Source: Parcubacteria group bacterium (GTDB lineage Bacteria; Patescibacteriota; Minisyncoccia; Portnoybacterales; UBA2143). From it: a DNA stretch of 41,038 bases. The DNA lies in the NCBI GenBank assembly GCA_013203625.1, contig JABMPX010000002.1, positions 1 through 41,038 on the forward strand, given 5' to 3'. Every line of letters begins with the position of its first letter. Positions within the stretch are counted from its first letter, which is position 1. Positions 1 through 41,038 of this stretch are shown here, piece after piece. Under the pieces are notes generated by a model, which saw only the letters and a list, made by a program, of their open reading frames with translations, searched no databases and had not been told where the DNA came from. The translations under genes and the position numbers were made by a program.

Positions 1-1801
1 AGTACATTCTTACTGCATCTGCCCCGTATTGATTAATATATTTATCTGGATTAACTATATTACCTTTTGACTTACTAATTTTGGCTCCATTGCTAATAAG
101 TAACCCATGTGCTCGAAATTTTTTGAATGGCTCTTCTTCTGGGATATATCCCAATTGATGTAAAACCATAGTTATAAAACGGGAATATAAAAGATGTAGA
201 ACGCTATGTTCTTTGCCACCAATATACATATCAACTGGCATCCATTTTTTAAGACGTTTTTTGTCTAAAGCCTGATCATCAAATTCAGTAGAAAGATAAC
301 GCAGATAATACCAACTAGAATCAACAAAAGGATCGGAAACATCTGTTTCTCTTTTAGCTGAACTACCACATTTAGGACAAGTAGTATTAACAAATTCTTT
401 AATCTTGTTTAAGGGACCTTTGCCTGAACCATCTGGTAGAAAATCATCCATATCAGGCAAAAGGACTGGCAAGTCTTTTTCTGGAACTGGCACCCAGCCA
501 CAATTCTTACATTTAATCATTGGGATAGGCGGCCCCCAGTATCTCTGACGACTAATACACCAATCCCGTAATTTATAATTAACTGATCTCTTGCCTAATT
601 TTTTCTTTCCCAGCCATTTAATTATTTCTGTTTCTGCTTTTTTAGTTGCTAAATTATTTAAAAAGTCAGAATTAATTGAAACACTTTCACCTGTAAAACA
701 TTCTTTATCTGTTTTTAAAACCTTAATAATATCTAAATTAAATTTCTTGGCAAATTCCATATCTCTCTCGTCGTGTGCAGGCACAGCCATAATTGCTCCT
801 GTACCATAACCTGACAAAACATAATCAGCTACATATAAAGGAATTTCTTTACCATTTACTGGATTAATAGCCATTAACCCTTTAATTTCCACGCCAGTTT
901 TATCTTTATTCAAATCAGTTCTATCTAGATCTGATTTTATTTTTGCTTTTTTTATATATTTTTCTATTTCTGAATAATTTTTAATTTTTGATTGAAACTT
1001 ACTTAATAATTCGTGCTCTGGGCAGACAACCATGTAAGTACAACCAAATAAAGTATCAGGTCGAGTAGTAAATACTTCTAGAATATAATCTAAATTTTTA
1101 ATTTTGAACTTAACTGAAGAACCTTGGCTTTTACCGATCCAATTTTTTTGGATTACTTTAACATCTTCGCTCCAATCAATCCAATCTAAATTTTTTAATA
1201 ATTTTTCTGCATAATCAGTGATGCGCCAAAACCATTGCTCCATATCTTTTTTTTCTACTTGAGCTTCGCATCGTTCACATCTGCCAGTAATAACCTGTTC
1301 ATTAGAAAGAACAGTTTTACAACTCGGACACCAATTAACTGATGACTTTTTACGATAAGCTAATCCTTTTTCATACATCTTTAAAAAGAGCCATTGTGTC
1401 CATTTATAATAATTAGGCTTATAAGTTTCAACTGTTCTAGCCCAATCATAAGCATTACCAATCATATGAAGTTGTTTATAGAAATTCTTTTCAGTTCGAG
1501 AAGAGACATCTTTAATATGTTCCTTTATTTTAATAGCGTAATTTTCAGAATGTATGCCAAAACCATCTAATCCAATTGGCTCAAAAACATCATGCCCCTG
1601 AAGATGCATAAAACGTCCATAGACATCACTATGAACAAAGGCATACATATTCCCAATATGCAATCCTTCAGCAGAAGGATATGGGAACATCATCAAGTTA
1701 TAATATGGTTTTTTTACTTTATCTAAATCAACTTGATATATTTTGTCTTCTTCCCATTTCTTTTGCCACTTTTTTTCTATTTTATTTGGATTGTATTTCA
1801 T
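1..1801 (-). CDS. leuS: Leucine--tRNA ligase (3' end runs off the window; missing from the ORF track)
   Basis: Manual translation from ATG at 1801 gives MKYNPNKIEKKWQKKWEE...MMFPYPSAEGLHIGN, plus YGTGAIMAVPAHD, DWCISRQRYWGPPIP and the KMSKS-equivalent KISKS at 68-82. Confidence 0.96.
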   Translation of the reverse strand, partial: MKYNPNKIEKKWQKKWEEDKIYQVDLDKVKKPYYNLMMFPYPSAEGLHIGNMYAFVHSDVYGRFMHLQGHDVFEPIGLDGFGIHSENYAIKIKEHIKDVSSRTEKNFYKQLHMIGNAYDWARTVETYKPNYYKWTQWLFLKMYEKGLAYRKKSSVNWCPSCKTVLSNEQVITGRCERCEAQVEKKDMEQWFWRITDYAEKLLKNLDWIDWSEDVKVIQKNWIGKSQGSSVKFKIKNLDYILEVFTTRPDTLFGCTYMVVCPEHELLSKFQSKIKNYSEIEKYIKKAKIKSDLDRTDLNKDKTGVEIKGLMAINPVNGKEIPLYVADYVLSGYGTGAIMAVPAHDERDMEFAKKFNLDIIKVLKTDKECFTGESVSINSDFLNNLATKKAETEIIKWLGKKKLGKRSVNYKLRDWCISRQRYWGPPIPMIKCKNCGWVPVPEKDLPVLLPDMDDFLPDGSGKGPLNKIKEFVNTTCPKCGSSAKRETDVSDPFVDSSWYYLRYLSTEFDDQALDKKRLKKWMPVDMYIGGKEHSVLHLLYSRFITMVLHQLGYIPEEEPFKKFRAHGLLISNGAKISKSKGNIVNPDKYINQYGADAVRMY

Positions 1802-1810
1802 AATTTTAAA

Positions 1811-2662
1811 CTATATCCCAAATAACTTTCTTGCGTTTTGGGTTGTTTGTTTAGCCACTTTTTCAAATTTAATTCCTTTAATTTCAGCTATTTTTTCTGC
1901 AACATATTTTACATATAAAGGTTCGTTTCTTTTATCCCGATGCGGAACTGGAGTTAAATATGGCGTATCTGTTTCTAATAATATTTTTTCTAAAGGTAAA
2001 TTCTTAATTACTTTATCATAATCCCTAGCATAGGTAATAATGCCGTTAAGGCCGAAATAAAAGCCCATTTCTAATAATTTTTCTGCTTGAGACCAGCGAC
2101 CAACAAAACAATGGATTACGCCTCTTAATCCAGATGAGCAAGCCATAGGACAATGAGCGCAACCCATATTAAACATTTGCAAAATCTCTATCAAGTCATT
2201 GTATGCTTTGCAGCAGTGAAAAACAATTGGTTTATTCATTTGCTGGGCTAATTCCAATTGCTCTATTAAAACTTCTTTATGCTTGTCTTTTATCTTTTGA
2301 TTGATGCCATCAATTCCGTATTCCAAACCAATTTCTCCCATAGCAACTACTTTGGGATTCTCTAATAATTTCTGGTATTTCCCCTGGTCAAATTTCTCAA
2401 TTTTACGCTCTTTTTCTAATAATTCGCTTTTATCAAGGCCGTCCTGGCAAATATGAATAGGATGAAGCCCAACAATTGCATAAACCCCCTGTTTATGCTT
2501 TTCTGCATATTTAACAGCTCTTTTACTGCTGCTATATTGAGCTCCAACATTAATTACCCAAATATTTTCTTTTAATGCCCGTTTAATAACTTCATCGCCA
2601 TCATCCTTAAAAGCGTTAAAATTAATATGAGCATGAGTATCAATTAATAAAGGTTTAGACAT
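1811..2662 (-). CDS. tatD: TatD family hydrolase/DNase
   Basis: LIDTHAH, GLHP, GEIGL, HCF, LLETDTPYL and RNEP motifs. Confidence 0.95.
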   Translation of the reverse strand: MSKPLLIDTHAHINFNAFKDDGDEVIKRALKENIWVINVGAQYSSSKRAVKYAEKHKQGVYAIVGLHPIHICQDGLDKSELLEKERKIEKFDQGKYQKLLENPKVVAMGEIGLEYGIDGINQKIKDKHKEVLIEQLELAQQMNKPIVFHCCKAYNDLIEILQMFNMGCAHCPMACSSGLRGVIHCFVGRWSQAEKLLEMGFYFGLNGIITYARDYDKVIKNLPLEKILLETDTPYLTPVPHRDKRNEPLYVKYVAEKIAEIKGIKFEKVAKQTTQNARKLFGI

Positions 2663-2668
2663 AGAAAT

Positions 2669-2697
2669 ATATTAGCTCATTTAGAACCTATTTTCAA
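2669..2697 (-). promoter_or_regulatory. sigma70-type promoter for tatD-leuS, probably leaderless
   Basis: TTGAAA-17 bp-TAATAT, with the ATG 6 nt after the -10. Confidence 0.6.
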
Positions 2698-2772
2698 GTA
2701 GAAAAATTCTTGCTATAATAAATTAGGAGTTAATTTGTGTAAAATTTGTTATCGGAAAGGAGGGTCACTGGA

Positions 2773-2886
2773 ATGAGAAAGAACCTTGGATCAGAAAGAA
2801 AAAGAATCGAAGTGTTAAGAGTCCTAAATAAGAAAAAGGCGATAGCAAAGGTAAAGAAACCTATCTGTAAATCTTGTAACAAATAA
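2773..2886 (+). CDS. Small basic protein, 37 aa, with C-terminal CxxC (MRKNLGSERKRIEVLRVLNKKKAIAKVKKPICKSCNK)
   Basis: Strong SD (AAAGGAGGG) upstream, extended -10 TGCTATAAT at 2711-2719, downstream hairpins and terminator; below the ORF-track cutoff. Confidence 0.55.
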   Translation: MRKNLGSERKRIEVLRVLNKKKAIAKVKKPICKSCNK

Positions 2887-2982
2887 CAACACGAAAAACG
2901 GTGAGCTCTTCAAATAAGAAGAGCTCCCAAAAATTTTACGGTGATACTAGTAATTGCTTACGTATCGGAAAGTTAAGAAATA

Positions 2983-3006
2983 AAAAAGCCCCATCAGGGG
3001 CTTTTT
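2983..3006. terminator. Bidirectional intrinsic terminator
   Basis: AAAAAGCCCC-ATCA-GGGGCTTTTT between the convergent small ORF and metG. Confidence 0.8.
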
Positions 3007-3025
3007 AAAAATAACTTTCTTAACT

Positions 3026-4465
3026 TTATAATCGGGGAAATAATGCCTCGGTTTTTTTATTTTGCTTGATTTGCTTTAAAATTTCCTCTGAAGTTTCCGG
3101 CATAAATGGCTCTAATAGTAAAGCAATTTCTCTTATTGTTGTCAATAGTTGAGATAAAACTTCTTTGGCTTTATCTTGATTATTTTCAACAAGCTCCCAT
3201 GGCTTATTTTTCTCAATACACTCATCACAGAAACTAATTAATTGCCAGATTGATTCTAAAGCATCATTAAATTTAATTTCTTCCATTGCTTTATTATATT
3301 TCTCTTGAACTAATCTGATTTCTGAGTTAAATTCTTTATCAGATTCTTCGCTATTGCTCAGAATGACGCCTGCTTTTTCTGACAAAGTTAAAACTCTACT
3401 TACCAAATTACCTAACCCATTAGCTAAGTCAGAATTATAACGCTCTTCTAATCGCTTAATGCTAAAATCGCCATCCTGACCAAAAGAAATTTCTTTCAAA
3501 AGAAAATATCTAATCGTATCTGCTCCGTATTTATCAACCAAATAGATTGGATCAACAACATTGCCTAAAGATTTGGACATCTTTTGTCCATTAATAGTTA
3601 AATAACCATGAACAAAAATTTTCTTTGGTAATTTCAATCCTATGGCTAAAAGCAAAGCTGGCCAAAAAATAGCATGAAATTTAACAATATCTTTGGCTAT
3701 CAGATGTAAATCAGCTGGCCAATATTTATTAAATTTTTTAGAATCATCTTTATAGCCAATAGCAGTGATATAGTTTTGAAGGGCCTCTACCCACACATAT
3801 GTTTTCTGTTCTTTATCAAAAGGCAGATCAATTCCCCATTTTACATTTTGTCGAGAGATAGAAAAATTACCTAAATCCTGTTTTAATAAAGATAAAACTT
3901 CTTTTTTGCGCTCTTTTGGTTCTATTATCAATTTATCGCTTTCGATAAGTTTCTTCACTTGAGGTAGAAAATCATTAAGTTTAAAAAAATAGTTTGTTTC
4001 TGAAATTAATTTTGGCTCTTTTTGATGATCAGGGCATTTGCCATTAATTAATTCTTTTTTAGTAATAAACTTTTCGCAGCCAATACAATATAATCCCCTA
4101 TATTCATCTTGATAAATTTTTCCGCTTTCTTTTAATTTTAATAAAAATTTTTCTACTCCTTTCTTATGTCTTTCATCTGTTGTCCGTATAAAATCACTAT
4201 ATTCAATATTAAGTTTTTCCCACGCCTTTTTAAAAGATTTAACAATCTTATCAACAAATTCTTGTGGTGTTTTTCCTGCTTTTTCTGCTGCTTGGGCAAT
4301 TTTTTCTCCATGTTCATCTGTTCCAGTTAAAAAGAAAACTTCCTCGCCTAATTTACGATGATAGCGAGCTAAAACGTCGGCCGCCACAGTAGTATAAGCC
4401 GTGCCAATATGTGGAGCTTGATTAGTATAATATATTGGAGTAGTGATATAAAATTTCTTTTTCAT
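3026..4465 (-). CDS. metG: Methionine--tRNA ligase (short form, no C-terminal tRNA-binding domain)
   Basis: FYITTPIYY, HIGT, LTGTDEHG, Zn knuckle CxxC..CxxH, KMSKSLGN. Confidence 0.97.
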   Translation of the reverse strand: MKKKFYITTPIYYTNQAPHIGTAYTTVAADVLARYHRKLGEEVFFLTGTDEHGEKIAQAAEKAGKTPQEFVDKIVKSFKKAWEKLNIEYSDFIRTTDERHKKGVEKFLLKLKESGKIYQDEYRGLYCIGCEKFITKKELINGKCPDHQKEPKLISETNYFFKLNDFLPQVKKLIESDKLIIEPKERKKEVLSLLKQDLGNFSISRQNVKWGIDLPFDKEQKTYVWVEALQNYITAIGYKDDSKKFNKYWPADLHLIAKDIVKFHAIFWPALLLAIGLKLPKKIFVHGYLTINGQKMSKSLGNVVDPIYLVDKYGADTIRYFLLKEISFGQDGDFSIKRLEERYNSDLANGLGNLVSRVLTLSEKAGVILSNSEESDKEFNSEIRLVQEKYNKAMEEIKFNDALESIWQLISFCDECIEKNKPWELVENNQDKAKEVLSQLLTTIREIALLLEPFMPETSEEILKQIKQNKKTEALFPRL

Positions 4466-4466
4466 A

Positions 4467-5147
4467 TTATTTTTCTACAATAACAACAAATTCTCCTTTG
4501 AATTCTTCTTTTGGTAATAAATTAATTTGTTCAATAATTTCCTCAATATCTCCCCGATAAACTGTTTCAAATTTTTTAGTTAATTCACGACAAACTACAA
4601 TCCTTCTTTCATTTTCTAAAGCATTTTTTAATTCTTCCAGTGTTTTCTTGATTCTATGGATTGATTCATAGAAGATAACTGTTTTCTCCATATTAGAAAC
4701 TTCCTGAAAAAACTTTTTTCTTTTTTTCTTTGCTGGAGGAAAGCCGAGAAAAATAAATTTATCAGCTGAAAACCCAGAAATACTTAAAGCAGAAATTAAA
4801 GCTGAAGGGCCAGGAATAGGAATAATTTTTAAATCAGGCTGTTCCTTGACTAAATAATCAATTAACTTTGCTCCTGGATCACTAATGCAAGGCGTGCCAG
4901 CATCAGAAACTAAAGCCAAATTCTTGTCTTTTTTTAATTGTTCTAAGATACGCTCAATTTTAGTTAATTTGCTATGCTGATGATAGCTAATAGTTGGCTT
5001 TGAAATTTTGTAATGACTTAATAATTTTTTTGTTACCCTGGTATCTTCGCAAAGAATTAAATCAACTTCTTTTAAAATTCGCAGAGCCCTAAAAGACAAA
5101 TCTTCCAAATTGCCAATAGGAGTAGCAATGATGTATAAAGTAGCCAT
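4467..5147 (-). CDS. rsmI: 16S rRNA (C1402-2'-O)-methyltransferase
   Basis: LYIIATPIGNLED, CEDTR, VSDAGTPCISDPG, RELTK. Confidence 0.96.
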   Translation of the reverse strand: MATLYIIATPIGNLEDLSFRALRILKEVDLILCEDTRVTKKLLSHYKISKPTISYHQHSKLTKIERILEQLKKDKNLALVSDAGTPCISDPGAKLIDYLVKEQPDLKIIPIPGPSALISALSISGFSADKFIFLGFPPAKKKRKKFFQEVSNMEKTVIFYESIHRIKKTLEELKNALENERRIVVCRELTKKFETVYRGDIEEIIEQINLLPKEEFKGEFVVIVEK

Positions 5148-5162
5148 GGTCTAATTGTATCT

Positions 5163-5189
5163 AAAAACCGTCCCTTTTGGCAAGGACGG
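5163..5189 (-). terminator. Intrinsic terminator of the upstream operon, overlapping the rsmI promoter
   Basis: Minus strand CCGTCC...GGACGG followed by TTTTT; overlaps TTGCCA-18 bp-TACAAT (5154-5183), with the rsmI ATG 6 nt after the -10. Confidence 0.6.
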
Positions 5190-5218
5190 CTATGTATTCT
5201 TTCCTTTCTGTATTAAAT

Positions 5219-6235
5219 TTAAGCAGATTTTTTTTGGAAATCTTTAAGAAATTCAGCTACGGCTGCAGCCAAAGGAACAGCTAAAATAAGTCCCAGAATC
5301 CCAGCTAGTTTAGCGCCAATCAACATAACAATAATAATCACTATTGGATTTAGACCAACTGTTTTTCTCATTACTTGAGGCACAATAATATAATTTTCTA
5401 ATTGCTGAATAACAATATAGAGAAGAAGAACTAATAAAGCCAAGAATGGCGCCTGAAAAAAAGCTAAAATAACTGCCGGAATAGCTGCAATAATTGGCCC
5501 GATATAAGGAATAATTTCTAAAATAGCAGCTATTAAAGCTAAAATCAGAACATACTTTATTCCTAAAAAATAAAGACCAATAAAGGTTAAACAGCCAATA
5601 ATTAGCATCAACAAAAGCTGCCCTCTTAACCATCCGCCTATTTTACCTTCAATCCGCCCAATTAGATCAGAAATATAAGATTGATGTTCTTCGGGAGTTA
5701 AAGAAATTAGAAACTTTTTAGCCCCTTTTTCCTGAACAGCCAAATAAAAAGATATAACTAAAATAATAACTGCTGAAAATAAGCCGCCAAAAAAGCTGAT
5801 TGTCGTAGCAAAGACGCTTGAAGCAGCTTGGGCTAATTTATTGCCAAGATTGTCTAAAAACCCCTGTAAATCTCCTTGGGCCTGGTAATGTCCATACCAC
5901 TCTTGAACACTTAATCCTATTTTCCCGGTAATTTCAGGAAAATGAGCAGCTAATTGTTTAATTTGTTCAGACAAAGGAGGAAAAATTAAAGTAACAATCA
6001 AACCTACTAATAAAAGAACAGATAAATAAATAAAAACTACTCCTAAAAGACGATGTATTTTATGTCTTTGGAGCCAGCTAACTGGTCCATTAATAGCCGC
6101 GGCAATAACTACAGAAAGAAAAACAATAATTAAAATATCTCTAATCAGATATAAAAAAACTAAACCTAAAATAATTAGGATAATTCGGAAAACAGTAGAA
6201 GTAGAAATATTAATTGTTTGTGAATTATTATTCAT
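5219..6235 (-). CDS. AI-2E family (PerM/UPF0118) transporter
   Basis: Multi-TM protein; WLRGQL, IPYIGP, QQLENYIIVP and GLILAVP motifs. Confidence 0.92.
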   Translation of the reverse strand: MNNNSQTINISTSTVFRIILIILGLVFLYLIRDILIIVFLSVVIAAAINGPVSWLQRHKIHRLLGVVFIYLSVLLLVGLIVTLIFPPLSEQIKQLAAHFPEITGKIGLSVQEWYGHYQAQGDLQGFLDNLGNKLAQAASSVFATTISFFGGLFSAVIILVISFYLAVQEKGAKKFLISLTPEEHQSYISDLIGRIEGKIGGWLRGQLLLMLIIGCLTFIGLYFLGIKYVLILALIAAILEIIPYIGPIIAAIPAVILAFFQAPFLALLVLLLYIVIQQLENYIIVPQVMRKTVGLNPIVIIIVMLIGAKLAGILGLILAVPLAAAVAEFLKDFQKKSA

Positions 6236-6236
6236 C

Positions 6237-7502
6237 TTAAATTTTTAATAATTTATCAAATCTATTTTTATCCTTGAATGGTCCGATTAAAGCCAAATTA
6301 AGTTTTTCCGGCCTAAATATGTCCTTAGCCACTCGTTGGATATCATTAACAGTTACTGCATCAATTTTAGCGAACTTTTGCTCTAAAGTCAAAATTTTAT
6401 CAGTTAAAAGCTCTTGAAGAGCGTAAAAAGAAGCTTGTTCATCTGATGATTCCATACTGATTAAAGCTGATCCCTTAATATGATCTTTGGCTTTCTTTAG
6501 CTCTTTTGGACCAACTTTTTGTTTAGTAATTTTTTTAAATTCTTCCAAAATAGTTTTAATAGCCTTATCAACTTTTTGATTATCAACTCCTGAACTAACA
6601 ACTAAACAACCAACATCTGTGTCCATATCTGCTTCGGCTTTTATATAATAAGCTAACCCCTGTCTTTCTCTAACAGAAATAAACAAACGTGAACTCATAT
6701 ATCCACCTAAAATATCTCCTAAAATACTTAAAGCATATCTATCTGGATGAAATATATTATATGCTCTAACTCCTAAGATTAAATGTGTCTGGTCAGTTTT
6801 TTTATAATAAATTGAAGCTTGTGGCTTAACTTGTTTTTCTTTAACTGCTAATTTATTTTCAACTTGATCACAATTAATTTTTTGAAAATATTTTTTGATT
6901 TTATCAATGGTTTCTTTTTGATTAATATTGCCAGCTACAGCAATAATTGTATTTTTAGAAGAATAGTGATTTTTTAAATAATTTATAAAATCATTTTTTT
7001 GCATTCTTTTAATTGTATTTTCATTGCCAACAATATGCCAACCAGATGGTTGGTCTTCGTACAAAAGCTTAAGCCAAAGATATCCTACATAATTCATCGG
7101 TATATCGAAAATCATATTTAATTCTTGCAAAATAGTGCCGCGTTCTCTATCTATCTCTTTTCCATCAAAAAGTGAATTTATATAAATATCAGAAACCCAA
7201 TCAAGAGCTAAATCTAAATGGCTAGCATCAATTTTCGCCCAGTAACCAGTATATTCCTGCGAGGTAAAAGCATTATAATGTCCTCCTATCTGATCTAATG
7301 GTTCAATTAATTTTAAAGTATTAGGACGCTTTTTAGTGCCCTTAAAAAACATATGCTCTAAAAAATGAGAAAGGCCATTAATTTCTTTTGTCTCATACTT
7401 AGAGCCAGTACCAACTAGTAATAAAACAGCAGCTGTCTTAGTATTTTTAGCTGGAACTGTAATAATCCGCAACCCATTTTTAAGAGTAGTTTTTTTGTAC
7501 AT
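6237..7502 (-). CDS. M16 family zinc peptidase
   Basis: Inverted zincin HFLEH, NAFTS, SSRLF..VRERQGLAY. Confidence 0.94.
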   Translation of the reverse strand: MYKKTTLKNGLRIITVPAKNTKTAAVLLLVGTGSKYETKEINGLSHFLEHMFFKGTKKRPNTLKLIEPLDQIGGHYNAFTSQEYTGYWAKIDASHLDLALDWVSDIYINSLFDGKEIDRERGTILQELNMIFDIPMNYVGYLWLKLLYEDQPSGWHIVGNENTIKRMQKNDFINYLKNHYSSKNTIIAVAGNINQKETIDKIKKYFQKINCDQVENKLAVKEKQVKPQASIYYKKTDQTHLILGVRAYNIFHPDRYALSILGDILGGYMSSRLFISVRERQGLAYYIKAEADMDTDVGCLVVSSGVDNQKVDKAIKTILEEFKKITKQKVGPKELKKAKDHIKGSALISMESSDEQASFYALQELLTDKILTLEQKFAKIDAVTVNDIQRVAKDIFRPEKLNLALIGPFKDKNRFDKLLKI

Positions 7503-7511
7503 ATTGAAAAA

Positions 7512-8870
7512 TTAAGATAATTTATTTCTTAAATACTCAATTAATTCTTTGATTTTAACTCGTTCCTGCTTCATAGTATCACGATCGCGAACTGTTAAAT
7601 CATCGTTTTCTAAGCTGTCAAAATCTATAGTCAAGCACATTAATGTGCCAATTTCATCTTGTCTGCGATAGCGCTTGCCAATATTCCCATTATCATCAAA
7701 TTCACAGATAAATTCTGGCTTAAGCTGTTCATAAACTTCTTTGGCTTTTTTAACTAATTCCGGTTTATTCCTAAGCAAAGGGAAAACCGCTATTTGAATC
7801 GGAGCAATTTCTTTAGGAAATTTTAGGACAATTCTTTTTTCTCCTTTAATTTCTTCTTCGTTATAAGCTGATAAAAGCGCTACTAATAATGCTCTATCAA
7901 CGCCAAATGTAGGCTCTAAAACATGTGGTGTAAATTTTTTATTATTCTCTGCGTCAAAATATTCTAATTTCTCATTAGAGTATTTTGAATGTTGCGACAA
8001 ATCAAAATCTCCGCGATGAGCCAAGCCAAATAATTCTTCAAAGCCAAAAGGATACTTATATTCAATGTCTACTGTTTTCTTAGAATAATGGGAAAGCTTT
8101 TCTTTTGGATGTTCACGCTTACGTAAATTTTCTTTTTTAGCGCCAATTTCCATAATAAACTCTTCCTGAAGATTAAGCCACTCATCAAATAATGATTCCC
8201 ATTTTGCTTCTGGATTAATAAAATACTCTATTTCCATTTGTTCAAATTCACGCGTTCTGAAAATAAAATTTCCGGCTATAATCTCATTACGAAACGCCTT
8301 GCCAATTTGAGCAATGCCAAAAGGTATTTTAACGCGCATAGAATCAATAATATTTTTAAAATTGATAAAAATTGCACCAGCTGTTTCCGGTCTTAAATAC
8401 ACCTTATCTTCAATCCCATTCATTTCTGTCTGAAACATCATATTAAAATTCTTTGCTTCAGTCCAATCAGAAGCGCCGCAATCAGGGCATCTAACTTTTT
8501 TTTCTCTAAGTATTTTGGTCATCTCTTCAAGCTCTCCTTCCATGTCTTCCCCGGCAATCTTTTTTACTAAATGGTCTGCCCTAAATCTTTTCTTACATTC
8601 TTTACAATCAACCATGGCATCATTAAATCCAGTTAAATGACCAGATGCTTCCCATAGCTTAGGATGAAGAAGAATAGAGCCGTCAATCCCAATAATGTCT
8701 TGCCTTTGATGAACAAATTTTTCCCACCAAAGCTTTTTAATATTATTTTTTAATTCTACGCCATAAGGGCCATAATCATAAGCATTGGCAAAACCGCCAT
8801 AAATTTCCGAGCAAGGAAAAATAAATCCTCGTCTTTTGCAAAGTGATACAATTTTTTCCATTGTAACCAT
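7512..8870 (-). CDS. glyS: Glycine--tRNA ligase, alpha2 (homodimeric) type
   Basis: YDYGPYG, YLRPETA, FRNEI, REFEQME, IGKRYRRQDEIG. Confidence 0.96.
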   Translation of the reverse strand: MVTMEKIVSLCKRRGFIFPCSEIYGGFANAYDYGPYGVELKNNIKKLWWEKFVHQRQDIIGIDGSILLHPKLWEASGHLTGFNDAMVDCKECKKRFRADHLVKKIAGEDMEGELEEMTKILREKKVRCPDCGASDWTEAKNFNMMFQTEMNGIEDKVYLRPETAGAIFINFKNIIDSMRVKIPFGIAQIGKAFRNEIIAGNFIFRTREFEQMEIEYFINPEAKWESLFDEWLNLQEEFIMEIGAKKENLRKREHPKEKLSHYSKKTVDIEYKYPFGFEELFGLAHRGDFDLSQHSKYSNEKLEYFDAENNKKFTPHVLEPTFGVDRALLVALLSAYNEEEIKGEKRIVLKFPKEIAPIQIAVFPLLRNKPELVKKAKEVYEQLKPEFICEFDDNGNIGKRYRRQDEIGTLMCLTIDFDSLENDDLTVRDRDTMKQERVKIKELIEYLRNKLS

Positions 8871-8889
8871 AATTTTAAAATTTATATTT

Positions 8890-10755
8890 TTATTCTATAA
8901 CCTTTCCGTCCTGACGAATGCTTAAATCATCAGGCAGATCAGTATCAATAATTTTATCTGCATTGCTTAATTCCGAACTAACAAAATTATCATAACCAGT
9001 TATTTTAGACTGCCCAATCAATTCCATTGTGCTATCAAGATGAGCTAAGCTGGGAGTTATAGCCACTTGAAAAGCTATTTGCTTAACTGGCAAAAGAACG
9101 CCAGTAGCAGCTGGCAAATCGCCAATCTGCCAAAGCAATTGGCCAGTCTGTAAATTGTATTCTAATTCTATATCAGCTGGGCTAATCTTATTCTTCCATT
9201 GAACATGTGGAGGCAAAAAAGCTTCTACTTTTACATTACTCAAATCATTAGCTGTATTAATTAATCTCCATTTAATTGTATAAGTAGTTGTTTGTCCAAT
9301 TTTCGGCGGAATTGGCCCACTATTAGGAATCAAATCGTCATTATAATATCCCTGCGCTTGAACAATTAAATCACTAGCTACCTTGGTTATTGATTTGCTC
9401 TGGCCAGTAACTTGAATATCCTTTAAGGCATCGGAAGTTTCCGAAGAATCTATTTGAACTGTATTAGTGATAATAAAATTCTTGTCATTATAGTTTTTTA
9501 TAGGCAAAGGATCTTTAACTTCAATTGAAAAATTAACAGAACCTTCTTGATAATGATCCAAAAAAGCTAAATCCGGTGAATTGCCAGCATTCCATGTGAT
9601 TGTTTGACTTACTCCATCAAAAGAGCCATTATTAAGCGTTAAACTAGTCAAATCCAGAGCTTCTCCTTCTATTTTAGCTGTAATTATTACATTTTTAATA
9701 CCAATATCAGTAGTATTCTGATAATCAATTTGGTATCCTAATGTTTCGCCAGTCTTAGCGACATAATCGCTTAATCTATTAATAGTCTGGCTGACAAATA
9801 AAGGGGAAACAGAAATTTTAAAAGCGCTAACTGTTTCAGCATAAAGTGTAAATTCGTCATCCTCAAAAGTTCCTATTTGCGCATTAAATGATTTTAGTTC
9901 TCCTTGTTCTCCTTGAATAATTCCTTTAACAAGAATTTCTCCTTGTTCGTTGGCTATTAATTCCCCGATAGGCCAAATTCTATCTTCTTTTAATGATTCA
10001 GGGTCAGATGATTGCAAAGTAAATCCGTCAGGATATTCAACTTGGACTTGTAAATTATCAAAAGAAGTTTCTGACTTATTTGAGTATTTTATAGAAAAAT
10101 CAAAGGATTGGCCGCTAACTAATTTTTCTGGCAAATCAAGATTAATAGCTAAAGGAACAGAAATTATCTTTGTAGAAAATTCAGCTTGGTTTATAAAGCG
10201 AGAACTAATTTTACCTGGTTGATAATTTAATTCAGCTGATACTTTTTTATCTTCATCTTTTAATCCAATGACTTTTACTGGTAGTTTGATTTCATTTTCC
10301 TGTTTTGGCTCTAAATCTGGCAAATCGTATGTCTCAATTAAATTTTCTGTATTTGAAGGAATTGATTTCTCTGGATAACGAAAAATTAATTTAATGTCTC
10401 TTAAAGATAATCGCGTATTATTTTTGTATTTCACAATATAAATTACTTCATCTCCGCTAACCATTTTCTCCGGCCCTTGAATTTCTAAATCAACATTATC
10501 CTTGTCAAAAGAGGTCATGCCATGCCAAACCATAAAACCTGATACAACTAAAAAGGCAATTCCTAAATAAATCGCGCCAAGACGCAAGTATTTTTTCTGC
10601 TTAGCTGACAGTTTTCTTTCTTTTATTTCTTTCCATTCTCCTGATGAAGCTTTTTCTCTTTCTTGTCCAGGCCGAAACATTTCCGGTGTTTCAAGCCGTT
10701 CTTCAAATTCAGATTCTGGTTTATAAAGTTTTCTTCTTAATTTTTTTAGTTCCAT
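8890..10755 (-). CDS. Membrane-anchored protein with repeated Ig-like/DUF11-like beta domains
   Basis: One N-terminal TM helix (~aa 57-78) followed by repeated G..Y.I.Y.N beta-sandwich-like modules. Confidence 0.7.
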   Translation of the reverse strand: MELKKLRRKLYKPESEFEERLETPEMFRPGQEREKASSGEWKEIKERKLSAKQKKYLRLGAIYLGIAFLVVSGFMVWHGMTSFDKDNVDLEIQGPEKMVSGDEVIYIVKYKNNTRLSLRDIKLIFRYPEKSIPSNTENLIETYDLPDLEPKQENEIKLPVKVIGLKDEDKKVSAELNYQPGKISSRFINQAEFSTKIISVPLAINLDLPEKLVSGQSFDFSIKYSNKSETSFDNLQVQVEYPDGFTLQSSDPESLKEDRIWPIGELIANEQGEILVKGIIQGEQGELKSFNAQIGTFEDDEFTLYAETVSAFKISVSPLFVSQTINRLSDYVAKTGETLGYQIDYQNTTDIGIKNVIITAKIEGEALDLTSLTLNNGSFDGVSQTITWNAGNSPDLAFLDHYQEGSVNFSIEVKDPLPIKNYNDKNFIITNTVQIDSSETSDALKDIQVTGQSKSITKVASDLIVQAQGYYNDDLIPNSGPIPPKIGQTTTYTIKWRLINTANDLSNVKVEAFLPPHVQWKNKISPADIELEYNLQTGQLLWQIGDLPAATGVLLPVKQIAFQVAITPSLAHLDSTMELIGQSKITGYDNFVSSELSNADKIIDTDLPDDLSIRQDGKVIE

Positions 10756-10767
10756 TGATTGTTTCTT

Positions 10768-11304
10768 TTATTTTAACAAATAAAACGCCTCTTGTAAAAA
10801 AGATCTTGAATTTAATTTTTCATTTAAAAGCGCTTCAACAAAATCAAGAAAATTCTTTTGTTTGCCATAACCCAAAAATTCTAATAATCTATTCTCAAAA
10901 TCACTGATAATAACTTTGACATCCTGATTTGGCTGATTGAGTTCCTGGAAACTAGATAAAAACATTTGCCAAATATTTTCATCTTTTTCTGGACCAATAA
11001 TTAATTTATCAATCAATTCAGATAGATAATAGGCAGATGATAAAGAAATTAAATTTTGATGAAGAAAAGAAAATTTTTCCATTGTTTCTGCTCCTGTAAC
11101 AATATCAAATCCCCTGGCCGGAGCAATCATTAAATGCGTATATAAAAAAAGCTCGAGATGACCTTTAAGTTTAGCTTGGTTTTTTCTAATTGATTTGCCT
11201 CTAAGCAAGATTTTGCCGAAATCTTTGGTATAAACAGTTAAAAGCCGGTCAAATTCGCCTATATTCGTTCTTTTAATGATAATGCCTTGGGTTTTATAAA
11301 GCAT
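10768..11304 (-). CDS. recO: DNA repair protein RecO (short form, no Zn finger)
   Basis: YKTQGIIIKR..IGEFDRLLTVYTKDFGK N-terminal OB fold; start reassigned to ATG 11304. Confidence 0.88.
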   Translation of the reverse strand: MLYKTQGIIIKRTNIGEFDRLLTVYTKDFGKILLRGKSIRKNQAKLKGHLELFLYTHLMIAPARGFDIVTGAETMEKFSFLHQNLISLSSAYYLSELIDKLIIGPEKDENIWQMFLSSFQELNQPNQDVKVIISDFENRLLEFLGYGKQKNFLDFVEALLNEKLNSRSFLQEAFYLLK

Positions 11305-11319
11305 ATGAATCAAGTGAAT

Positions 11320-11381
11320 CAAGGACAGTCCTTAAAATGACATCCTTGTGCATAAGGATGTAATTTTAAGGACTGTCCTTG
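11320..11381. repeat. 62-bp nested palindromic element, copy 1
   Basis: CAAGGACAGTCCTTAAAATGACATCCTTGTGCATAAGGATGTAATTTTAAGGACTGTCCTTG; exact reverse complement of 13109-13170. Confidence 0.97.
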
Positions 11382-11386
11382 CAATA

Positions 11387-13099
11387 TCATCCTATTTCTT
11401 TATTGTAGCATGCTTCGCAATAAATAATCTCTTTTCTGTCTGGGGCGTATGTTGTTTGGAAGGTAGTATTGCATCCTTTGTTCATACATTGCCTTTCCCA
11501 TAGTTTCATTGGATTTCTTTGTTTAATCCGTTCTCTATGTCTGCAATCAGGGCAGAGTCGTGGCAAAGAAAAGTTCATCTTTTTATAGAATTTTAGTTCT
11601 GTTGGAATTAGACGGAATACTCCTGAGCCAGCGCAGTCATCAGAAGAACATTGTATTACTTCTTTTAATATAGAGTTATCTACATCTTTTATGCTGTCTG
11701 GAAGGTTTTTTGCTTTAATTGTTGGTTTATATTCGCTTTTAGGTTTGTCATGCCATGTATATCCTTGGTCTATTGCTTGTTGTTTGGTTAAGGGGAAGTA
11801 TTCATTGGCTATTGTTTCATTGTAGGCAAAAGGACTTAATTCAACAGGGAAGAATTCTCCATACTTGTATACTCTGCCATTTTTATCAACATAGGGCATC
11901 TTGTTCATGTGTTCTTTGATTTTAGGAACTAATTCTTCATATTGTTCTTTTGTGTATTGCTTGTTTAGGATGCAGTATTGCTTGTGACGGAGGCCTACGC
12001 ATGCGAAGAGGTTGGAGGAGGAGTGACAGGAAAGACAGTATTCCATATCTCGACAATTTGGCCAACAGTTAAAACAGAAACTTAATTGATTAAGGCCATT
12101 CCCCAAAAGAACGCCTTCATAGATTAGACTAGCTTTTTCTCCCCAACAATAATAATCGTAGCAATCTTGAGTTATGTCCCATATGAGATGGCAATACCTT
12201 AAATTTTCTCCTTTTTTAACTAAATATGAATCTTTAACATTTTTAGAATTATCAATATACTCACCAAACACGTTAACATTCTTACGGCCATGCATGTATT
12301 TAACCGGGAATTTTAAATGAAGTTGTTTGGTTTTATTGTTCAATTCTTGAATGCTTTTATAGGAACCTGTGTTAAACTCTTCAAGTTTTTTGAAATATTC
12401 TTCTTTAGCATACGACTTGTTAAAAATATGATACTTTTTGTGTCTCAAATTTGCACAGCCAAAACAATTAGAACAATTAATGCAATCTTTACAAAAATAA
12501 ATCTCTTGACAGTCCGTACAATGGGAAGAAAAAAATGTTTTATAGCAATTGTTTAGCATAAATCCCTCATAACAAAGCTCTGATCTCCTAAGGTGATGAT
12601 TATCATAACAATTATTGGAACGATCAATGCCATTACCATAAGCACAGTTCTCGGAATGGCCGGCAAAAAACAAAAGATAGCAGTTTTTTAAAAAGGAGGC
12701 TTGCATAGAATAATCACTATTAACTAATCCACTTGACATACGACTAGCCCAAGGCACCTCTCTGCTCAATTTTTTAATCTGTTTTAGGAACGACTTGTTA
12801 AAATCATAATCATGACCATATTTTAAAGGATCCCATTTATCTGACCACCAAATTTCCTGATCATAGATTTTAATCGGCGCTTCTGGAGAAAAAACAGAAA
12901 AGGTTTTCTTCTTGGAAAAATCGCATTTCCTCTTATACAAATTTGTCTCATTCTGAAAAGCAAACCTCCTCTGCATCCTACAATCTGGACAAAAGGTTGG
13001 TTCTGGCACGTCTATCTTCTTGTAAAATTCAAAGTCCTCCGGTTCTATAGTGAACTTGGCTTTGCAGTTTTGGCATATTTTTGTTTTAGATTGAGTCAT
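11387..13099 (-). CDS. Cys-rich zinc-ribbon protein of a type common in Parcubacteria; function unknown
   Basis: Duplicated N- and C-terminal FYKK...CPDCR modules, two internal Cys-periodic modules each ending LRHK.Y.I.NK.Y.KE.Y, and terminal YCEACY; start reassigned to ATG 13099. Confidence 0.8.
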   Translation of the reverse strand: MTQSKTKICQNCKAKFTIEPEDFEFYKKIDVPEPTFCPDCRMQRRFAFQNETNLYKRKCDFSKKKTFSVFSPEAPIKIYDQEIWWSDKWDPLKYGHDYDFNKSFLKQIKKLSREVPWASRMSSGLVNSDYSMQASFLKNCYLLFFAGHSENCAYGNGIDRSNNCYDNHHLRRSELCYEGFMLNNCYKTFFSSHCTDCQEIYFCKDCINCSNCFGCANLRHKKYHIFNKSYAKEEYFKKLEEFNTGSYKSIQELNNKTKQLHLKFPVKYMHGRKNVNVFGEYIDNSKNVKDSYLVKKGENLRYCHLIWDITQDCYDYYCWGEKASLIYEGVLLGNGLNQLSFCFNCWPNCRDMEYCLSCHSSSNLFACVGLRHKQYCILNKQYTKEQYEELVPKIKEHMNKMPYVDKNGRVYKYGEFFPVELSPFAYNETIANEYFPLTKQQAIDQGYTWHDKPKSEYKPTIKAKNLPDSIKDVDNSILKEVIQCSSDDCAGSGVFRLIPTELKFYKKMNFSLPRLCPDCRHRERIKQRNPMKLWERQCMNKGCNTTFQTTYAPDRKEIIYCEACYNKEIG

Positions 13100-13108
13100 G
13101 ATTTGAGT

Positions 13109-13170
13109 CAAGGACAGTCCTTAAAATTACATCCTTATGCACAAGGATGTCATTTTAAGGACTGTCCTTG
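13109..13170. repeat. 62-bp nested palindromic element, copy 2
   Basis: CAAGGACAGTCCTTAAAATTACATCCTTATGCACAAGGATGTCATTTTAAGGACTGTCCTTG. Confidence 0.97.
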
Positions 13171-13179
13171 TGCATATCC

Positions 13180-13209
13180 AGTATACCTTATAAATCGCTT
13201 TGTTTTCAA
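13180..13209 (-). promoter_or_regulatory. sigma70-type promoter reading into repeat copy 2, the Cys-rich gene and possibly recO-glyS
   Basis: TTGAAA-18 bp-TATACT on the minus strand. Confidence 0.6.
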
Positions 13210-13233
13210 GAATAAAAACAATGATTGTCTATC

Positions 13234-13262
13234 TTGACTAAATTTCAATAAAGAAGTAATAT
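13234..13262 (+). promoter_or_regulatory. sigma70-type promoter for the 380-aa orphan
   Basis: TTGACT-17 bp-TAATAT. Confidence 0.6.
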
Positions 13263-13375
13263 CCCAGATATAGTTCATTTACATTTGGTTTGGCAGAAAT
13301 TTAAGGATTTCTTCCAAGGTTCTTTCCTTAAGAGGAAAGAGAAACAAAAACAGCTAAGGCTATGGGAGGTGTATT

Positions 13376-14518
13376 ATGAAAAGGAAAGAAAAAGAAACAT
13401 TTCTGGAAAGTCGTCCTCAACACGATAACTTTGAATATCTGTTGGCTAACCAGTTTCTCACTGAAGCATCAGATGAAGGGAAAATCAAAAAACTCAAAAA
13501 AGTTTTTGGGTTGGCCGTTGAATATCGCAATGATGAGGCAGCTTTAAAATTATTAACCCTTATAGATAAGGCGATTTACGAAAAGGAGAGAAGAATTGCT
13601 GAAGGACCTGGTGGCGACGGCCATCTTGGTAGAGCGTATGGACGGGCAAAAAGACAGTTGTACGATTACCTGATGGAAATGTATTGGCAATTACCGGACA
13701 TGAAACCCGACCGTCACGATTGTCGTGACATAATGTGTCCGACAATGCTCCAGACAAAATTCTGGATTCTGGAAGAGGTTATTCTCAATTGGCAACCTGA
13801 AGAACAAGGAGCCGTCAGAACATTTCAATTTCTGATTGCTGCTTATGAACCTCTGTCAAAAGACTGGCAAACTCCTGTAGAAAACGCCGAATTCAAAATA
13901 AAATCCAAAGGACGATGGGTTTCTCAGGAGGAAAGAGGTGAAATTTTAAAGCTAATCCGGAGACAGAACACCAGATTCAAATCAGGAGAGATTGAAAAAT
14001 GGATAAAACAACCTTGGATCCCTCATGAATTTGAAAAAATTTTAGCTATTGCCCGAACCCGCAATGGTGGACCAAAATTATGGCAAGATGACATTCGTAA
14101 CGCTGAACTACTTAAATTATTTTCTCCAGACGAACGAACTGAAGCAGCTATTAATCTTTTCCAACGAGAATGCAAAATCATTGCTGAAATTGACCAAAAA
14201 GTCCAGAAGCTTATTAACCAAATGACATCTGAAGATTATTCAGGAAGAGAAGAAATCGGTGGTTCTGAATACGTCCTTGGCAAGAGAGGAATAATCTACA
14301 ATACCATTTTCGAGATTATAATCCATATTAAACTAAGGCCTGATTGTCCAGAAGCTCTGGTTCGTGACAATTTTGGCCGAGCCAAACGACATATTAAAAA
14401 ATGGCTGAAAGAAAATCATTTTCGTAAAGTAACTCTTAACATGCGTATAGAGGGAACAGATTTTAAGTTAAATGGAGAATTTTATGGAGATCATCATCAT
14501 TTAGCTAAAAAAGGTTGA
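13376..14518 (+). CDS. Hypothetical protein, 380 aa
   Basis: Long ORF with strong SD GGGAGGTG, its own promoter and terminator; no recognised motif. Confidence 0.8.
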   Translation: MKRKEKETFLESRPQHDNFEYLLANQFLTEASDEGKIKKLKKVFGLAVEYRNDEAALKLLTLIDKAIYEKERRIAEGPGGDGHLGRAYGRAKRQLYDYLMEMYWQLPDMKPDRHDCRDIMCPTMLQTKFWILEEVILNWQPEEQGAVRTFQFLIAAYEPLSKDWQTPVENAEFKIKSKGRWVSQEERGEILKLIRRQNTRFKSGEIEKWIKQPWIPHEFEKILAIARTRNGGPKLWQDDIRNAELLKLFSPDERTEAAINLFQRECKIIAEIDQKVQKLINQMTSEDYSGREEIGGSEYVLGKRGIIYNTIFEIIIHIKLRPDCPEALVRDNFGRAKRHIKKWLKENHFRKVTLNMRIEGTDFKLNGEFYGDHHHLAKKG

Positions 14519-14526
14519 TATTAAAA

Positions 14527-14567
14527 CCCCGTTGGACTGAAACTAGTCTAACGGGGATTTTTTATTT
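14527..14567 (+). terminator. Intrinsic terminator
   Basis: CCCCGTTGGACT-GAAACT-AGTCTAACGGGG followed by ATTTTTTATTT. Confidence 0.8.
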
Positions 14568-14579
14568 CTTAAAACCAAT

Positions 14580-14608
14580 TTGCCAGAAGCATAAAAAAAA
14601 TATATACT
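14580..14608 (+). promoter_or_regulatory. sigma70-type promoter for dnaE-thrS
   Basis: TTGCCA-17 bp-TATACT, with the ATG 11 nt downstream. Confidence 0.65.
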
Positions 14609-14619
14609 GGAAACAACCT

Positions 14620-17600
14620 ATGAAATTTACTCATTTACATGTTCACTCTCATTATTCCCTATTAGACGGTCTAGCTAAAATAGACCAGCTTTTGGACGCT
14701 TGCCAGGAATTAAAAATGCCTTCTATTGCCTTAACTGACCATGGTTCAATGTATGGATTGGTTGAGTTTTATAAAAAAGCTAAAAAAAGAGGAATCAGGC
14801 CTATTATAGGATGTGAAGCATATGTTGCTTTTGAGGATATGCATCAGAAAAGACCTAATATTGATAATAAGCGTTATCATTTAGTTCTTTTAGTTAAAAA
14901 CGAAGAAGGATATCGAAATTTGGTTAAATTAACTACAAAGGCCTATTTAGAAGGCTTTTACTACAAGCCAAGAATTGATAAGGAATTATTAAAAAAACAT
15001 GCCAAGGGCTTAATTGGATTATCTGCTTGCATTGCTGGTGAAATACCTAGAGCTATTATTTCTGGCAAAATAGATCAAGCAGAGAAATTAACCTTGGAAT
15101 ATCAAGAAATTTTTGGCAAGGGCAATTTCTATTTAGAAATCCAGCATCATTCTAATTTACTAGAACAAAAACAAGTTAATGATGCTTTAATTAAAATTGC
15201 TAAAAAACACAAAGTTCCTTTAATCGCAACAAATGATGTTCATTATGTTAAGCCAGAAGACGCAGAAGCTCAAGATGTTCTAATGAGCATTCAAATTGAC
15301 AAGCGTTTATCTGACCAAGACCGCATAACTATGAAATCTAATGATTTTTCTCTTAGGCCAACAGAACAAATGATTAAAGATTTCAAAGATGTGCCTGAAG
15401 CAATTGAGAATACCCAGAAAATTGTTGAAAAATGCAATTTTGAATTTGAATTAGATAAAATTCAATTACCCTCTTTTGAGGTCCCTAATGGGCAAACACC
15501 TGATGAGTATTTAGAAAGTTTATGTAAAAAAGGATTGGAAAAAATAAGATTTGAAGCTTCTTCTAAAGAAGTTTTAGATAGATTGAATTATGAATTAGAT
15601 GTTATTAAAAAAACTGGTTATGCTTCTTACTTTCTTATCGTGCAAGATTTTATCAATTGGGCTAAATCCAAAAATATTGTTTGCGGTCCAGGGAGAGGAA
15701 GCGCAGCCGGATCAATAGTCTCGTATCTTATTGGCGTCACTGCTGTTGATCCGCTTAAGTATAATTTGCTTTTTGAGCGTTTTTTAAACCCAGAACGCAT
15801 CTCTATGCCTGATATTGATCTGGACTTTGCTGATGATCGCCGCGATGAAGTAATTGAATATGTGGCAAAAAAATATGGCCAAGGACACGTTGCTCAAATT
15901 ATCACTTTCGGAACTATGGCTGCTCGAGCTGCTGTCCGTGATGTAGGCCGAGTGCTTGATTATTCATACAGTTTCTGCGACCAAATAGCTAAAGCAATTC
16001 CTCTTGGTTCAACTTTAGAAAAAGCTATTTATGAATCACAAGAACTGCATAGTAGCTACGAATCAGATGATAACACTAAACGGCTAATTGACATGGCTAT
16101 GAAATTAGAAGGCGTAGTTCGCCATGCTTCCACTCACGCTTGCGGAGTTGTTATTACTAAAGAACTACTTGATGAATTAGTTCCCTGCCAATATCCTACC
16201 CAAAACGACGAATCCATTGTTACTCAATATGAAATGCACTCTATTGAAGATTTAGGCCTTTTAAAAATGGACTTTCTTGGTTTAAAAACTTTAACAGTTA
16301 TTCAAAATACTCTTAATCAGATAAAAGAATACAATAAACAAGAAATTGATTTAGCTAATATTCCCTTAGATGATAAAAAAACATTTAGCTTATTCCAACA
16401 AGCAAATAGCACGGGCGTATTCCAATTAGAATCAAATGGAATGAAGAGATACCTCAAACAATTAAAGCCAACTCAATTTGAAGATATTATTGCTATGGTT
16501 GCTTTATACAGGCCTGGCCCAATGGAATTTATTCCAGAATTCATTGCCCGAAAACATGGTCTTAAGCAAATCGAATATCTCCATCCTTTACTTAAACCGA
16601 TTTTAGAAAACACTTACGGTGTAATGGTTTATCAAGAACAGCTTATGCGTATTGCCAGAGATCTAGCTGGCTTTACTCTTTCAGAAGCTGATGTTCTTAG
16701 AAAAGCAGTTGGCAAGAAAATCAAAAAACTTCTGGATGAACAGGAAGAAAGAATGGTTAAAGGAATGATTAATAATGATATTGAATCAAAAATAGCTAAA
16801 AAAATCTGGAAAACTATTGAGCCATTTGCCCAATATGGATTTAATGCCAGCCATGCTACATGTTACGCTTTAATTGGATACCAAACTGCTTATCTTAAGG
16901 CGCACTTTCCAACTGAATTTATGGCCGCTACTATGACTTCTGAGCAAAATGATATTGAAAGAATCGCATTTTTGGTTAATGAATGCCAACAAATGAATAT
17001 TAAAGTTTTACCGCCTGATATTAATGAAAGCAACCAGAATTTCAGCAGAATAGATGAAAAAATAATTCGTTTTGGACTTAAAGCAATAAAAAATGTTGGA
17101 GAAAATATAGTTCAAAGTATTGTTCAAGAAAGAAAAAATAATGGTCCATATCAATCAATTACTGATTTTATTGAAAGAGTTGAATCTAAAGATTTAAATA
17201 AAAAATCGCTGGAAAGCTTAACTAAATGCGGAGCTTTAGATGTTTTTGGCGAAAGAAATCAAATTTTAACCGCTATGGAGCAAATACTTAATCTGGCTAG
17301 AGAAATCCAAAAAGCTAAAGAAAACGGCCAAGTAAGCCTATTTGCCGGACAACCAGATATTGAAGCTTCTTCCTTTAAATTGCCGAAAGTCATTCCAGCT
17401 GATAAAAAAGAGCGGCTTAGCTGGGAAAAAGAACTGCTTGGCCTTTATGTCTCCGAACACCCTTTTAAAAATTACGAAAAACGTTTGGCTAAAATAGCTA
17501 CTTCCTGCCGTAATCTTTCTAAAAATCAAGTTGGTCAACGAGTCAAAATTGGAGGATTCATTAATAAAATTAGAAAAATTAATACGAGAACCGGCCATCC

Positions 17601-17781
17601 AATGCTTTTTGTTGAGATAGAAGATACTACTGGACGAATAGAAGCTTTGGTTTTCCCTAATACGCTTGAACGAACATCTATGTCATGGCAAGAAGAAAAA
17701 ATTGTTTTGGTTGGCGGTCGTCTAAGTGATCGTGATGGCAACTTGAAAATACTCTGCGATAGTGTTAAAGTATTGAAGTAA
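14620..17781 (+). CDS. dnaE: DNA polymerase III alpha subunit
   Basis: FTHLHVHSHYSLLDG PHP domain, GRGSAAGS, PDIDLDF, KMDFLGL; start reassigned to ATG 14620. Confidence 0.98.
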   Translation: MKFTHLHVHSHYSLLDGLAKIDQLLDACQELKMPSIALTDHGSMYGLVEFYKKAKKRGIRPIIGCEAYVAFEDMHQKRPNIDNKRYHLVLLVKNEEGYRNLVKLTTKAYLEGFYYKPRIDKELLKKHAKGLIGLSACIAGEIPRAIISGKIDQAEKLTLEYQEIFGKGNFYLEIQHHSNLLEQKQVNDALIKIAKKHKVPLIATNDVHYVKPEDAEAQDVLMSIQIDKRLSDQDRITMKSNDFSLRPTEQMIKDFKDVPEAIENTQKIVEKCNFEFELDKIQLPSFEVPNGQTPDEYLESLCKKGLEKIRFEASSKEVLDRLNYELDVIKKTGYASYFLIVQDFINWAKSKNIVCGPGRGSAAGSIVSYLIGVTAVDPLKYNLLFERFLNPERISMPDIDLDFADDRRDEVIEYVAKKYGQGHVAQIITFGTMAARAAVRDVGRVLDYSYSFCDQIAKAIPLGSTLEKAIYESQELHSSYESDDNTKRLIDMAMKLEGVVRHASTHACGVVITKELLDELVPCQYPTQNDESIVTQYEMHSIEDLGLLKMDFLGLKTLTVIQNTLNQIKEYNKQEIDLANIPLDDKKTFSLFQQANSTGVFQLESNGMKRYLKQLKPTQFEDIIAMVALYRPGPMEFIPEFIARKHGLKQIEYLHPLLKPILENTYGVMVYQEQLMRIARDLAGFTLSEADVLRKAVGKKIKKLLDEQEERMVKGMINNDIESKIAKKIWKTIEPFAQYGFNASHATCYALIGYQTAYLKAHFPTEFMAATMTSEQNDIERIAFLVNECQQMNIKVLPPDINESNQNFSRIDEKIIRFGLKAIKNVGENIVQSIVQERKNNGPYQSITDFIERVESKDLNKKSLESLTKCGALDVFGERNQILTAMEQILNLAREIQKAKENGQVSLFAGQPDIEASSFKLPKVIPADKKERLSWEKELLGLYVSEHPFKNYEKRLAKIATSCRNLSKNQVGQRVKIGGFINKIRKINTRTGHPMLFVEIEDTTGRIEALVFPNTLERTSMSWQEEKIVLVGGRLSDRDGNLKILCDSVKVLK

Positions 17782-17783
17782 AT

Positions 17784-19538
17784 ATGTCTAAAAAAGAAGG
17801 GTTACAATTAGAAAAAATACGTCATTCTTTGTCACACTTGATGAGCATGGCAATTATTAAAATATATCCTGATGCTGGCCTGGGGGTTGGACCAGCTATA
17901 GAAAATGGTTTTTACCAGGACTATGGCCTGCCCGAATCTATTTCGTCAGAATTATTACCTAAGTTAGAGAAAGAAATCAAAAAAATGATCCTGAAGAATA
18001 TTAAGTTTGAACAGCATGACATGAGTTTTGACAAGGCCTTAAAGTTATATAAAAAAGATCCGTATAAGAGCGAAATGATAAAAGACTTAAAAAAGGCGGG
18101 TGAAAAGAAGCTAAGCTTTTACAGGTCTGATTGGTTTGAGAACTTATGCAAGGGCCCACACGTTGCATCTACTAAGGAGATTGATCCTGATGCTTTCAAA
18201 CTGACCAAAGTAGCTGGCGCTTACTGGAAAGGCGATGAAAAAAACAAAATGCTTCAGAGAGTTTATGGAGTAGCTTTTGAAACAAAAAAAGAATTATATC
18301 AATATCTAAAACAACAAGCTGAAGCTGAAAAAAGAGACCATCGGAAAATAGGAAAGGAATTAGATCTTTTTGTTTTCTCTGACTTAATTGGCAAAGGATT
18401 GCCTCTTTTAACACCTAAGGGTTCGATAATTAGACAAGAACTAGAAAAATTCATTACTGAAGAAGAAACTAAAAGAGGATATTTACGTGTTTATACTCCT
18501 GATTTAGCAAGATTAGAATTGTATAAGAAATCAGGTCACTGGCAGCATTACAAAGAAAGCATGTATCCATTAATTAATGTTGATGGCGAAGATTATGTTC
18601 TCCGGCCAATGGCTTGTCCTCATCATTTCATGTTATACAATTCACGTCCTAGAAGTTATCGAGAACTTCCTTTAAGATACGCTGAAATTGCTAGACAATA
18701 CAGAAAAGAACAATCAGGAGAACTATCCGGACTTATTAGATTAATGGCTTTCTCTTTAGTTGATGCTCATCTTGTTTGCAGACCAGATCAAATTGAAAAG
18801 GAATTTAAAGATGTTTTAGAATTAATTCAGTATAATATGAAAATTTTAGGCATTAAAGATTATTGGTATCGTTTTTCAAAATGGGATCCTAAGAATAAAA
18901 AGAAATATACTAATAATCCAAAAGCATGGCAGAAAACTGAAAAGTTAATGAAAGAGATATTAGACAAATTAAAACTTAAATATGTTGAAGCTGAAGATGA
19001 AGCTGCCTTTTATGGCCCAAAAACAGATGTTCAAGTTAAAAATGTTAATGGCAAAGAAGATACTCTTTTCACTGTCCAAATCGACTTTGACATGCCTGGA
19101 AAATTTGATATGAGCTATATAGATGAAAAAGGCAAAAAACAAACACCTATGGTGATTCATCGAGCTTCTATTGGATGCATAGAACGGACCATGGCTTTCT
19201 TGATTGAACAATATGCTGGCGCTATGCCAGTCTGGCTATCTCCAGTACAAGCTCAGATTATTCCAATTAGCGAAAAATTCATTAAATACGGCGAGAAAAT
19301 AAAAGAAATGCTTTTAAAAGAGGATGTTCGGGTTGAATTGAATAATGACAATGAAACTTTGGGCAAGAAAATTCGCGAGGGTGAAATGCAAAAAATCCCC
19401 TACCTTTTAATAGTAGGAGAAAAAGAACAAAAAGCTGGATCAGTTGCTGTTAGAGATAGGGAAAAAGGCGATCTCGGCCCTATGAAAACAAACAAGTTTA
19501 TTGAAAAAATTAAGGAAGAGATAGAGAAGAAAATTTAA
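17784..19538 (+). CDS. thrS: Threonine--tRNA ligase (lacks the N-terminal TGS domain)
   Basis: RHSLSH, LCKGPHV, GAYWKG, RDHRKIG, RPMACPHH, AFYGPK. Confidence 0.97.
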   Translation: MSKKEGLQLEKIRHSLSHLMSMAIIKIYPDAGLGVGPAIENGFYQDYGLPESISSELLPKLEKEIKKMILKNIKFEQHDMSFDKALKLYKKDPYKSEMIKDLKKAGEKKLSFYRSDWFENLCKGPHVASTKEIDPDAFKLTKVAGAYWKGDEKNKMLQRVYGVAFETKKELYQYLKQQAEAEKRDHRKIGKELDLFVFSDLIGKGLPLLTPKGSIIRQELEKFITEEETKRGYLRVYTPDLARLELYKKSGHWQHYKESMYPLINVDGEDYVLRPMACPHHFMLYNSRPRSYRELPLRYAEIARQYRKEQSGELSGLIRLMAFSLVDAHLVCRPDQIEKEFKDVLELIQYNMKILGIKDYWYRFSKWDPKNKKKYTNNPKAWQKTEKLMKEILDKLKLKYVEAEDEAAFYGPKTDVQVKNVNGKEDTLFTVQIDFDMPGKFDMSYIDEKGKKQTPMVIHRASIGCIERTMAFLIEQYAGAMPVWLSPVQAQIIPISEKFIKYGEKIKEMLLKEDVRVELNNDNETLGKKIREGEMQKIPYLLIVGEKEQKAGSVAVRDREKGDLGPMKTNKFIEKIKEEIEKKI

Positions 19539-19541
19539 TTT

Positions 19542-20288
19542 TTACTCTGTCAGCACTCTCGGTCCCTTATTAGTTACTGCTATAGTATGCTCAAAATGGG
19601 CTGATAAGCTATTGTCAGCTGTTTGAAAACAAGATCCATCAGGGCCTTTTTTTATTCCTGGCTGACCCATAACAGCCATTGGCTCAATAGCTAAAACCAT
19701 ACCTGCTTCTAATTTTAAGCCTTTATGCCGCTGTCCGAAATTAAGTATTTCTGGTGATTCGTGAAGCTGTTGTCCAATACCATGGCCACAAAGTTCTTTT
19801 ACTATTTGAAAACCCTGTGACTCAACATATGTCTGAATCGCATGGCCTACATCACCAATAGTCTTGCCTGGCTTGACTCTATTAATAGCTCTTTTAAGAG
19901 CTTTTTTTGTTACTCTAATTAAACGTCCTGCTTCTGGAGAAATAGCTCCTATTGGCACAGTAACAGCCATGTCCGAGCAAAAACCATTATAAATAATTCC
20001 TAAATCCAAACTTAAAATATCACCCTCAATCAATTTCCTTTCACAAGGCGCAGCATGGACAACTTGTTCATTAATTGAAGTACACAAAGCAGCAGGAAAT
20101 CCCTTATAGCCCTTAAAAGCTGGTTTAGCTCCAGAATCAAAAATAAGCTCTTCAGCGAGCTTATTTAAACTTTGTGTAGTAATACCTGGCTTAATCCCGC
20201 TTTTCAATTCTCTCATAATTCGAGACAGAATCTGACCAGCTTGAGCCATTATTTCAATTTGCTCTGGGGTTTTTATTGGTGTAGACAT
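19542..20288 (-). CDS. map: Methionine aminopeptidase type I
   Basis: SINEQVVH, DILSLD, GHGIG..LHE, AIEPM, AHFEHT. Confidence 0.97.
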   Translation of the reverse strand: MSTPIKTPEQIEIMAQAGQILSRIMRELKSGIKPGITTQSLNKLAEELIFDSGAKPAFKGYKGFPAALCTSINEQVVHAAPCERKLIEGDILSLDLGIIYNGFCSDMAVTVPIGAISPEAGRLIRVTKKALKRAINRVKPGKTIGDVGHAIQTYVESQGFQIVKELCGHGIGQQLHESPEILNFGQRHKGLKLEAGMVLAIEPMAVMGQPGIKKGPDGSCFQTADNSLSAHFEHTIAVTNKGPRVLTE

Positions 20289-20941
20289 TGTATAATCTCT
20301 TGATAAACATCCTCTATTGATTGTTCACCATTAATTTTGATTAATCTGCCTTGTTTTTCATAATAATCAATTGCTGGCTGAACGTCTTTTTTATAAAAAT
20401 CCAAACGCGATTGAATTGCTTCTGGCTTATCGTCAAAACGTGTTTCTAATTCTCCTCCGCATTTATCGCATTTTTCTAAATCTTTAAACTCGCCTACCCA
20501 GGGAATTAATCGACTGCAATTTTTACAAATTCTACGCTTAGTTAATCGGCTAAAAGCTTCTTGTTCTGAGATATCTAATAAAACAACTTTTACATTGTCC
20601 CATTCATACCATTCAAAAGCGCTATCCATTAATTTTGCTTCTATTAAAAAACGGGGACTTCCATCAACAATCAATCCATTTTTATTTATCTTCTTTCTCA
20701 TCTCGGCTATTTTTCCTGCCCAGAATCTAAACATAACTGGCGTCGGAACCAAATCTCCTTTATCCATTACTTGTTTTAATTTCTTGCCAGTAAAATCATC
20801 TTTTTTGGATCTTTCCCTTAATAACTTGCCGCTGCTTAAATAATCAAAGCCAAACTCTTTTATTAAAAGTTTGGCTTGAGTTCCTTTGCCGCATCCAGAT
20901 CTTCCAAGTAAAATAATAATTTGTGGCTGATTATCAGACAT
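20273..20941 (-). CDS. adk: Adenylate kinase with Zn-binding LID
   Basis: GRSGCGKGTQA, DGSPR, CxxC...CxxC lid; secY-adk-map order; start reassigned to ATG 20941. Confidence 0.93.
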   Translation of the reverse strand: MSDNQPQIIILLGRSGCGKGTQAKLLIKEFGFDYLSSGKLLRERSKKDDFTGKKLKQVMDKGDLVPTPVMFRFWAGKIAEMRKKINKNGLIVDGSPRFLIEAKLMDSAFEWYEWDNVKVVLLDISEQEAFSRLTKRRICKNCSRLIPWVGEFKDLEKCDKCGGELETRFDDKPEAIQSRLDFYKKDVQPAIDYYEKQGRLIKINGEQSIEDVYQEIIQCLHQ

Positions 20942-20945
20942 AATA

Positions 20946-22229
20946 TTACAATTCTTCATAATCTCTCATTGTTAATTGAGAATTAATCTGACGAATAGTT
21001 TCTAAAACAACAGAAACAACAATTAAAAGAGCAGTACCGCCAATGGCAAATCCAAAAGCAGTAATGCCTGTAGCTCCTTGAATAATAGAAGGCAAAACAG
21101 CAATTGTTCCTAGAAAAATAGCTCCAAAAAGCAAGACCCTGTTAAGAATAAAATAAAGAAAATCAGAAGTTGATTTACCAGGACGAATGCCTGGAATAAA
21201 ACCGCCCATTTTCTGTAGATTATTAGATACATTTTTAGGATCAAAAGTAACTGCTGTGTAAAAATATGTAAAAAGCACTACTAGGGCGAAATAACAAATA
21301 CCGTAAAACCATGGATTTTGAAAAAGATTTCCAACTATTTGAGCAAAATGAGCCAGCCAGCCAATACTAGAAGCGCCCAAAAAACTAGCTACCATACCAG
21401 GGAAAAGCATGATTGATAAGGCGAAAATAATAGGAATTACTCCAGCTGGATTAACATTCAAAGGCAAATAAGTAGAAACGCCTCCATAAACTCGATGACC
21501 GCGAACACGCTTAGCATAAGAAACCGGAATATTGCGCCGTCCTTCAGTAATCACAACTACACTAGCCGTAATAACCAAAGCTAAAATAAGAAAAGCGATA
21601 TACGAAGGAATTTTAGAAGGATCATAAGTAATTGCCAATTCCCTAATTGAAAGCGGCACACTAGAAACAATACCGGCAAAAATTAACAAAGAGACTCCAT
21701 TGCCTATTCCTTTTTCAGAGACTAGCTCGCCTAGCCACATTAAAAACAAAGCTCCAGCTGTAATCACTAAAATAGAAGTAGCCCATTGGATTGTAGTAAA
21801 AGAACCAAGAATGCCTTGTCTGCCTAAAATATTTAACATAGCATAGGCCTGCAAAGCAGCTAAAGGCACAGTTAATATGCGACTATATTGATTAAATTTC
21901 TGGCGGCCAGATTCGCCTTCTTCTTTGTAAAGAGCTTCTAATTGAGGGAAAATCATTGTTAATAATTGCATAATAATCGTAGCTGTAATAAACGGCCCTA
22001 ACCCTAACATAATAATTGACAAATTACTCATTGCTCCGCCAGTAAATATATTTAATAAACCGAATAACTGATTATTGGAAAAAAACTCTCTTAAACGCTC
22101 AACATCAATACCTGGCACTGGAATATTAGCCGCTATGCGGAAAACAATAAAGATCATTAATACAAAAAATATCTTCTTGCGCAGATCTTTAATTTTGAAA
22201 ATTTGGATAGTTTTTTCTAACCACTTCAT
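20946..22229 (-). CDS. secY: Preprotein translocase SecY
   Basis: LGLGPFITA, GIGNGVSL, AGVIPIIFA, IPGIRPG. Confidence 0.98.
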   Translation of the reverse strand: MKWLEKTIQIFKIKDLRKKIFFVLMIFIVFRIAANIPVPGIDVERLREFFSNNQLFGLLNIFTGGAMSNLSIIMLGLGPFITATIIMQLLTMIFPQLEALYKEEGESGRQKFNQYSRILTVPLAALQAYAMLNILGRQGILGSFTTIQWATSILVITAGALFLMWLGELVSEKGIGNGVSLLIFAGIVSSVPLSIRELAITYDPSKIPSYIAFLILALVITASVVVITEGRRNIPVSYAKRVRGHRVYGGVSTYLPLNVNPAGVIPIIFALSIMLFPGMVASFLGASSIGWLAHFAQIVGNLFQNPWFYGICYFALVVLFTYFYTAVTFDPKNVSNNLQKMGGFIPGIRPGKSTSDFLYFILNRVLLFGAIFLGTIAVLPSIIQGATGITAFGFAIGGTALLIVVSVVLETIRQINSQLTMRDYEEL

Positions 22230-22240
22230 ATTTTTAAATA

Positions 22241-22723
22241 TTATTCAGATTTATCTGATTTGCTTTTTTTCTGAACACTTTTTGATAATCTTACTCCTTT
22301 AAATTTCAATTTTTTCTTTAGTTCTCCTTGTCCTAAAATCTTCACTTTAGGAACTCTGCCTTTTATTTTACCAATTAGACCCATCTTTAACAAACTTTGT
22401 GGTGAGACAATTTCATCACTCTTAAATTTTTGCTCAATATCTTTTAAATTAACAATAACTGGTCTGGATTGAAATCTTAATCTGTTTATTTTTGATCCTC
22501 GTTTTACTTTTGTAGTTTTATGTTTACCAGTTGTCCCTCTTCTTTTAGGTAAACGTTTGCTTAATGTTGTATCTCCACCAGCAAAATCCACTCGTGGTTT
22601 TTTCCCTGCTCGAGATTTTTGTCCTTTAACTCCTTTGCCAGAATAAGTTCCTTTTTTACCGCCACGACCAACTCGTTTACGAGATTTCTTCTTATATGTA
22701 GGTTTTAATTGATGTAATTGCAT
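22241..22723 (-). CDS. rplO: 50S ribosomal protein uL15
   Basis: KRVGRG..GT.SGKG.KGQKSR; position before secY. Confidence 0.95.
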   Translation of the reverse strand: MQLHQLKPTYKKKSRKRVGRGGKKGTYSGKGVKGQKSRAGKKPRVDFAGGDTTLSKRLPKRRGTTGKHKTTKVKRGSKINRLRFQSRPVIVNLKDIEQKFKSDEIVSPQSLLKMGLIGKIKGRVPKVKILGQGELKKKLKFKGVRLSKSVQKKSKSDKSE

Positions 22724-22743
22724 AATAGAATTTTAATTTCTAA

Positions 22744-23199
22744 TTATTTGGTCTTTAATTTCTGCAATGCCTTAATAGTTGCCTGCGCATTATTTAATTT
22801 ATTCTTGCTTCTGCCTAAAATTTTTCCTGAAACGTTTTCAACGCCAACTAAATCGCAAACTGCTCGAATGGCTCCGCCAGCAACTATGCCCTTCCCTTTT
22901 ATTCCTGGTTTTAATAGAACCTTTGAACTGCCAAATTTTGCTTCTACTGTGTGAGGAATTGTTCCTTCAACTAAAGAAACCTTGATTATATTTTTCTTTG
23001 CGTCAGTTACTGCTTTTTCAACAGCTATGCTAACATCTTGACCCTTTGCTACGCCTATTCCAACTTTTCCTTTTCTGTCCCCAATAACTACAACTGCTCT
23101 AAATCTAAAACGCCGTCCGCCAGCCATTACCCTAACAACTCGAGCGACATCAAGTAATTTCTGTTCGTATTCTCTTTTTTCTTGTTGTTTAATAAACAT
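22744..23199 (-). CDS. rpsE: 30S ribosomal protein uS5
   Basis: RVVRVMAGGRRFRF, GIVAGG. Confidence 0.97.
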   Translation of the reverse strand: MFIKQQEKREYEQKLLDVARVVRVMAGGRRFRFRAVVVIGDRKGKVGIGVAKGQDVSIAVEKAVTDAKKNIIKVSLVEGTIPHTVEAKFGSSKVLLKPGIKGKGIVAGGAIRAVCDLVGVENVSGKILGRSKNKLNNAQATIKALQKLKTK

Positions 23200-23205
23200 A
23201 TTGAT

Positions 23206-23556
23206 TTAAAACTTTAATCCTTCTTTTCTTGCTCCTTCAGCCATTGCTTTAACCCGGCCATGATACTTATATCCTCCTCTGTCAAAAACAACTTTTCCAA
23301 TTTTCTTATCTAATGCTTTCTTTGCAATTATTTGGCCGACTTTATAAGCAATTTCAACTTTATTAGTTAAAGCCCCTTTCTTTATCTCTGAATCATTAAC
23401 TGAAATTAAAGTAATTCCTTTATCATCATTAATTAATTGTCCGCTGATATGCTGATTACTGCGAAAAACAGAAAAACGAGGGCAACTTTTAGTCCCTTTA
23501 ACTTTTGCTCTGATGCGTTTATGGCGATTATAACGTTTTTCTCTTTTCTTTTGCAT
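23206..23556 (-). CDS. rplR: 50S ribosomal protein uL18
   Basis: VFRSN, VVFDRGGYKYHGRV. Confidence 0.97.
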   Translation of the reverse strand: MQKKREKRYNRHKRIRAKVKGTKSCPRFSVFRSNQHISGQLINDDKGITLISVNDSEIKKGALTNKVEIAYKVGQIIAKKALDKKIGKVVFDRGGYKYHGRVKAMAEGARKEGLKF

Positions 23557-23591
23557 ATTGTTTGAAAATTAAAAATTGAAAATTAAAAATT

Positions 23592-24149
23592 CTATTCCGT
23601 TCCTGCTGCTTTTTTACCTGCTTTTCTTTTAACAACTTCATCAACATACCTAATTCCTTTGCCTTTATATGGCTCTGGCTTGCGCTGATCTCTAATCTTA
23701 GCTGCAATTTGGCCAACTAATTGTTTATCTGTTCCTGAAATAGTAATAATATTCTTATCTGCCTTGAATTCAATTCCTTTTGGAGCTTCAATGTCAACTG
23801 GATGAGAAAGGCCAATATTCAAACTCAATTTATCGCCTTGAAGAGATGCCCTATATCCAACGCCCTGAATCTCTAATTTTTTTTCAAATCCATCAGTTAC
23901 GCCTTTAACCATATTAAAAATTAAAGCCCTGAATAAACCCCATAAAGCAGAAGCATCTTTTGATTCTTTTTTAGGACTAACCAATAATTCTTTCTGTCCA
24001 TTAGACGAATCTTTCAAAGTTAACTCAATTTGAGAAAGAATTGTCTGATTTAATTCTCCTAGAGGACCTTTTACTGTAATTTGATTATCGCTAATTTTTA
24101 CTTCAACGTTTTCTGGAATTGTAATTGGTTGTTTTCCTATTCTTGACAT
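23592..24149 (-). CDS. rplF: 50S ribosomal protein uL6
   Basis: MSRIGK, PEPYKGKGIRY. Confidence 0.98.
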   Translation of the reverse strand: MSRIGKQPITIPENVEVKISDNQITVKGPLGELNQTILSQIELTLKDSSNGQKELLVSPKKESKDASALWGLFRALIFNMVKGVTDGFEKKLEIQGVGYRASLQGDKLSLNIGLSHPVDIEAPKGIEFKADKNIITISGTDKQLVGQIAAKIRDQRKPEPYKGKGIRYVDEVVKRKAGKKAAGTE

Positions 24150-24158
24150 AAATTTAGT

Positions 24159-24548
24159 TTAATAAATTTCGCAAAGTATTTCTCCTCCTAATCCTTTTCT
24201 CTTAGCTTCATTGTTAGTCATTAATCCTTGAGGTGTAGAGATAATAATTAAGCCATAACCTTGCCTAATTGGCTTTAATTCATCTTTCTTTATATAAATT
24301 CTTAAACCAGGCTTGCTGATTCTTTTTATGCTGCTAATAATTGGCGTATCATTCTTATACCTTAACTCAATTTCAATCACTTTTTTTGTTTTTTTACCTT
24401 GAGTATCTGTTTTACCGATTAATCCTTCTTTTTCTAAGATTTTGGCCAAATTAAACTTTAATTTAGAAAAAGGAATAGTTACTGTTTTATGAGAAACAGC
24501 TTGAGCATTTCTTATTCTAGTTAACATGTCTGCAATTGGATCACTCAT
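24159..24548 (-). CDS. rpsH: 30S ribosomal protein uS8
   Basis: DPIADMLTRIRNA, SKPGLR. Confidence 0.98.
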   Translation of the reverse strand: MSDPIADMLTRIRNAQAVSHKTVTIPFSKLKFNLAKILEKEGLIGKTDTQGKKTKKVIEIELRYKNDTPIISSIKRISKPGLRIYIKKDELKPIRQGYGLIIISTPQGLMTNNEAKRKGLGGEILCEIY

Positions 24549-24558
24549 ATATTTAAAA

Positions 24559-24744
24559 TTACCATGAAGATTTTTTTATCCCTGGTATTTCTCCTTTATT
24601 AGCTAATTCTCTAAAACATATTCGACATAAACCAAAATTCCGTAAATATCCTTTATTTCTGCCACAACGAAAACAGCGTCTTATTATCCGTGAAGAAAAT
24701 TTTGGCTTTTTCTTGGCTCTAGCAATAACTGATTTTTTAGGCAT
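24559..24744 (-). CDS. rpsN: 30S ribosomal protein uS14, Zn-binding (type Z)
   Basis: 61 aa, RCFRCGR...LCRICFRE. Confidence 0.97.
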
Positions 24745-24758
24745 AAAATTATTTACTA

Positions 24759-25301
24759 TTATTCATTGAATTTTATTGGAAATCCCAATAATTTAAACAT
24801 TTCCCTTCCTTGTTCATGCGTATCAGCCGTAGTAACAATGGCAATTTCCAATCCAAAAATATTTTTAGCGCTTTCTGCTGAAATCTCTGGAAAAATAATC
24901 TGTTCTTTGATCCCGATATTAAAATTGCCTTTGCTGTCAATATTTTTTTCTGGCAAACCGCGGAAATCACGGCTTCGCGGCAAAGCAATATTGACCAACC
25001 TATCTAAAAAATCATACATCTGCTGTTTTCTTAATGTAACTACTAATCCAATAATCATGCCCTCTCTTATTTTAAAACCAGCTTCAGATTTTTTAGCTTT
25101 ACGCGATACGGGCTTTTGGCTAGTAATCGAAGACATATCTTTGGCAATTTCTTCTTGGACTTTTTCATTCTTATTTGTTGGATTAAAGCCAGTATTAACT
25201 ACAACCTTAACGATTCTTGGCACAGCTAAATCACTCTTATACCCAAATTTCTCTTTCATGGCTGGAATAACTTGTTTTTGATATTTTTCTTTAAATTTCA
25301 T
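24759..25301 (-). CDS. rplE: 50S ribosomal protein uL5
   Basis: [24 protein letters not shown]. Confidence 0.98.
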
Positions 25302-25313
25302 AATTAAAAACTT

Positions 25314-25619
25314 TTAAATCTCTTGTTTGCATTTCTTGCAGATCCGATATTTTTTCTTTTCAACTATCTTGTACCCTACTCTTGCAGCCTTGCTGCATTT
25401 AGGACAAATTAATTTAACATTAGAAGCGTCTATTGGTCTAACAACTTCAATAATTTGTCCTTTTTCTCTTTCTTGTTTTGGGCGACGATGTTTTTTAGTA
25501 ATATTAACTCCTTCAACAACAATCTTATTTTTACTAGGAAAAACTGACAAAACTTTGCCTTTTTTGCCTTTATCTTTGCCGGTTGTTACTAATATTGTAT
25601 CGCCTTTTTTAATCTTCAT
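25314..25619 (-). CDS. rplX: 50S ribosomal protein uL24
   Basis: KIKKGD..V..GKDKGK; Zn-ribbon CxxC pairs. Confidence 0.97.
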   Translation of the reverse strand: MKIKKGDTILVTTGKDKGKKGKVLSVFPSKNKIVVEGVNITKKHRRPKQEREKGQIIEVVRPIDASNVKLICPKCSKAARVGYKIVEKKKYRICKKCKQEI

Positions 25620-25633
25620 AATTCTTTGGGTTG

Positions 25634-25999
25634 TTATAATACTTCTGGAGCTAATGATACTATCTTGTCAAAGCCTTTTTCTTTTAATTCTCGTGGAATT
25701 GGTCCAAAAATACGACCACCTTTAGGATTAAACCCATCAACAATAACTGCTGCGTTTTCATCAAAACGTATATAGGATCCGTCTGCTCGACGAAAAGCTT
25801 TTTTTTGCCGCACAATTACTGCTCTAACAACATCTTTCTTTTTAACCGCTTTTCTTGGTTCCGCTACTTTAACTGAAGCAACAACAATATCTCCAATCTG
25901 AGCATAACGCCGACGGCTTCCTCCTAAAACCTTAAAACATTTGATCATCTTAGCTCCGCAATTATCAGCTATTTTTAATTTTGTTCCTGCTTGTATCAT
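25634..25999 (-). CDS. rplN: 50S ribosomal protein uL14
   Basis: [23 protein letters not shown]. Confidence 0.98.
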
Positions 26000-26003
26000 G
26001 CTT

Positions 26004-26288
26004 TTATTTTAATTGATCTAATTTAATAACCTTCCATTTCTTATTCTTACTTATTGGCCGACATTCCTGAATAATAACTTTATCTTCTTTTTTATACTCA
26101 TTTTTCTCATCATGAACCTTATATTTCTTACCAACCTTATATCTTCTCTTATATTTAGGATGCTTTTTATATCTATTAACTAAAACAACAACAGTTTTAT
26201 CCATTTTATCACTAATAACTACTCCCTTAAAAAAACGGCCTTTTTTTTCTTCAACATTTTTATCTTTTTTAACTTTATTGTTTTTCAT
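26004..26288 (-). CDS. rpsQ: 30S ribosomal protein uS17
   Basis: [23 protein letters not shown]. Confidence 0.97.
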
Positions 26289-26475
26289 TATGGTTTTTTG
26301 ATTTTAAAATAGTTAAAATTCTAGCAATGTTTCTGCGAAGTTCTTTAACCTGCTTAACATTTTTAAGTTTTTTTGAAGCTAAATCAAATTTAAGCTGACC
26401 AAGCTTATACTGGCTCCTATTCAAGAGGTCTCTTAATTCTTTTTCTGTTTTTTGACGTAATTCTTTAACTTTCAT
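26275..26475 (-). CDS. rpmC: 50S ribosomal protein uL29
   Basis: MKVKELRQK...RRNIARILT; true start ATG 26475 (the track ORF is over-extended into rplP). Confidence 0.93.
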   Translation of the reverse strand: MKVKELRQKTEKELRDLLNRSQYKLGQLKFDLASKKLKNVKQVKELRRNIARILTILKSKNHNEKQ

Positions 26476-26485
26476 AAATGTGGTT

Positions 26486-26896
26486 TTAGCGAGTAATAAA
26501 TTTTGTTTTAACTGGTAATTTATGACTAGCGCGACGCATTGCTTCTTTTGCCATTTCTTCAGGAATGCCATCCATTTCAAAAATAATCCGGCCTGGCTCG
26601 ACTGGCATAACATAATGGTCAACACTGCCTTTGCCTCCGCCCATTGGCACTTCTATTCCTTTCTTGGTTACTGGCTTATCAGGAAAAACTCTAATCCAAA
26701 TCTTGCCTCCGCGCTGAACATATCTAGTCATGGCGCGCCGAGCTGCTTCAATCTGCCTTGCGGTTAACCAGCATCCAGCCACAATTTTTAAACCAAAAGA
26801 ACCAAACGATAATTCTGCGCCTCTGGTTGCTTTGCCTTTGCCTCTTCTGCGGCCTTTCTGCCATTTTCTATGTTTTACTTTTTTTGGGGATAACAT
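26486..26896 (-). CDS. rplP: 50S ribosomal protein uL16
   Basis: [24 protein letters not shown]. Confidence 0.98.
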
Positions 26897-26898
26897 AA

Positions 26899-27555
26899 TT
26901 ATTTATCAAATACTTCTCCCTTGTAAATCCAGACCTTTACGCCAACTGTTCCGTAAGCAGTATAGGCAGTTGCTTGAGCATAGTCAATATCAGAACGCAG
27001 GGTTTGCAAAGGAACTCTTCCTTTTTTCAACCATTCTTTTCTGGCAATCTCAGCGCCATTTAATCTCCCGCCAACCATTATCTTGGCTCCTTCAACGTTC
27101 TTATTCTGAATAATTTTATCTAAAGATTGTTTCATCACCCGGCGATAAGGCATTCGTCTTTCTAATTGGCCTGCTATTTCCATAGCCATAACCAAGGCTC
27201 GAGCTGTTGGTTCTCCAACTTCCTCTATTTCTAAACGAACTTCCAAATTGGCTGTTTCTGTCTTGTCTTTTTTAATAATTGCTTTTATTTCTTTCTTAAG
27301 CTCTTCTGCTCCGCTTCCTCCCCTTCCAATAATTAAACCTGGCCGAGATGTTTCAATAATAATATTAATAGCATTAACTGATCGTTCTATTTTTATTAAA
27401 TTAATTCCAGCCTTATCTAATTTTTTCGTAATAAAATCCCGCAATTTTACATCTTGCTCTAAAAAATTTCTATATCTCTTTCGACTAAACCATTTTGATT
27501 TCCAGTCAGTAACTATGCCTAATCGAAAAATGTATGGATGAACTTTATGTCCCAT
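26899..27555 (-). CDS. rpsC: 30S ribosomal protein uS3
   Basis: [23 protein letters not shown]. Confidence 0.98.
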
Positions 27556-27568
27556 GAAATTTTAATAA

Positions 27569-28159
27569 TTAAATGCTTTTTCTCCTAAAAACCTTTTTAG
27601 CGTTGCCAAAAGTCTGCCTGCTGAAAAACTTTTTCTTTGATTGAGAAGTTGTTTGATATGGCTTAGGGGGCAAAACTTTTTTCGGCCTTGAAATAATTTT
27701 TTCATCTTCTCCTGTTTTTTCTACTGGCTGGCTGATTTCCTCTAATAAATCATGTTTTTTTTCTTCTTTAGCAGTTGATTTAATCTGATCTTTGGATGGT
27801 TCTTTTTTGATTTCTTTCTTAATTTCCTTATTAATTTGATCCAAAACTATAGTCAAATGGCTGGTTCTTTTCATTATTGAAGAAGCTCGGCCCATTGCTC
27901 GAGGACGCCATCGCTTTAGTGTTGGGGCAATATCAACAAAAATTTCAGCAATATAGAGATTATTTTTCTCTAAATCAGCGTTATGCTTAGCATTAGCTAC
28001 TGCTGAATTTAAAAGCTTTAAAACATGCTTGGCTGACCTTTTTGTTAAAAATTTTAACTGTTTCTCAGCCTCTCCTACGGTTAATCCCTTAATTAGATTA
28101 GCTGTTAATCTAATTTTTCGAGGAGATATCCTTAAATGTCTTAATTTGGCTGTAATCAT
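27569..28159 (-). CDS. rplV: 50S ribosomal protein uL22 with a long C-terminal extension
   Basis: RISPRK, SAVANA, RPRAMGRA; ~85 extra C-terminal residues. Confidence 0.96.
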   Translation of the reverse strand: MITAKLRHLRISPRKIRLTANLIKGLTVGEAEKQLKFLTKRSAKHVLKLLNSAVANAKHNADLEKNNLYIAEIFVDIAPTLKRWRPRAMGRASSIMKRTSHLTIVLDQINKEIKKEIKKEPSKDQIKSTAKEEKKHDLLEEISQPVEKTGEDEKIISRPKKVLPPKPYQTTSQSKKKFFSRQTFGNAKKVFRRKSI

Positions 28160-28170
28160 AAATTTATTGC

Positions 28171-28470
28171 TTATTTGCCTTTTTGCCTAGCAGATGTTTC
28201 CTGCTCTTTTTGCATTTTACCGCCGTGTCTAATAAATTTTCTTGTTGGAGAAAATTCACCTAATTTATGGCCAACCATATCTTCTGTAATAAAAACTGAA
28301 ATATGATCTTTCCCATTATGAACGCCAAAAGTAAAACCGACCATTTCCGGAGTAATTGTGCATGCTCGAGCCCATGTTTTAATTATTGTTTTATCCCCCA
28401 ATTTTAACTTAGCTATTTTCTTTAATAGCTTATCATCAACATATGGGCCTTTTTTTAAACTTCGTGACAT
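28171..28470 (-). CDS. rpsS: 30S ribosomal protein uS19
   Basis: [17 protein letters not shown]. Confidence 0.98.
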
Positions 28471-28489
28471 AATTTAATAAATTACTTTA

Positions 28490-29332
28490 TTATTTTCTTT
28501 TTTTCTTTGCTCTTCTTTTTAAAATTAATTTACTACTTGCTTTTTTCTTTTTTCTTGTCTTTACTCCATAAGCCAATTTCCCCCAAGGAGTTTTTGGCCC
28601 TCTTCTTAAACCAATTGACTGGCGGTTTTCTCCTCCGCCATGCGGATGATCGCAAGCATTCATTGCTGAACCGCGCACTGTTGGCCGACGGCCCATCCAA
28701 CGGCTCCGACCAGCCTTGCCAATAACTACTGCGCCATGCTCTAAATTACTTATTTGCCCAAGACTAGCAAGACAGTTCTCTTTAACCATTCTTATCTCCC
28801 CAGAAGGCAATTTAAGGTGTGTATAGCCGCCTTCATGAGCCATTGCTTGAGCGCTACTGCCAGCTGAACGGACTATTTGTCCGCCTCGATTAGGAAAAAG
28901 TTCAATGTTATATACAAAACTGCCAGGCAAAATATTCTTTAATTGCATTCTATTGCCAATCTTTAATTTTGCTTTTTCCTGACAAATAACTTCATCGCCA
29001 ATTTTAATGCCATCAGGAGCTAAAACATATCTTTTTTCTCCATCTAAATAGTTCAAAAGAGCTATAAAACAGCTTCTATTAGGATCGTACTCTAATGAAG
29101 CCACCTTAGCTGGAACACCCATCTTATCACAGCGTTTGAAATCAATCAATCTATATTTCCGCTTATGTCCGCCGCCTTTATGCCTTACTGTGATTCTGCC
29201 GCGATAACCTCTTCCAGCTTTTTCAACTAATTTTTTAGTTAATTTTTTAGCTGGCTTAGTTTTAGTTAAGACAGAATAATCAACTGAAGTCATTCCTCTT
29301 CTGCCTGGCGTAGTTGGTTTATAACGTTTCAT
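28490..29332 (-). CDS. rplB: 50S ribosomal protein uL2
   Basis: EYDPNR, RSAG, DHPHGGG. Confidence 0.98.
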
Positions 29333-29339
29333 ATTAATT

Positions 29340-29777
29340 TTATCTAGGCAATAATTCTATTTTCTCCCCTTTTTCTAAAGTCACAATCGCCTTTTTAAAT
29401 CCCTTTTTTAATCCATGCCGCCATCCCTGGCTTTTGCCTAGGCGCCTTCTCTTTGAAGGCATGTGAATCATACTCACTTTCTTTACTTTCACCCCATAAA
29501 GAGATTCTATGGCTTTTTTTGTTTCTGTTTTGTTGGCTTTTGGAGAAACTTTAAAAATATATTTATCTTGTTCTGTTAAGAGAGTTGCTTTTTCAGTAAT
29601 ATGCGGCTCTCTAATAACTTGATAAATTCGCGGTGTTTGCTTGCCAATGATTTTTCTTGGCAATACTTCCTCTTTTGGCTTCTCTTTTTCAACCTTTTTC
29701 TCTACTTTTTCTTTTGTTTTCCCGCCAGCAGCGGGTTCGCCTTTGGCGAATTTTCTAAATTTATCTAATAAAGACAT
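29340..29777 (-). CDS. rplW: 50S ribosomal protein uL23 with an N-terminal extension
   Basis: PHITEKA, ANK, KKAIVTL. Confidence 0.95.
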
Positions 29778-29787
29778 GGTTTTAAAA

Positions 29788-30432
29788 TTATTTTAAATAG
29801 GTTTTCTCAATCACTTTAATTGAATCTTGTAAAATTAATAGATATTGATGCGTTAAAATGTCTAAAACATTTAAACTGTCTGCTCTGATCGTCTTTGTTT
29901 TAGGAATATTTTTGACTGATTGGCTAATTTTCAAATCTGTTTTAGGCAAAACAATTAAAACGCTTTTATTTAAATTCTTTTTGAGTTTTGTTTTTAAATC
30001 ATTAATTATTTCAACCATTAATTTAGTTTTTCTTTTTGTTAATTCTATATTGTCTAATAAAATTATCTCTTTATCTTTTAATTTAGAAGACAAAGTCATT
30101 AATAAAGCTTTTTGCTTCATTTTTTTATTAATTTTCTTACTAAAATTCCTATCTTTGGTTGGCCCAAAAGTTACTCCGCCGCCCCGCCAAATTGGAGAAC
30201 GAATAGAACCATGTCTTGCTCTGCCAGTTCCTTTTTGCCTCCATGGCTTGCGGCCTCCGCCGCGTTTTTCACTCCTGTCTTTAGTATGGGCTATGACCTT
30301 TCGCGAATTAGCCATCTGAGCAACAACTGCTTGATGGACCAAATCCTGATTCATCTTCACGCCAAAAATTTCAGCCGGCAATTTGGCTTTTCCTGTTTCC
30401 TCGCCTTTTTGATTGTATATCTTAATAAGCAT
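29788..30432 (-). CDS. rplD: 50S ribosomal protein uL4
   Basis: GGGRKPWRQKGTGRARHGS. Confidence 0.98.
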   Translation of the reverse strand: MLIKIYNQKGEETGKAKLPAEIFGVKMNQDLVHQAVVAQMANSRKVIAHTKDRSEKRGGGRKPWRQKGTGRARHGSIRSPIWRGGGVTFGPTKDRNFSKKINKKMKQKALLMTLSSKLKDKEIILLDNIELTKRKTKLMVEIINDLKTKLKKNLNKSVLIVLPKTDLKISQSVKNIPKTKTIRADSLNVLDILTHQYLLILQDSIKVIEKTYLK

Positions 30433-30435
30433 AAT

Positions 30436-30454
30436 ATTTTAAGGACTGTCCTTG
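30436..30454. repeat. Single 19-bp arm of the 62-bp element, overlapping the rplC stop
   Basis: ATTTTAAGGACTGTCCTTG, identical to the terminal arm of copies 1 and 2. Confidence 0.9.
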
Positions 30455-31143
30455 ATTTCTTTCTTCCCGGCTTTTTTCTTCTGAGCGTCTGCTTCTTGCT
30501 TTTCTAAATCAGCCATTAGTTTTTCTTCTTTCTCTTCTTTAACAGCTTTAATCTCTTTAGTGACTACTATTTCTAAAAGAGTTCCTTTTCTGCCTGGAAT
30601 TGCTCCTTTAATAGCTATTAAGTTGTTTTCTTTATCTATATCAGCTATTTTCAGTCCTTGAACAACTATTCTATCGTTTCCCATGCGACCAGCCATTTTT
30701 CTTCCTTTTACAACTCTTTCTGGAAAAGCCGAGCCAATTGAACCAGGCGCCCTTTCAGTATGTTTAGTCCCATGAGATGCTGGCATGCCGGCAAATCCAT
30801 GCCGCTTTACCACTCCTTGGAATCCCTTGCCTTTAGAAATGCCTGTTACTTTAACTACTTCACCTGGATTAAATAAAGAAACATTAATTTCATCATTGAT
30901 TTTTAAATCATTTTTCGGAAACTCTTTTAAATAACGGAAAGCTTTGCCTTTCTGCGATTTTTTTATTCTCTTCTCCTTTATTTCTTCAAAGCCAATCTGA
31001 ACAGCAGAATAGCCGTCTTTTTCTTTAGTTTTTATTTGGAGAACAAAACAAGGCCCAGCCTCAATTAAAGTTACTGGGACAACTCGGCCATCTTGATTAA
31101 AAACTTGAGTCATTCCTATTTTTTTTCCTAAAATAAATTTCAT
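30439..31143 (-). CDS. rplC: 50S ribosomal protein uL3
   Basis: GKKIGMTQ, KGKGFQG, PGSIG; charged tail ending KDSP. Confidence 0.98.
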   Translation of the reverse strand: MKFILGKKIGMTQVFNQDGRVVPVTLIEAGPCFVLQIKTKEKDGYSAVQIGFEEIKEKRIKKSQKGKAFRYLKEFPKNDLKINDEINVSLFNPGEVVKVTGISKGKGFQGVVKRHGFAGMPASHGTKHTERAPGSIGSAFPERVVKGRKMAGRMGNDRIVVQGLKIADIDKENNLIAIKGAIPGRKGTLLEIVVTKEIKAVKEEKEEKLMADLEKQEADAQKKKAGKKEIKDSP

Positions 31144-31162
31144 AAAAGTTAATTTGCCAATA

Positions 31163-31189
31163 AAATACCGGGCATTAAACCCGGTATTT
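31163..31189 (-). terminator. Perfect 10-bp hairpin between rpsJ and rplC (terminator/attenuator-like)
   Basis: AAATACCGGG-CATTAAA-CCCGGTATTT; U-rich 3' side on the minus strand. Confidence 0.55.
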
Positions 31190-31226
31190 GATAAGGGATA
31201 TTGCCGAAATAATTAATTAGAAATAA

Positions 31227-31559
31227 TCATATTGTTTTTATTTCAATATCAACACCAGCTGGCAATGTTAAACCCATTAAAGCGTCTATAATTTTTGGGC
31301 CAGGACTGATAATATCAATTAATCGCTTATGAACCCTCATTTCATACTGTTCTCGCGAATCTTTATGGACAAAACTGGAACGATTAATCGTATATTTATG
31401 AATTTCTGTTGGTAAGGGAACCGGACCGCAAATTTTAGCGCCATAACGATCAACCGCCTCAACAATTTGCTTTACTGATTGGTCAATAAGCTTATGATCG
31501 TATGCTTGAATTTTGATACGGATCTTCTGTTTGACTTCCTTTTCTTTTTTAGGTGCCAT
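31227..31559 (-). CDS. rpsJ: 30S ribosomal protein uS10
   Basis: KIRIK..AYDH, GPVPLPT, SREQ.E.R.HKRLIDI. Confidence 0.98.
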
Positions 31560-31579
31560 TGTTAATTAATTCAAAATAA

Positions 31580-32779
31580 TTATTTTATTATTTTAGTCAC
31601 TACTCCAGCGCCAACTGTTTTGCCGCCTTCTCTAAGAGCAAATCTTTGCTTGTTTTCCAAAGCAACTGGAGTTACTAATTTAATTTTTAAATTAACTGTA
31701 TCTCCAGGCATAACCATTTCAGTCCCTTCGGGTAAAGAAACATCTCCAGTAACATCACTCGTTCTAATGAAAAATTGAGGCTTGTACCCGCTAAAGAAAG
31801 GTGTGTGACGTCCGCCTTCTTCTTTGCTTAAGATATATACCTCGCCTTCAAATTCTTGATGAGGAGTAACACTTCCTGGTTTAGTCAAAACCTGACCTCT
31901 TTCAATGTCTTCTCTTTTAGTGCCTCTTAAAAGAATTCCAGTATTATCTCCAGCCTGTCCTTCATCAAGTGATTTATTAAACATTTCTATGCCAGTTACT
32001 ACTGTTTTCTGAGTATCTTTAACGCCAATAATTTCAACTTCATCATTGATCTTAATCTTGCCACGTTCAATTCTTCCAGTAGCAACAGTTCCTCGCCCTT
32101 CTATAGAGAAAACATCCTCAATTGGCATTAAGAAAGGTTCGTCAACTGCTCGAACTGGCTCAGGTATGCTTTCATCAACAGCTTTCATTAACTGCATAAT
32201 TGGTCCGCATTTAGGACAATCTTCTTTGCCGCATCCGCATTCTACAGCCTGTAAAGCAGAACCTCGGATAATAGGAATTTTATCTCCTTCAAATTCATAC
32301 TTGCTTAAAAGTTCTCTAATTTCCTGCTCAACCAAATCAATTAATTCAGAATCATCAACCTGATCAACCTTGTTTAAAAATACAACTAAAGCTGGCAAGC
32401 CAACTTGGCGAGCTAAAAGAATATGTTCTCGCGTTTGAGGCATTGGACCATCTGAAGCAGAAACCACTAAGATTCCTCCATCCATCTGGGCTGCCCCAGT
32501 AATCATATTTTTAATATAGTCAGCATGTCCTGGACAATCAATATGAGCATAATGACGTTTTTCTGTCTCGTACTCAACATGAGCCACAGCAATGGTCAAG
32601 CCACGGGCTTTTTCTTCAGGCGCGTTATCAATATCATCAACGCCTTTATCCTGAGACTTAAAACCAGCTGCTTTTAAACATTTTAAAATAGCCGCTGTTA
32701 ATGTGGTTTTACCATGGTCAACATGACCAATAGTTCCTACATTAAGATGTGGCTTAGTTCTTTCAAATTTCTCAGCCAT
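31580..32779 (-). CDS. tuf: Elongation factor Tu
   Basis: [18 protein letters not shown]; start reassigned to ATG 32779 (MAEKFERTK). Confidence 0.99.
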
Positions 32780-32894
32780 AATAACTATGGGCAATAAACA
32801 ATGGATAACGAACAACAAAAAATAATTGGTCGCTATTAAATGTTTTTACCTTTAATTAACTTATTTTAAATTTTATATGCTTTATGTAAATATA

Positions 32895-32923
32895 AGTTTA
32901 CAAAACATCCTCCACTTAGTCAA
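32895..32923 (-). promoter_or_regulatory. Internal sigma70-type promoter for tuf and the S10 cluster
   Basis: TTGACT-17 bp-TAAACT. Confidence 0.6.
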
Positions 32924-32945
32924 TACCCTGTATCTTTATATTAGC

Positions 32946-33167
32946 TTAAAAAGGCAGATCTTCTACTTTGACCGCTTGATTATCTGTTTCAGTTTCAGGA
33001 ACTTCAATTTGTTTATCCTCTTTTTCTTTCCATTCATTAATGTCTTTATTAACTTCTTCTACTTCATCATCTATTTTCATTACCAAATAAGTCGGTTCAT
33101 TCTCTTCTATTATAATACACTTTCCGCCTTGTTTTTGCAAGATTTTTTTAATAGTTTTCCACAACAT
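32946..33167 (-). CDS. Small protein, 73 aa: Phd/YefM-like N-terminal pattern with an acidic tail ending EDLPF
   Basis: Co-oriented ORF filling the fusA-tuf gap, with a protein-like composition. Confidence 0.75.
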   Translation of the reverse strand: MLWKTIKKILQKQGGKCIIIEENEPTYLVMKIDDEVEEVNKDINEWKEKEDKQIEVPETETDNQAVKVEDLPF

Positions 33168-33195
33168 AATAATTAATAATTTAAAATTTAAAATT

Positions 33196-35322
33196 TTATT
33201 TCTCTTCTCCTATAATCTTCTCTGCCACATTTTTTGGCACTTCAGCATAATGGCCAAATTCCATTGTAAAATTAGCTCGTCCTTGAGTTATTGACCTTAG
33301 CTGTGTTGCATAGCCAAACATGCCAGATAAAGGAACTTGTGCATTAATAACTTTAACTTTATTCATTTCTTCTCCTCTATCTTCCATTTCTTCAATTTTC
33401 CCACGTTTTGAACTTAAATCGCCGATAACATCTCCCATAAATTGTTCTGGAGTAATCACTTGCAGTTTCATAATTGGTTCTAAGAGAATTGGATTAGCTT
33501 GTTTAAATGCTTTCTGCAGAGCAATTGAACCAGCGATTTTAAAAGCTGATTCAGAGGAATCCACATCATGGAAAGATCCGTCATAAAGAGTTGTTTTAAT
33601 ATCGACCACTGGGTACCCAGCTAGAATACCTTTGCTCATTGCCTCTTTAATTCCTTTTTCCACAGCTGGAATGTATTCCTGCGGGATAACTCCTCCTTTA
33701 ATCGCATCAACAAATTCAAATCCTTTGCCTTGTTCCTGTGATTCAACTCGCAGCCAAACATGGCCGTATTGGCCGCGTCCGCCGCTCTGCTTAATATATT
33801 TTCCTTCAGCTTCTGCTGTATCCTTAATTGTTTCTTTATAAGCCACTTGCGGCTGGCCAATGTTCGCTTCTACTTTAAATTCTCTTAACATCCGATCAAC
33901 AAGAACTTCTAAATGCAGTTCTCCCATGCCGGAAATAATTGTTTGTCCTGTTTCTAAGTCTCCCTTGATTTTAAAAGTAGGATCTTCTTCAGCCAGTCGT
34001 TTCAAAGCCAAGCCCATTTTTTCCTGGTCAGCTTTTGTTTTTGGCTCAATAGCAATAGAAATAACTGGTTCTGGAAAAATTATTTTTTCTAAAATAACTG
34101 GATAATCTGGATCAGTTAAGGTATCGCCAGTAGTTGTGCTTTTTAACCCAACTACTGCAACAATATCACCAGCATAAATTTCTTTAATTTCTTCTCGCTT
34201 ATTAGAATGCATTCTTAAAACTCTGCCAACTCTCTCTTTATCCCCTGTACTTGAATTCAAAACATATGAACCGCTTGCTAAGGTACCAGAGTATAATCTT
34301 AAATAAGCCAATTGACCAACAAAAGGATCAGTAGCTACTTTAAAAACTAAAGCGGAAAACGATTCATCATCTTTACTTTCTTTGATTATTTTTTTTGTTT
34401 CGTCTTTTGGATCAAATCCTTGTACAGGAGGCATGTCAATTGGAGACGGCAAATAATCAATAACAGCATCTAATAAAAGCTGAATGCCTTTATTCTTTAA
34501 AGCAGAACCGCAGAAAACAGGAACTAGTTTATAATCAATAACTGCTTTGCGCAAAACTCGTCTTAAATCCTCTTCTTTAATTTCTTTATCATTTAAGTAC
34601 GCTTCTGTCAACTTCTCGTCCTGTTCAGCAATTTTCTCAATTAATTTTTCCCTATAATCCTTACTCTGTTTTTTTAATTCTTCAGGAATTTCTTCTTCAG
34701 TCATGTCTTGGCCATAGTCACCAGCAAATTTATACGCTTTCATTTTAATTAAATCAATTACTCCTTCATGCTTGTCTTCTAATCCAATAGGAATTTGCAT
34801 GGCTATTGCTTTTGGAGTTAGCCGTTCCCAGATTGATTTCAAGCTCGTTTCAAAATTAGCGCCGGTCCTGTCTAATTTATTAATAAGACAGATACGAGGC
34901 ACTTTGAATTTATCTGCCTGATGCCAAACTGTTTCTGATTGCGGTTCTACTCCAGCTACTCCGTCAAAAACAACTACTGCCCCGTCAAGAACCCTTAAGG
35001 AACGCTGGACTTCAACCGTGAAATCAATATGGCCAGGCGTATCAATTATATTAATCTTATGTTCATTCTCTTTGTTAGTCTCTTTAGATAAATATCCCCT
35101 AGGAGTCCAAAAACAAGTTGTGGCTGCAGAAGTAATAGTAATTCCTCGTTCTCTTTCTTGTTCCATCCAGTCCATAATTGCTTCTCCTTCGTGAACTTCG
35201 CCGATTTTATGAGAGATTCCAGTATAAAAAAGAACCCGTTCAGTTACGGTTGTTTTACCGGCGTCTATATGGGCAATAATGCCAATATCTCTTATTTTTT
35301 CAATAGGATACTCTCGTGCCAT
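33196..35322 (-). CDS. fusA: Elongation factor G
   Basis: [26 protein letters not shown]. Confidence 0.99.
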
Positions 35323-35331
35323 ATAATTAAA

Positions 35332-35802
35332 TTACCAAGAAAAGTGAGCAAAGGCTTTATTAGCGTCAGCCATTCTATGCGTATCTTCTTTTTTCTTTAC
35401 GGCTTCGCCTGTGTTTTTAGAAGCATTAAGCAATTCCTCAGCAAGTTTTTGAGCCATTGGCTTTCCTTTTTTTGACCTTGCAATCTGAATAATCCACCGT
35501 ATGGCTAAAGTGGTCTTTCTATCGCCACGCACTTCGCGAGGTATTTGATAATGGGCTCCTCCAACTCTCCGTGATTTCACTTCTACTAATGGAGAAACAT
35601 TTTTGATTGCTTGATCAAACACTTCTAAGGGATCTTTCCCTTTTACAGATTTCTCTATTATTTTAAAAGCATCATAAAATACTCTTTGAGCAACTGATTT
35701 TTTTCCGTCTTTTAATAAATAGTTAATAAACTTAGCAACTAAAGTGCTATTATATTTAGTATCTGGGATAATTGTCTTTTTTATTTTTCTTTTTCTACGC
35801 AT
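35332..35802 (-). CDS. rpsG: 30S ribosomal protein uS7
   Basis: EVKSRRVGGA.YQ, MADANKAFAH. Confidence 0.98.
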   Translation of the reverse strand: MRRKRKIKKTIIPDTKYNSTLVAKFINYLLKDGKKSVAQRVFYDAFKIIEKSVKGKDPLEVFDQAIKNVSPLVEVKSRRVGGAHYQIPREVRGDRKTTLAIRWIIQIARSKKGKPMAQKLAEELLNASKNTGEAVKKKEDTHRMADANKAFAHFSW

Positions 35803-35813
35803 AGTATTAGTTT

Positions 35814-35875
35814 AAAGGACAGTCCTTAAAATTACGTCCTTATTCACAAGGACGTCATTTTAAGGACTGTCCTTT
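35814..35875. repeat. 62-bp nested palindromic element, copy 3, overlapping the rpsL stop
   Basis: AAAGGACAGTCCTTAAAATTACGTCCTTATTCACAAGGACGTCATTTTAAGGACTGTCCTTT; 57/62 identical to copy 2. Confidence 0.95.
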
Positions 35876-36354
35876 GTTTCAGGACTTGAAGATTCTGATT
35901 CAGTTGTCTCAGCTTTTCCCCCTGCTCCTTCTTTTTTAACTGCTCCTTCTTGTTTTTTAGTTCCATAACGGCTTCTTTTCTGCTTGCGTCCATCTACTCC
36001 TTCTGTATCTAAGACCCCTCTAACTACATGATAGCGCACTCCAGGCAAATCTTTAACACGGCCACCGCGAATTAAAACAACTGAATGCTCTTGCAAGTTA
36101 TGCCCTTCGCCAGGAATATATGCAGTTACTTCCATTCCATTAGTCAATCTGACCCTAGCAACTTTCCGTAAGGCCGAGTTTGGTTTTTTAGGAGTCATTG
36201 TGTGTACTTTTAAGCAAACGCCTCGCTTAAAAGGAGAAGGCGTTCTTTTGGGTCTATTTTTTAATGAATTAAAACTTTTCCAAAGGGCTGGTGCTTTTGG
36301 TTTTTTCTTTGAAATTTTTCTTGGTTTTTTAATTAATTGATGAATAGTCGGCAT
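35860..36354 (-). CDS. rpsL: 30S ribosomal protein uS12 with a C-terminal extension
   Basis: [20 protein letters not shown]; tail ending KDSP. Confidence 0.98.
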
Positions 36355-36386
36355 TTTTTTAAAGTAAAAAAATAATCTACTTACTT

Positions 36387-36415
36387 AAAATAGCAGATTA
36401 CTATAATAGTGTCAA
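36387..36415 (-). promoter_or_regulatory. str operon promoter
   Basis: TTGACA-17 bp-TATTTT upstream of rpsL. Confidence 0.6.
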
Positions 36416-36423
36416 ACAGAATA

Positions 36424-37278
36424 TTATTTTGCCTGATGGATGACTCTTTGAGGAAAAGGGATTTCAATGCCTTCTCTGTCAAAGGCAATTTTAAGCTGTT
36501 TTCTTAACTCACCAAGCACTACCCACTGTTCCAATGGCTTAACCTCTCCTGATATTTTAATAATTACTGATGAATCAGCAAAATCATCAATTCTAACAAA
36601 CTCTGGCGCTTTAATAATTTTGTCTTTCCATTCTGAATCTTTAGCTATTTCTTCCCCAACTTGATTAACTACTTTAATTACCTTTTCTATATCAGTATCA
36701 TAAGCAATGCCTATCTTCATATTAACTCTGGCAAATTCTTTGGACAAATTAGATGCAATTTTTATCTCTCCATTTGGGATATGATGAACAGTGCCGTCTA
36801 TGTCGCGCAAAATAGTCATTCTTAAATTAATATTCTCTACTGTTCCTGCTATATCTCCAATTTTGACTACATCGCCTATTCTGTACTGATTTTCTAGAAT
36901 AATAAAAAGGCCGGTAAAGAAATCACGGATAATATATTGGGCGCCAAAACCGATTGCCAAGCCAAATACTCCAGCTCCAGCTAATAAAGGACCAATATTA
37001 ACTCCTAATTCTGAAACAACCATTAGAATTACTGCTGCCCAGATAATAACTTTTACTGTTCCCTCAAAAACACCAATCAAAGTATCCTCTCTTTTCTTTT
37101 CTTCCGCTGGAGATAAGGATCCTTTGGAAACAATCGCTTTTCTAATAATCCTATCAATCATTGCTCCGGCAAAATAACGGACAATAAAAGCGCCGACAAG
37201 AATAACAATAATTCTTATGCCATGAGCAAAAAACCAAGGGGTTATGCTGTTTATAATGTTTTGTAAAAACTCCTGCAT
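36424..37278 (-). CDS. mscS: Small-conductance mechanosensitive channel (MscS/YbiO-like)
   Basis: LLAGAGVFGLAIGFGAQ, ENQYRIGD, IPNG, GIEIPFPQ; start reassigned to ATG 37278. Confidence 0.92.
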   Translation of the reverse strand: MQEFLQNIINSITPWFFAHGIRIIVILVGAFIVRYFAGAMIDRIIRKAIVSKGSLSPAEEKKREDTLIGVFEGTVKVIIWAAVILMVVSELGVNIGPLLAGAGVFGLAIGFGAQYIIRDFFTGLFIILENQYRIGDVVKIGDIAGTVENINLRMTILRDIDGTVHHIPNGEIKIASNLSKEFARVNMKIGIAYDTDIEKVIKVVNQVGEEIAKDSEWKDKIIKAPEFVRIDDFADSSVIIKISGEVKPLEQWVVLGELRKQLKIAFDREGIEIPFPQRVIHQAK

Positions 37279-37420
37279 AGATTTATAATACCAGTATAAC
37301 AGATTTTTATAAAAAGAAAAGATCTGCTTTTTTAAATCAAGGTGGAATAAAAGATATGAGCCCGTTCTAAAAAAAGAAACGGGCCCAGTTTGCAAAATCT
37401 ATTAGTACGGCTCATAAGAA

Positions 37421-38389
37421 CTAAATGGCCTCTATGGTCGAAGGCGGCTTAGGCGCCTCATTAAAGGTCACACTAACCACGCTGGGAATTGCATCTATAA
37501 CCTCTTTGACCAGTATTTGTTTTACCCATTGCTGTAGATTTGTCGGTTGAGCTGTTCTTGCATCAACGCTTTCCCAGCATCTAACTTCAATTTGCTGGCC
37601 AAAAACCCTCTTGTTGTTTTTCATTCCAGTTACTTTATCTTCGTGCAAAATAGCCAGGTATTGAAAAGCGTTCGTGAATTCTAATGCTTCCTCAACAATC
37701 TCTGTGGCCTTCCTGACTATCTCCACCTTTTCGAAGGTCACTTCGCCGATTATCCGAGTAGCCAGCCCTGGGCCAGGAAAGGGTATCCTGTTATAAGCTG
37801 ATTCAGGCAACCCCAATGCGGCTGCAACTTTTCGCACTCCATCCTTGCGAAGTTGAACAAGAGGTTCAATTATTTTATACCCGAATTCCTTTTGAGGATC
37901 GATTCCTAACTGTTCAAAAACATTATGTTGTCTTTTAATGCCTGCTACCGTCTCATCGACATCAGTCAAAATAGTTCCTTGCAAGAGAAACTTAGCGCCA
38001 CTTTCCTCTACCAAATTGCCAAAAACTTTCTTATAGAAAGTTTGAGTGACTGCCTCTCTTTTTTCTTCAGGGTCAATAATGCCCTCAAGAGCATTAAAAA
38101 ACTCTTCTTGGGCATCGACTATCTCAATAGGAATACCCAACCCCTCAAAAAGAGAAGCCACTTGTTGAGACTCATCTTGTCTCATTAGGCCATTTTCAAT
38201 GAAAAAGGTTTTGAGTTTATTGCCCAGTGCCCTGTGACCAAGCATGGTCACGGCAGAGGAATCGACTCCGCCAGATAGAGCATTGATAGCCAAACCATCA
38301 CCAACTGTTTCTGATATTTCTCTTGTTTTAATTCTGATAAACGCCCCTGGTGTATTCAAAACTCCTATCATAATCTCTTGTATCGCCAT
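37421..38389 (-). CDS. guaA: GMP synthase ATP-pyrophosphatase subunit (GuaA subunit B type; no glutaminase domain)
   Basis: ALSGGVDS PP-loop, LLQGT, HNV, PFPGPGLA.R, KPPSTIE; SD GGAGGT. Confidence 0.85.
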   Translation of the reverse strand: MAIQEIMIGVLNTPGAFIRIKTREISETVGDGLAINALSGGVDSSAVTMLGHRALGNKLKTFFIENGLMRQDESQQVASLFEGLGIPIEIVDAQEEFFNALEGIIDPEEKREAVTQTFYKKVFGNLVEESGAKFLLQGTILTDVDETVAGIKRQHNVFEQLGIDPQKEFGYKIIEPLVQLRKDGVRKVAAALGLPESAYNRIPFPGPGLATRIIGEVTFEKVEIVRKATEIVEEALEFTNAFQYLAILHEDKVTGMKNNKRVFGQQIEVRCWESVDARTAQPTNLQQWVKQILVKEVIDAIPSVVSVTFNEAPKPPSTIEAI

Positions 38390-38562
38390 ACTAATTACCT
38401 CCTCTCAAAAAACTATTAAAATATTTAATTGTTAAGCTAACCTCCTTTTTACTTACATCTTACTAACATATCTAAAAAAGTCAACCAAAAAAACAACCTA
38501 TTAAAAAAGCCATGCTTCTAAGAAATCCAAAAAGATGGACAGGCAGATAAACAAACTAAAAC

Positions 38563-38588
38563 AAAAAAACCGCCAGTATGGCGGTTTT
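38563..38588 (-). terminator. Intrinsic terminator
   Basis: AAAACCGCCA-GTA-TGGCGGTTTT with an A-tract on the left (U-tract on the minus strand). Confidence 0.75.
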
Positions 38589-38614
38589 CATAAAAATACT
38601 CAATAAATATTATG

Positions 38615-39112
38615 TTATGGATCAATAATTTTATGATTGCATTTACGATTTTTTTGATTCTGTTGTGAATTTGAGATAATCTCAACATAAAGACCTTTTT
38701 TCCAAAGAATATCTCTAACATAACAAGATATCGTAGAATAATCTGATGCTGCTATATTCAATGGTAAATTTAAAAAATATATATTATCAGAAGAAGTTTC
38801 TGATGTTATCCCTGTACTTAAAATTTCTTTTTTTATCTCAGATTCAGAATATATTAAATTTTCCTGTTCATCAGGGACAACCCAATCTTTTACTTTCAAA
38901 GCAGTAAAGCGAACTGATTCAATATCGTTTTGTCCATTAGTAGTAATACTTTCAATTACTGACTTACTAGATGATTCAAAAGAAGAACCATCATAAGAAC
39001 ATGTATCTAATTCAAGAATTACACCAATTGTATCGTCTTCTTGATGTAATGATCCCATGTCAGAATTATCTATAAATGTTTTTGAATTTTTTAAATAATA
39101 AATTTTTTCCAT
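38615..39112 (-). CDS. Hypothetical acidic protein, 165 aa
   Basis: ORF with its own promoter (TTGACC-17-TATTAT, 6 nt before the ATG) and a downstream terminator. Confidence 0.7.
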   Translation of the reverse strand: MEKIYYLKNSKTFIDNSDMGSLHQEDDTIGVILELDTCSYDGSSFESSSKSVIESITTNGQNDIESVRFTALKVKDWVVPDEQENLIYSESEIKKEILSTGITSETSSDNIYFLNLPLNIAASDYSTISCYVRDILWKKGLYVEIISNSQQNQKNRKCNHKIIDP

Positions 39113-39178
39113 ATTGAAATAATATCAGATTATAATTCTTGGGTCAAGTAAAGCAAGCAACTTAATTTAATTATAAGT

Positions 39179-39844
39179 TTAATTTATTTTAGCTATTTTT
39201 TTAAATTTATTACCAACCATTGAAACCGTTATTTTAGAAATATCCAAAACTGGCGCTAAATCCTTAAAATATTGATTCGGCTTAGAAACATGACCTTCTC
39301 CCTGAAATCTTTTAAGAAACGCATCTCTTTTAACTTCATAATCAGCATCACTTATTGCCTCTTTTGCAATTTGACCAAGAAAATATTGAGTAGATTCTAA
39401 CTTTTTTCTTATTTGGCTACACAATGCTTCTTTAATTTCATTCACTGCTTGTTCTGCTAATGTGCATTTAGAATAAAAATCATTAATTAAATCCAATTCA
39501 TCTCTATCAAAATCTCTTACAAAAAGATGATTATATTTTATCCAACTATTTACGGGCAAAATAAATATCTTTCTTATTTCATCTGTTGGTCCCATTCCTC
39601 TAATTTGTTCTAATCCTTTTTCTGCATTTCTCATTTCAGTAAGGATAATATTTGCCGCCTCTCTTTTATGGTCTTCTTGCTTCTTAAGATATAAATAAAT
39701 AGCAAAACTACCTACAAGTAATGTTATTAAAGGAACAAACCAACCCGAATTTATTAAGCCAGGATAAAAAGATTCCAGAATAAGAGAAATTCCAATAATA
39801 ATTGCGTTAAAGATAAAAACTTGAATTATTGGGGTTAATTTCAT
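39179..39844 (-). CDS. Hypothetical protein with two N-terminal TM helices and a helical soluble domain
   Basis: Two hydrophobic stretches; start reassigned to ATG 39844, with SD GGAGGT overlapping the upstream stop. Confidence 0.75.
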   Translation of the reverse strand: MKLTPIIQVFIFNAIIIGISLILESFYPGLINSGWFVPLITLLVGSFAIYLYLKKQEDHKREAANIILTEMRNAEKGLEQIRGMGPTDEIRKIFILPVNSWIKYNHLFVRDFDRDELDLINDFYSKCTLAEQAVNEIKEALCSQIRKKLESTQYFLGQIAKEAISDADYEVKRDAFLKRFQGEGHVSKPNQYFKDLAPVLDISKITVSMVGNKFKKIAKIN

Positions 39845-39849
39845 AATCC

Positions 39850-40875
39850 CTACCTCCACCCTTGGCTGATTGCTTTCCAAATCACACGTTCTTGCGGAAT
39901 TTGGATTGGGCCTTGGGGAGTTTGTTGGGTTGTTTGAACTTGACCTTTTTTGTATTCTAAAACTAATTCAAAATAATTACTTAAAGAATCACTCTCCACA
40001 AAAGCAATCTTATAATCCTTCTTATTAACTGCTTGATTATCTCCTATCTCAATCTCCGGATTCCATGTTTTATCAAGTTCCATTTCTTTCTTATATTCCT
40101 CATACAATTCAGTCATTAAATCAGCCAAATCAGAATCAGCTGAATTAACAGTTGTTAATCCTAAATCTTCTTTAGCTTCTTTTCTGCCGATAAAATACTG
40201 ATGAGAGTAAAGTTTTTCAGTAAAATAATCAACAATTTTATCTATTTCTACTTCATTAATCGGCTCTTGATGGCTTTTTAAAAGACGCTTAGCCAAAATA
40301 CGAATTAAATTATGAGTCCGGTTAATATTGCCTAATGCCAAAGGATGAATTTGTGGATTTGCTTCAACAAATTTATTAAAGATTTTAGTTAAATCTTCGT
40401 CATTCTTAATGCCGAATTTATTCTTTGCCAAATCAAAATAAGCCATAACATCTTCAACAGAAATTGGAATCTTGTTTTGAGGATTATTTGGGTCTTGAGG
40501 ATTAAAAATATTAGCTGCTGATGGGTCAATTGGAGAAAGTTCTGAAAGATCGCTCATTATAATTTCATCAGCGCCTAAAGAAATCATTGTTGCGGCGCTA
40601 TGCGCTTTATAAGAAATTAAGACAGAAAATTCCTTGCAATATTCGCGAGCCATAGAAACCAAGCGCCAAGGTACCATCGTATCGCCGCCAGTGCTGTATA
40701 AAAATAAATCAATTTTTTCTGTTTTGCCTATTTTTCTTAAATGACCACTAATTACTGGAACAACATCCATAGCAATTCTCGCATTGACTGGACCTTTTCT
40801 ATCGCTAGTTACATAAGTAATAACTTTTGAATCTCTTCTTTCTTCAATTTTTTTGATTAAATTTTGTGTATTCAT
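39850..40875 (-). CDS. SDH-family (ClpP/crotonase-fold) serine protease
   Basis: IDLFLYSTGGD, AHSAATMISLGAD, SELSPIDP, LYSHQY (Ser-Asp-His arrangement). Confidence 0.85.
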   Translation of the reverse strand: MNTQNLIKKIEERRDSKVITYVTSDRKGPVNARIAMDVVPVISGHLRKIGKTEKIDLFLYSTGGDTMVPWRLVSMAREYCKEFSVLISYKAHSAATMISLGADEIIMSDLSELSPIDPSAANIFNPQDPNNPQNKIPISVEDVMAYFDLAKNKFGIKNDEDLTKIFNKFVEANPQIHPLALGNINRTHNLIRILAKRLLKSHQEPINEVEIDKIVDYFTEKLYSHQYFIGRKEAKEDLGLTTVNSADSDLADLMTELYEEYKKEMELDKTWNPEIEIGDNQAVNKKDYKIAFVESDSLSNYFELVLEYKKGQVQTTQQTPQGPIQIPQERVIWKAISQGWR

Positions 40876-40972
40876 ATGTTCTTATAATAACACTTTTTTT
40901 ATTATATTCAAGGTTTATTGGTAATGTGTACACACATATTGCACTTTTAAATAAATGGTATCATTAGGGCAT

Positions 40973-41038
40973 ATGAGTAAAATTATGCCCAACAATGAAA
41001 TAGAAGAACGCTATCGCTGGATAGGACCAATAGTTGAT
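40973..41038 (+). CDS. 5' fragment of an ORF, possibly an IS481/integrase-core transposase
   Basis: MSKIMPNNEIEERYRWIGPIVD resembles N-termini I recall from CPR IS481-like proteins; palindromic TGTGTACACA upstream; only 22 codons visible. Confidence 0.35.
   Translation, partial: MSKIMPNNEIEERYRWIGPIVD

Follow-up and report, generated by a model that had tools for sequence, protein, structure and literature searches.

The locus studied here raises a simple question: is a gene lying between two exact inverted repeats, with its clearest promoter outside of them, an invertible or mobile cassette? The window, i.e., the whole stretch of 41,038 nt that was analysed, comes from the 470-kb assembly of a Parcubacteria group bacterium (GCA_013203625.1, contig JABMPX010000002.1; G000 below). 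Upstream of recO (10768–11304, minus strand; start codon ATG at 11304, 178 aa, RecO_N and RecO_C domains), it features a gene encoding a Cys-rich protein of 570 aa (11387–13099, minus strand), which is bracketed by a left arm (11320–11381), located between its stop codon and the recO ATG, and by a right arm (13109–13170), whose sequence is exactly reverse-complementary to that of the left one. The original prediction held that this gene had entered between recO and its promoter as a repeat-bounded cassette, which could be inverted (ON/OFF), excised or exchanged with paralogues. According to our analyses, the arms are probably REPIN-like members of a dispersed family of ~62-nt intergenic palindromes rather than the termini of a cassette dedicated to inversion or transposition, a reading to which we assign a probability of about 0.77. 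Overall, the locus resembles a common landscape of repeats and paralogues more than a dedicated on/off switch, and its interpretation as a candidate phase-variation switch is not supported.

The geometry of the arms was recomputed and is as predicted. They are reverse-complementary over 62 of 62 positions (100%) and, when aligned as direct repeats, identical at 58 of 62, with mismatches at the four others; towards the start of the gene, the direct alignment is 5 nt longer, for a total of 67 nt. The left arm lies 5 nt from the end of the Cys-rich ORF (11387, stop codon counted in) and the right arm 9 nt upstream of its ATG (13099), which was retained as the start codon rather than the TTG at 13111 of the ORF list, and which matches the conserved N-terminus of the paralogues (MTQSKTK). 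Each arm is moreover a palindrome in itself (31 + 31 nt), composed of the 13-mer AAGGACAGTCCTT, AAAAT, an inner hairpin, ATTTT and the 13-mer AAGGACTGTCCTT. The folding energy of this hairpin is about −43 kcal/mol (z of about −10), and the 31-nt half has five matches, against none by chance (100 shuffles). Beyond the arms, the sequence reads GATTCA or GACTCA, without a T-run, and no terminator-like site was found in 10600–13500, so that a role of the arms as intrinsic terminators was rejected; a scan of the whole window with Rfam returned no match.

A 6-bp direct repeat, GCATAT (11301–11306 and 13172–13177), had also been described as flanking the unit. This motif has a further copy at 13073–13078 and is found 19 times in the window (25 ± 5.6 expected), which is chance level. 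Of the two flanking copies, one is separated from its arm by 13 nt and the other by a single nucleotide, and the left one belongs to the native start context of recO, ATATGC being found before recO in the congener G001 as well. Given its place at the native recO start and these unequal distances, GCATAT is not a target-site duplication. The recO leader also contains a 9-nt tandem duplication (TGAATCAAG/TGAATCAAG, 11306–11323), which overlaps the left arm at its outer edge and is related to TGAGTCAAG, a sequence borne by the leaders of the Cys-rich genes.

The palindrome is by no means specific to this locus. Across 9 contigs, G000 contains 10 full-length copies in addition to weaker or partial matches, along with 15-nt short palindromic forms and eight solitary exact 13-mer cores. 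All palindrome copies lie between ORFs, usually a few nucleotides past a stop codon and 9–15 nt before the next ATG, the distance to start codons ranging from 5 to >100 nt, and both orientations are represented (4 vs. 3). Within the window, a third full copy (35814–35875) is found between rpsL and rpsG, with the rpsL stop codon inside of it, and a half copy, corresponding to the right end of the element (30425–30454), between rplC and rplD. Most copies adjoin ordinary genes, and such a dispersed intergenic family, which extends to ribosomal-protein operons, contradicts the idea that the repeats are cassette-specific ends. Nevertheless, a plain model of randomly dispersed repeats does not explain why the borders of Cys-rich genes are enriched in palindromes (7 of ~11 junction sites in G000), nor their occurrence at both borders of the single Cys-rich gene of the other congener (G002) and at a tandem junction in a further relative (G006). 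Whether paralogous Cys-rich genes are repeat-flanked too, a check proposed along with the cassette, can thus be answered in the affirmative.

Among 40 relatives, the palindrome family was detected in six, all from the same bacterial family. The copies between rpsL and rpsG are orthologues across the genus (three genomes), each one resembling the family of its own genome; all three of these genomes have a palindrome at the site, which is empty in G010. As for the palindrome of the ileS–recO spacer, it is present in G000 and G002, while the spacer is empty in G001, G010 and G014. Over 56 copies from five genomes, pairing holds in 92.9% of the cells, vs. 88.6% in shuffles (0 of 500 reaching the observed value) and 32–51% when the partners are slid, and both partners have changed in 13 of 29 pairs, which corresponds to compensatory changes. 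The outermost bases co-vary as a pair (C-G, T-A or A-T), and the differences between the 19 copies of G006 are almost confined to the loop. A mismatch between positions 20 and 43 (G.A or its complement T.C) recurs in 7 of the 9 full copies compared, and the flanks of the 56 copies revealed no consistent direct duplication. Two inverted REP-type halves folding into a hairpin, of which the pairing is kept while the spacer or loop varies, are what is expected of a REPIN, as is the multi-copy, dispersed and extragenic distribution, even though ~10–20 copies is low for the REP/REPIN class.

RAYT genes were found in relatives. The profile PF01797 exceeds its cut-off in 25 of the 40 relatives, both congeners included, and the G001 protein passes the NCBIfam model NF047646 “REP-associated tyrosine transposase” (83.6 bits vs. 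a cut-off of 80). In same-genus relatives, the RAYT gene is single-copy and flanked by palindromes built like the arms of G000, which is why we read the latter as REPIN-like. The RAYT flanks of G001 and G002 belong to a sister variant (AAGGCCGTGCCTT core) and not to the G000 variant; in G001, this RAYT-flanking variant occupies ~15 dispersed loci, both RAYT flanks included. The RAYT flanks of another relative (G005) carry AGGACTGTCCT..AATTACAGTCCTTG, i.e., the core of the G000 type. No PF01797 RAYT was found in G000 itself, an assembly that is 88.9% complete and in which the whole neighbourhood of the G001 RAYT is without counterpart. A full-text literature search, considered at the level of titles, yielded no paper linking RAYT or REPIN to Patescibacteria or CPR.

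In the REPIN/RAYT system of Pseudomonas fluorescens SBW25 (PMC3337134), two inverted halves likewise fold into an almost perfect hairpin, and copies are scattered between genes in both orientations, with a variable spacer or loop, maintained pairing and palindromic singlets, and, as in our relatives, a short single-copy Y1/HUH gene has cognate palindromes as flanks, with a distinct palindrome family per RAYT. The size differs, being of 62 nt here and 89 nt in the SBW25 example given there (PMC3337134). The same source also presents “long palindromic REP singlets” as leftovers of REPIN excision (PMC3337134), and the short palindromic forms of G000 parallel the singlets so described and resemble excision footprints. 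Unlike the SBW25 REPINs, the present elements number ~10–20, in a Patescibacteria genome of 0.5–0.7 Mb whose assembly, at the above completeness, is devoid of a detectable RAYT, while their AT-rich cores contain AAGG/CCTT words and their copies are over-represented at the borders of a single paralogue family. REP elements carry a GTAG-type head.

Two other classes of palindromic elements invite comparison. Integron cassettes are promoterless genes expressed from an outside promoter, and their attC sites are imperfect palindromes of ~60 nt or more with conserved mismatches and a GTTRRRY core. A promoterless gene, mismatch-bearing hairpins of ~60 nt and an outside promoter are shared features, but, unlike attC sites, our palindromes are dispersed between housekeeping genes instead of forming one array, and end in CAAGGAC/GTCCTTG. 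No integron integrase was found in G000, where the best tyrosine recombinase scores 106 and 63 bits with models that have cut-offs of 265 and 435, respectively. Correia elements (Neisseria) and ERIC/RPE are small non-coding palindromic repeats that lie in transcribed spacers and at times provide a stop codon or extend a coding sequence, to which the rpsL stop codon lying in a palindrome copy can be likened; unlike in such MITE-like elements, the signature of terminal inverted repeats with target duplication is not seen here, and the outermost pair co-varies.

The bracketed gene is one of at least eight paralogues in G000 and belongs to a very large uncharacterised Patescibacteria family. Neither Pfam nor NCBIfam assigned its protein to a family, and an AlphaFold2 model (pLDDT 75.6, dropping to 52–66 in the repeat-rich middle; pTM 0.77) had no Foldseek match in the PDB at E ≤ 0.001 (best E = 5.2). 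The 5′ and 3′ ends of the paralogues are 85–98% identical, their cores 40–70%, and a paralogue junction in G000 is a conserved unit made of a near-identical 3′ end, a long or short palindrome, a conserved leader and the ATG. The near-identical ends are consistent with exchange between copies, as had been envisaged. Similarly, tandem paralogue arrays undergoing interlocus gene conversion show old diverged cores between near-identical ends and shared flanks; unlike in those arrays, the shared flank is here a defined REPIN-like palindrome, and one copy stands alone between housekeeping genes.

That the Cys-rich gene is not ancestral at recO was correctly foreseen, since relatives have ileS directly upstream. 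Among 37 informative metagenome loci, ileS is upstream of recO in 35 and ends ≤15 nt before it in 23, and it also directly precedes recO in G001, G010 and G014. In relatives, recO starts 0–12 nt after ileS. As recO directly follows ileS in these relatives, the outside promoter is not recO's own, contrary to the proposal that it was displaced by the insertion; on the promoter side, the window forms part of the dnaE neighbourhood. This promoter-like sequence (TTGAAA-18-TATACT, 13180–13209, minus strand; 10/12, a consensus match only), once described as the single clear promoter, is the best site of the region but far from the only one, with 16 promoter-like sites vs. 10.3 ± 3.8 by chance; transcription from this site would start immediately ahead of the right-arm hairpin. 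The gene order of G000 (recO, palindrome, Cys-rich gene, palindrome, promoter, orphan ORF, dnaE) thus brings together ileS–recO and ligA–dnaE, two neighbourhoods that lie apart in relatives, a ligA homologue lying divergently upstream of dnaE in G001 and G002. The 380-aa ORF at 13376–14518 has no homologue in five relatives and no Pfam family. Finally, ileS was not found in the G000 assembly, which only contains paralogous synthetases with 27–29% identity.

How far do these data leave room for other explanations? In an ON/OFF switch, recombination between the exact arms would flip the 1.7-kb segment and uncouple the Cys-rich gene from the outside promoter. Known invertible switches (Hin/Gin, fim, the invertible promoters of Bacteroides) consist of a segment bracketed by inverted repeats, the orientation of which relative to a promoter sets expression, and they combine short specific repeats, used at the switch alone, with a dedicated nearby recombinase. 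Exact 62-bp inverted repeats do bracket a gene without any promoter-like site equal to the outside one, and recombination between perfect inverted repeats would leave the arms unchanged, so that the present state is compatible with flipping. However, unlike in those switches, the repeats are generic and dispersed (as between rpsL and rpsG), other paralogues have the repeat on a single side or in a short form, and no dedicated recombinase was found in G000: the serine recombinase/invertase profile PF00239 has no match, and the sole PF00589 tyrosine recombinase, encoded on another contig (C2), is Xer-like (XerD model 234 bits; invertase model 65 vs. a cut-off of 221). Moreover, the junction of the alternative orientation appears on no contig of the assembly, and arms of 62 bp would be rather short for RecA to invert the segment efficiently, all of which makes a switch highly improbable. 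We also consider it fairly unlikely that palindrome, gene and palindrome move as one piece, seeding Cys-rich genes at housekeeping junctions, whether through a RAYT acting on the two outer hairpins (like IS200/IS605 ends) or through a circle recombining at resident palindromes. Such a composite cassette would agree with a gene that is non-ancestral at recO, with palindromes marking Cys-gene borders in three genomes (G000, G002 and G006) and with a remnant of a Cys-gene 3′ end preceding the palindrome upstream of C11:1658, and a resident palindrome of the ileS–recO spacer, where G002 has a family member and the metagenome locus L164 a REP with the same core, could have been its entry point. A second lineage (L137) with a Cys-rich gene right before recO cuts both ways, as this gene ends 9 nt before recO without any palindrome. 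A relative of this kind was one half of what the original prediction held would refute it, the other being a single orientation in deep reads. Also against a composite cassette are the RAYT not found in the assembly, the lack of target duplication, the many palindromes that flank ordinary genes and the upstream side of the locus, which is a different neighbourhood instead of ileS and implies more than a simple insertion.

A join made by the assembler is a possible, though less likely, explanation. In that case, the recO-side palindrome with the 3′ end of a Cys-rich gene, on the one hand, and the dnaE-side palindrome with the gene body, on the other hand, would stem from two copies merged into one. 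The 88-nt 3′ end of the gene (11383–11470, minus strand) is 100% identical to the start of contig C20 (C20:1–88 matching window 11470–11383), the two sequences parting at the base that precedes the palindrome, after which C20 features a palindrome of the short form, followed by a NYN gene and ligA; joining C20 to window 11383–17781 would restore the ligA–dnaE synteny of G001 and G002. Because of this exact overlap, part of the bracket may stem from an assembly join, to which ileS, the usual neighbour of recO, missing from the whole assembly and five contig ends breaking inside Cys-rich paralogues also point. Yet the assembler carried the contig through, L137 shows that a Cys-rich gene beside recO exists in nature, and C20 is accounted for just as well by a genuine third paralogue sharing this end, the right end of C11 being similar (3 mismatches over 111 nt). 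Even if true, a join would alter linkage alone and not the nature of the repeats. An RNA-level role, in which the hairpins are kept for their function as 5′ stabilisers, intercistronic processing or RNase III sites, or attenuators, appears improbable. Long and stable hairpins, compensatory changes that keep the pairing and a location in transcribed intercistronic spacers, a few nucleotides from stops and starts, would all suit it, and transcription from the promoter-like site would leave the right arm at the extreme 5′ end of the mRNA. Nonetheless, neither a T-run, a terminator-like site nor an Rfam match was found, G000 has copies in both orientations (4 vs. 3), presence at orthologous spacers varies between relatives and the distance to start codons is anything from 5 to >100 nt. 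Furthermore, in G002, the G.T-wobble version is on the strand opposite the genes in all 13 copies that have a flanking frame, so that the mRNA would carry the C.A-mismatch version.

Returning to the REPIN-like family, a plausible history can be proposed. The palindromes would have spread and decayed through RAYT activity, leaving 15-nt palindromic singlets behind. Since the paralogue junction is a conserved unit (3′ end, palindrome, leader), a copy excised from an array would bear a palindrome on each side. The palindrome is imperfect, with a conserved 1 × 1 mismatch, and hence has two orientations, which is how the arms come to be exact reverse complements; they would represent the same allele in opposite orientation. 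Two other origins of this inverted identity were rejected: a reciprocal crossover involving two perfect variants of the palindrome would yield the observed pair of arms, but the required perfect T/A variant occurs in 0 of 9 full copies, while the inversion of a whole cassette starting from direct copies gives either direct copies or two different perfect palindromes. The arms are identical at 62 of 62 positions, 1.7 kb apart, whereas other copies differ at 1–9 positions, and this exactness needs an extra event, be it conversion, local copying or co-transfer. The concerted evolution seen between rpsL and rpsG suggests homogenisation between copies by gene conversion, and the present gene order would result from a lineage-specific rearrangement, or from a chimeric assembly join, via the repeated ends and the palindromes. 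We think it unlikely that the palindromes serve as joints of a Cys-gene cassette system, from which two-hairpin copies are excised, re-inserted or swapped at resident palindromes; this would involve RAYT-type single-strand cleavage or recombination at the hairpins, with the ileS–recO spacer as a recurrent entry point in two lineages, and the sets and positions of Cys-rich genes would then differ between strains.

Streamlined genomes are usually thought to be repeat-poor; here, a REPIN-like family and RAYT genes are found in Patescibacteria genomes of 0.5–0.7 Mb. The palindromes and near-identical gene ends coincide with contig breaks and changes in synteny, which bears on the trust to be placed in the gene order of MAGs, and the enrichment of palindromes at the borders of the Cys-rich family may help to explain the reshuffling of its arrays. 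VirD4/TrwB-like ATPase genes adjoin these paralogue arrays.

The two 62-nt arms that bracket the Cys-rich gene (11387..13099, minus strand), at 11320-11381 and 13109-13170, are exact inverted repeats (100% complementary) with four differing positions when compared as direct repeats, and they lie 5 nt from the end of the ORF (11387) and 9 nt from its conserved ATG (13099), all as originally predicted. Each arm is also a 31+31 palindrome in itself, with a folding energy of about -43 kcal/mol (z about -10) for both strands, and half-arms are found five times in the window versus zero expected by chance. The repeat pair is thus real and exact, and it is explained by two familiar processes: a family of dispersed palindromes resembling REPINs, i.e., inverted REP doublets forming a hairpin, and a gene family whose several copies recombine at their ends. 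The former, for which REP-associated tyrosine transposases (RAYTs) are known in relatives, would supply both arms, and the latter the bracketed gene.

In the genome under study (470 kb in 22 contigs, 33% G+C, 88.9% completeness; the window is contig C18), for which a protein homologue search returned closest homologues labelled Patescibacteria, BLAST recovered ten full-length copies of the element, on contigs C3, C5, C7, C11, C14 (two), C18 (three) and C19, and weaker variants on C21 and C4. The rplC|rplD spacer contains a half copy (C18:30425-30454), and the solitary 13-nt core AAGGACNGTCCTT occurs at eight places, three of which are 15-nt short forms, CAAGGACTGTCCTTG. Every copy is intergenic, mostly with co-directional neighbours, and typically lies a few nt past a stop and 9–15 nt ahead of the next ATG. 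The third copy of the window (35814-35875) lies between rpsL and rpsG and includes the rpsL stop codon (35860-35862), so that the repeat supplies the final codons of an S12 with a C-terminal extension. Because copies are tolerated within the str and S10 operons, the element is not a cassette end, a strong terminator or a promoter, and the idea that the arms are ends specific to a cassette is not supported. At position 20/43, seven of the nine full copies compared have the mismatched pair G.A or, read from the complementary strand, T.C, which makes the element an imperfect palindrome having an orientation; both orientations relative to the flanking genes are seen (four against three, by our reading), and the two arms are one allele in opposite orientations. 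A second, related family, with ends AGAGGC..GTCCTT / AAGGAC..GCCTCT, occurs at C4:36008-36190 and C21:14403-14505 as three clustered units spaced by about 42 nt, after which comes a full hairpin; it has a remnant 3' of the Cys gene at C11:3280 and further copies in the congener G001 and in the relative G015.

Searches with the 62-mer found copies in six of 40 related genomes, all in the same taxonomic family, with about 23 loci in the congener G002, 20 in G006 and 12 in G014; the search undercounts, as it failed to pick up the rpsL|rpsG orthologue in G001. When 56 copies from five genomes are aligned, 92.9% of cells are paired versus 88.6% after shuffling (0/500 reach the observed value) and only 32–51% in a partner-sliding control, and 13 of the 29 hairpin pairs are altered on both sides. 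The terminal 13-mers of G006 have lost self-palindromy while retaining mutual pairing, hence the conserved feature is the long hairpin. The stems of the G006 copies (L056-L074, n = 19) are near-identical, and nearly all differences are substitutions or 1-nt indels within the loop (4-5 nt), which suggests either a recent copying burst or unusually frequent mutation at the centre of the palindrome. All three genomes of the genus share the rpsL|rpsG copy as an orthologue, and G010 lacks it; each of these copies is closer to the repeat family of its own genome than to its orthologue, which points to homogenisation of copies within genomes. Such concerted evolution would most simply account for the 62/62 identity of the arms. 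The G002 copies (L036-L055, L075) represent a single asymmetric element found either way round. In all 13 that adjoin a frame of 100 aa or more (13/13), the G.T wobbles fall in the hairpin of the non-gene strand; this bias suggests a strand-specific (single-strand) DNA process or selection, rather than a simple mRNA-hairpin function.

Profile searches of the 88.9%-complete assembly returned no match to PF01797 (Y1_Tnp) and none to serine recombinases, and the one tyrosine recombinase is Xer-like (contig C2). PF01797 scores above cut-off in 25 of 40 relatives, including both congeners, as single ORFs of about 195-230 aa with HUH (NHIHLL or NHFHLL) and YIH(L/F)NP motifs; on the NCBIfam model NF047646 ‘REP-associated tyrosine transposase’ (cut-off 80), the G001 protein passes with 83.6 bits and that of G006 scores 79.4. 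Species-specific palindromes lie beside the Y1 gene, on one or both sides, in all nine loci inspected: those of G001, G002, G004, G006 and G014 are built like our element (13-mer, AAAAY, arm ending CCTT), those of G005 (AGGACTGTCCT..AATTACAGTCCTTG) have its core, and a second, distinct Y1 gene of G006 is flanked by a distinct palindrome of its own. The variant flanking the G002 RAYT occurs at about 15 loci in G001 (both G001 RAYT flanks included), about six in G002 and one in the genome under study. As the entire G001 RAYT neighbourhood is without counterpart in our assembly, the absent RAYT may well be an assembly gap and is not a demonstrated loss, and the element of our genome is a candidate REPIN. 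As described in PMC3337134, inverted REP doublets form hairpins, short single-copy RAYTs have REPIN flanks, each RAYT has one REP family, and singlets are remnants, excision leaving a long palindromic singlet, which the 15-nt short form fits. By analogy, the palindromes and flanked Y1 genes of the relatives are a REPIN–RAYT pattern. Among the papers listed in full-text literature searches, none joins RAYT or REPIN to Patescibacteria or CPR, bar two versions of a primer-evaluation study with single occurrences; related work includes PMC3116915, PMC2817692, PMC3184786, 10.1101/2021.07.10.451892 and 10.1101/2022.05.22.493013.

The bracketed gene encodes a 570-aa protein matching no Pfam or NCBIfam family. 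Of 8000 candidates that were scored, at least 7946 are homologues; those that are named are all ‘hypothetical’, mostly from Patescibacteria and often several per contig. The AlphaFold2 model of the 570-aa protein (pLDDT 75.6, pTM 0.77), confident for the two Cys-containing termini and weak for the Cys-repeat middle, has no match in the PDB. The genome contains six gene starts and eight gene ends of this family, and contigs C5, C11, C19 and C20 break within copies. At DNA level, paralogues are 85-96% identical across the first ~130 nt and, for some pairs, 96-100% across the last 88-120 nt, with cores at 40-70%. The paralogues are repeat-flanked too, as the original prediction had proposed to check, because the palindrome is part of the shared junction of the family: tandem junctions on C11 and C19 conserve a unit made of 3' end, short palindrome and ACTCAAAT(C/T)ATG, a long palindrome lies 9-13 nt 5' of the genes at C11:1658 and C5:5366, and palindromes also border the one gene that G002 has and occur at a tandem junction in G006. 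VirD4/TrwB-like ATPases (C5:3582-5288, C11:1763-3199) adjoin two paralogues, and another such ATPase (L014:1-1419) adjoins the closest orthologue, from G001 (73% identical); those at C5 and L014 end in a zf_Tbcl_2 zinc finger.

The recO gene starts 0-12 nt past ileS in G001 (recO 88% identical), G010 and G014, and the G002 spacer holds about 240 nt of palindromic repeats, one copy of the 62-nt family among them. Among 40 metagenome loci (recO 61-88% identical; 37 informative, three being too short to tell), ileS ends at most 15 nt 5' of recO in 23 and lies 50-1200 nt away in 12, where the gap contains inserted palindromes or a small ORF; in one, a different, divergent gene takes the upstream position. 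In the last informative locus, from a more distant relative (L137:1-417; recO 67% identical), a Cys-rich gene of this family stops 9 nt short of the recO ATG and no palindrome intervenes. This may be an independent, second arrival at the junction; that contig likewise breaks within its Cys-rich gene. The ileS|recO spacer has repeatedly taken up inserts. Those of the 12 loci (L148, L150, L151, L157-L159, L162-L167) belong to several unrelated palindromic families or are a small ORF, and the REP of L164 has the same AAGGACTGTCC/GGACAGTCCTTG core. Since ileS adjoins recO in relatives, recO normally lacks its own promoter, and the one outside the repeats, which the original prediction had assigned to recO, is not a displaced recO promoter; the site itself (13209-13180) is the best promoter-like one in the region (10/12), within a total of 16 versus 10.3 ± 3.8 by chance, only a mild excess. 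On the other side, the divergent upstream neighbours of dnaE in both congeners are a small gene plus a homologue of C20:694-1725 (LigA by Pfam), so the promoter side of the window is a different neighbourhood from that of recO.

In our genome, LigA is preceded by a Cys 3' end (88 nt that match window 11470-11383 at 100% identity), a short palindrome and an NYN gene, and a search for ileS in the entire assembly found only paralogous synthetases (27-29% identical). There are two explanations: the repeated ends and palindromes mediated a rearrangement in this lineage, or they led to two loci being joined in the contig; such a join, with contigs breaking within other Cys-rich copies, is possible but less likely than not. 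Neither event makes the arms a switch, and an invertible one is very improbable given that the element is dispersed; a composite cassette, for which the repeat-flanked paralogues might speak, is unlikely.

A 380-aa ORF at 13376-14518 (plus strand), with no homologue in five relatives and no Pfam family, shares 4 nt with the start of dnaE and is an orphan where gene order appears rearranged. A contig-end repeat (131-163 nt, 91-98% identity) is shared by window 40880-41038 and the ends of C9, C15 and C19, and the left ends of C3 and C18 overlap exactly over 65 nt; both are further assembly break points. The direct repeat GCATAT is indeed present at 11301-11306 and 13172-13177, but is meaningless as a target duplication: it occurs 19 times in the window (25 ± 5.6 expected), with a third nearby copy at 13073, its distances to the arms differ between the two sides, and the left copy is the native recO start context, common to G001. 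A 9-nt tandem duplication, TGAATCAAG TGAATCAAG (11306-11323), lies in the recO leader and reaches into the left arm at its outer edge; the leaders of Cys genes have a single, related TGAGTCAAG.

Follow-up and report, generated by a model that had tools for sequence, protein, structure and literature searches.

Short palindromes paired in inverted orientation into long hairpins are known from REP–RAYT systems (REPtrons), which include the REPs and BIMEs of Escherichia coli and the REPINs of Pseudomonas, itself a described system (PMC3116915). These repeats come in tens of copies and several subtypes per genome, lie mostly between genes and sometimes within them, and flank a single-copy gene for a Y1 transposase of the HUH type. 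RAYT-type genes are reported to favour large genomes (PMC6006769), and an assay of cleavage and strand transfer has been published (PMC8266576). TIRtrons and their enzymes, the TIRYTs (Di Nocera et al. 2013, PMC3733652), have been equated with subclass 2.1 of TnpA-Y1, near whose genes no REP-like structures were found (Quentin et al. 2018, PMC6006769). The repeats flanking TIRtrons have the consensus GGGGWSAS, and some published families are self-complementary, as dimers or clusters (PMC3733652). We found no biochemistry of subclass 2.1 in the literature, as far as our sources cover it.

Here, we describe a dispersed hairpin repeat that shares the general features of REP–RAYT systems, the flanked Y1 gene being found in relatives, and the self-complementarity of some TIR families. 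It is a known type of element in an unusual host, an ultra-small bacterium. Our literature search found no paper on this repeat.

Results

A nested palindrome in three full copies and one solo arm

The window, i.e. the whole stretch of DNA analysed, measures 41,038 nt and belongs to a 470-kb assembly that is 89% complete (G000). For comparison we used 24 sister genomes from the family of this bacterium, 16 genomes from other families and nine genomes of the next family, f6. We searched with the exact arm and with a model (R1) trained solely on the copies of this genome, for which up to 133 candidates per genome were scored. The three full copies and the single arm of the preliminary description are all present at the same places, the full copies with cores of 60 nt:

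10768-11304, minus strand: recO (TIGR00613, E 5.7e-21), 16 nt downstream of copy 1
11321-11380, no strand assigned: A-type full copy 1, filling the spacer that separates recO from the 574-aa Cys-rich gene (R1, 87.8 bits)
11387-13111 (ATG at 13099), minus strand: 574-aa Cys-rich zinc-ribbon protein, between copies 1 and 2
13110-13169, no strand assigned: A-type full copy 2, matched by R1, in a divergent spacer and 10 nt ahead of the start codon (ATG) of the 574-aa gene
29788-30432, minus strand: rplD, ribosomal protein L4 (PF00573, E 1e-63), starting 8 nt past the solo arm
30436-30453, no strand assigned: solo arm with AAAAT linker (13-mer at 30441-30453), between rplC and rplD
30439-31143, minus strand: rplC, ribosomal protein L3 (PF00297), its open reading frame ending within the solo arm
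35332-35802, minus strand: rpsG, ribosomal protein S7 (PF00177, E 7e-63), starting 12 nt past copy 3
35815-35874, no strand assigned: A-type full copy 3, in the rpsL-rpsG spacer
35860-36354, minus strand: rpsL, ribosomal protein S12 (PF00164, E 2.7e-38), its open reading frame ending within copy 3

The element consists of two inverted halves. In each, the palindromic 13-mer arm AAGGACWGTCCTT is joined through an A/T linker of 5 nt to one strand of an inner stem of 8-9 bp, and both halves pair into a single hairpin of 27-28 bp on either single strand. A 62-nt version (copy 1: 11320-11381) adds to the core one flanking pair, C-G in the first two copies and A-T in the third. On either strand the window copies fold into 19 pairs, one unpaired position, 8-9 further pairs and a loop of 4-6 nt, which is the architecture described earlier, at -41 to -42 kcal/mol (z -9.5 to -12; none of 200 shuffles folded as well). 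The 13-mer occurs seven times in the window against 0.92 expected, a number reached by none of 100 shuffles, and all seven occurrences are exact though the search tolerated up to two mismatches.

The region is present in public assembly contigs from two runs of one study. One of them, an X2 contig, spans the solo arm with no differences. Contigs are interrupted at copies 1 and 2, with a three- to fivefold higher depth there; these breaks and this depth are the expected behaviour of repeats. The two runs may have been the source of the assembly itself, and the support from their contigs is therefore not independent.

The pairing covaries, the mismatch is local

Copies 2 and 3 differ at five positions, four of them bases in two compensatory pairs and the fifth in the loop, exactly as had been claimed. 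The pattern extends well beyond the window. In the whole genome, 27 exact arms are distributed over 10 full A-type copies (nine with both arms exact, one with one decayed arm) and eight solo arms, and there are two full B-type copies with the same architecture and other letters; R1 gave 28 matches over both strands, i.e. 14 elements. Among the 12 full copies 96.9% of the cells are paired and 11 of 27 pairs have changed on both sides, with none of 500 shuffles as high and slid alignments reaching 32-51%. A larger set of 60 copies from 11 genomes is 95.3% paired, 20 of its 25 pairs have changed on both sides (again 0/500 shuffles as high), and the inner stem covaries too. Shared descent among repeat copies can inflate covariation.

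The preliminary description also held that the stem mismatch is kept. This is right for the window, where the position (G/T opposite A/C) is preserved in all three copies, but not for the family: it is unpaired in seven of the 12 full copies of this genome and paired in 38 of 48 copies from several genomes. The mismatch is a local trait and not a conserved family feature. The stem position that tolerates a mismatch in this genome may be likened to the bulge of E. coli REPs.

These data bear on the idea that AAGGACWGTCCTT, with its 6-1-6 layout, is bound as a duplex by a dimeric regulator or nucleoid protein, and that the 60-mer groups several of these binding sites. The 13-mer is indeed perfectly palindromic on its own and is conserved as a unit across genera, also solo or in tandem arrays with a spacing of 14-15 nt, and start codons follow several copies at a distance of 8-16 nt. 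Yet arm letters vary with genome and subtype through compensatory changes (A, B and C types, GGGGGCAGCCCCC) under a constant layout, and covariation extends to the inner stem. Copies between co-transcribed ribosomal protein genes and within reading frames, presence or absence that varies among congeners, and the lack of a candidate regulator also count against operator sites, which we consider very unlikely.

Copies sit at stops, in spacers and in frame within genes

Of the 12 full A- and B-type copies, 10 lie in spacers or overlap them and two are inside genes. The genome has almost no spacers. At the rpsL-rpsG junction the last four codons of S12 (KDSP) and its TAA stop come from copy 3, giving a tail ...ETKDSP*, and the solo arm provides KDSP and the stop of L3 (...KKEIKDSP); one frame of the arm encodes K-D-S-P-stop. 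The element is 60 nt long, i.e. 20 codons, and a G-C variant of the linker frees one frame of stop codons. The two copies within genes are in frame, inside tsaD and a gene for a WecG-family glycosyltransferase. Copies persist only where they are tolerated: at stop codons, in short intergenic spacers and in in-frame surface loops.

In their behaviour, i.e. in-frame insertion into genes, these copies resemble the Rickettsia palindromic elements (RPEs), a likeness that is not one of shown ancestry. RPEs are hairpin repeats found in frame within functional housekeeping genes, also in a very small genome; they are longer, about 100-150 nt, and are not known to have an associated transposase. They are among the elements named by Di Nocera et al. 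(PMC3733652).

The dispersion among core genes (ribosomal protein operons, recO, tsaD), with no cassette array, bears on integron attC sites, one of the two analogues proposed at the outset. Both are imperfect hairpins recognisable as single strands, which was the basis of that analogy, but the distribution leaves attC-like recombination sites with a negligible probability. The other analogy, with REPINs and their RAYTs, held: further copies, covariation, filled and empty sites and, in relatives, repeat-flanked Y1 genes were all found.

Position also bears on a different reading, an RNA hairpin selected by the host at gene boundaries, for 3'-end protection, RNase III-type processing, attenuation or uncoupling of cistrons, whose spread would be secondary. 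In its favour, most full copies occupy or overlap spacers that are co-transcribed with the neighbouring genes, and the hairpins have long stems of very high stability (-41 to -50 kcal/mol). E. coli REPs have been reported to affect mRNA stability (PMC6006769). The S12-S7 spacer, only 2-24 nt long in 12 of 23 genomes, has moreover acquired different hairpins in several lineages. Three genomes (G000, G001, G002) have the present element there, G011 has a solo 13-mer, and G004, G006, G012 and G032 have palindromes that by eye are unrelated. But the element can face either way with respect to transcription: copies 2 and 3 have the G-half first, copy 1 the T-half. No terminator-like call was made at any element, no T run follows the stem, and the element matches no Rfam family. 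The in-frame copies inside tsaD and the WecG-family gene, and sites that are empty in close relatives with the same genes, fit poorly with such a role as the primary one. We consider a host-selected RNA hairpin improbable; an effect of the repeat on mRNA (stability, processing, uncoupling of neighbouring genes), if any, would be predicted to be secondary.

Subtypes turn over among close relatives

The exact 13-mer is found in 11 of the 24 sister genomes and in none of the 16 genomes of other families, and the reversed-pattern control gave no match anywhere save one in G039. R1 matches occur in 17 of the 24 same-family genomes and in none of the nine of family f6, among the up to 133 candidates scored per genome. 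Over both strands they number at least 119 in G006 and at least 93 in G002. G006 has at least 60 doublets in 0.7 Mb, a density far higher than that of published TIRtron families, described as "moderately abundant" (PMC3733652).

Filled and empty orthologous sites coexist among close relatives. The L3-L4 junction has no insert in G001 and G010; the site upstream of recO is filled in G002 and empty in G001 and G010. At a further site (C14:6926) G010 is empty, G000 carries an A-type copy, G001 a C-type copy and G002 a composite, i.e. subtypes turn over at one orthologous site. Some relatives hold identical copies sharing the same imperfections, such as at least seven with identical mismatches in G002, which points to copying from a master rather than convergence.

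A Y1 gene flanked by the repeat in relatives

As had been noted, no cognate enzyme is encoded in the window. A PF01797 search of the incomplete assembly found no Y1 transposase gene either, and tblastn gave no match to the relatives' Y1 gene or to either of its two neighbours: the whole region syntenic to their Y1 locus is missing here. Since this region is missing, and since the Y1 gene of relatives often sits on very short contigs or contig ends, the gene may be absent from the assembly for these reasons. The link between element and enzyme therefore rests on relatives. The 574-aa zinc-ribbon protein, a member of a group of diverged paralogs, merely adjoins the element and is not its enzyme.

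PF01797 matches are present in 17 of the 24 sister genomes, and the relatives' enzyme is a single HUH gene of RAYT/TIRYT type, coding for about 200 aa. All four proteins tested match NCBIfam NF047646 (REP-associated tyrosine transposase; E 2e-19 to 1e-23), one of them above the 80-bit cut-off. The residues H61, H63, Y121 and N125, which form the HUH and Y...NP motifs, are invariant in 19 sequences from relatives, and among solved structures the profile comes closest to E. coli TnpA-REP (PDB 4ER8, E 6.7e-5). Palindromes with the layout of the element abut the Y1 gene in all seven loci read (14 were fetched). R1 matches touch it or lie within about 40 nt in G002 (E 5.5e-10), G006 (2.6e-6) and G014 (5e-7), and the flanking repeats of G005 and G019, from two genera, contain the core GGACAGTCC. 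In G001 and G002, both congeners, the arms flanking the gene are of the C-type (AAGGCCGTGCCTT) and not of the A-type that dominates in this genome. The repeat-enzyme association across genomes is loose: G010, G011, G015, G016 and G017 have R1 matches (at least 38 in G011 and at least 27 in G016) and no PF01797 match, a protein query finding none either, and G007, G009, G018, G021 and G023 have a Y1 match, weak in one case, and no R1 match.

The adjacency of the repeats to Y1 genes also counts against an ordinary MITE, which would have arisen by deletion from a DDE-type insertion sequence and would be moved in trans by way of its terminal inverted repeats. Such repeats, the small size and the many copies are what one would expect of a MITE, and the genome has one rve-family integrase gene (G000:C19:25594-25935). 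This gene lacks flanking motifs and long inverted repeats, however, no PF01609 or TnpB-type PF07282 match was found in the genome, and by eye the flanks of the copies show no consistent target-site duplication. A MITE origin is thus very unlikely.

Discussion

The element, we propose, is probably a hairpin repeat of the REP/REPIN or TIR kind that is non-autonomous and mobilised by a Y1 enzyme of the RAYT/TIRYT type. A single-copy HUH/Y1 tyrosine nuclease of this type would recognise the folded single strand, cut it and rejoin it elsewhere, generating new copies, an action that may be comparable to that of IS200/IS605 transposases and of E. coli TnpA-REP. Against this, both strands of the element fold equally well, and we identified no strand-specific signal of the sort that such enzymes need.

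The comparison with REP–RAYT systems also brings out differences. The 5' GT[AG]G tag is absent from the hairpin foot: GTAG or CTAC occurs in none of the 12 aligned copies, CGTC appears solely in the ACGTCC variant (five of the 10 A-type copies), and T[G/T]AC stands at the base of the inner stem instead. The arm is itself a perfect 13-nt palindrome that also occurs alone or in tandem. The hosts have genomes of 0.5-0.7 Mb and the enzyme gene is not in this assembly. The motifs of the relatives' enzyme (NH[FIVLY]H, FQ, YIH[FL]NP, WSS) differ from those of group 2 and 3 RAYTs. By its motifs the enzyme appears nearest to TnpA-Y1 subclass 2.1, or TIRYT, rather than to the classic GTAG-REP RAYTs: of the published signature (NH[YF]H, FQ, Y[IV]HLNP and an SS motif; PMC6006769) the second Y1 class of these genomes is an exact fit and the first class fits save one residue, in a comparison of motifs against the published table. 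The GGGGWSAS consensus of TIRtron repeats is matched at eight of eight positions by the G011 arm GGGGACAG, at seven in G019 and G022, and at six by the A and B arms of this genome.

One may tentatively go further, though we think it doubtful at present, and suggest that a Y1 enzyme of the TIRYT type (subclass 2.1) maintains a REPIN-like population that is inherited vertically, comprises several subtypes and reaches densities similar to those in E. coli, and on which the host possibly depends. If so, an enzyme class so far reported without REP populations would maintain one. Hairpins would supply the stops and C-termini of the essential proteins S12 and L3 and would separate genes that formerly overlapped. 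The repeated use of the same protein loops and spacers would then suggest either that the folded repeat is targeted site-specifically or that one subtype replaces another in place.

Copies in the window

The window carries three full copies and one solo arm of a nested palindrome of about 60 nt, built of two inverted 13-mer arms, A/T linkers and an inner stem. All four sites are minus-strand gene boundaries.

Copies of the element in the window: coordinates, feature and gene context
11321-11380: core of full copy 1, between a 574-aa Cys-rich gene and recO
13110-13169: core of full copy 2, 10 nt upstream of the 574-aa Cys-rich gene
30441-30453: solo arm, between rplC and rplD
35815-35874: core of full copy 3, between rpsL and rpsG

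The 13-mer AAGGACWGTCCTT occurs 7 times where 0.92 would be expected, a count that no shuffle out of 100 attained. The nested fold proposed in the preliminary description holds for every full copy on either strand, with 19 pairs, 1 unpaired position, 8-9 pairs and a loop of 4-6 nt, at energies of -41 to -42 kcal/mol (z -9.5 to -12). When we compared copies 2 and 3 we recovered the same five differences, four of them in compensatory pairs and one in the loop. The open reading frames of S12 and L3 enter an arm and terminate K-D-S-P-stop, and the ORF list shows that the arm also holds the ends of two further genes on other contigs. Public assembly contigs stop at copies 1 and 2, and their placement beside the paralogous 574-aa gene is given as assembled.

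Divergently from copy 2 lies the gene of a 380-aa protein (13376-14518, plus strand), for which searches of Pfam and NCBIfam gave no match. The C-terminal tail of S12 (35860-36354 and the orthologues L050-L072) is long, acidic and highly variable among genomes of this bacterial family; in more distant relatives S12 ends near ...GAKKPK.

Copies across the source genome and its relatives

The assembly of the source genome (G000; 470 kb in 22 contigs, 88.9% complete, the window being contig 18) holds 27 exact arms. The dominant A type accounts for nine full copies with both arms exact, one full copy with a decayed arm and eight solo arms, while two full copies of a B type keep the same 60-nt layout with other letters in the arm (AAGGTCAGACCTT), linker and inner stem. 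In these 12 full copies the paired share of cells is 96.9%, a level reached in 0 of 500 shuffles, slid controls pairing at 32-51%, and 11 of the 27 pairs show changes on both sides. Covariation persists in a larger alignment of 60 copies from 11 genomes, with 95.3% of cells paired and both sides changed in 20 of 25 pairs (0/500 shuffles); it takes in 60 of the 66 collected copies, leaving out five duplicates of kept rows from the congener G002 and one short copy from G006.

One part of the preliminary description did not survive, namely that the stem mismatch is conserved. The position is unpaired in just 7 of the 12 full G000 copies and is paired in 38 of 48 multi-genome copies (those in the 60-copy alignment without an extra column), and is therefore a local and not a family feature. 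In G000, G or T faces A or C there in all four combinations, as if the two halves assorted independently at this position alone; the neighbouring A/G-T/C pair is complementary in 10 of 10 A-type copies.

Of 24 sister genomes in the same family, 11 contain the exact 13-mer; the 16 genomes sampled from six other families of the order all lack it, and a control search with the reversed pattern was almost empty. A covariance model built only from the 12 G000 copies matches 17 of the 24 same-family genomes and none of nine from the next family, with at least 119 matches in G006 and at least 93 in G002, both strands counted. In other genera the arm stands solo, in tandem runs at 14-15 nt spacing or nested round other inner stems; in G016 two triple runs (L011; C19:9810-9852 and 10915-10957) bracket about 1 kb with tRNA-like sequence. 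At least seven copies in G002 are identical and share one imperfect, asymmetric form, which suggests that they were copied from a master element and did not arise by convergence.

Some copies lie inside genes. A full B-type copy is in frame within the essential gene tsaD (L127; G000:C7:22060-22119), and in four of the five genomes compared (G000, the congeners G001 and G002, and G014) the same loop of the protein holds differing in-frame hairpins, G006 having none; this loop may be an insertion hot spot, or else subtypes replace one another there in place. A full A-type copy is in frame within a WecG/TagA-family glycosyltransferase gene (L128; G000:C14:9747-9806), whose G001 orthologue is broken over two contig ends exactly at the arms, and a solo B arm lies within a GT1 glycosyltransferase gene. 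One might take the 13-mer, itself palindromic, for an operator site. Yet the arm shows compensatory changes, copies occur within genes and presence varies among relatives, and we consider this very unlikely.

Filled, empty and replaced sites

The preliminary description had likened the element to mobilised repeats, and orthologous sites do vary between close relatives at S12-S7, L3-L4, recO and contig 14. The S12-S7 spacer measures 2-24 nt in 12 of 23 genomes; it is filled by the element in all three genomes of the source genus, holds a solo 13-mer in G011 and, by eye, unrelated palindromes in G004, G006, G012 and G032. G001 and G010 have no element at the L3-L4 junction, where G002 has a different inverted-repeat element, an unrelated one roughly 170 nt long whose inverted ends measure 27 nt (C11, L074). 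Upstream of recO the element is present in G002 and absent from G001 and G010. The contig 14 spacer is A-type in G000, C-type (AAGGCCGTGCCTT) in G001 and composite in G002; in G010 the genes overlap and there is no element.

These empty sites weaken the idea that the element is purely a host-selected RNA hairpin, as do its varying orientation, the missing T run after the stem and the absence of Rfam matches at the gathering threshold anywhere in positions 1-41038, the str, S10 and spc ribosomal protein clusters included. No known ribosomal leader was detected by Rfam in the 41-kb window. A secondary RNA effect of the element is possible.

A DDE-type MITE is a further candidate and a very improbable one, as target-site duplications were absent by eye from the printed flanks of the G000 copies and no matching transposase was found: G000 has no DDE_Tnp_1 or TnpB-type domain. 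A lone rve-family integrase-like gene lies near a contig end (L180; G000:C19:25594-25935, a 323-aa ORF), and the motif does not flank it.

Y1 enzymes and their flanking repeats

The putative link between the element and a Y1 enzyme (a RAYT/TIRYT-type HUH tyrosine nuclease, PF01797) is one of association, drawn in relatives only. The gene is found in 17 of 24 sister genomes, typically encodes about 200 aa in a conserved neighbourhood, and is often found at the end of a contig or on a very short one. In G001 and G002 its neighbours are a sigma-factor gene and a beta-helix gene. PF01797 has no match in the G000 assembly; neither the congeners' enzyme nor its two neighbour genes have a tblastn match there, which indicates that the whole region is unassembled. 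All four proteins tested match the NCBIfam REP-associated tyrosine transposase (E 2e-19 to 1e-23), one of them above the curated cut-off, and 19 Y1 sequences show no variation in the HUH and Y...NP residues. Among solved structures the best relative of the Y1 profile is E. coli TnpA-REP (4ER8); a single-protein search with the G002 enzyme gave no match.

We fetched 14 enzyme loci, reading the flanks at seven and applying the motif scan alone at the other seven. Nested palindromes of the element's layout abut the gene in 7 of the 7 loci read, with genome-specific arm letters. The arms carry a GGACAGTCC core in G005 and G019, and the G000-derived model matches the flanking repeats in G002, G006 and G014. 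The repeats flanking the gene in both congeners are C-type rather than A-type. Occurrences do not fully coincide: the repeats occur in five sister genomes where no Y1 gene is detectable, and another five carry the gene and lack such repeats. Another Y1 class, roughly 230 aa long and with motifs NHYH and YIHLNP (L122-L126; G002:C6, G006:C1, G009, G012), is flanked by its own palindromes, e.g. TGAGACGTTGGACGTCTCA and GGAGGT-N3-ACCTCC, and in G012 one palindrome copy sits within the gene.

We rejected as cognate enzyme the 574-aa Cys-rich protein encoded between copies 1 and 2. It matches no nuclease or transposase family, is missing from the motif-rich G005, G011 and G016, and has homologues without a flanking element in G001, G010, G014 and G024. 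This protein (11387-13111, minus strand) has zinc-ribbon-like ends and only a weak treble-clef match in Pfam/NCBIfam. G000 has at least five diverged paralogs and contig-end fragments, also on C11, C17, C19, C5 and C20; at 54-62% identity the paralogs are old copies. Relatives hold tandem arrays of 4-5 copies (G014:C5 and G009:C6).

Discussion

With REP/REPIN/RAYT systems (PMC6006769, PMC8266576, PMC3733652) this element has in common that its hairpins are doublets, that repeats flank a single-copy enzyme gene, that one genome holds several subtypes and that some copies are intragenic. It lacks the GTAG tag of REP/RAYT. The E. coli enzyme requires a bulge in the REP stem (PMC8266576), which makes a mismatch-tolerant stem position plausible here. 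The motifs of the relatives' enzymes fit TnpA-Y1 subclass 2.1, the TIRYT group (PMC6006769). TIRYT-flanking repeats carry GGGGWSAS (PMC3733652); G000 arms match its GGWSAS core and one G011 arm matches 8/8 positions. According to Quentin et al. (PMC6006769), Y1 "domesticated transposase" genes favour large genomes and REP-like structures were not seen near subclass 2.1 genes; the genomes studied here differ on both counts.

A search of the literature outside subscription journals found no paper tying REP/RAYT-type systems to Patescibacteria. Such systems have reportedly been studied almost solely in Proteobacteria whose genomes are large. In the present genomes, of 0.5-0.7 Mb and with almost no spacer DNA, what is probably a system of this type reaches high density, and the places where repeats survive are therefore plainly visible: stop codons, spacers of 2-20 nt and in-frame positions within protein loops. 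The repeats disrupt the assembly of these genomes and move stop codons and gene ends, effects relevant to annotators of candidate-phyla-radiation genomes. Natural sites in the filled, empty and replaced states are numerous and provide material for deducing the rules of insertion.

Follow-up and report, generated by a model that had tools for sequence, protein, structure and literature searches.

The bacterial interspersed mosaic elements (BIMEs) of Escherichia coli, and the REP sequences near stop codons of this species, which Liang, Rudd and Deutscher reportedly found in 2015 to reduce translation of the upstream gene, belong to the systems with which the repeat described here was compared. 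REP/REPIN repeats and RAYT (TnpA-REP) transposases are described together as 'REPtrons' in E. coli and Pseudomonas (PMC6006769, PMC3116915), and BIMEs are named in the first of these accounts as well (PMC6006769). A GTAG or CGTC tetranucleotide at the end of the palindrome is given as a feature of REP sequences (PMC3733652, PMC6006769), and atypical REPs that do not have it are also described (PMC6006769). In P. fluorescens SBW25, the figures given are 14 of 1,067 16-mers that overlap genes (PMC3116915). REP sequences affect mRNA decay, and RNase R and PNPase are stated to act on REP-containing mRNAs (PMC12320835). RPEs and intragenic ERIC/BOX MITEs are palindromic repeats that are translated in host proteins by in-frame fusion (PMC10969869). 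Our literature search found no report of REP or RAYT for Patescibacteria/CPR, the lineage which, unlike the hosts of described REPtrons, is the host here.

The window (the whole stretch of DNA that was analyzed, 41,038 nt) contains two ribosomal protein genes, rpsL and rplC, which end in the same four codons and a stop, supplied in both cases by one arm of a palindromic repeat. This element is probably a REP/REPIN-type repeat whose overlaps with gene ends leave the C-terminal KDSP as a by-product. The features concerned are as follows.

35815..35874, no strand assigned: complete REPIN-like palindrome of 60 nt between rpsL and rpsG
35860..35874, minus strand: arm read as the last four codons of rpsL (KDSP) and TAA
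35860..36354, minus strand: rpsL (uS12), 164 aa, with a charged C-terminal tail (PF00164, E = 2.7e-38)
35332..35802, minus strand: putative uS7-like gene downstream of rpsL, named by position and sequence
30436..30453, minus strand: solo REP arm (30441-30453) and AAAAT, giving the KDSP and TAA of rplC
30439..31143, minus strand: rplC (uL3), 234 aa, with a charged tail, ending GKKEIKDSP (PF00297, E = 1.1e-16)
11321..11380, no strand assigned: full REPIN copy between the stop of a Cys-rich gene and a recO-like gene
13110..13169, no strand assigned: full REPIN copy, exact reverse complement of the copy at 11321
11387..13111, minus strand: Cys-rich protein, 574 aa, with REPIN copies on both sides

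An earlier note on this DNA had reported that uS12 and uL3 share an identical end, and both the ORFs and the DNA of the window confirm this: KDSP and the stop are encoded by AAGGACAGTCCTTAA in the same frame, read as AAG GAC AGT CCT TAA at 35860-35874 (rpsL) and 30439-30453 (rplC). The 15-mer occurs seven times in the window with at most one mismatch, compared to no occurrence in 100 dinucleotide-preserving shuffles. It was also correctly noted that only the coding arm remains in rplC, where a single 13-nt arm with AAAAT is found as against the full palindrome at rpsL; the rplD-like ORF beside this solo arm starts at 30432. The long charged tails of both proteins are real and are found in similar form in five relatives, with or without the arm; these tails are older than the repeat. 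To count KDSP ends, all ORFs of at least 60 aa in the 470-kb genome (G000) were taken, and the enrichment was borne out: 4 of the 506 ORFs end in KDSP, whereas amino-acid composition predicts 0.005. The tetrapeptide has just these four occurrences in the ORFs, each at the C-terminus. The carriers are uS12, uL3, peptide deformylase (Def) and a cell-envelope LytR-CpsA-Psr (LCP) protein; they share no function, location or fate. All four gene-end overlaps use the same frame, an outcome with a chance of about 1 in 27 were the choice of frame unconstrained. The claim that the element brings its own TAA stands in so far as the arm carries a stop, but the stop in the def copy is TGA, because the subfamily of this copy has G instead of A after CCTT.

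The arm is a 13-nt imperfect palindrome (AAGGAC-A/T-GTCCTT) and the unit a 60-nt near-perfect palindrome, in which two arms in inverted orientation and at a fixed spacing of 47 nt surround a short inner hairpin. At 35815..35874 the layout is arm AAGGACAGTCCTT, AAAAT, inner hairpin, ATTTT and arm AAGGACTGTCCTT, with TTTAAAC or TGTTTCA 3' of the stem, and the ATG of the uS7-like gene follows 12 nt past the palindrome. The genome contains 27 exact arms, representing about ten full doublets plus solo arms, whereas shuffled sequences contain on average 0.4 palindromic 13-mers of the form AAGG-N5-CCTT. The folding energy of the doublets is about -41 kcal/mol (z about -11) whichever strand is taken; the rpsL-rpsG doublet reaches -41.4 kcal/mol (z = -10.9) in the mRNA sense and -41.6 in the opposite sense, as against a weak hairpin for the solo arm in rplC (-3.1 kcal/mol, z = +0.75). 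Across 16 copies from four genomes, compensatory changes that keep the pairing were found at 3 of 25 stem pairs, with ACATCC/GGATGT versus ACGTCC/GGACGT and AAAAT/ATTTT versus GAAAT/ATTTC as examples of changes on both sides. No match to Rfam 15 was obtained at gathering score in the whole window. An identity of the copies as intrinsic (Rho-independent) terminators, which are GC-rich stem-loops with a U tract behind them, was considered and rejected: eight terminator-like sites are found in 30000-36500 and none coincides with a repeat copy, and the sequences 3' of the stem are those given above.

Most copies in G000 lie in gaps between ORFs, just beside genes; they are found between divergent genes, between convergent genes and upstream of several genes, among them the copy at 13110..13169, which precedes the probable start codon (ATG) of the Cys-rich gene by about 10 nt. 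Six of the 27 arms touch coding sequence, namely those at the four gene ends and both arms of a copy inside wecG. This internal copy (G000:C14:9747-9806), which belongs to the subfamily with G and is open in frame 1, reads in frame as IRTVLEMTSFCIRTSFQGLSL within a WecG/TagA protein that matches PF03808 in a single stretch across the insert (E = 1.2e-55). Since most copies are just beside genes and one is in frame inside a gene, the element is not stop-codon-seeking. The suggestion that it inserts at or replaces stop codons holds in outline: the arm does bring a stop, and the LCP protein and uL3 of a congener (G001) show native ends. When the rpsL copy, which is of the common subfamily, is translated on the sense strand, frame 0 gives KDSP and a stop, frame 2 gives GQSLK and a stop, and frame 1 reaches a stop after nine codons; judged by eye, a longer extension may arise in one frame if the copy is turned round.

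To see how the gene ends look elsewhere, orthologous sites were compared in relatives. The arm with RAAAT is present in 6 of 41 genomes. Arms number 27 in G000, 47 in G002, 3 in G001 and 29 in G011. At the rplC site no arm was found in G001, G010, G011 and G014; uL3 ends KKKDAK in G001, and KDSP is absent from uL3 in all five relatives examined. The junction between rpsL and rpsG holds a copy or relic in G000, G001 and G002, which are of one genus, and a solo arm in G011, while no element was found in G010 and G014. In G001 and G002, uS12 ends KEQS, in a diverged copy of the repeat that is read in another frame. A repeat occupies the def-fmt junction in G000, G001, G002 and G011; it is of type A in G000 (KDSP, TGA) and of type B in G001 (KAVP, TAA), and the junction is empty in G014 and G005. 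The LCP protein ends AIKDSP in G000 and AIKE in G001; it also ends KDSP in G002 and is without KDSP in G001, G005, G011 and G014. An ORF at G000:C14:10458-11252 ends VIIN, its stop 2 nt before a solo arm, and its G001 orthologue ends VIIKDSP. Whether a copy is present at rplC, at the LCP gene and at def-fmt thus depends on the species, and the tails turn over among relatives. In the LCP gene of G002, KDSP is kept through a synonymous change from GAC to GAT, which weakens the palindrome, and the rest of the copy has decayed, as would look like weak protein-level constraint. In public sequencing runs, neither empty-site polymorphism nor excision was seen, and contigs break at the repeat.

Transposases were searched in the same 41 genomes (40 relatives and G000). 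Matches to NF047646 (REP-associated tyrosine transposase) at E <= 0.001 were found in 24 genomes, and five exceed the curated cut-off of 80 bits, including G001 (84.6 bits) and G014 (85.7 bits). The protein of G002 scores 76.6 bits with NF047646 as against 16.4 bits with NF033573 (IS200 transposase). HUH (H-x-H) and Y..NP motifs are present in all 12 RAYT-like ORFs inspected, and lineage-specific palindromic arms flank the RAYT-like ORFs of relatives. In 5 of these 12 ORFs the arm itself forms the last four codons and the stop in the KDSP frame, giving KDVP in G014, KAVP in G002, KDCP in G005, RDCP in G019 and EAAP in G006. The REP next to the RAYT of G031 is of the GTAG type. In the congeners G001 and G002, the arms on both sides of the RAYT that was found are of type B (AAGGCCGTGCCTT) and not of type A. 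Type A arms accompany a RAYT only in G005, a more distant relative, in which the flanking arm AAGGACTGTCCT has a core identical to that of the G000 arm. G011 has its 29 type A arms without a RAYT match. In the G000 assembly (89% complete) neither PF01797 nor NF047646 gave a match, and a tblastn search with the RAYT of G002 and the two genes beside it yielded nothing.

Taken as a whole, the observation of the earlier note is borne out, but the REP/REPIN nature of the element and its tie to RAYT transposases had not been recognized there. As in REP/REPIN systems, the palindromes are short, imperfect and present in many copies; they form inverted pairs that fold into one hairpin, singlets occur beside doublets, and several repeat types exist in one genus. 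REP sequences are mostly extragenic; most copies here lie outside genes too, but four arms supply gene ends and one doublet is in frame within a gene. As in REPtrons, the HUH/Y1 transposase gene of relatives is present once, in a conserved neighbourhood and between palindromes of the same kind. Unlike in REPtrons, no RAYT was found in the G000 assembly, and several RAYT genes of relatives have their stop within the arm that flanks them. Unlike in REP/REPIN, the arms measure only 13 nt and the doublet encloses a third hairpin; GTAG or CGTC is absent from the palindrome end, and the arms start with AAGG and are flanked by TTTT/AAAAT. As in BIMEs, the arm in G002 is found within longer mosaics, next to other conserved modules and additional hairpins of the form AAGGA...TCCTT, although these modules are unrelated in sequence. 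A stable hairpin at or a few nucleotides from the termination codon is shared with the stop-proximal REPs of E. coli, but here the stop is inside the stem. The 60-nt copy read through in wecG resembles RPEs in behaviour only, since there is no sequence relation; an RPE has a length of about 150 bp and as a rule inserts a peptide within the protein, whereas here the last few codons and the stop are usually replaced. RPEs are not known to be linked to a transposase. Compared with SBW25, a far larger share touches coding sequence (6 of 27 arms versus the figure for 16-mers cited above; PMC3116915).

On the reading of a REP/REPIN-type repeat, a RAYT would mobilize the elements, now or in the recent past; since no RAYT gene was found in G000, we infer this movement from the relatives. 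A 60-nt insert would find almost no neutral room in G000, because the median gap between co-directional genes is 12 nt (65% are <= 30 nt). Surviving copies adjoin gene boundaries, some of them overlapping dispensable, disordered 3' tails, and tolerance of the tails may be what places them there. The data support insertions that are tolerated because the 3' tails are dispensable and the genome is very compact. Since the arm reads as the four codons above followed by TAA (or TGA), an ORF that runs into it meets a stop after four codons in one frame and after five and nine in the others, for the copy and orientation translated. The host protein would barely be altered and the insertion tolerated, and KDSP on uS12, uL3, Def and the LCP protein would be the footprint of insertion and not a selected peptide. 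The rplC copy would be a REP singlet, whether as a doublet remnant or as a lone arm, and the frame shared by the four overlaps may result from selection for the shortest extension.

The hairpin could instead have been exapted as an RNA element, a 27-bp structure enclosing the rpsL stop, 12 nt before rpsG, that is kept to tune operon expression by slower termination or re-initiation, by blocking 3' exonucleases or as an RNase III cleavage site, with KDSP as the price of a hairpin placed exactly at the stop. Its stability in the mRNA sense, the preserved pairing and the RNase III encoded in the genome (242 bits, over cut-off) agree with such a role, as does the known effect of REP on mRNA decay (PMC12320835), and the recurrence at rpsL-rpsG and def-fmt could mean a junction function. 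We consider it unlikely: the rplC arm has the same tail with no significant fold, the rpsL-rpsG junction is empty in two relatives, no terminator-like site in 30000-36500 coincides with a copy, and the palindrome is symmetric on both strands, as a DNA-level repeat would be. Moreover, no single placement rule fits, because copies are also located between divergent and convergent genes and inside coding sequence. Copies at 3' ends, between convergent genes and inside coding sequence also speak against operator sites, in which a dimeric DNA-binding protein would bind the 6-1-6 palindrome TTAAGGAC-N-GTCCTTAA and the copies would mark its regulon. Exact dyad symmetry of the arm, fixed arm spacing and copies upstream of several genes would suit an operator, but copy number varies among congeners (3, 27 and 47), the RAYT genes of relatives are flanked by the same architecture, and the stem positions covary, which is not required of dyad half-sites; this is very unlikely.

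Domestication of the tail as a tag, the other possibility raised in the earlier note, would make C-terminal KDSP a selected signal, for instance for degradation, sorting or assembly, that was spread by the repeat. The excess over expectation, the single frame in all four carriers and the KDSP kept in the G002 LCP protein are in its favour. It is not supported, because the tail follows the local repeat type and not the protein: Def of G001 has KAVP, uS12 of G001 and G002 has KEQS through a change of frame, and the C14 ORF carries KDSP in G001 where its G000 orthologue stops just ahead of the arm. The tail is also missing from uL3 and the LCP protein of the relatives listed above, and its carriers (two ribosomal proteins, a deformylase and an LCP protein) have no common function, location or fate, so that we regard the tag as highly improbable. 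Mis-joining of repeats to gene ends during assembly or binning has a negligible probability. Public-run contigs often break at the repeat (X2 pieces end or start at 35846-35875) and several G000 contigs terminate in copies, but an X8 contig from an independent run (259 nt, no gaps) bridges the rplC arm (30375-30633), two X2 contigs overlap across the rpsL palindrome, and the same overlaps occur in separately assembled relatives.

As a REP/REPIN-type repeat, the element would let a known process account for the odd coincidence of identical ends on two ribosomal proteins, and would extend REP/REPIN-RAYT systems to an ultra-small, uncultured bacterial lineage. With almost no intergenic room, repeats in such a genome would ride on gene ends, altering the final codons and the stop codon of essential genes, and they can even be translated as part of an enzyme. 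Annotators should regard C-termini and small ORFs close to these repeats as derived from them, and sister species with different repeat types at one and the same codon offer a tractable case of REPIN population turnover. A bolder and doubtful idea is that in these streamlined Patescibacteria the arm is a portable K-D-x-P-stop cassette, derived from or co-evolving with the 3' end of the RAYT gene, which essential genes (rpsL, rplC, def) have recruited at their ends as a control point. If so, the stop-enclosing hairpin would be a selected control of termination, of coupling to the next cistron or of RNase III processing; copies would be overwritten by the repeat type active in a species (type A versus type B at the same def codon), and the repeat population would be a maintained partner of gene expression and not mere litter.

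The Cys-rich protein between the two REPIN copies at 11321 and 13110 matched no Pfam or NCBIfam family. It is a member of a multi-copy family of paralogues, of which other members also adjoin REPINs, and its nearest Atlas clusters are unnamed or 'putative zinc-binding' and are commonest in Minisyncoccota.

The genes for ribosomal proteins uS12 and uL3 in the window both close with the 15 bases AAG GAC AGT CCT TAA, read in one shared frame.

30439-31143, minus strand: rplC, encoding uL3 (PF00297), ending ...GKKEIKDSP-stop
35860-36354, minus strand: rpsL, encoding uS12 (PF00164), ending KDSP-stop

The rpsL-rpsG spacer is filled by a 60-nt palindrome (35815-35874) that has these bases as its first arm; at rplC a single arm is followed by AAAAT, ATT and the next gene's ATG. 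Allowing up to one mismatch, the 15-mer occurs seven times in the 41-kb window and not once in 100 dinucleotide-preserving shuffles. The earlier note had claimed that a repeat gives uS12 and uL3 the same KDSP-stop from the same DNA and frame, with the coding arm alone remaining at rplC, and this was confirmed from the sequence. The charged tails that it described ahead of KDSP are present in both proteins, and because they also occur in arm-less relatives they are not repeat-derived. Several ribosomal proteins, uS12 included, are reported to be larger in CPR bacteria (available text of PMC9297842). A contig from one public DNA sequencing run (X8) bridges the rplC arm with its sequence unchanged. 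In a contig from another run (X3), 103 letters replace the window's 31 (30436-30466) at the rplC-rplD junction; elsewhere this contig stays close to the window, with 46 differing letters in 2,059. The EF-Tu ORF (31580-32818, minus strand) carries a short Cys-rich insert.

The 13-nt arm AAGGAC-A/T-GTCCTT (type A) is an imperfect palindrome by itself, and the two arms of a copy are mutually inverted. A full copy consists of AAGGACAGTCCTT, AAAAT, (G/T)AC(A/G)TCCTT, a loop of 4-6 nt, AAGGA(T/C)GT(A/C), ATTTT and AAGGACTGTCCTT, and as a whole forms one hairpin of ~27 pairs on either strand (-41.4 to -42 kcal/mol, z ~ -10 to -11). For the solo rplC arm no significant fold was obtained (-3.1 kcal/mol, z = +0.75). 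Compensatory change with pairing kept was seen at 3 of 25 stem pairs in an alignment of 16 copies from four genomes (columns 14/48 in three copies, 17/45 in one and 22/40 in six). An Rfam scan of the entire window matched no family, and a terminator consensus scan found no terminator-like site at any copy. At the arm flanks in this genome (G000) and its congener G002, no target-site rule and no clear duplication was found; by eye, AT is the pair of bases outside the arm at 7 of 18 G000 arm ends, and in G002 the arm often follows TTA. In architecture the element matches REP singlets and REPIN doublets, a REPIN being two inverted REPs that fold as a hairpin (definition in the available text of PMC3116915).

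The G000 assembly (470 kb, 22 contigs, 33% G+C, 89% complete), of which the window is contig C18, contains 27 exact arms, whereas composition shuffles yielded on average 0.4 palindromic 13-mers of the same form. These arms make up ~10 full doublets and ~10 solo or decayed copies, which sit between co-directional, divergent and convergent genes, and several contigs terminate in copies. Roughly nine copies lie next to genes of a multi-copy Cys-rich protein family (~575 aa), one of which lies in the window:

11387-13111, minus strand: Cys-rich family member with a repeat copy on either side, each the exact reverse complement of the other

The family has at least six proteins of ~480-590 aa with many CxxC motifs, encoded in the window and on contigs C5, C11, C19 and C20 in arrays with the palindromic repeat between the genes, where contigs break. 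No Pfam or NCBIfam match was found for it, and the nearest Atlas clusters are unnamed or 'putative zinc-binding' and commonest in Minisyncoccota.

Across 41 genomes (40 relatives and G000), the arm followed by RAAAT is present in six. Exact arms number 47 in G002, 29 in the relative G011 and 3 in the second congener, G001. A type B arm, AAGGCCGTGCCTT, has the same layout; G001 has 24 such arms, G002 13 and G000 2, counted with one mismatch allowed. A scan that took one genome from each species gave 35 matching stretches, of which 33 fell in records titled uncultured Candidatus Saccharibacteria or Patescibacteria MAGs and two, about the number expected by chance on a rough estimate, in unrelated records.

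Counting KDSP-ending proteins against expectation, a check proposed in the earlier note, revealed an excess in G000: four of 506 ORFs (>=60 aa, from a crude in-house ORF caller) end in KDSP, where amino-acid composition expects 0.005, and KDSP is absent from all other positions in these ORFs.

Proteins of G000 that end in KDSP
uS12
uL3
Peptide deformylase (PF01327)
LytR-CpsA-Psr (LCP) protein (PF03816)

The stop supplied at def is TGA, because the subfamily of this copy has GAAAT after the arm. Read on the sense strand, the rpsL copy gives KDSP-stop in frame 0, GQSLK-stop in frame 2 and a stop after nine codons in frame 1; in a G-subfamily copy, frame 1 is open. This open frame is in use in a further 60-nt copy, which lies within a WecG/TagA glycosyltransferase gene (G000:C14:9747-9806; L102:4248-4307) and is translated there, in frame, into the 20 residues IRTVLEMTSFCIRTSFQGLSL. 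The WecG/TagA Pfam match (E = 1.2e-55) is one stretch across this insert, which sits in a linker of variable length among relatives. Similar in-frame use of small palindromic repeats is known from Rickettsia RPEs and intragenic ERIC/BOX elements (available text of PMC10969869).

As to the suggestion that the element inserts at or replaces stop codons and brings its own TAA, the arm does supply the stop at four gene ends, but the def stop is TGA and, since most copies overlap no stop, a stop-codon-homing model was rejected. Co-directional gaps in G000 have a median of 12 nt and 65% are <=30 nt (own ORF calls), so that a 60-nt insert hardly avoids a gene boundary. The disordered 3' tail of a protein would be the least harmful landing place, where the arm would stop translation at once. 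All four gene-end overlaps are read in the frame with the shortest added peptide, and this shared frame would fit purifying selection on the surviving copies. Of the 27 arms, six touch coding sequence (four gene ends and both arms of the wecG copy), a much higher share than in Pseudomonas fluorescens SBW25, where 14 of 1,067 16-mers overlap genes (available text of PMC3116915).

Comparison of uS12 and uL3 C-termini among relatives, also called for in the earlier note, showed that their ends differ between species. At rpsL-rpsG, G001 and G002 hold a diverged copy of the same element, and their rpsL ends KEQS-stop (AAA GAA CAG TCC TAA) in another frame, with a stop that a T-to-A change in the arm created. 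In G011 a solo arm follows 8 nt after the stop, and G010 and G014 have no element there. The rplC gene of G001 lacks KDSP and arm (...KKKDAK-stop, then TAAAATATG), and no arm was found at rplC of G010, G011 and G014. In G002 (rplC-rplD, L019) the uL3 tail is unrelated and non-charged (...VNRRPRFKMPNFDVSALSQK-stop) and is followed by ~90 nt of another repeat; sequence similar to this repeat is read through in G002 wecG (L109). Which repeat a given gene end attracts thus differs between sister species. The wecG site holds a repeat in both congeners; the copy in G001 is of type B and stays in frame as far as the contig end. The G011 wecG orthologue (L105) ends ...SVFQGLSL, which looks like the arm read in another frame (TTT CAA GGA CTG TCC TT), apparently a further repeat-derived C-terminus.

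Between def and fmt, the type A doublet of G000 (KDSP, TGA) has as its counterpart in G001 a type B doublet (KAVP, TAA) at the same codon distance from a conserved ...D(H/Y). G002 has decayed repeats following ...VDYR-stop, G011 has arm-like palindromes past the stop, and G014 and G005 have no repeat. The LCP gene ends AIKDSP-stop in G000 and G002, and AIKE-stop (AAG GAA TAA) without an arm in G001; in G014, G011 and G005 it has a similar end point and no arm. A 264-aa ORF (G000:C14:10458-11252, ...VFVIIN-stop) stops 2 nt ahead of a solo arm, and its G001 orthologue runs into the arm (...VFVIIKDSP-stop).

The tails therefore vary with the local repeat and frame, are gained and lost between close relatives, and are carried by proteins without a common function. 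This turnover on functionally unrelated carriers does not support a selected peptide tag, the domestication that the earlier note had offered as its second reading. There is room for an exapted role of copies at gene ends: the repeat recurs at rpsL-rpsG and def-fmt, a strong hairpin surrounds the stop codon, an RNase III is encoded, and in the LCP gene of G002 KDSP is preserved through a synonymous change.

The enzyme of such elements, a REP-associated tyrosine transposase (RAYT), is found in relatives: 24 of the 41 genomes have a match to the NCBIfam RAYT model at E <= 0.001. Five genomes exceed the curated cut-off, including G001 (84.6 bits) and G014 (85.7 bits), and for the G002 protein the RAYT model gives 76.6 bits, compared with 16.4 bits from an IS200 transposase model. 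HUH and Y..NP motifs are present in all 12 RAYT-like ORFs inspected, which occupy either of two conserved neighbourhoods (by eye, downstream starts). Palindromes whose letters vary by lineage flank both ends of these ORFs, the same arrangement as in the 'REPtron' of TnpA-REP/RAYT genes (available text of PMC6006769). The palindrome that flanks the G005 ORF, AAGGACTGTCCT, is the core of the type A arm, and this 12-mer has 22 forward and 28 reverse matches in that genome. In 5 of the 12 genes the arm forms the last four codons and the stop, in the KDSP frame.

RAYT-like genes that end on the arm
G014: AAG GAC GTT CCT TAA, KDVP-stop
G002: AAG GCC GTG CCT TAA, KAVP-stop
G005: AAG GAC TGT CCT TAA, KDCP-stop
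G019: RDCP-stop
G006: EAAP-stop

In the G001 ORF the arm stop is changed to GAA and the frame reads five codons further into the repeat. Since these five RAYT-like genes end on the arm, the arm carries a stop in its home context too, and an arm landing in the KDSP frame at the end of another gene would supply K-D/A-x-P-stop. Against a RAYT-driven REPIN reading stands the lack of a RAYT in G000 by Pfam, NCBIfam or tblastn; the neighbour genes of the G002 RAYT were not found in G000 either, and we therefore suspect an assembly gap. Also against it, the RAYT genes of both congeners are flanked by type B and not type A arms, and G011 has many type A arms and no RAYT match. Contigs of four public DNA runs, compared with the window, showed no empty site and no joint removing a copy, and mostly stopped at the repeat. 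A second, weaker Y1-transposase-like gene of G002 (L055, G002:C6:9000-13000) has the palindrome GAGACGT..ACGTCTC just upstream and within its own CDS; it was rejected as partner of the studied arm, to which its palindrome (GAGACG...CGTCTC) is unrelated.

REP/REPIN-RAYT systems are already well described in other bacteria. In the literature searched, with most subscription journals and supplements outside reach, no report joined REP, REPIN or RAYT with Patescibacteria, and where both co-occur they do so in separate places. Three features of the present system are unusual: the stop of the transposase gene itself lies on the arms, the ends of essential genes are often rewritten, and the same codon meets different repeat types in sister species.

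A third variant with the same layout and other letters was seen at G000:C14:16863-16922 (arms AAGGTCAGACCTT, inner hairpin CACCCTTTTGTAAAAGGGT), and a solo arm of this variant at C19:15375. At G000:C16:4121-4285, two type B arms (AAGGCCGTGCC) surround ~150 nt of structured-looking sequence, possibly a small RNA or one more repeat module; G002 has similar sequence next to its RAYT locus and within its repeat mosaics.
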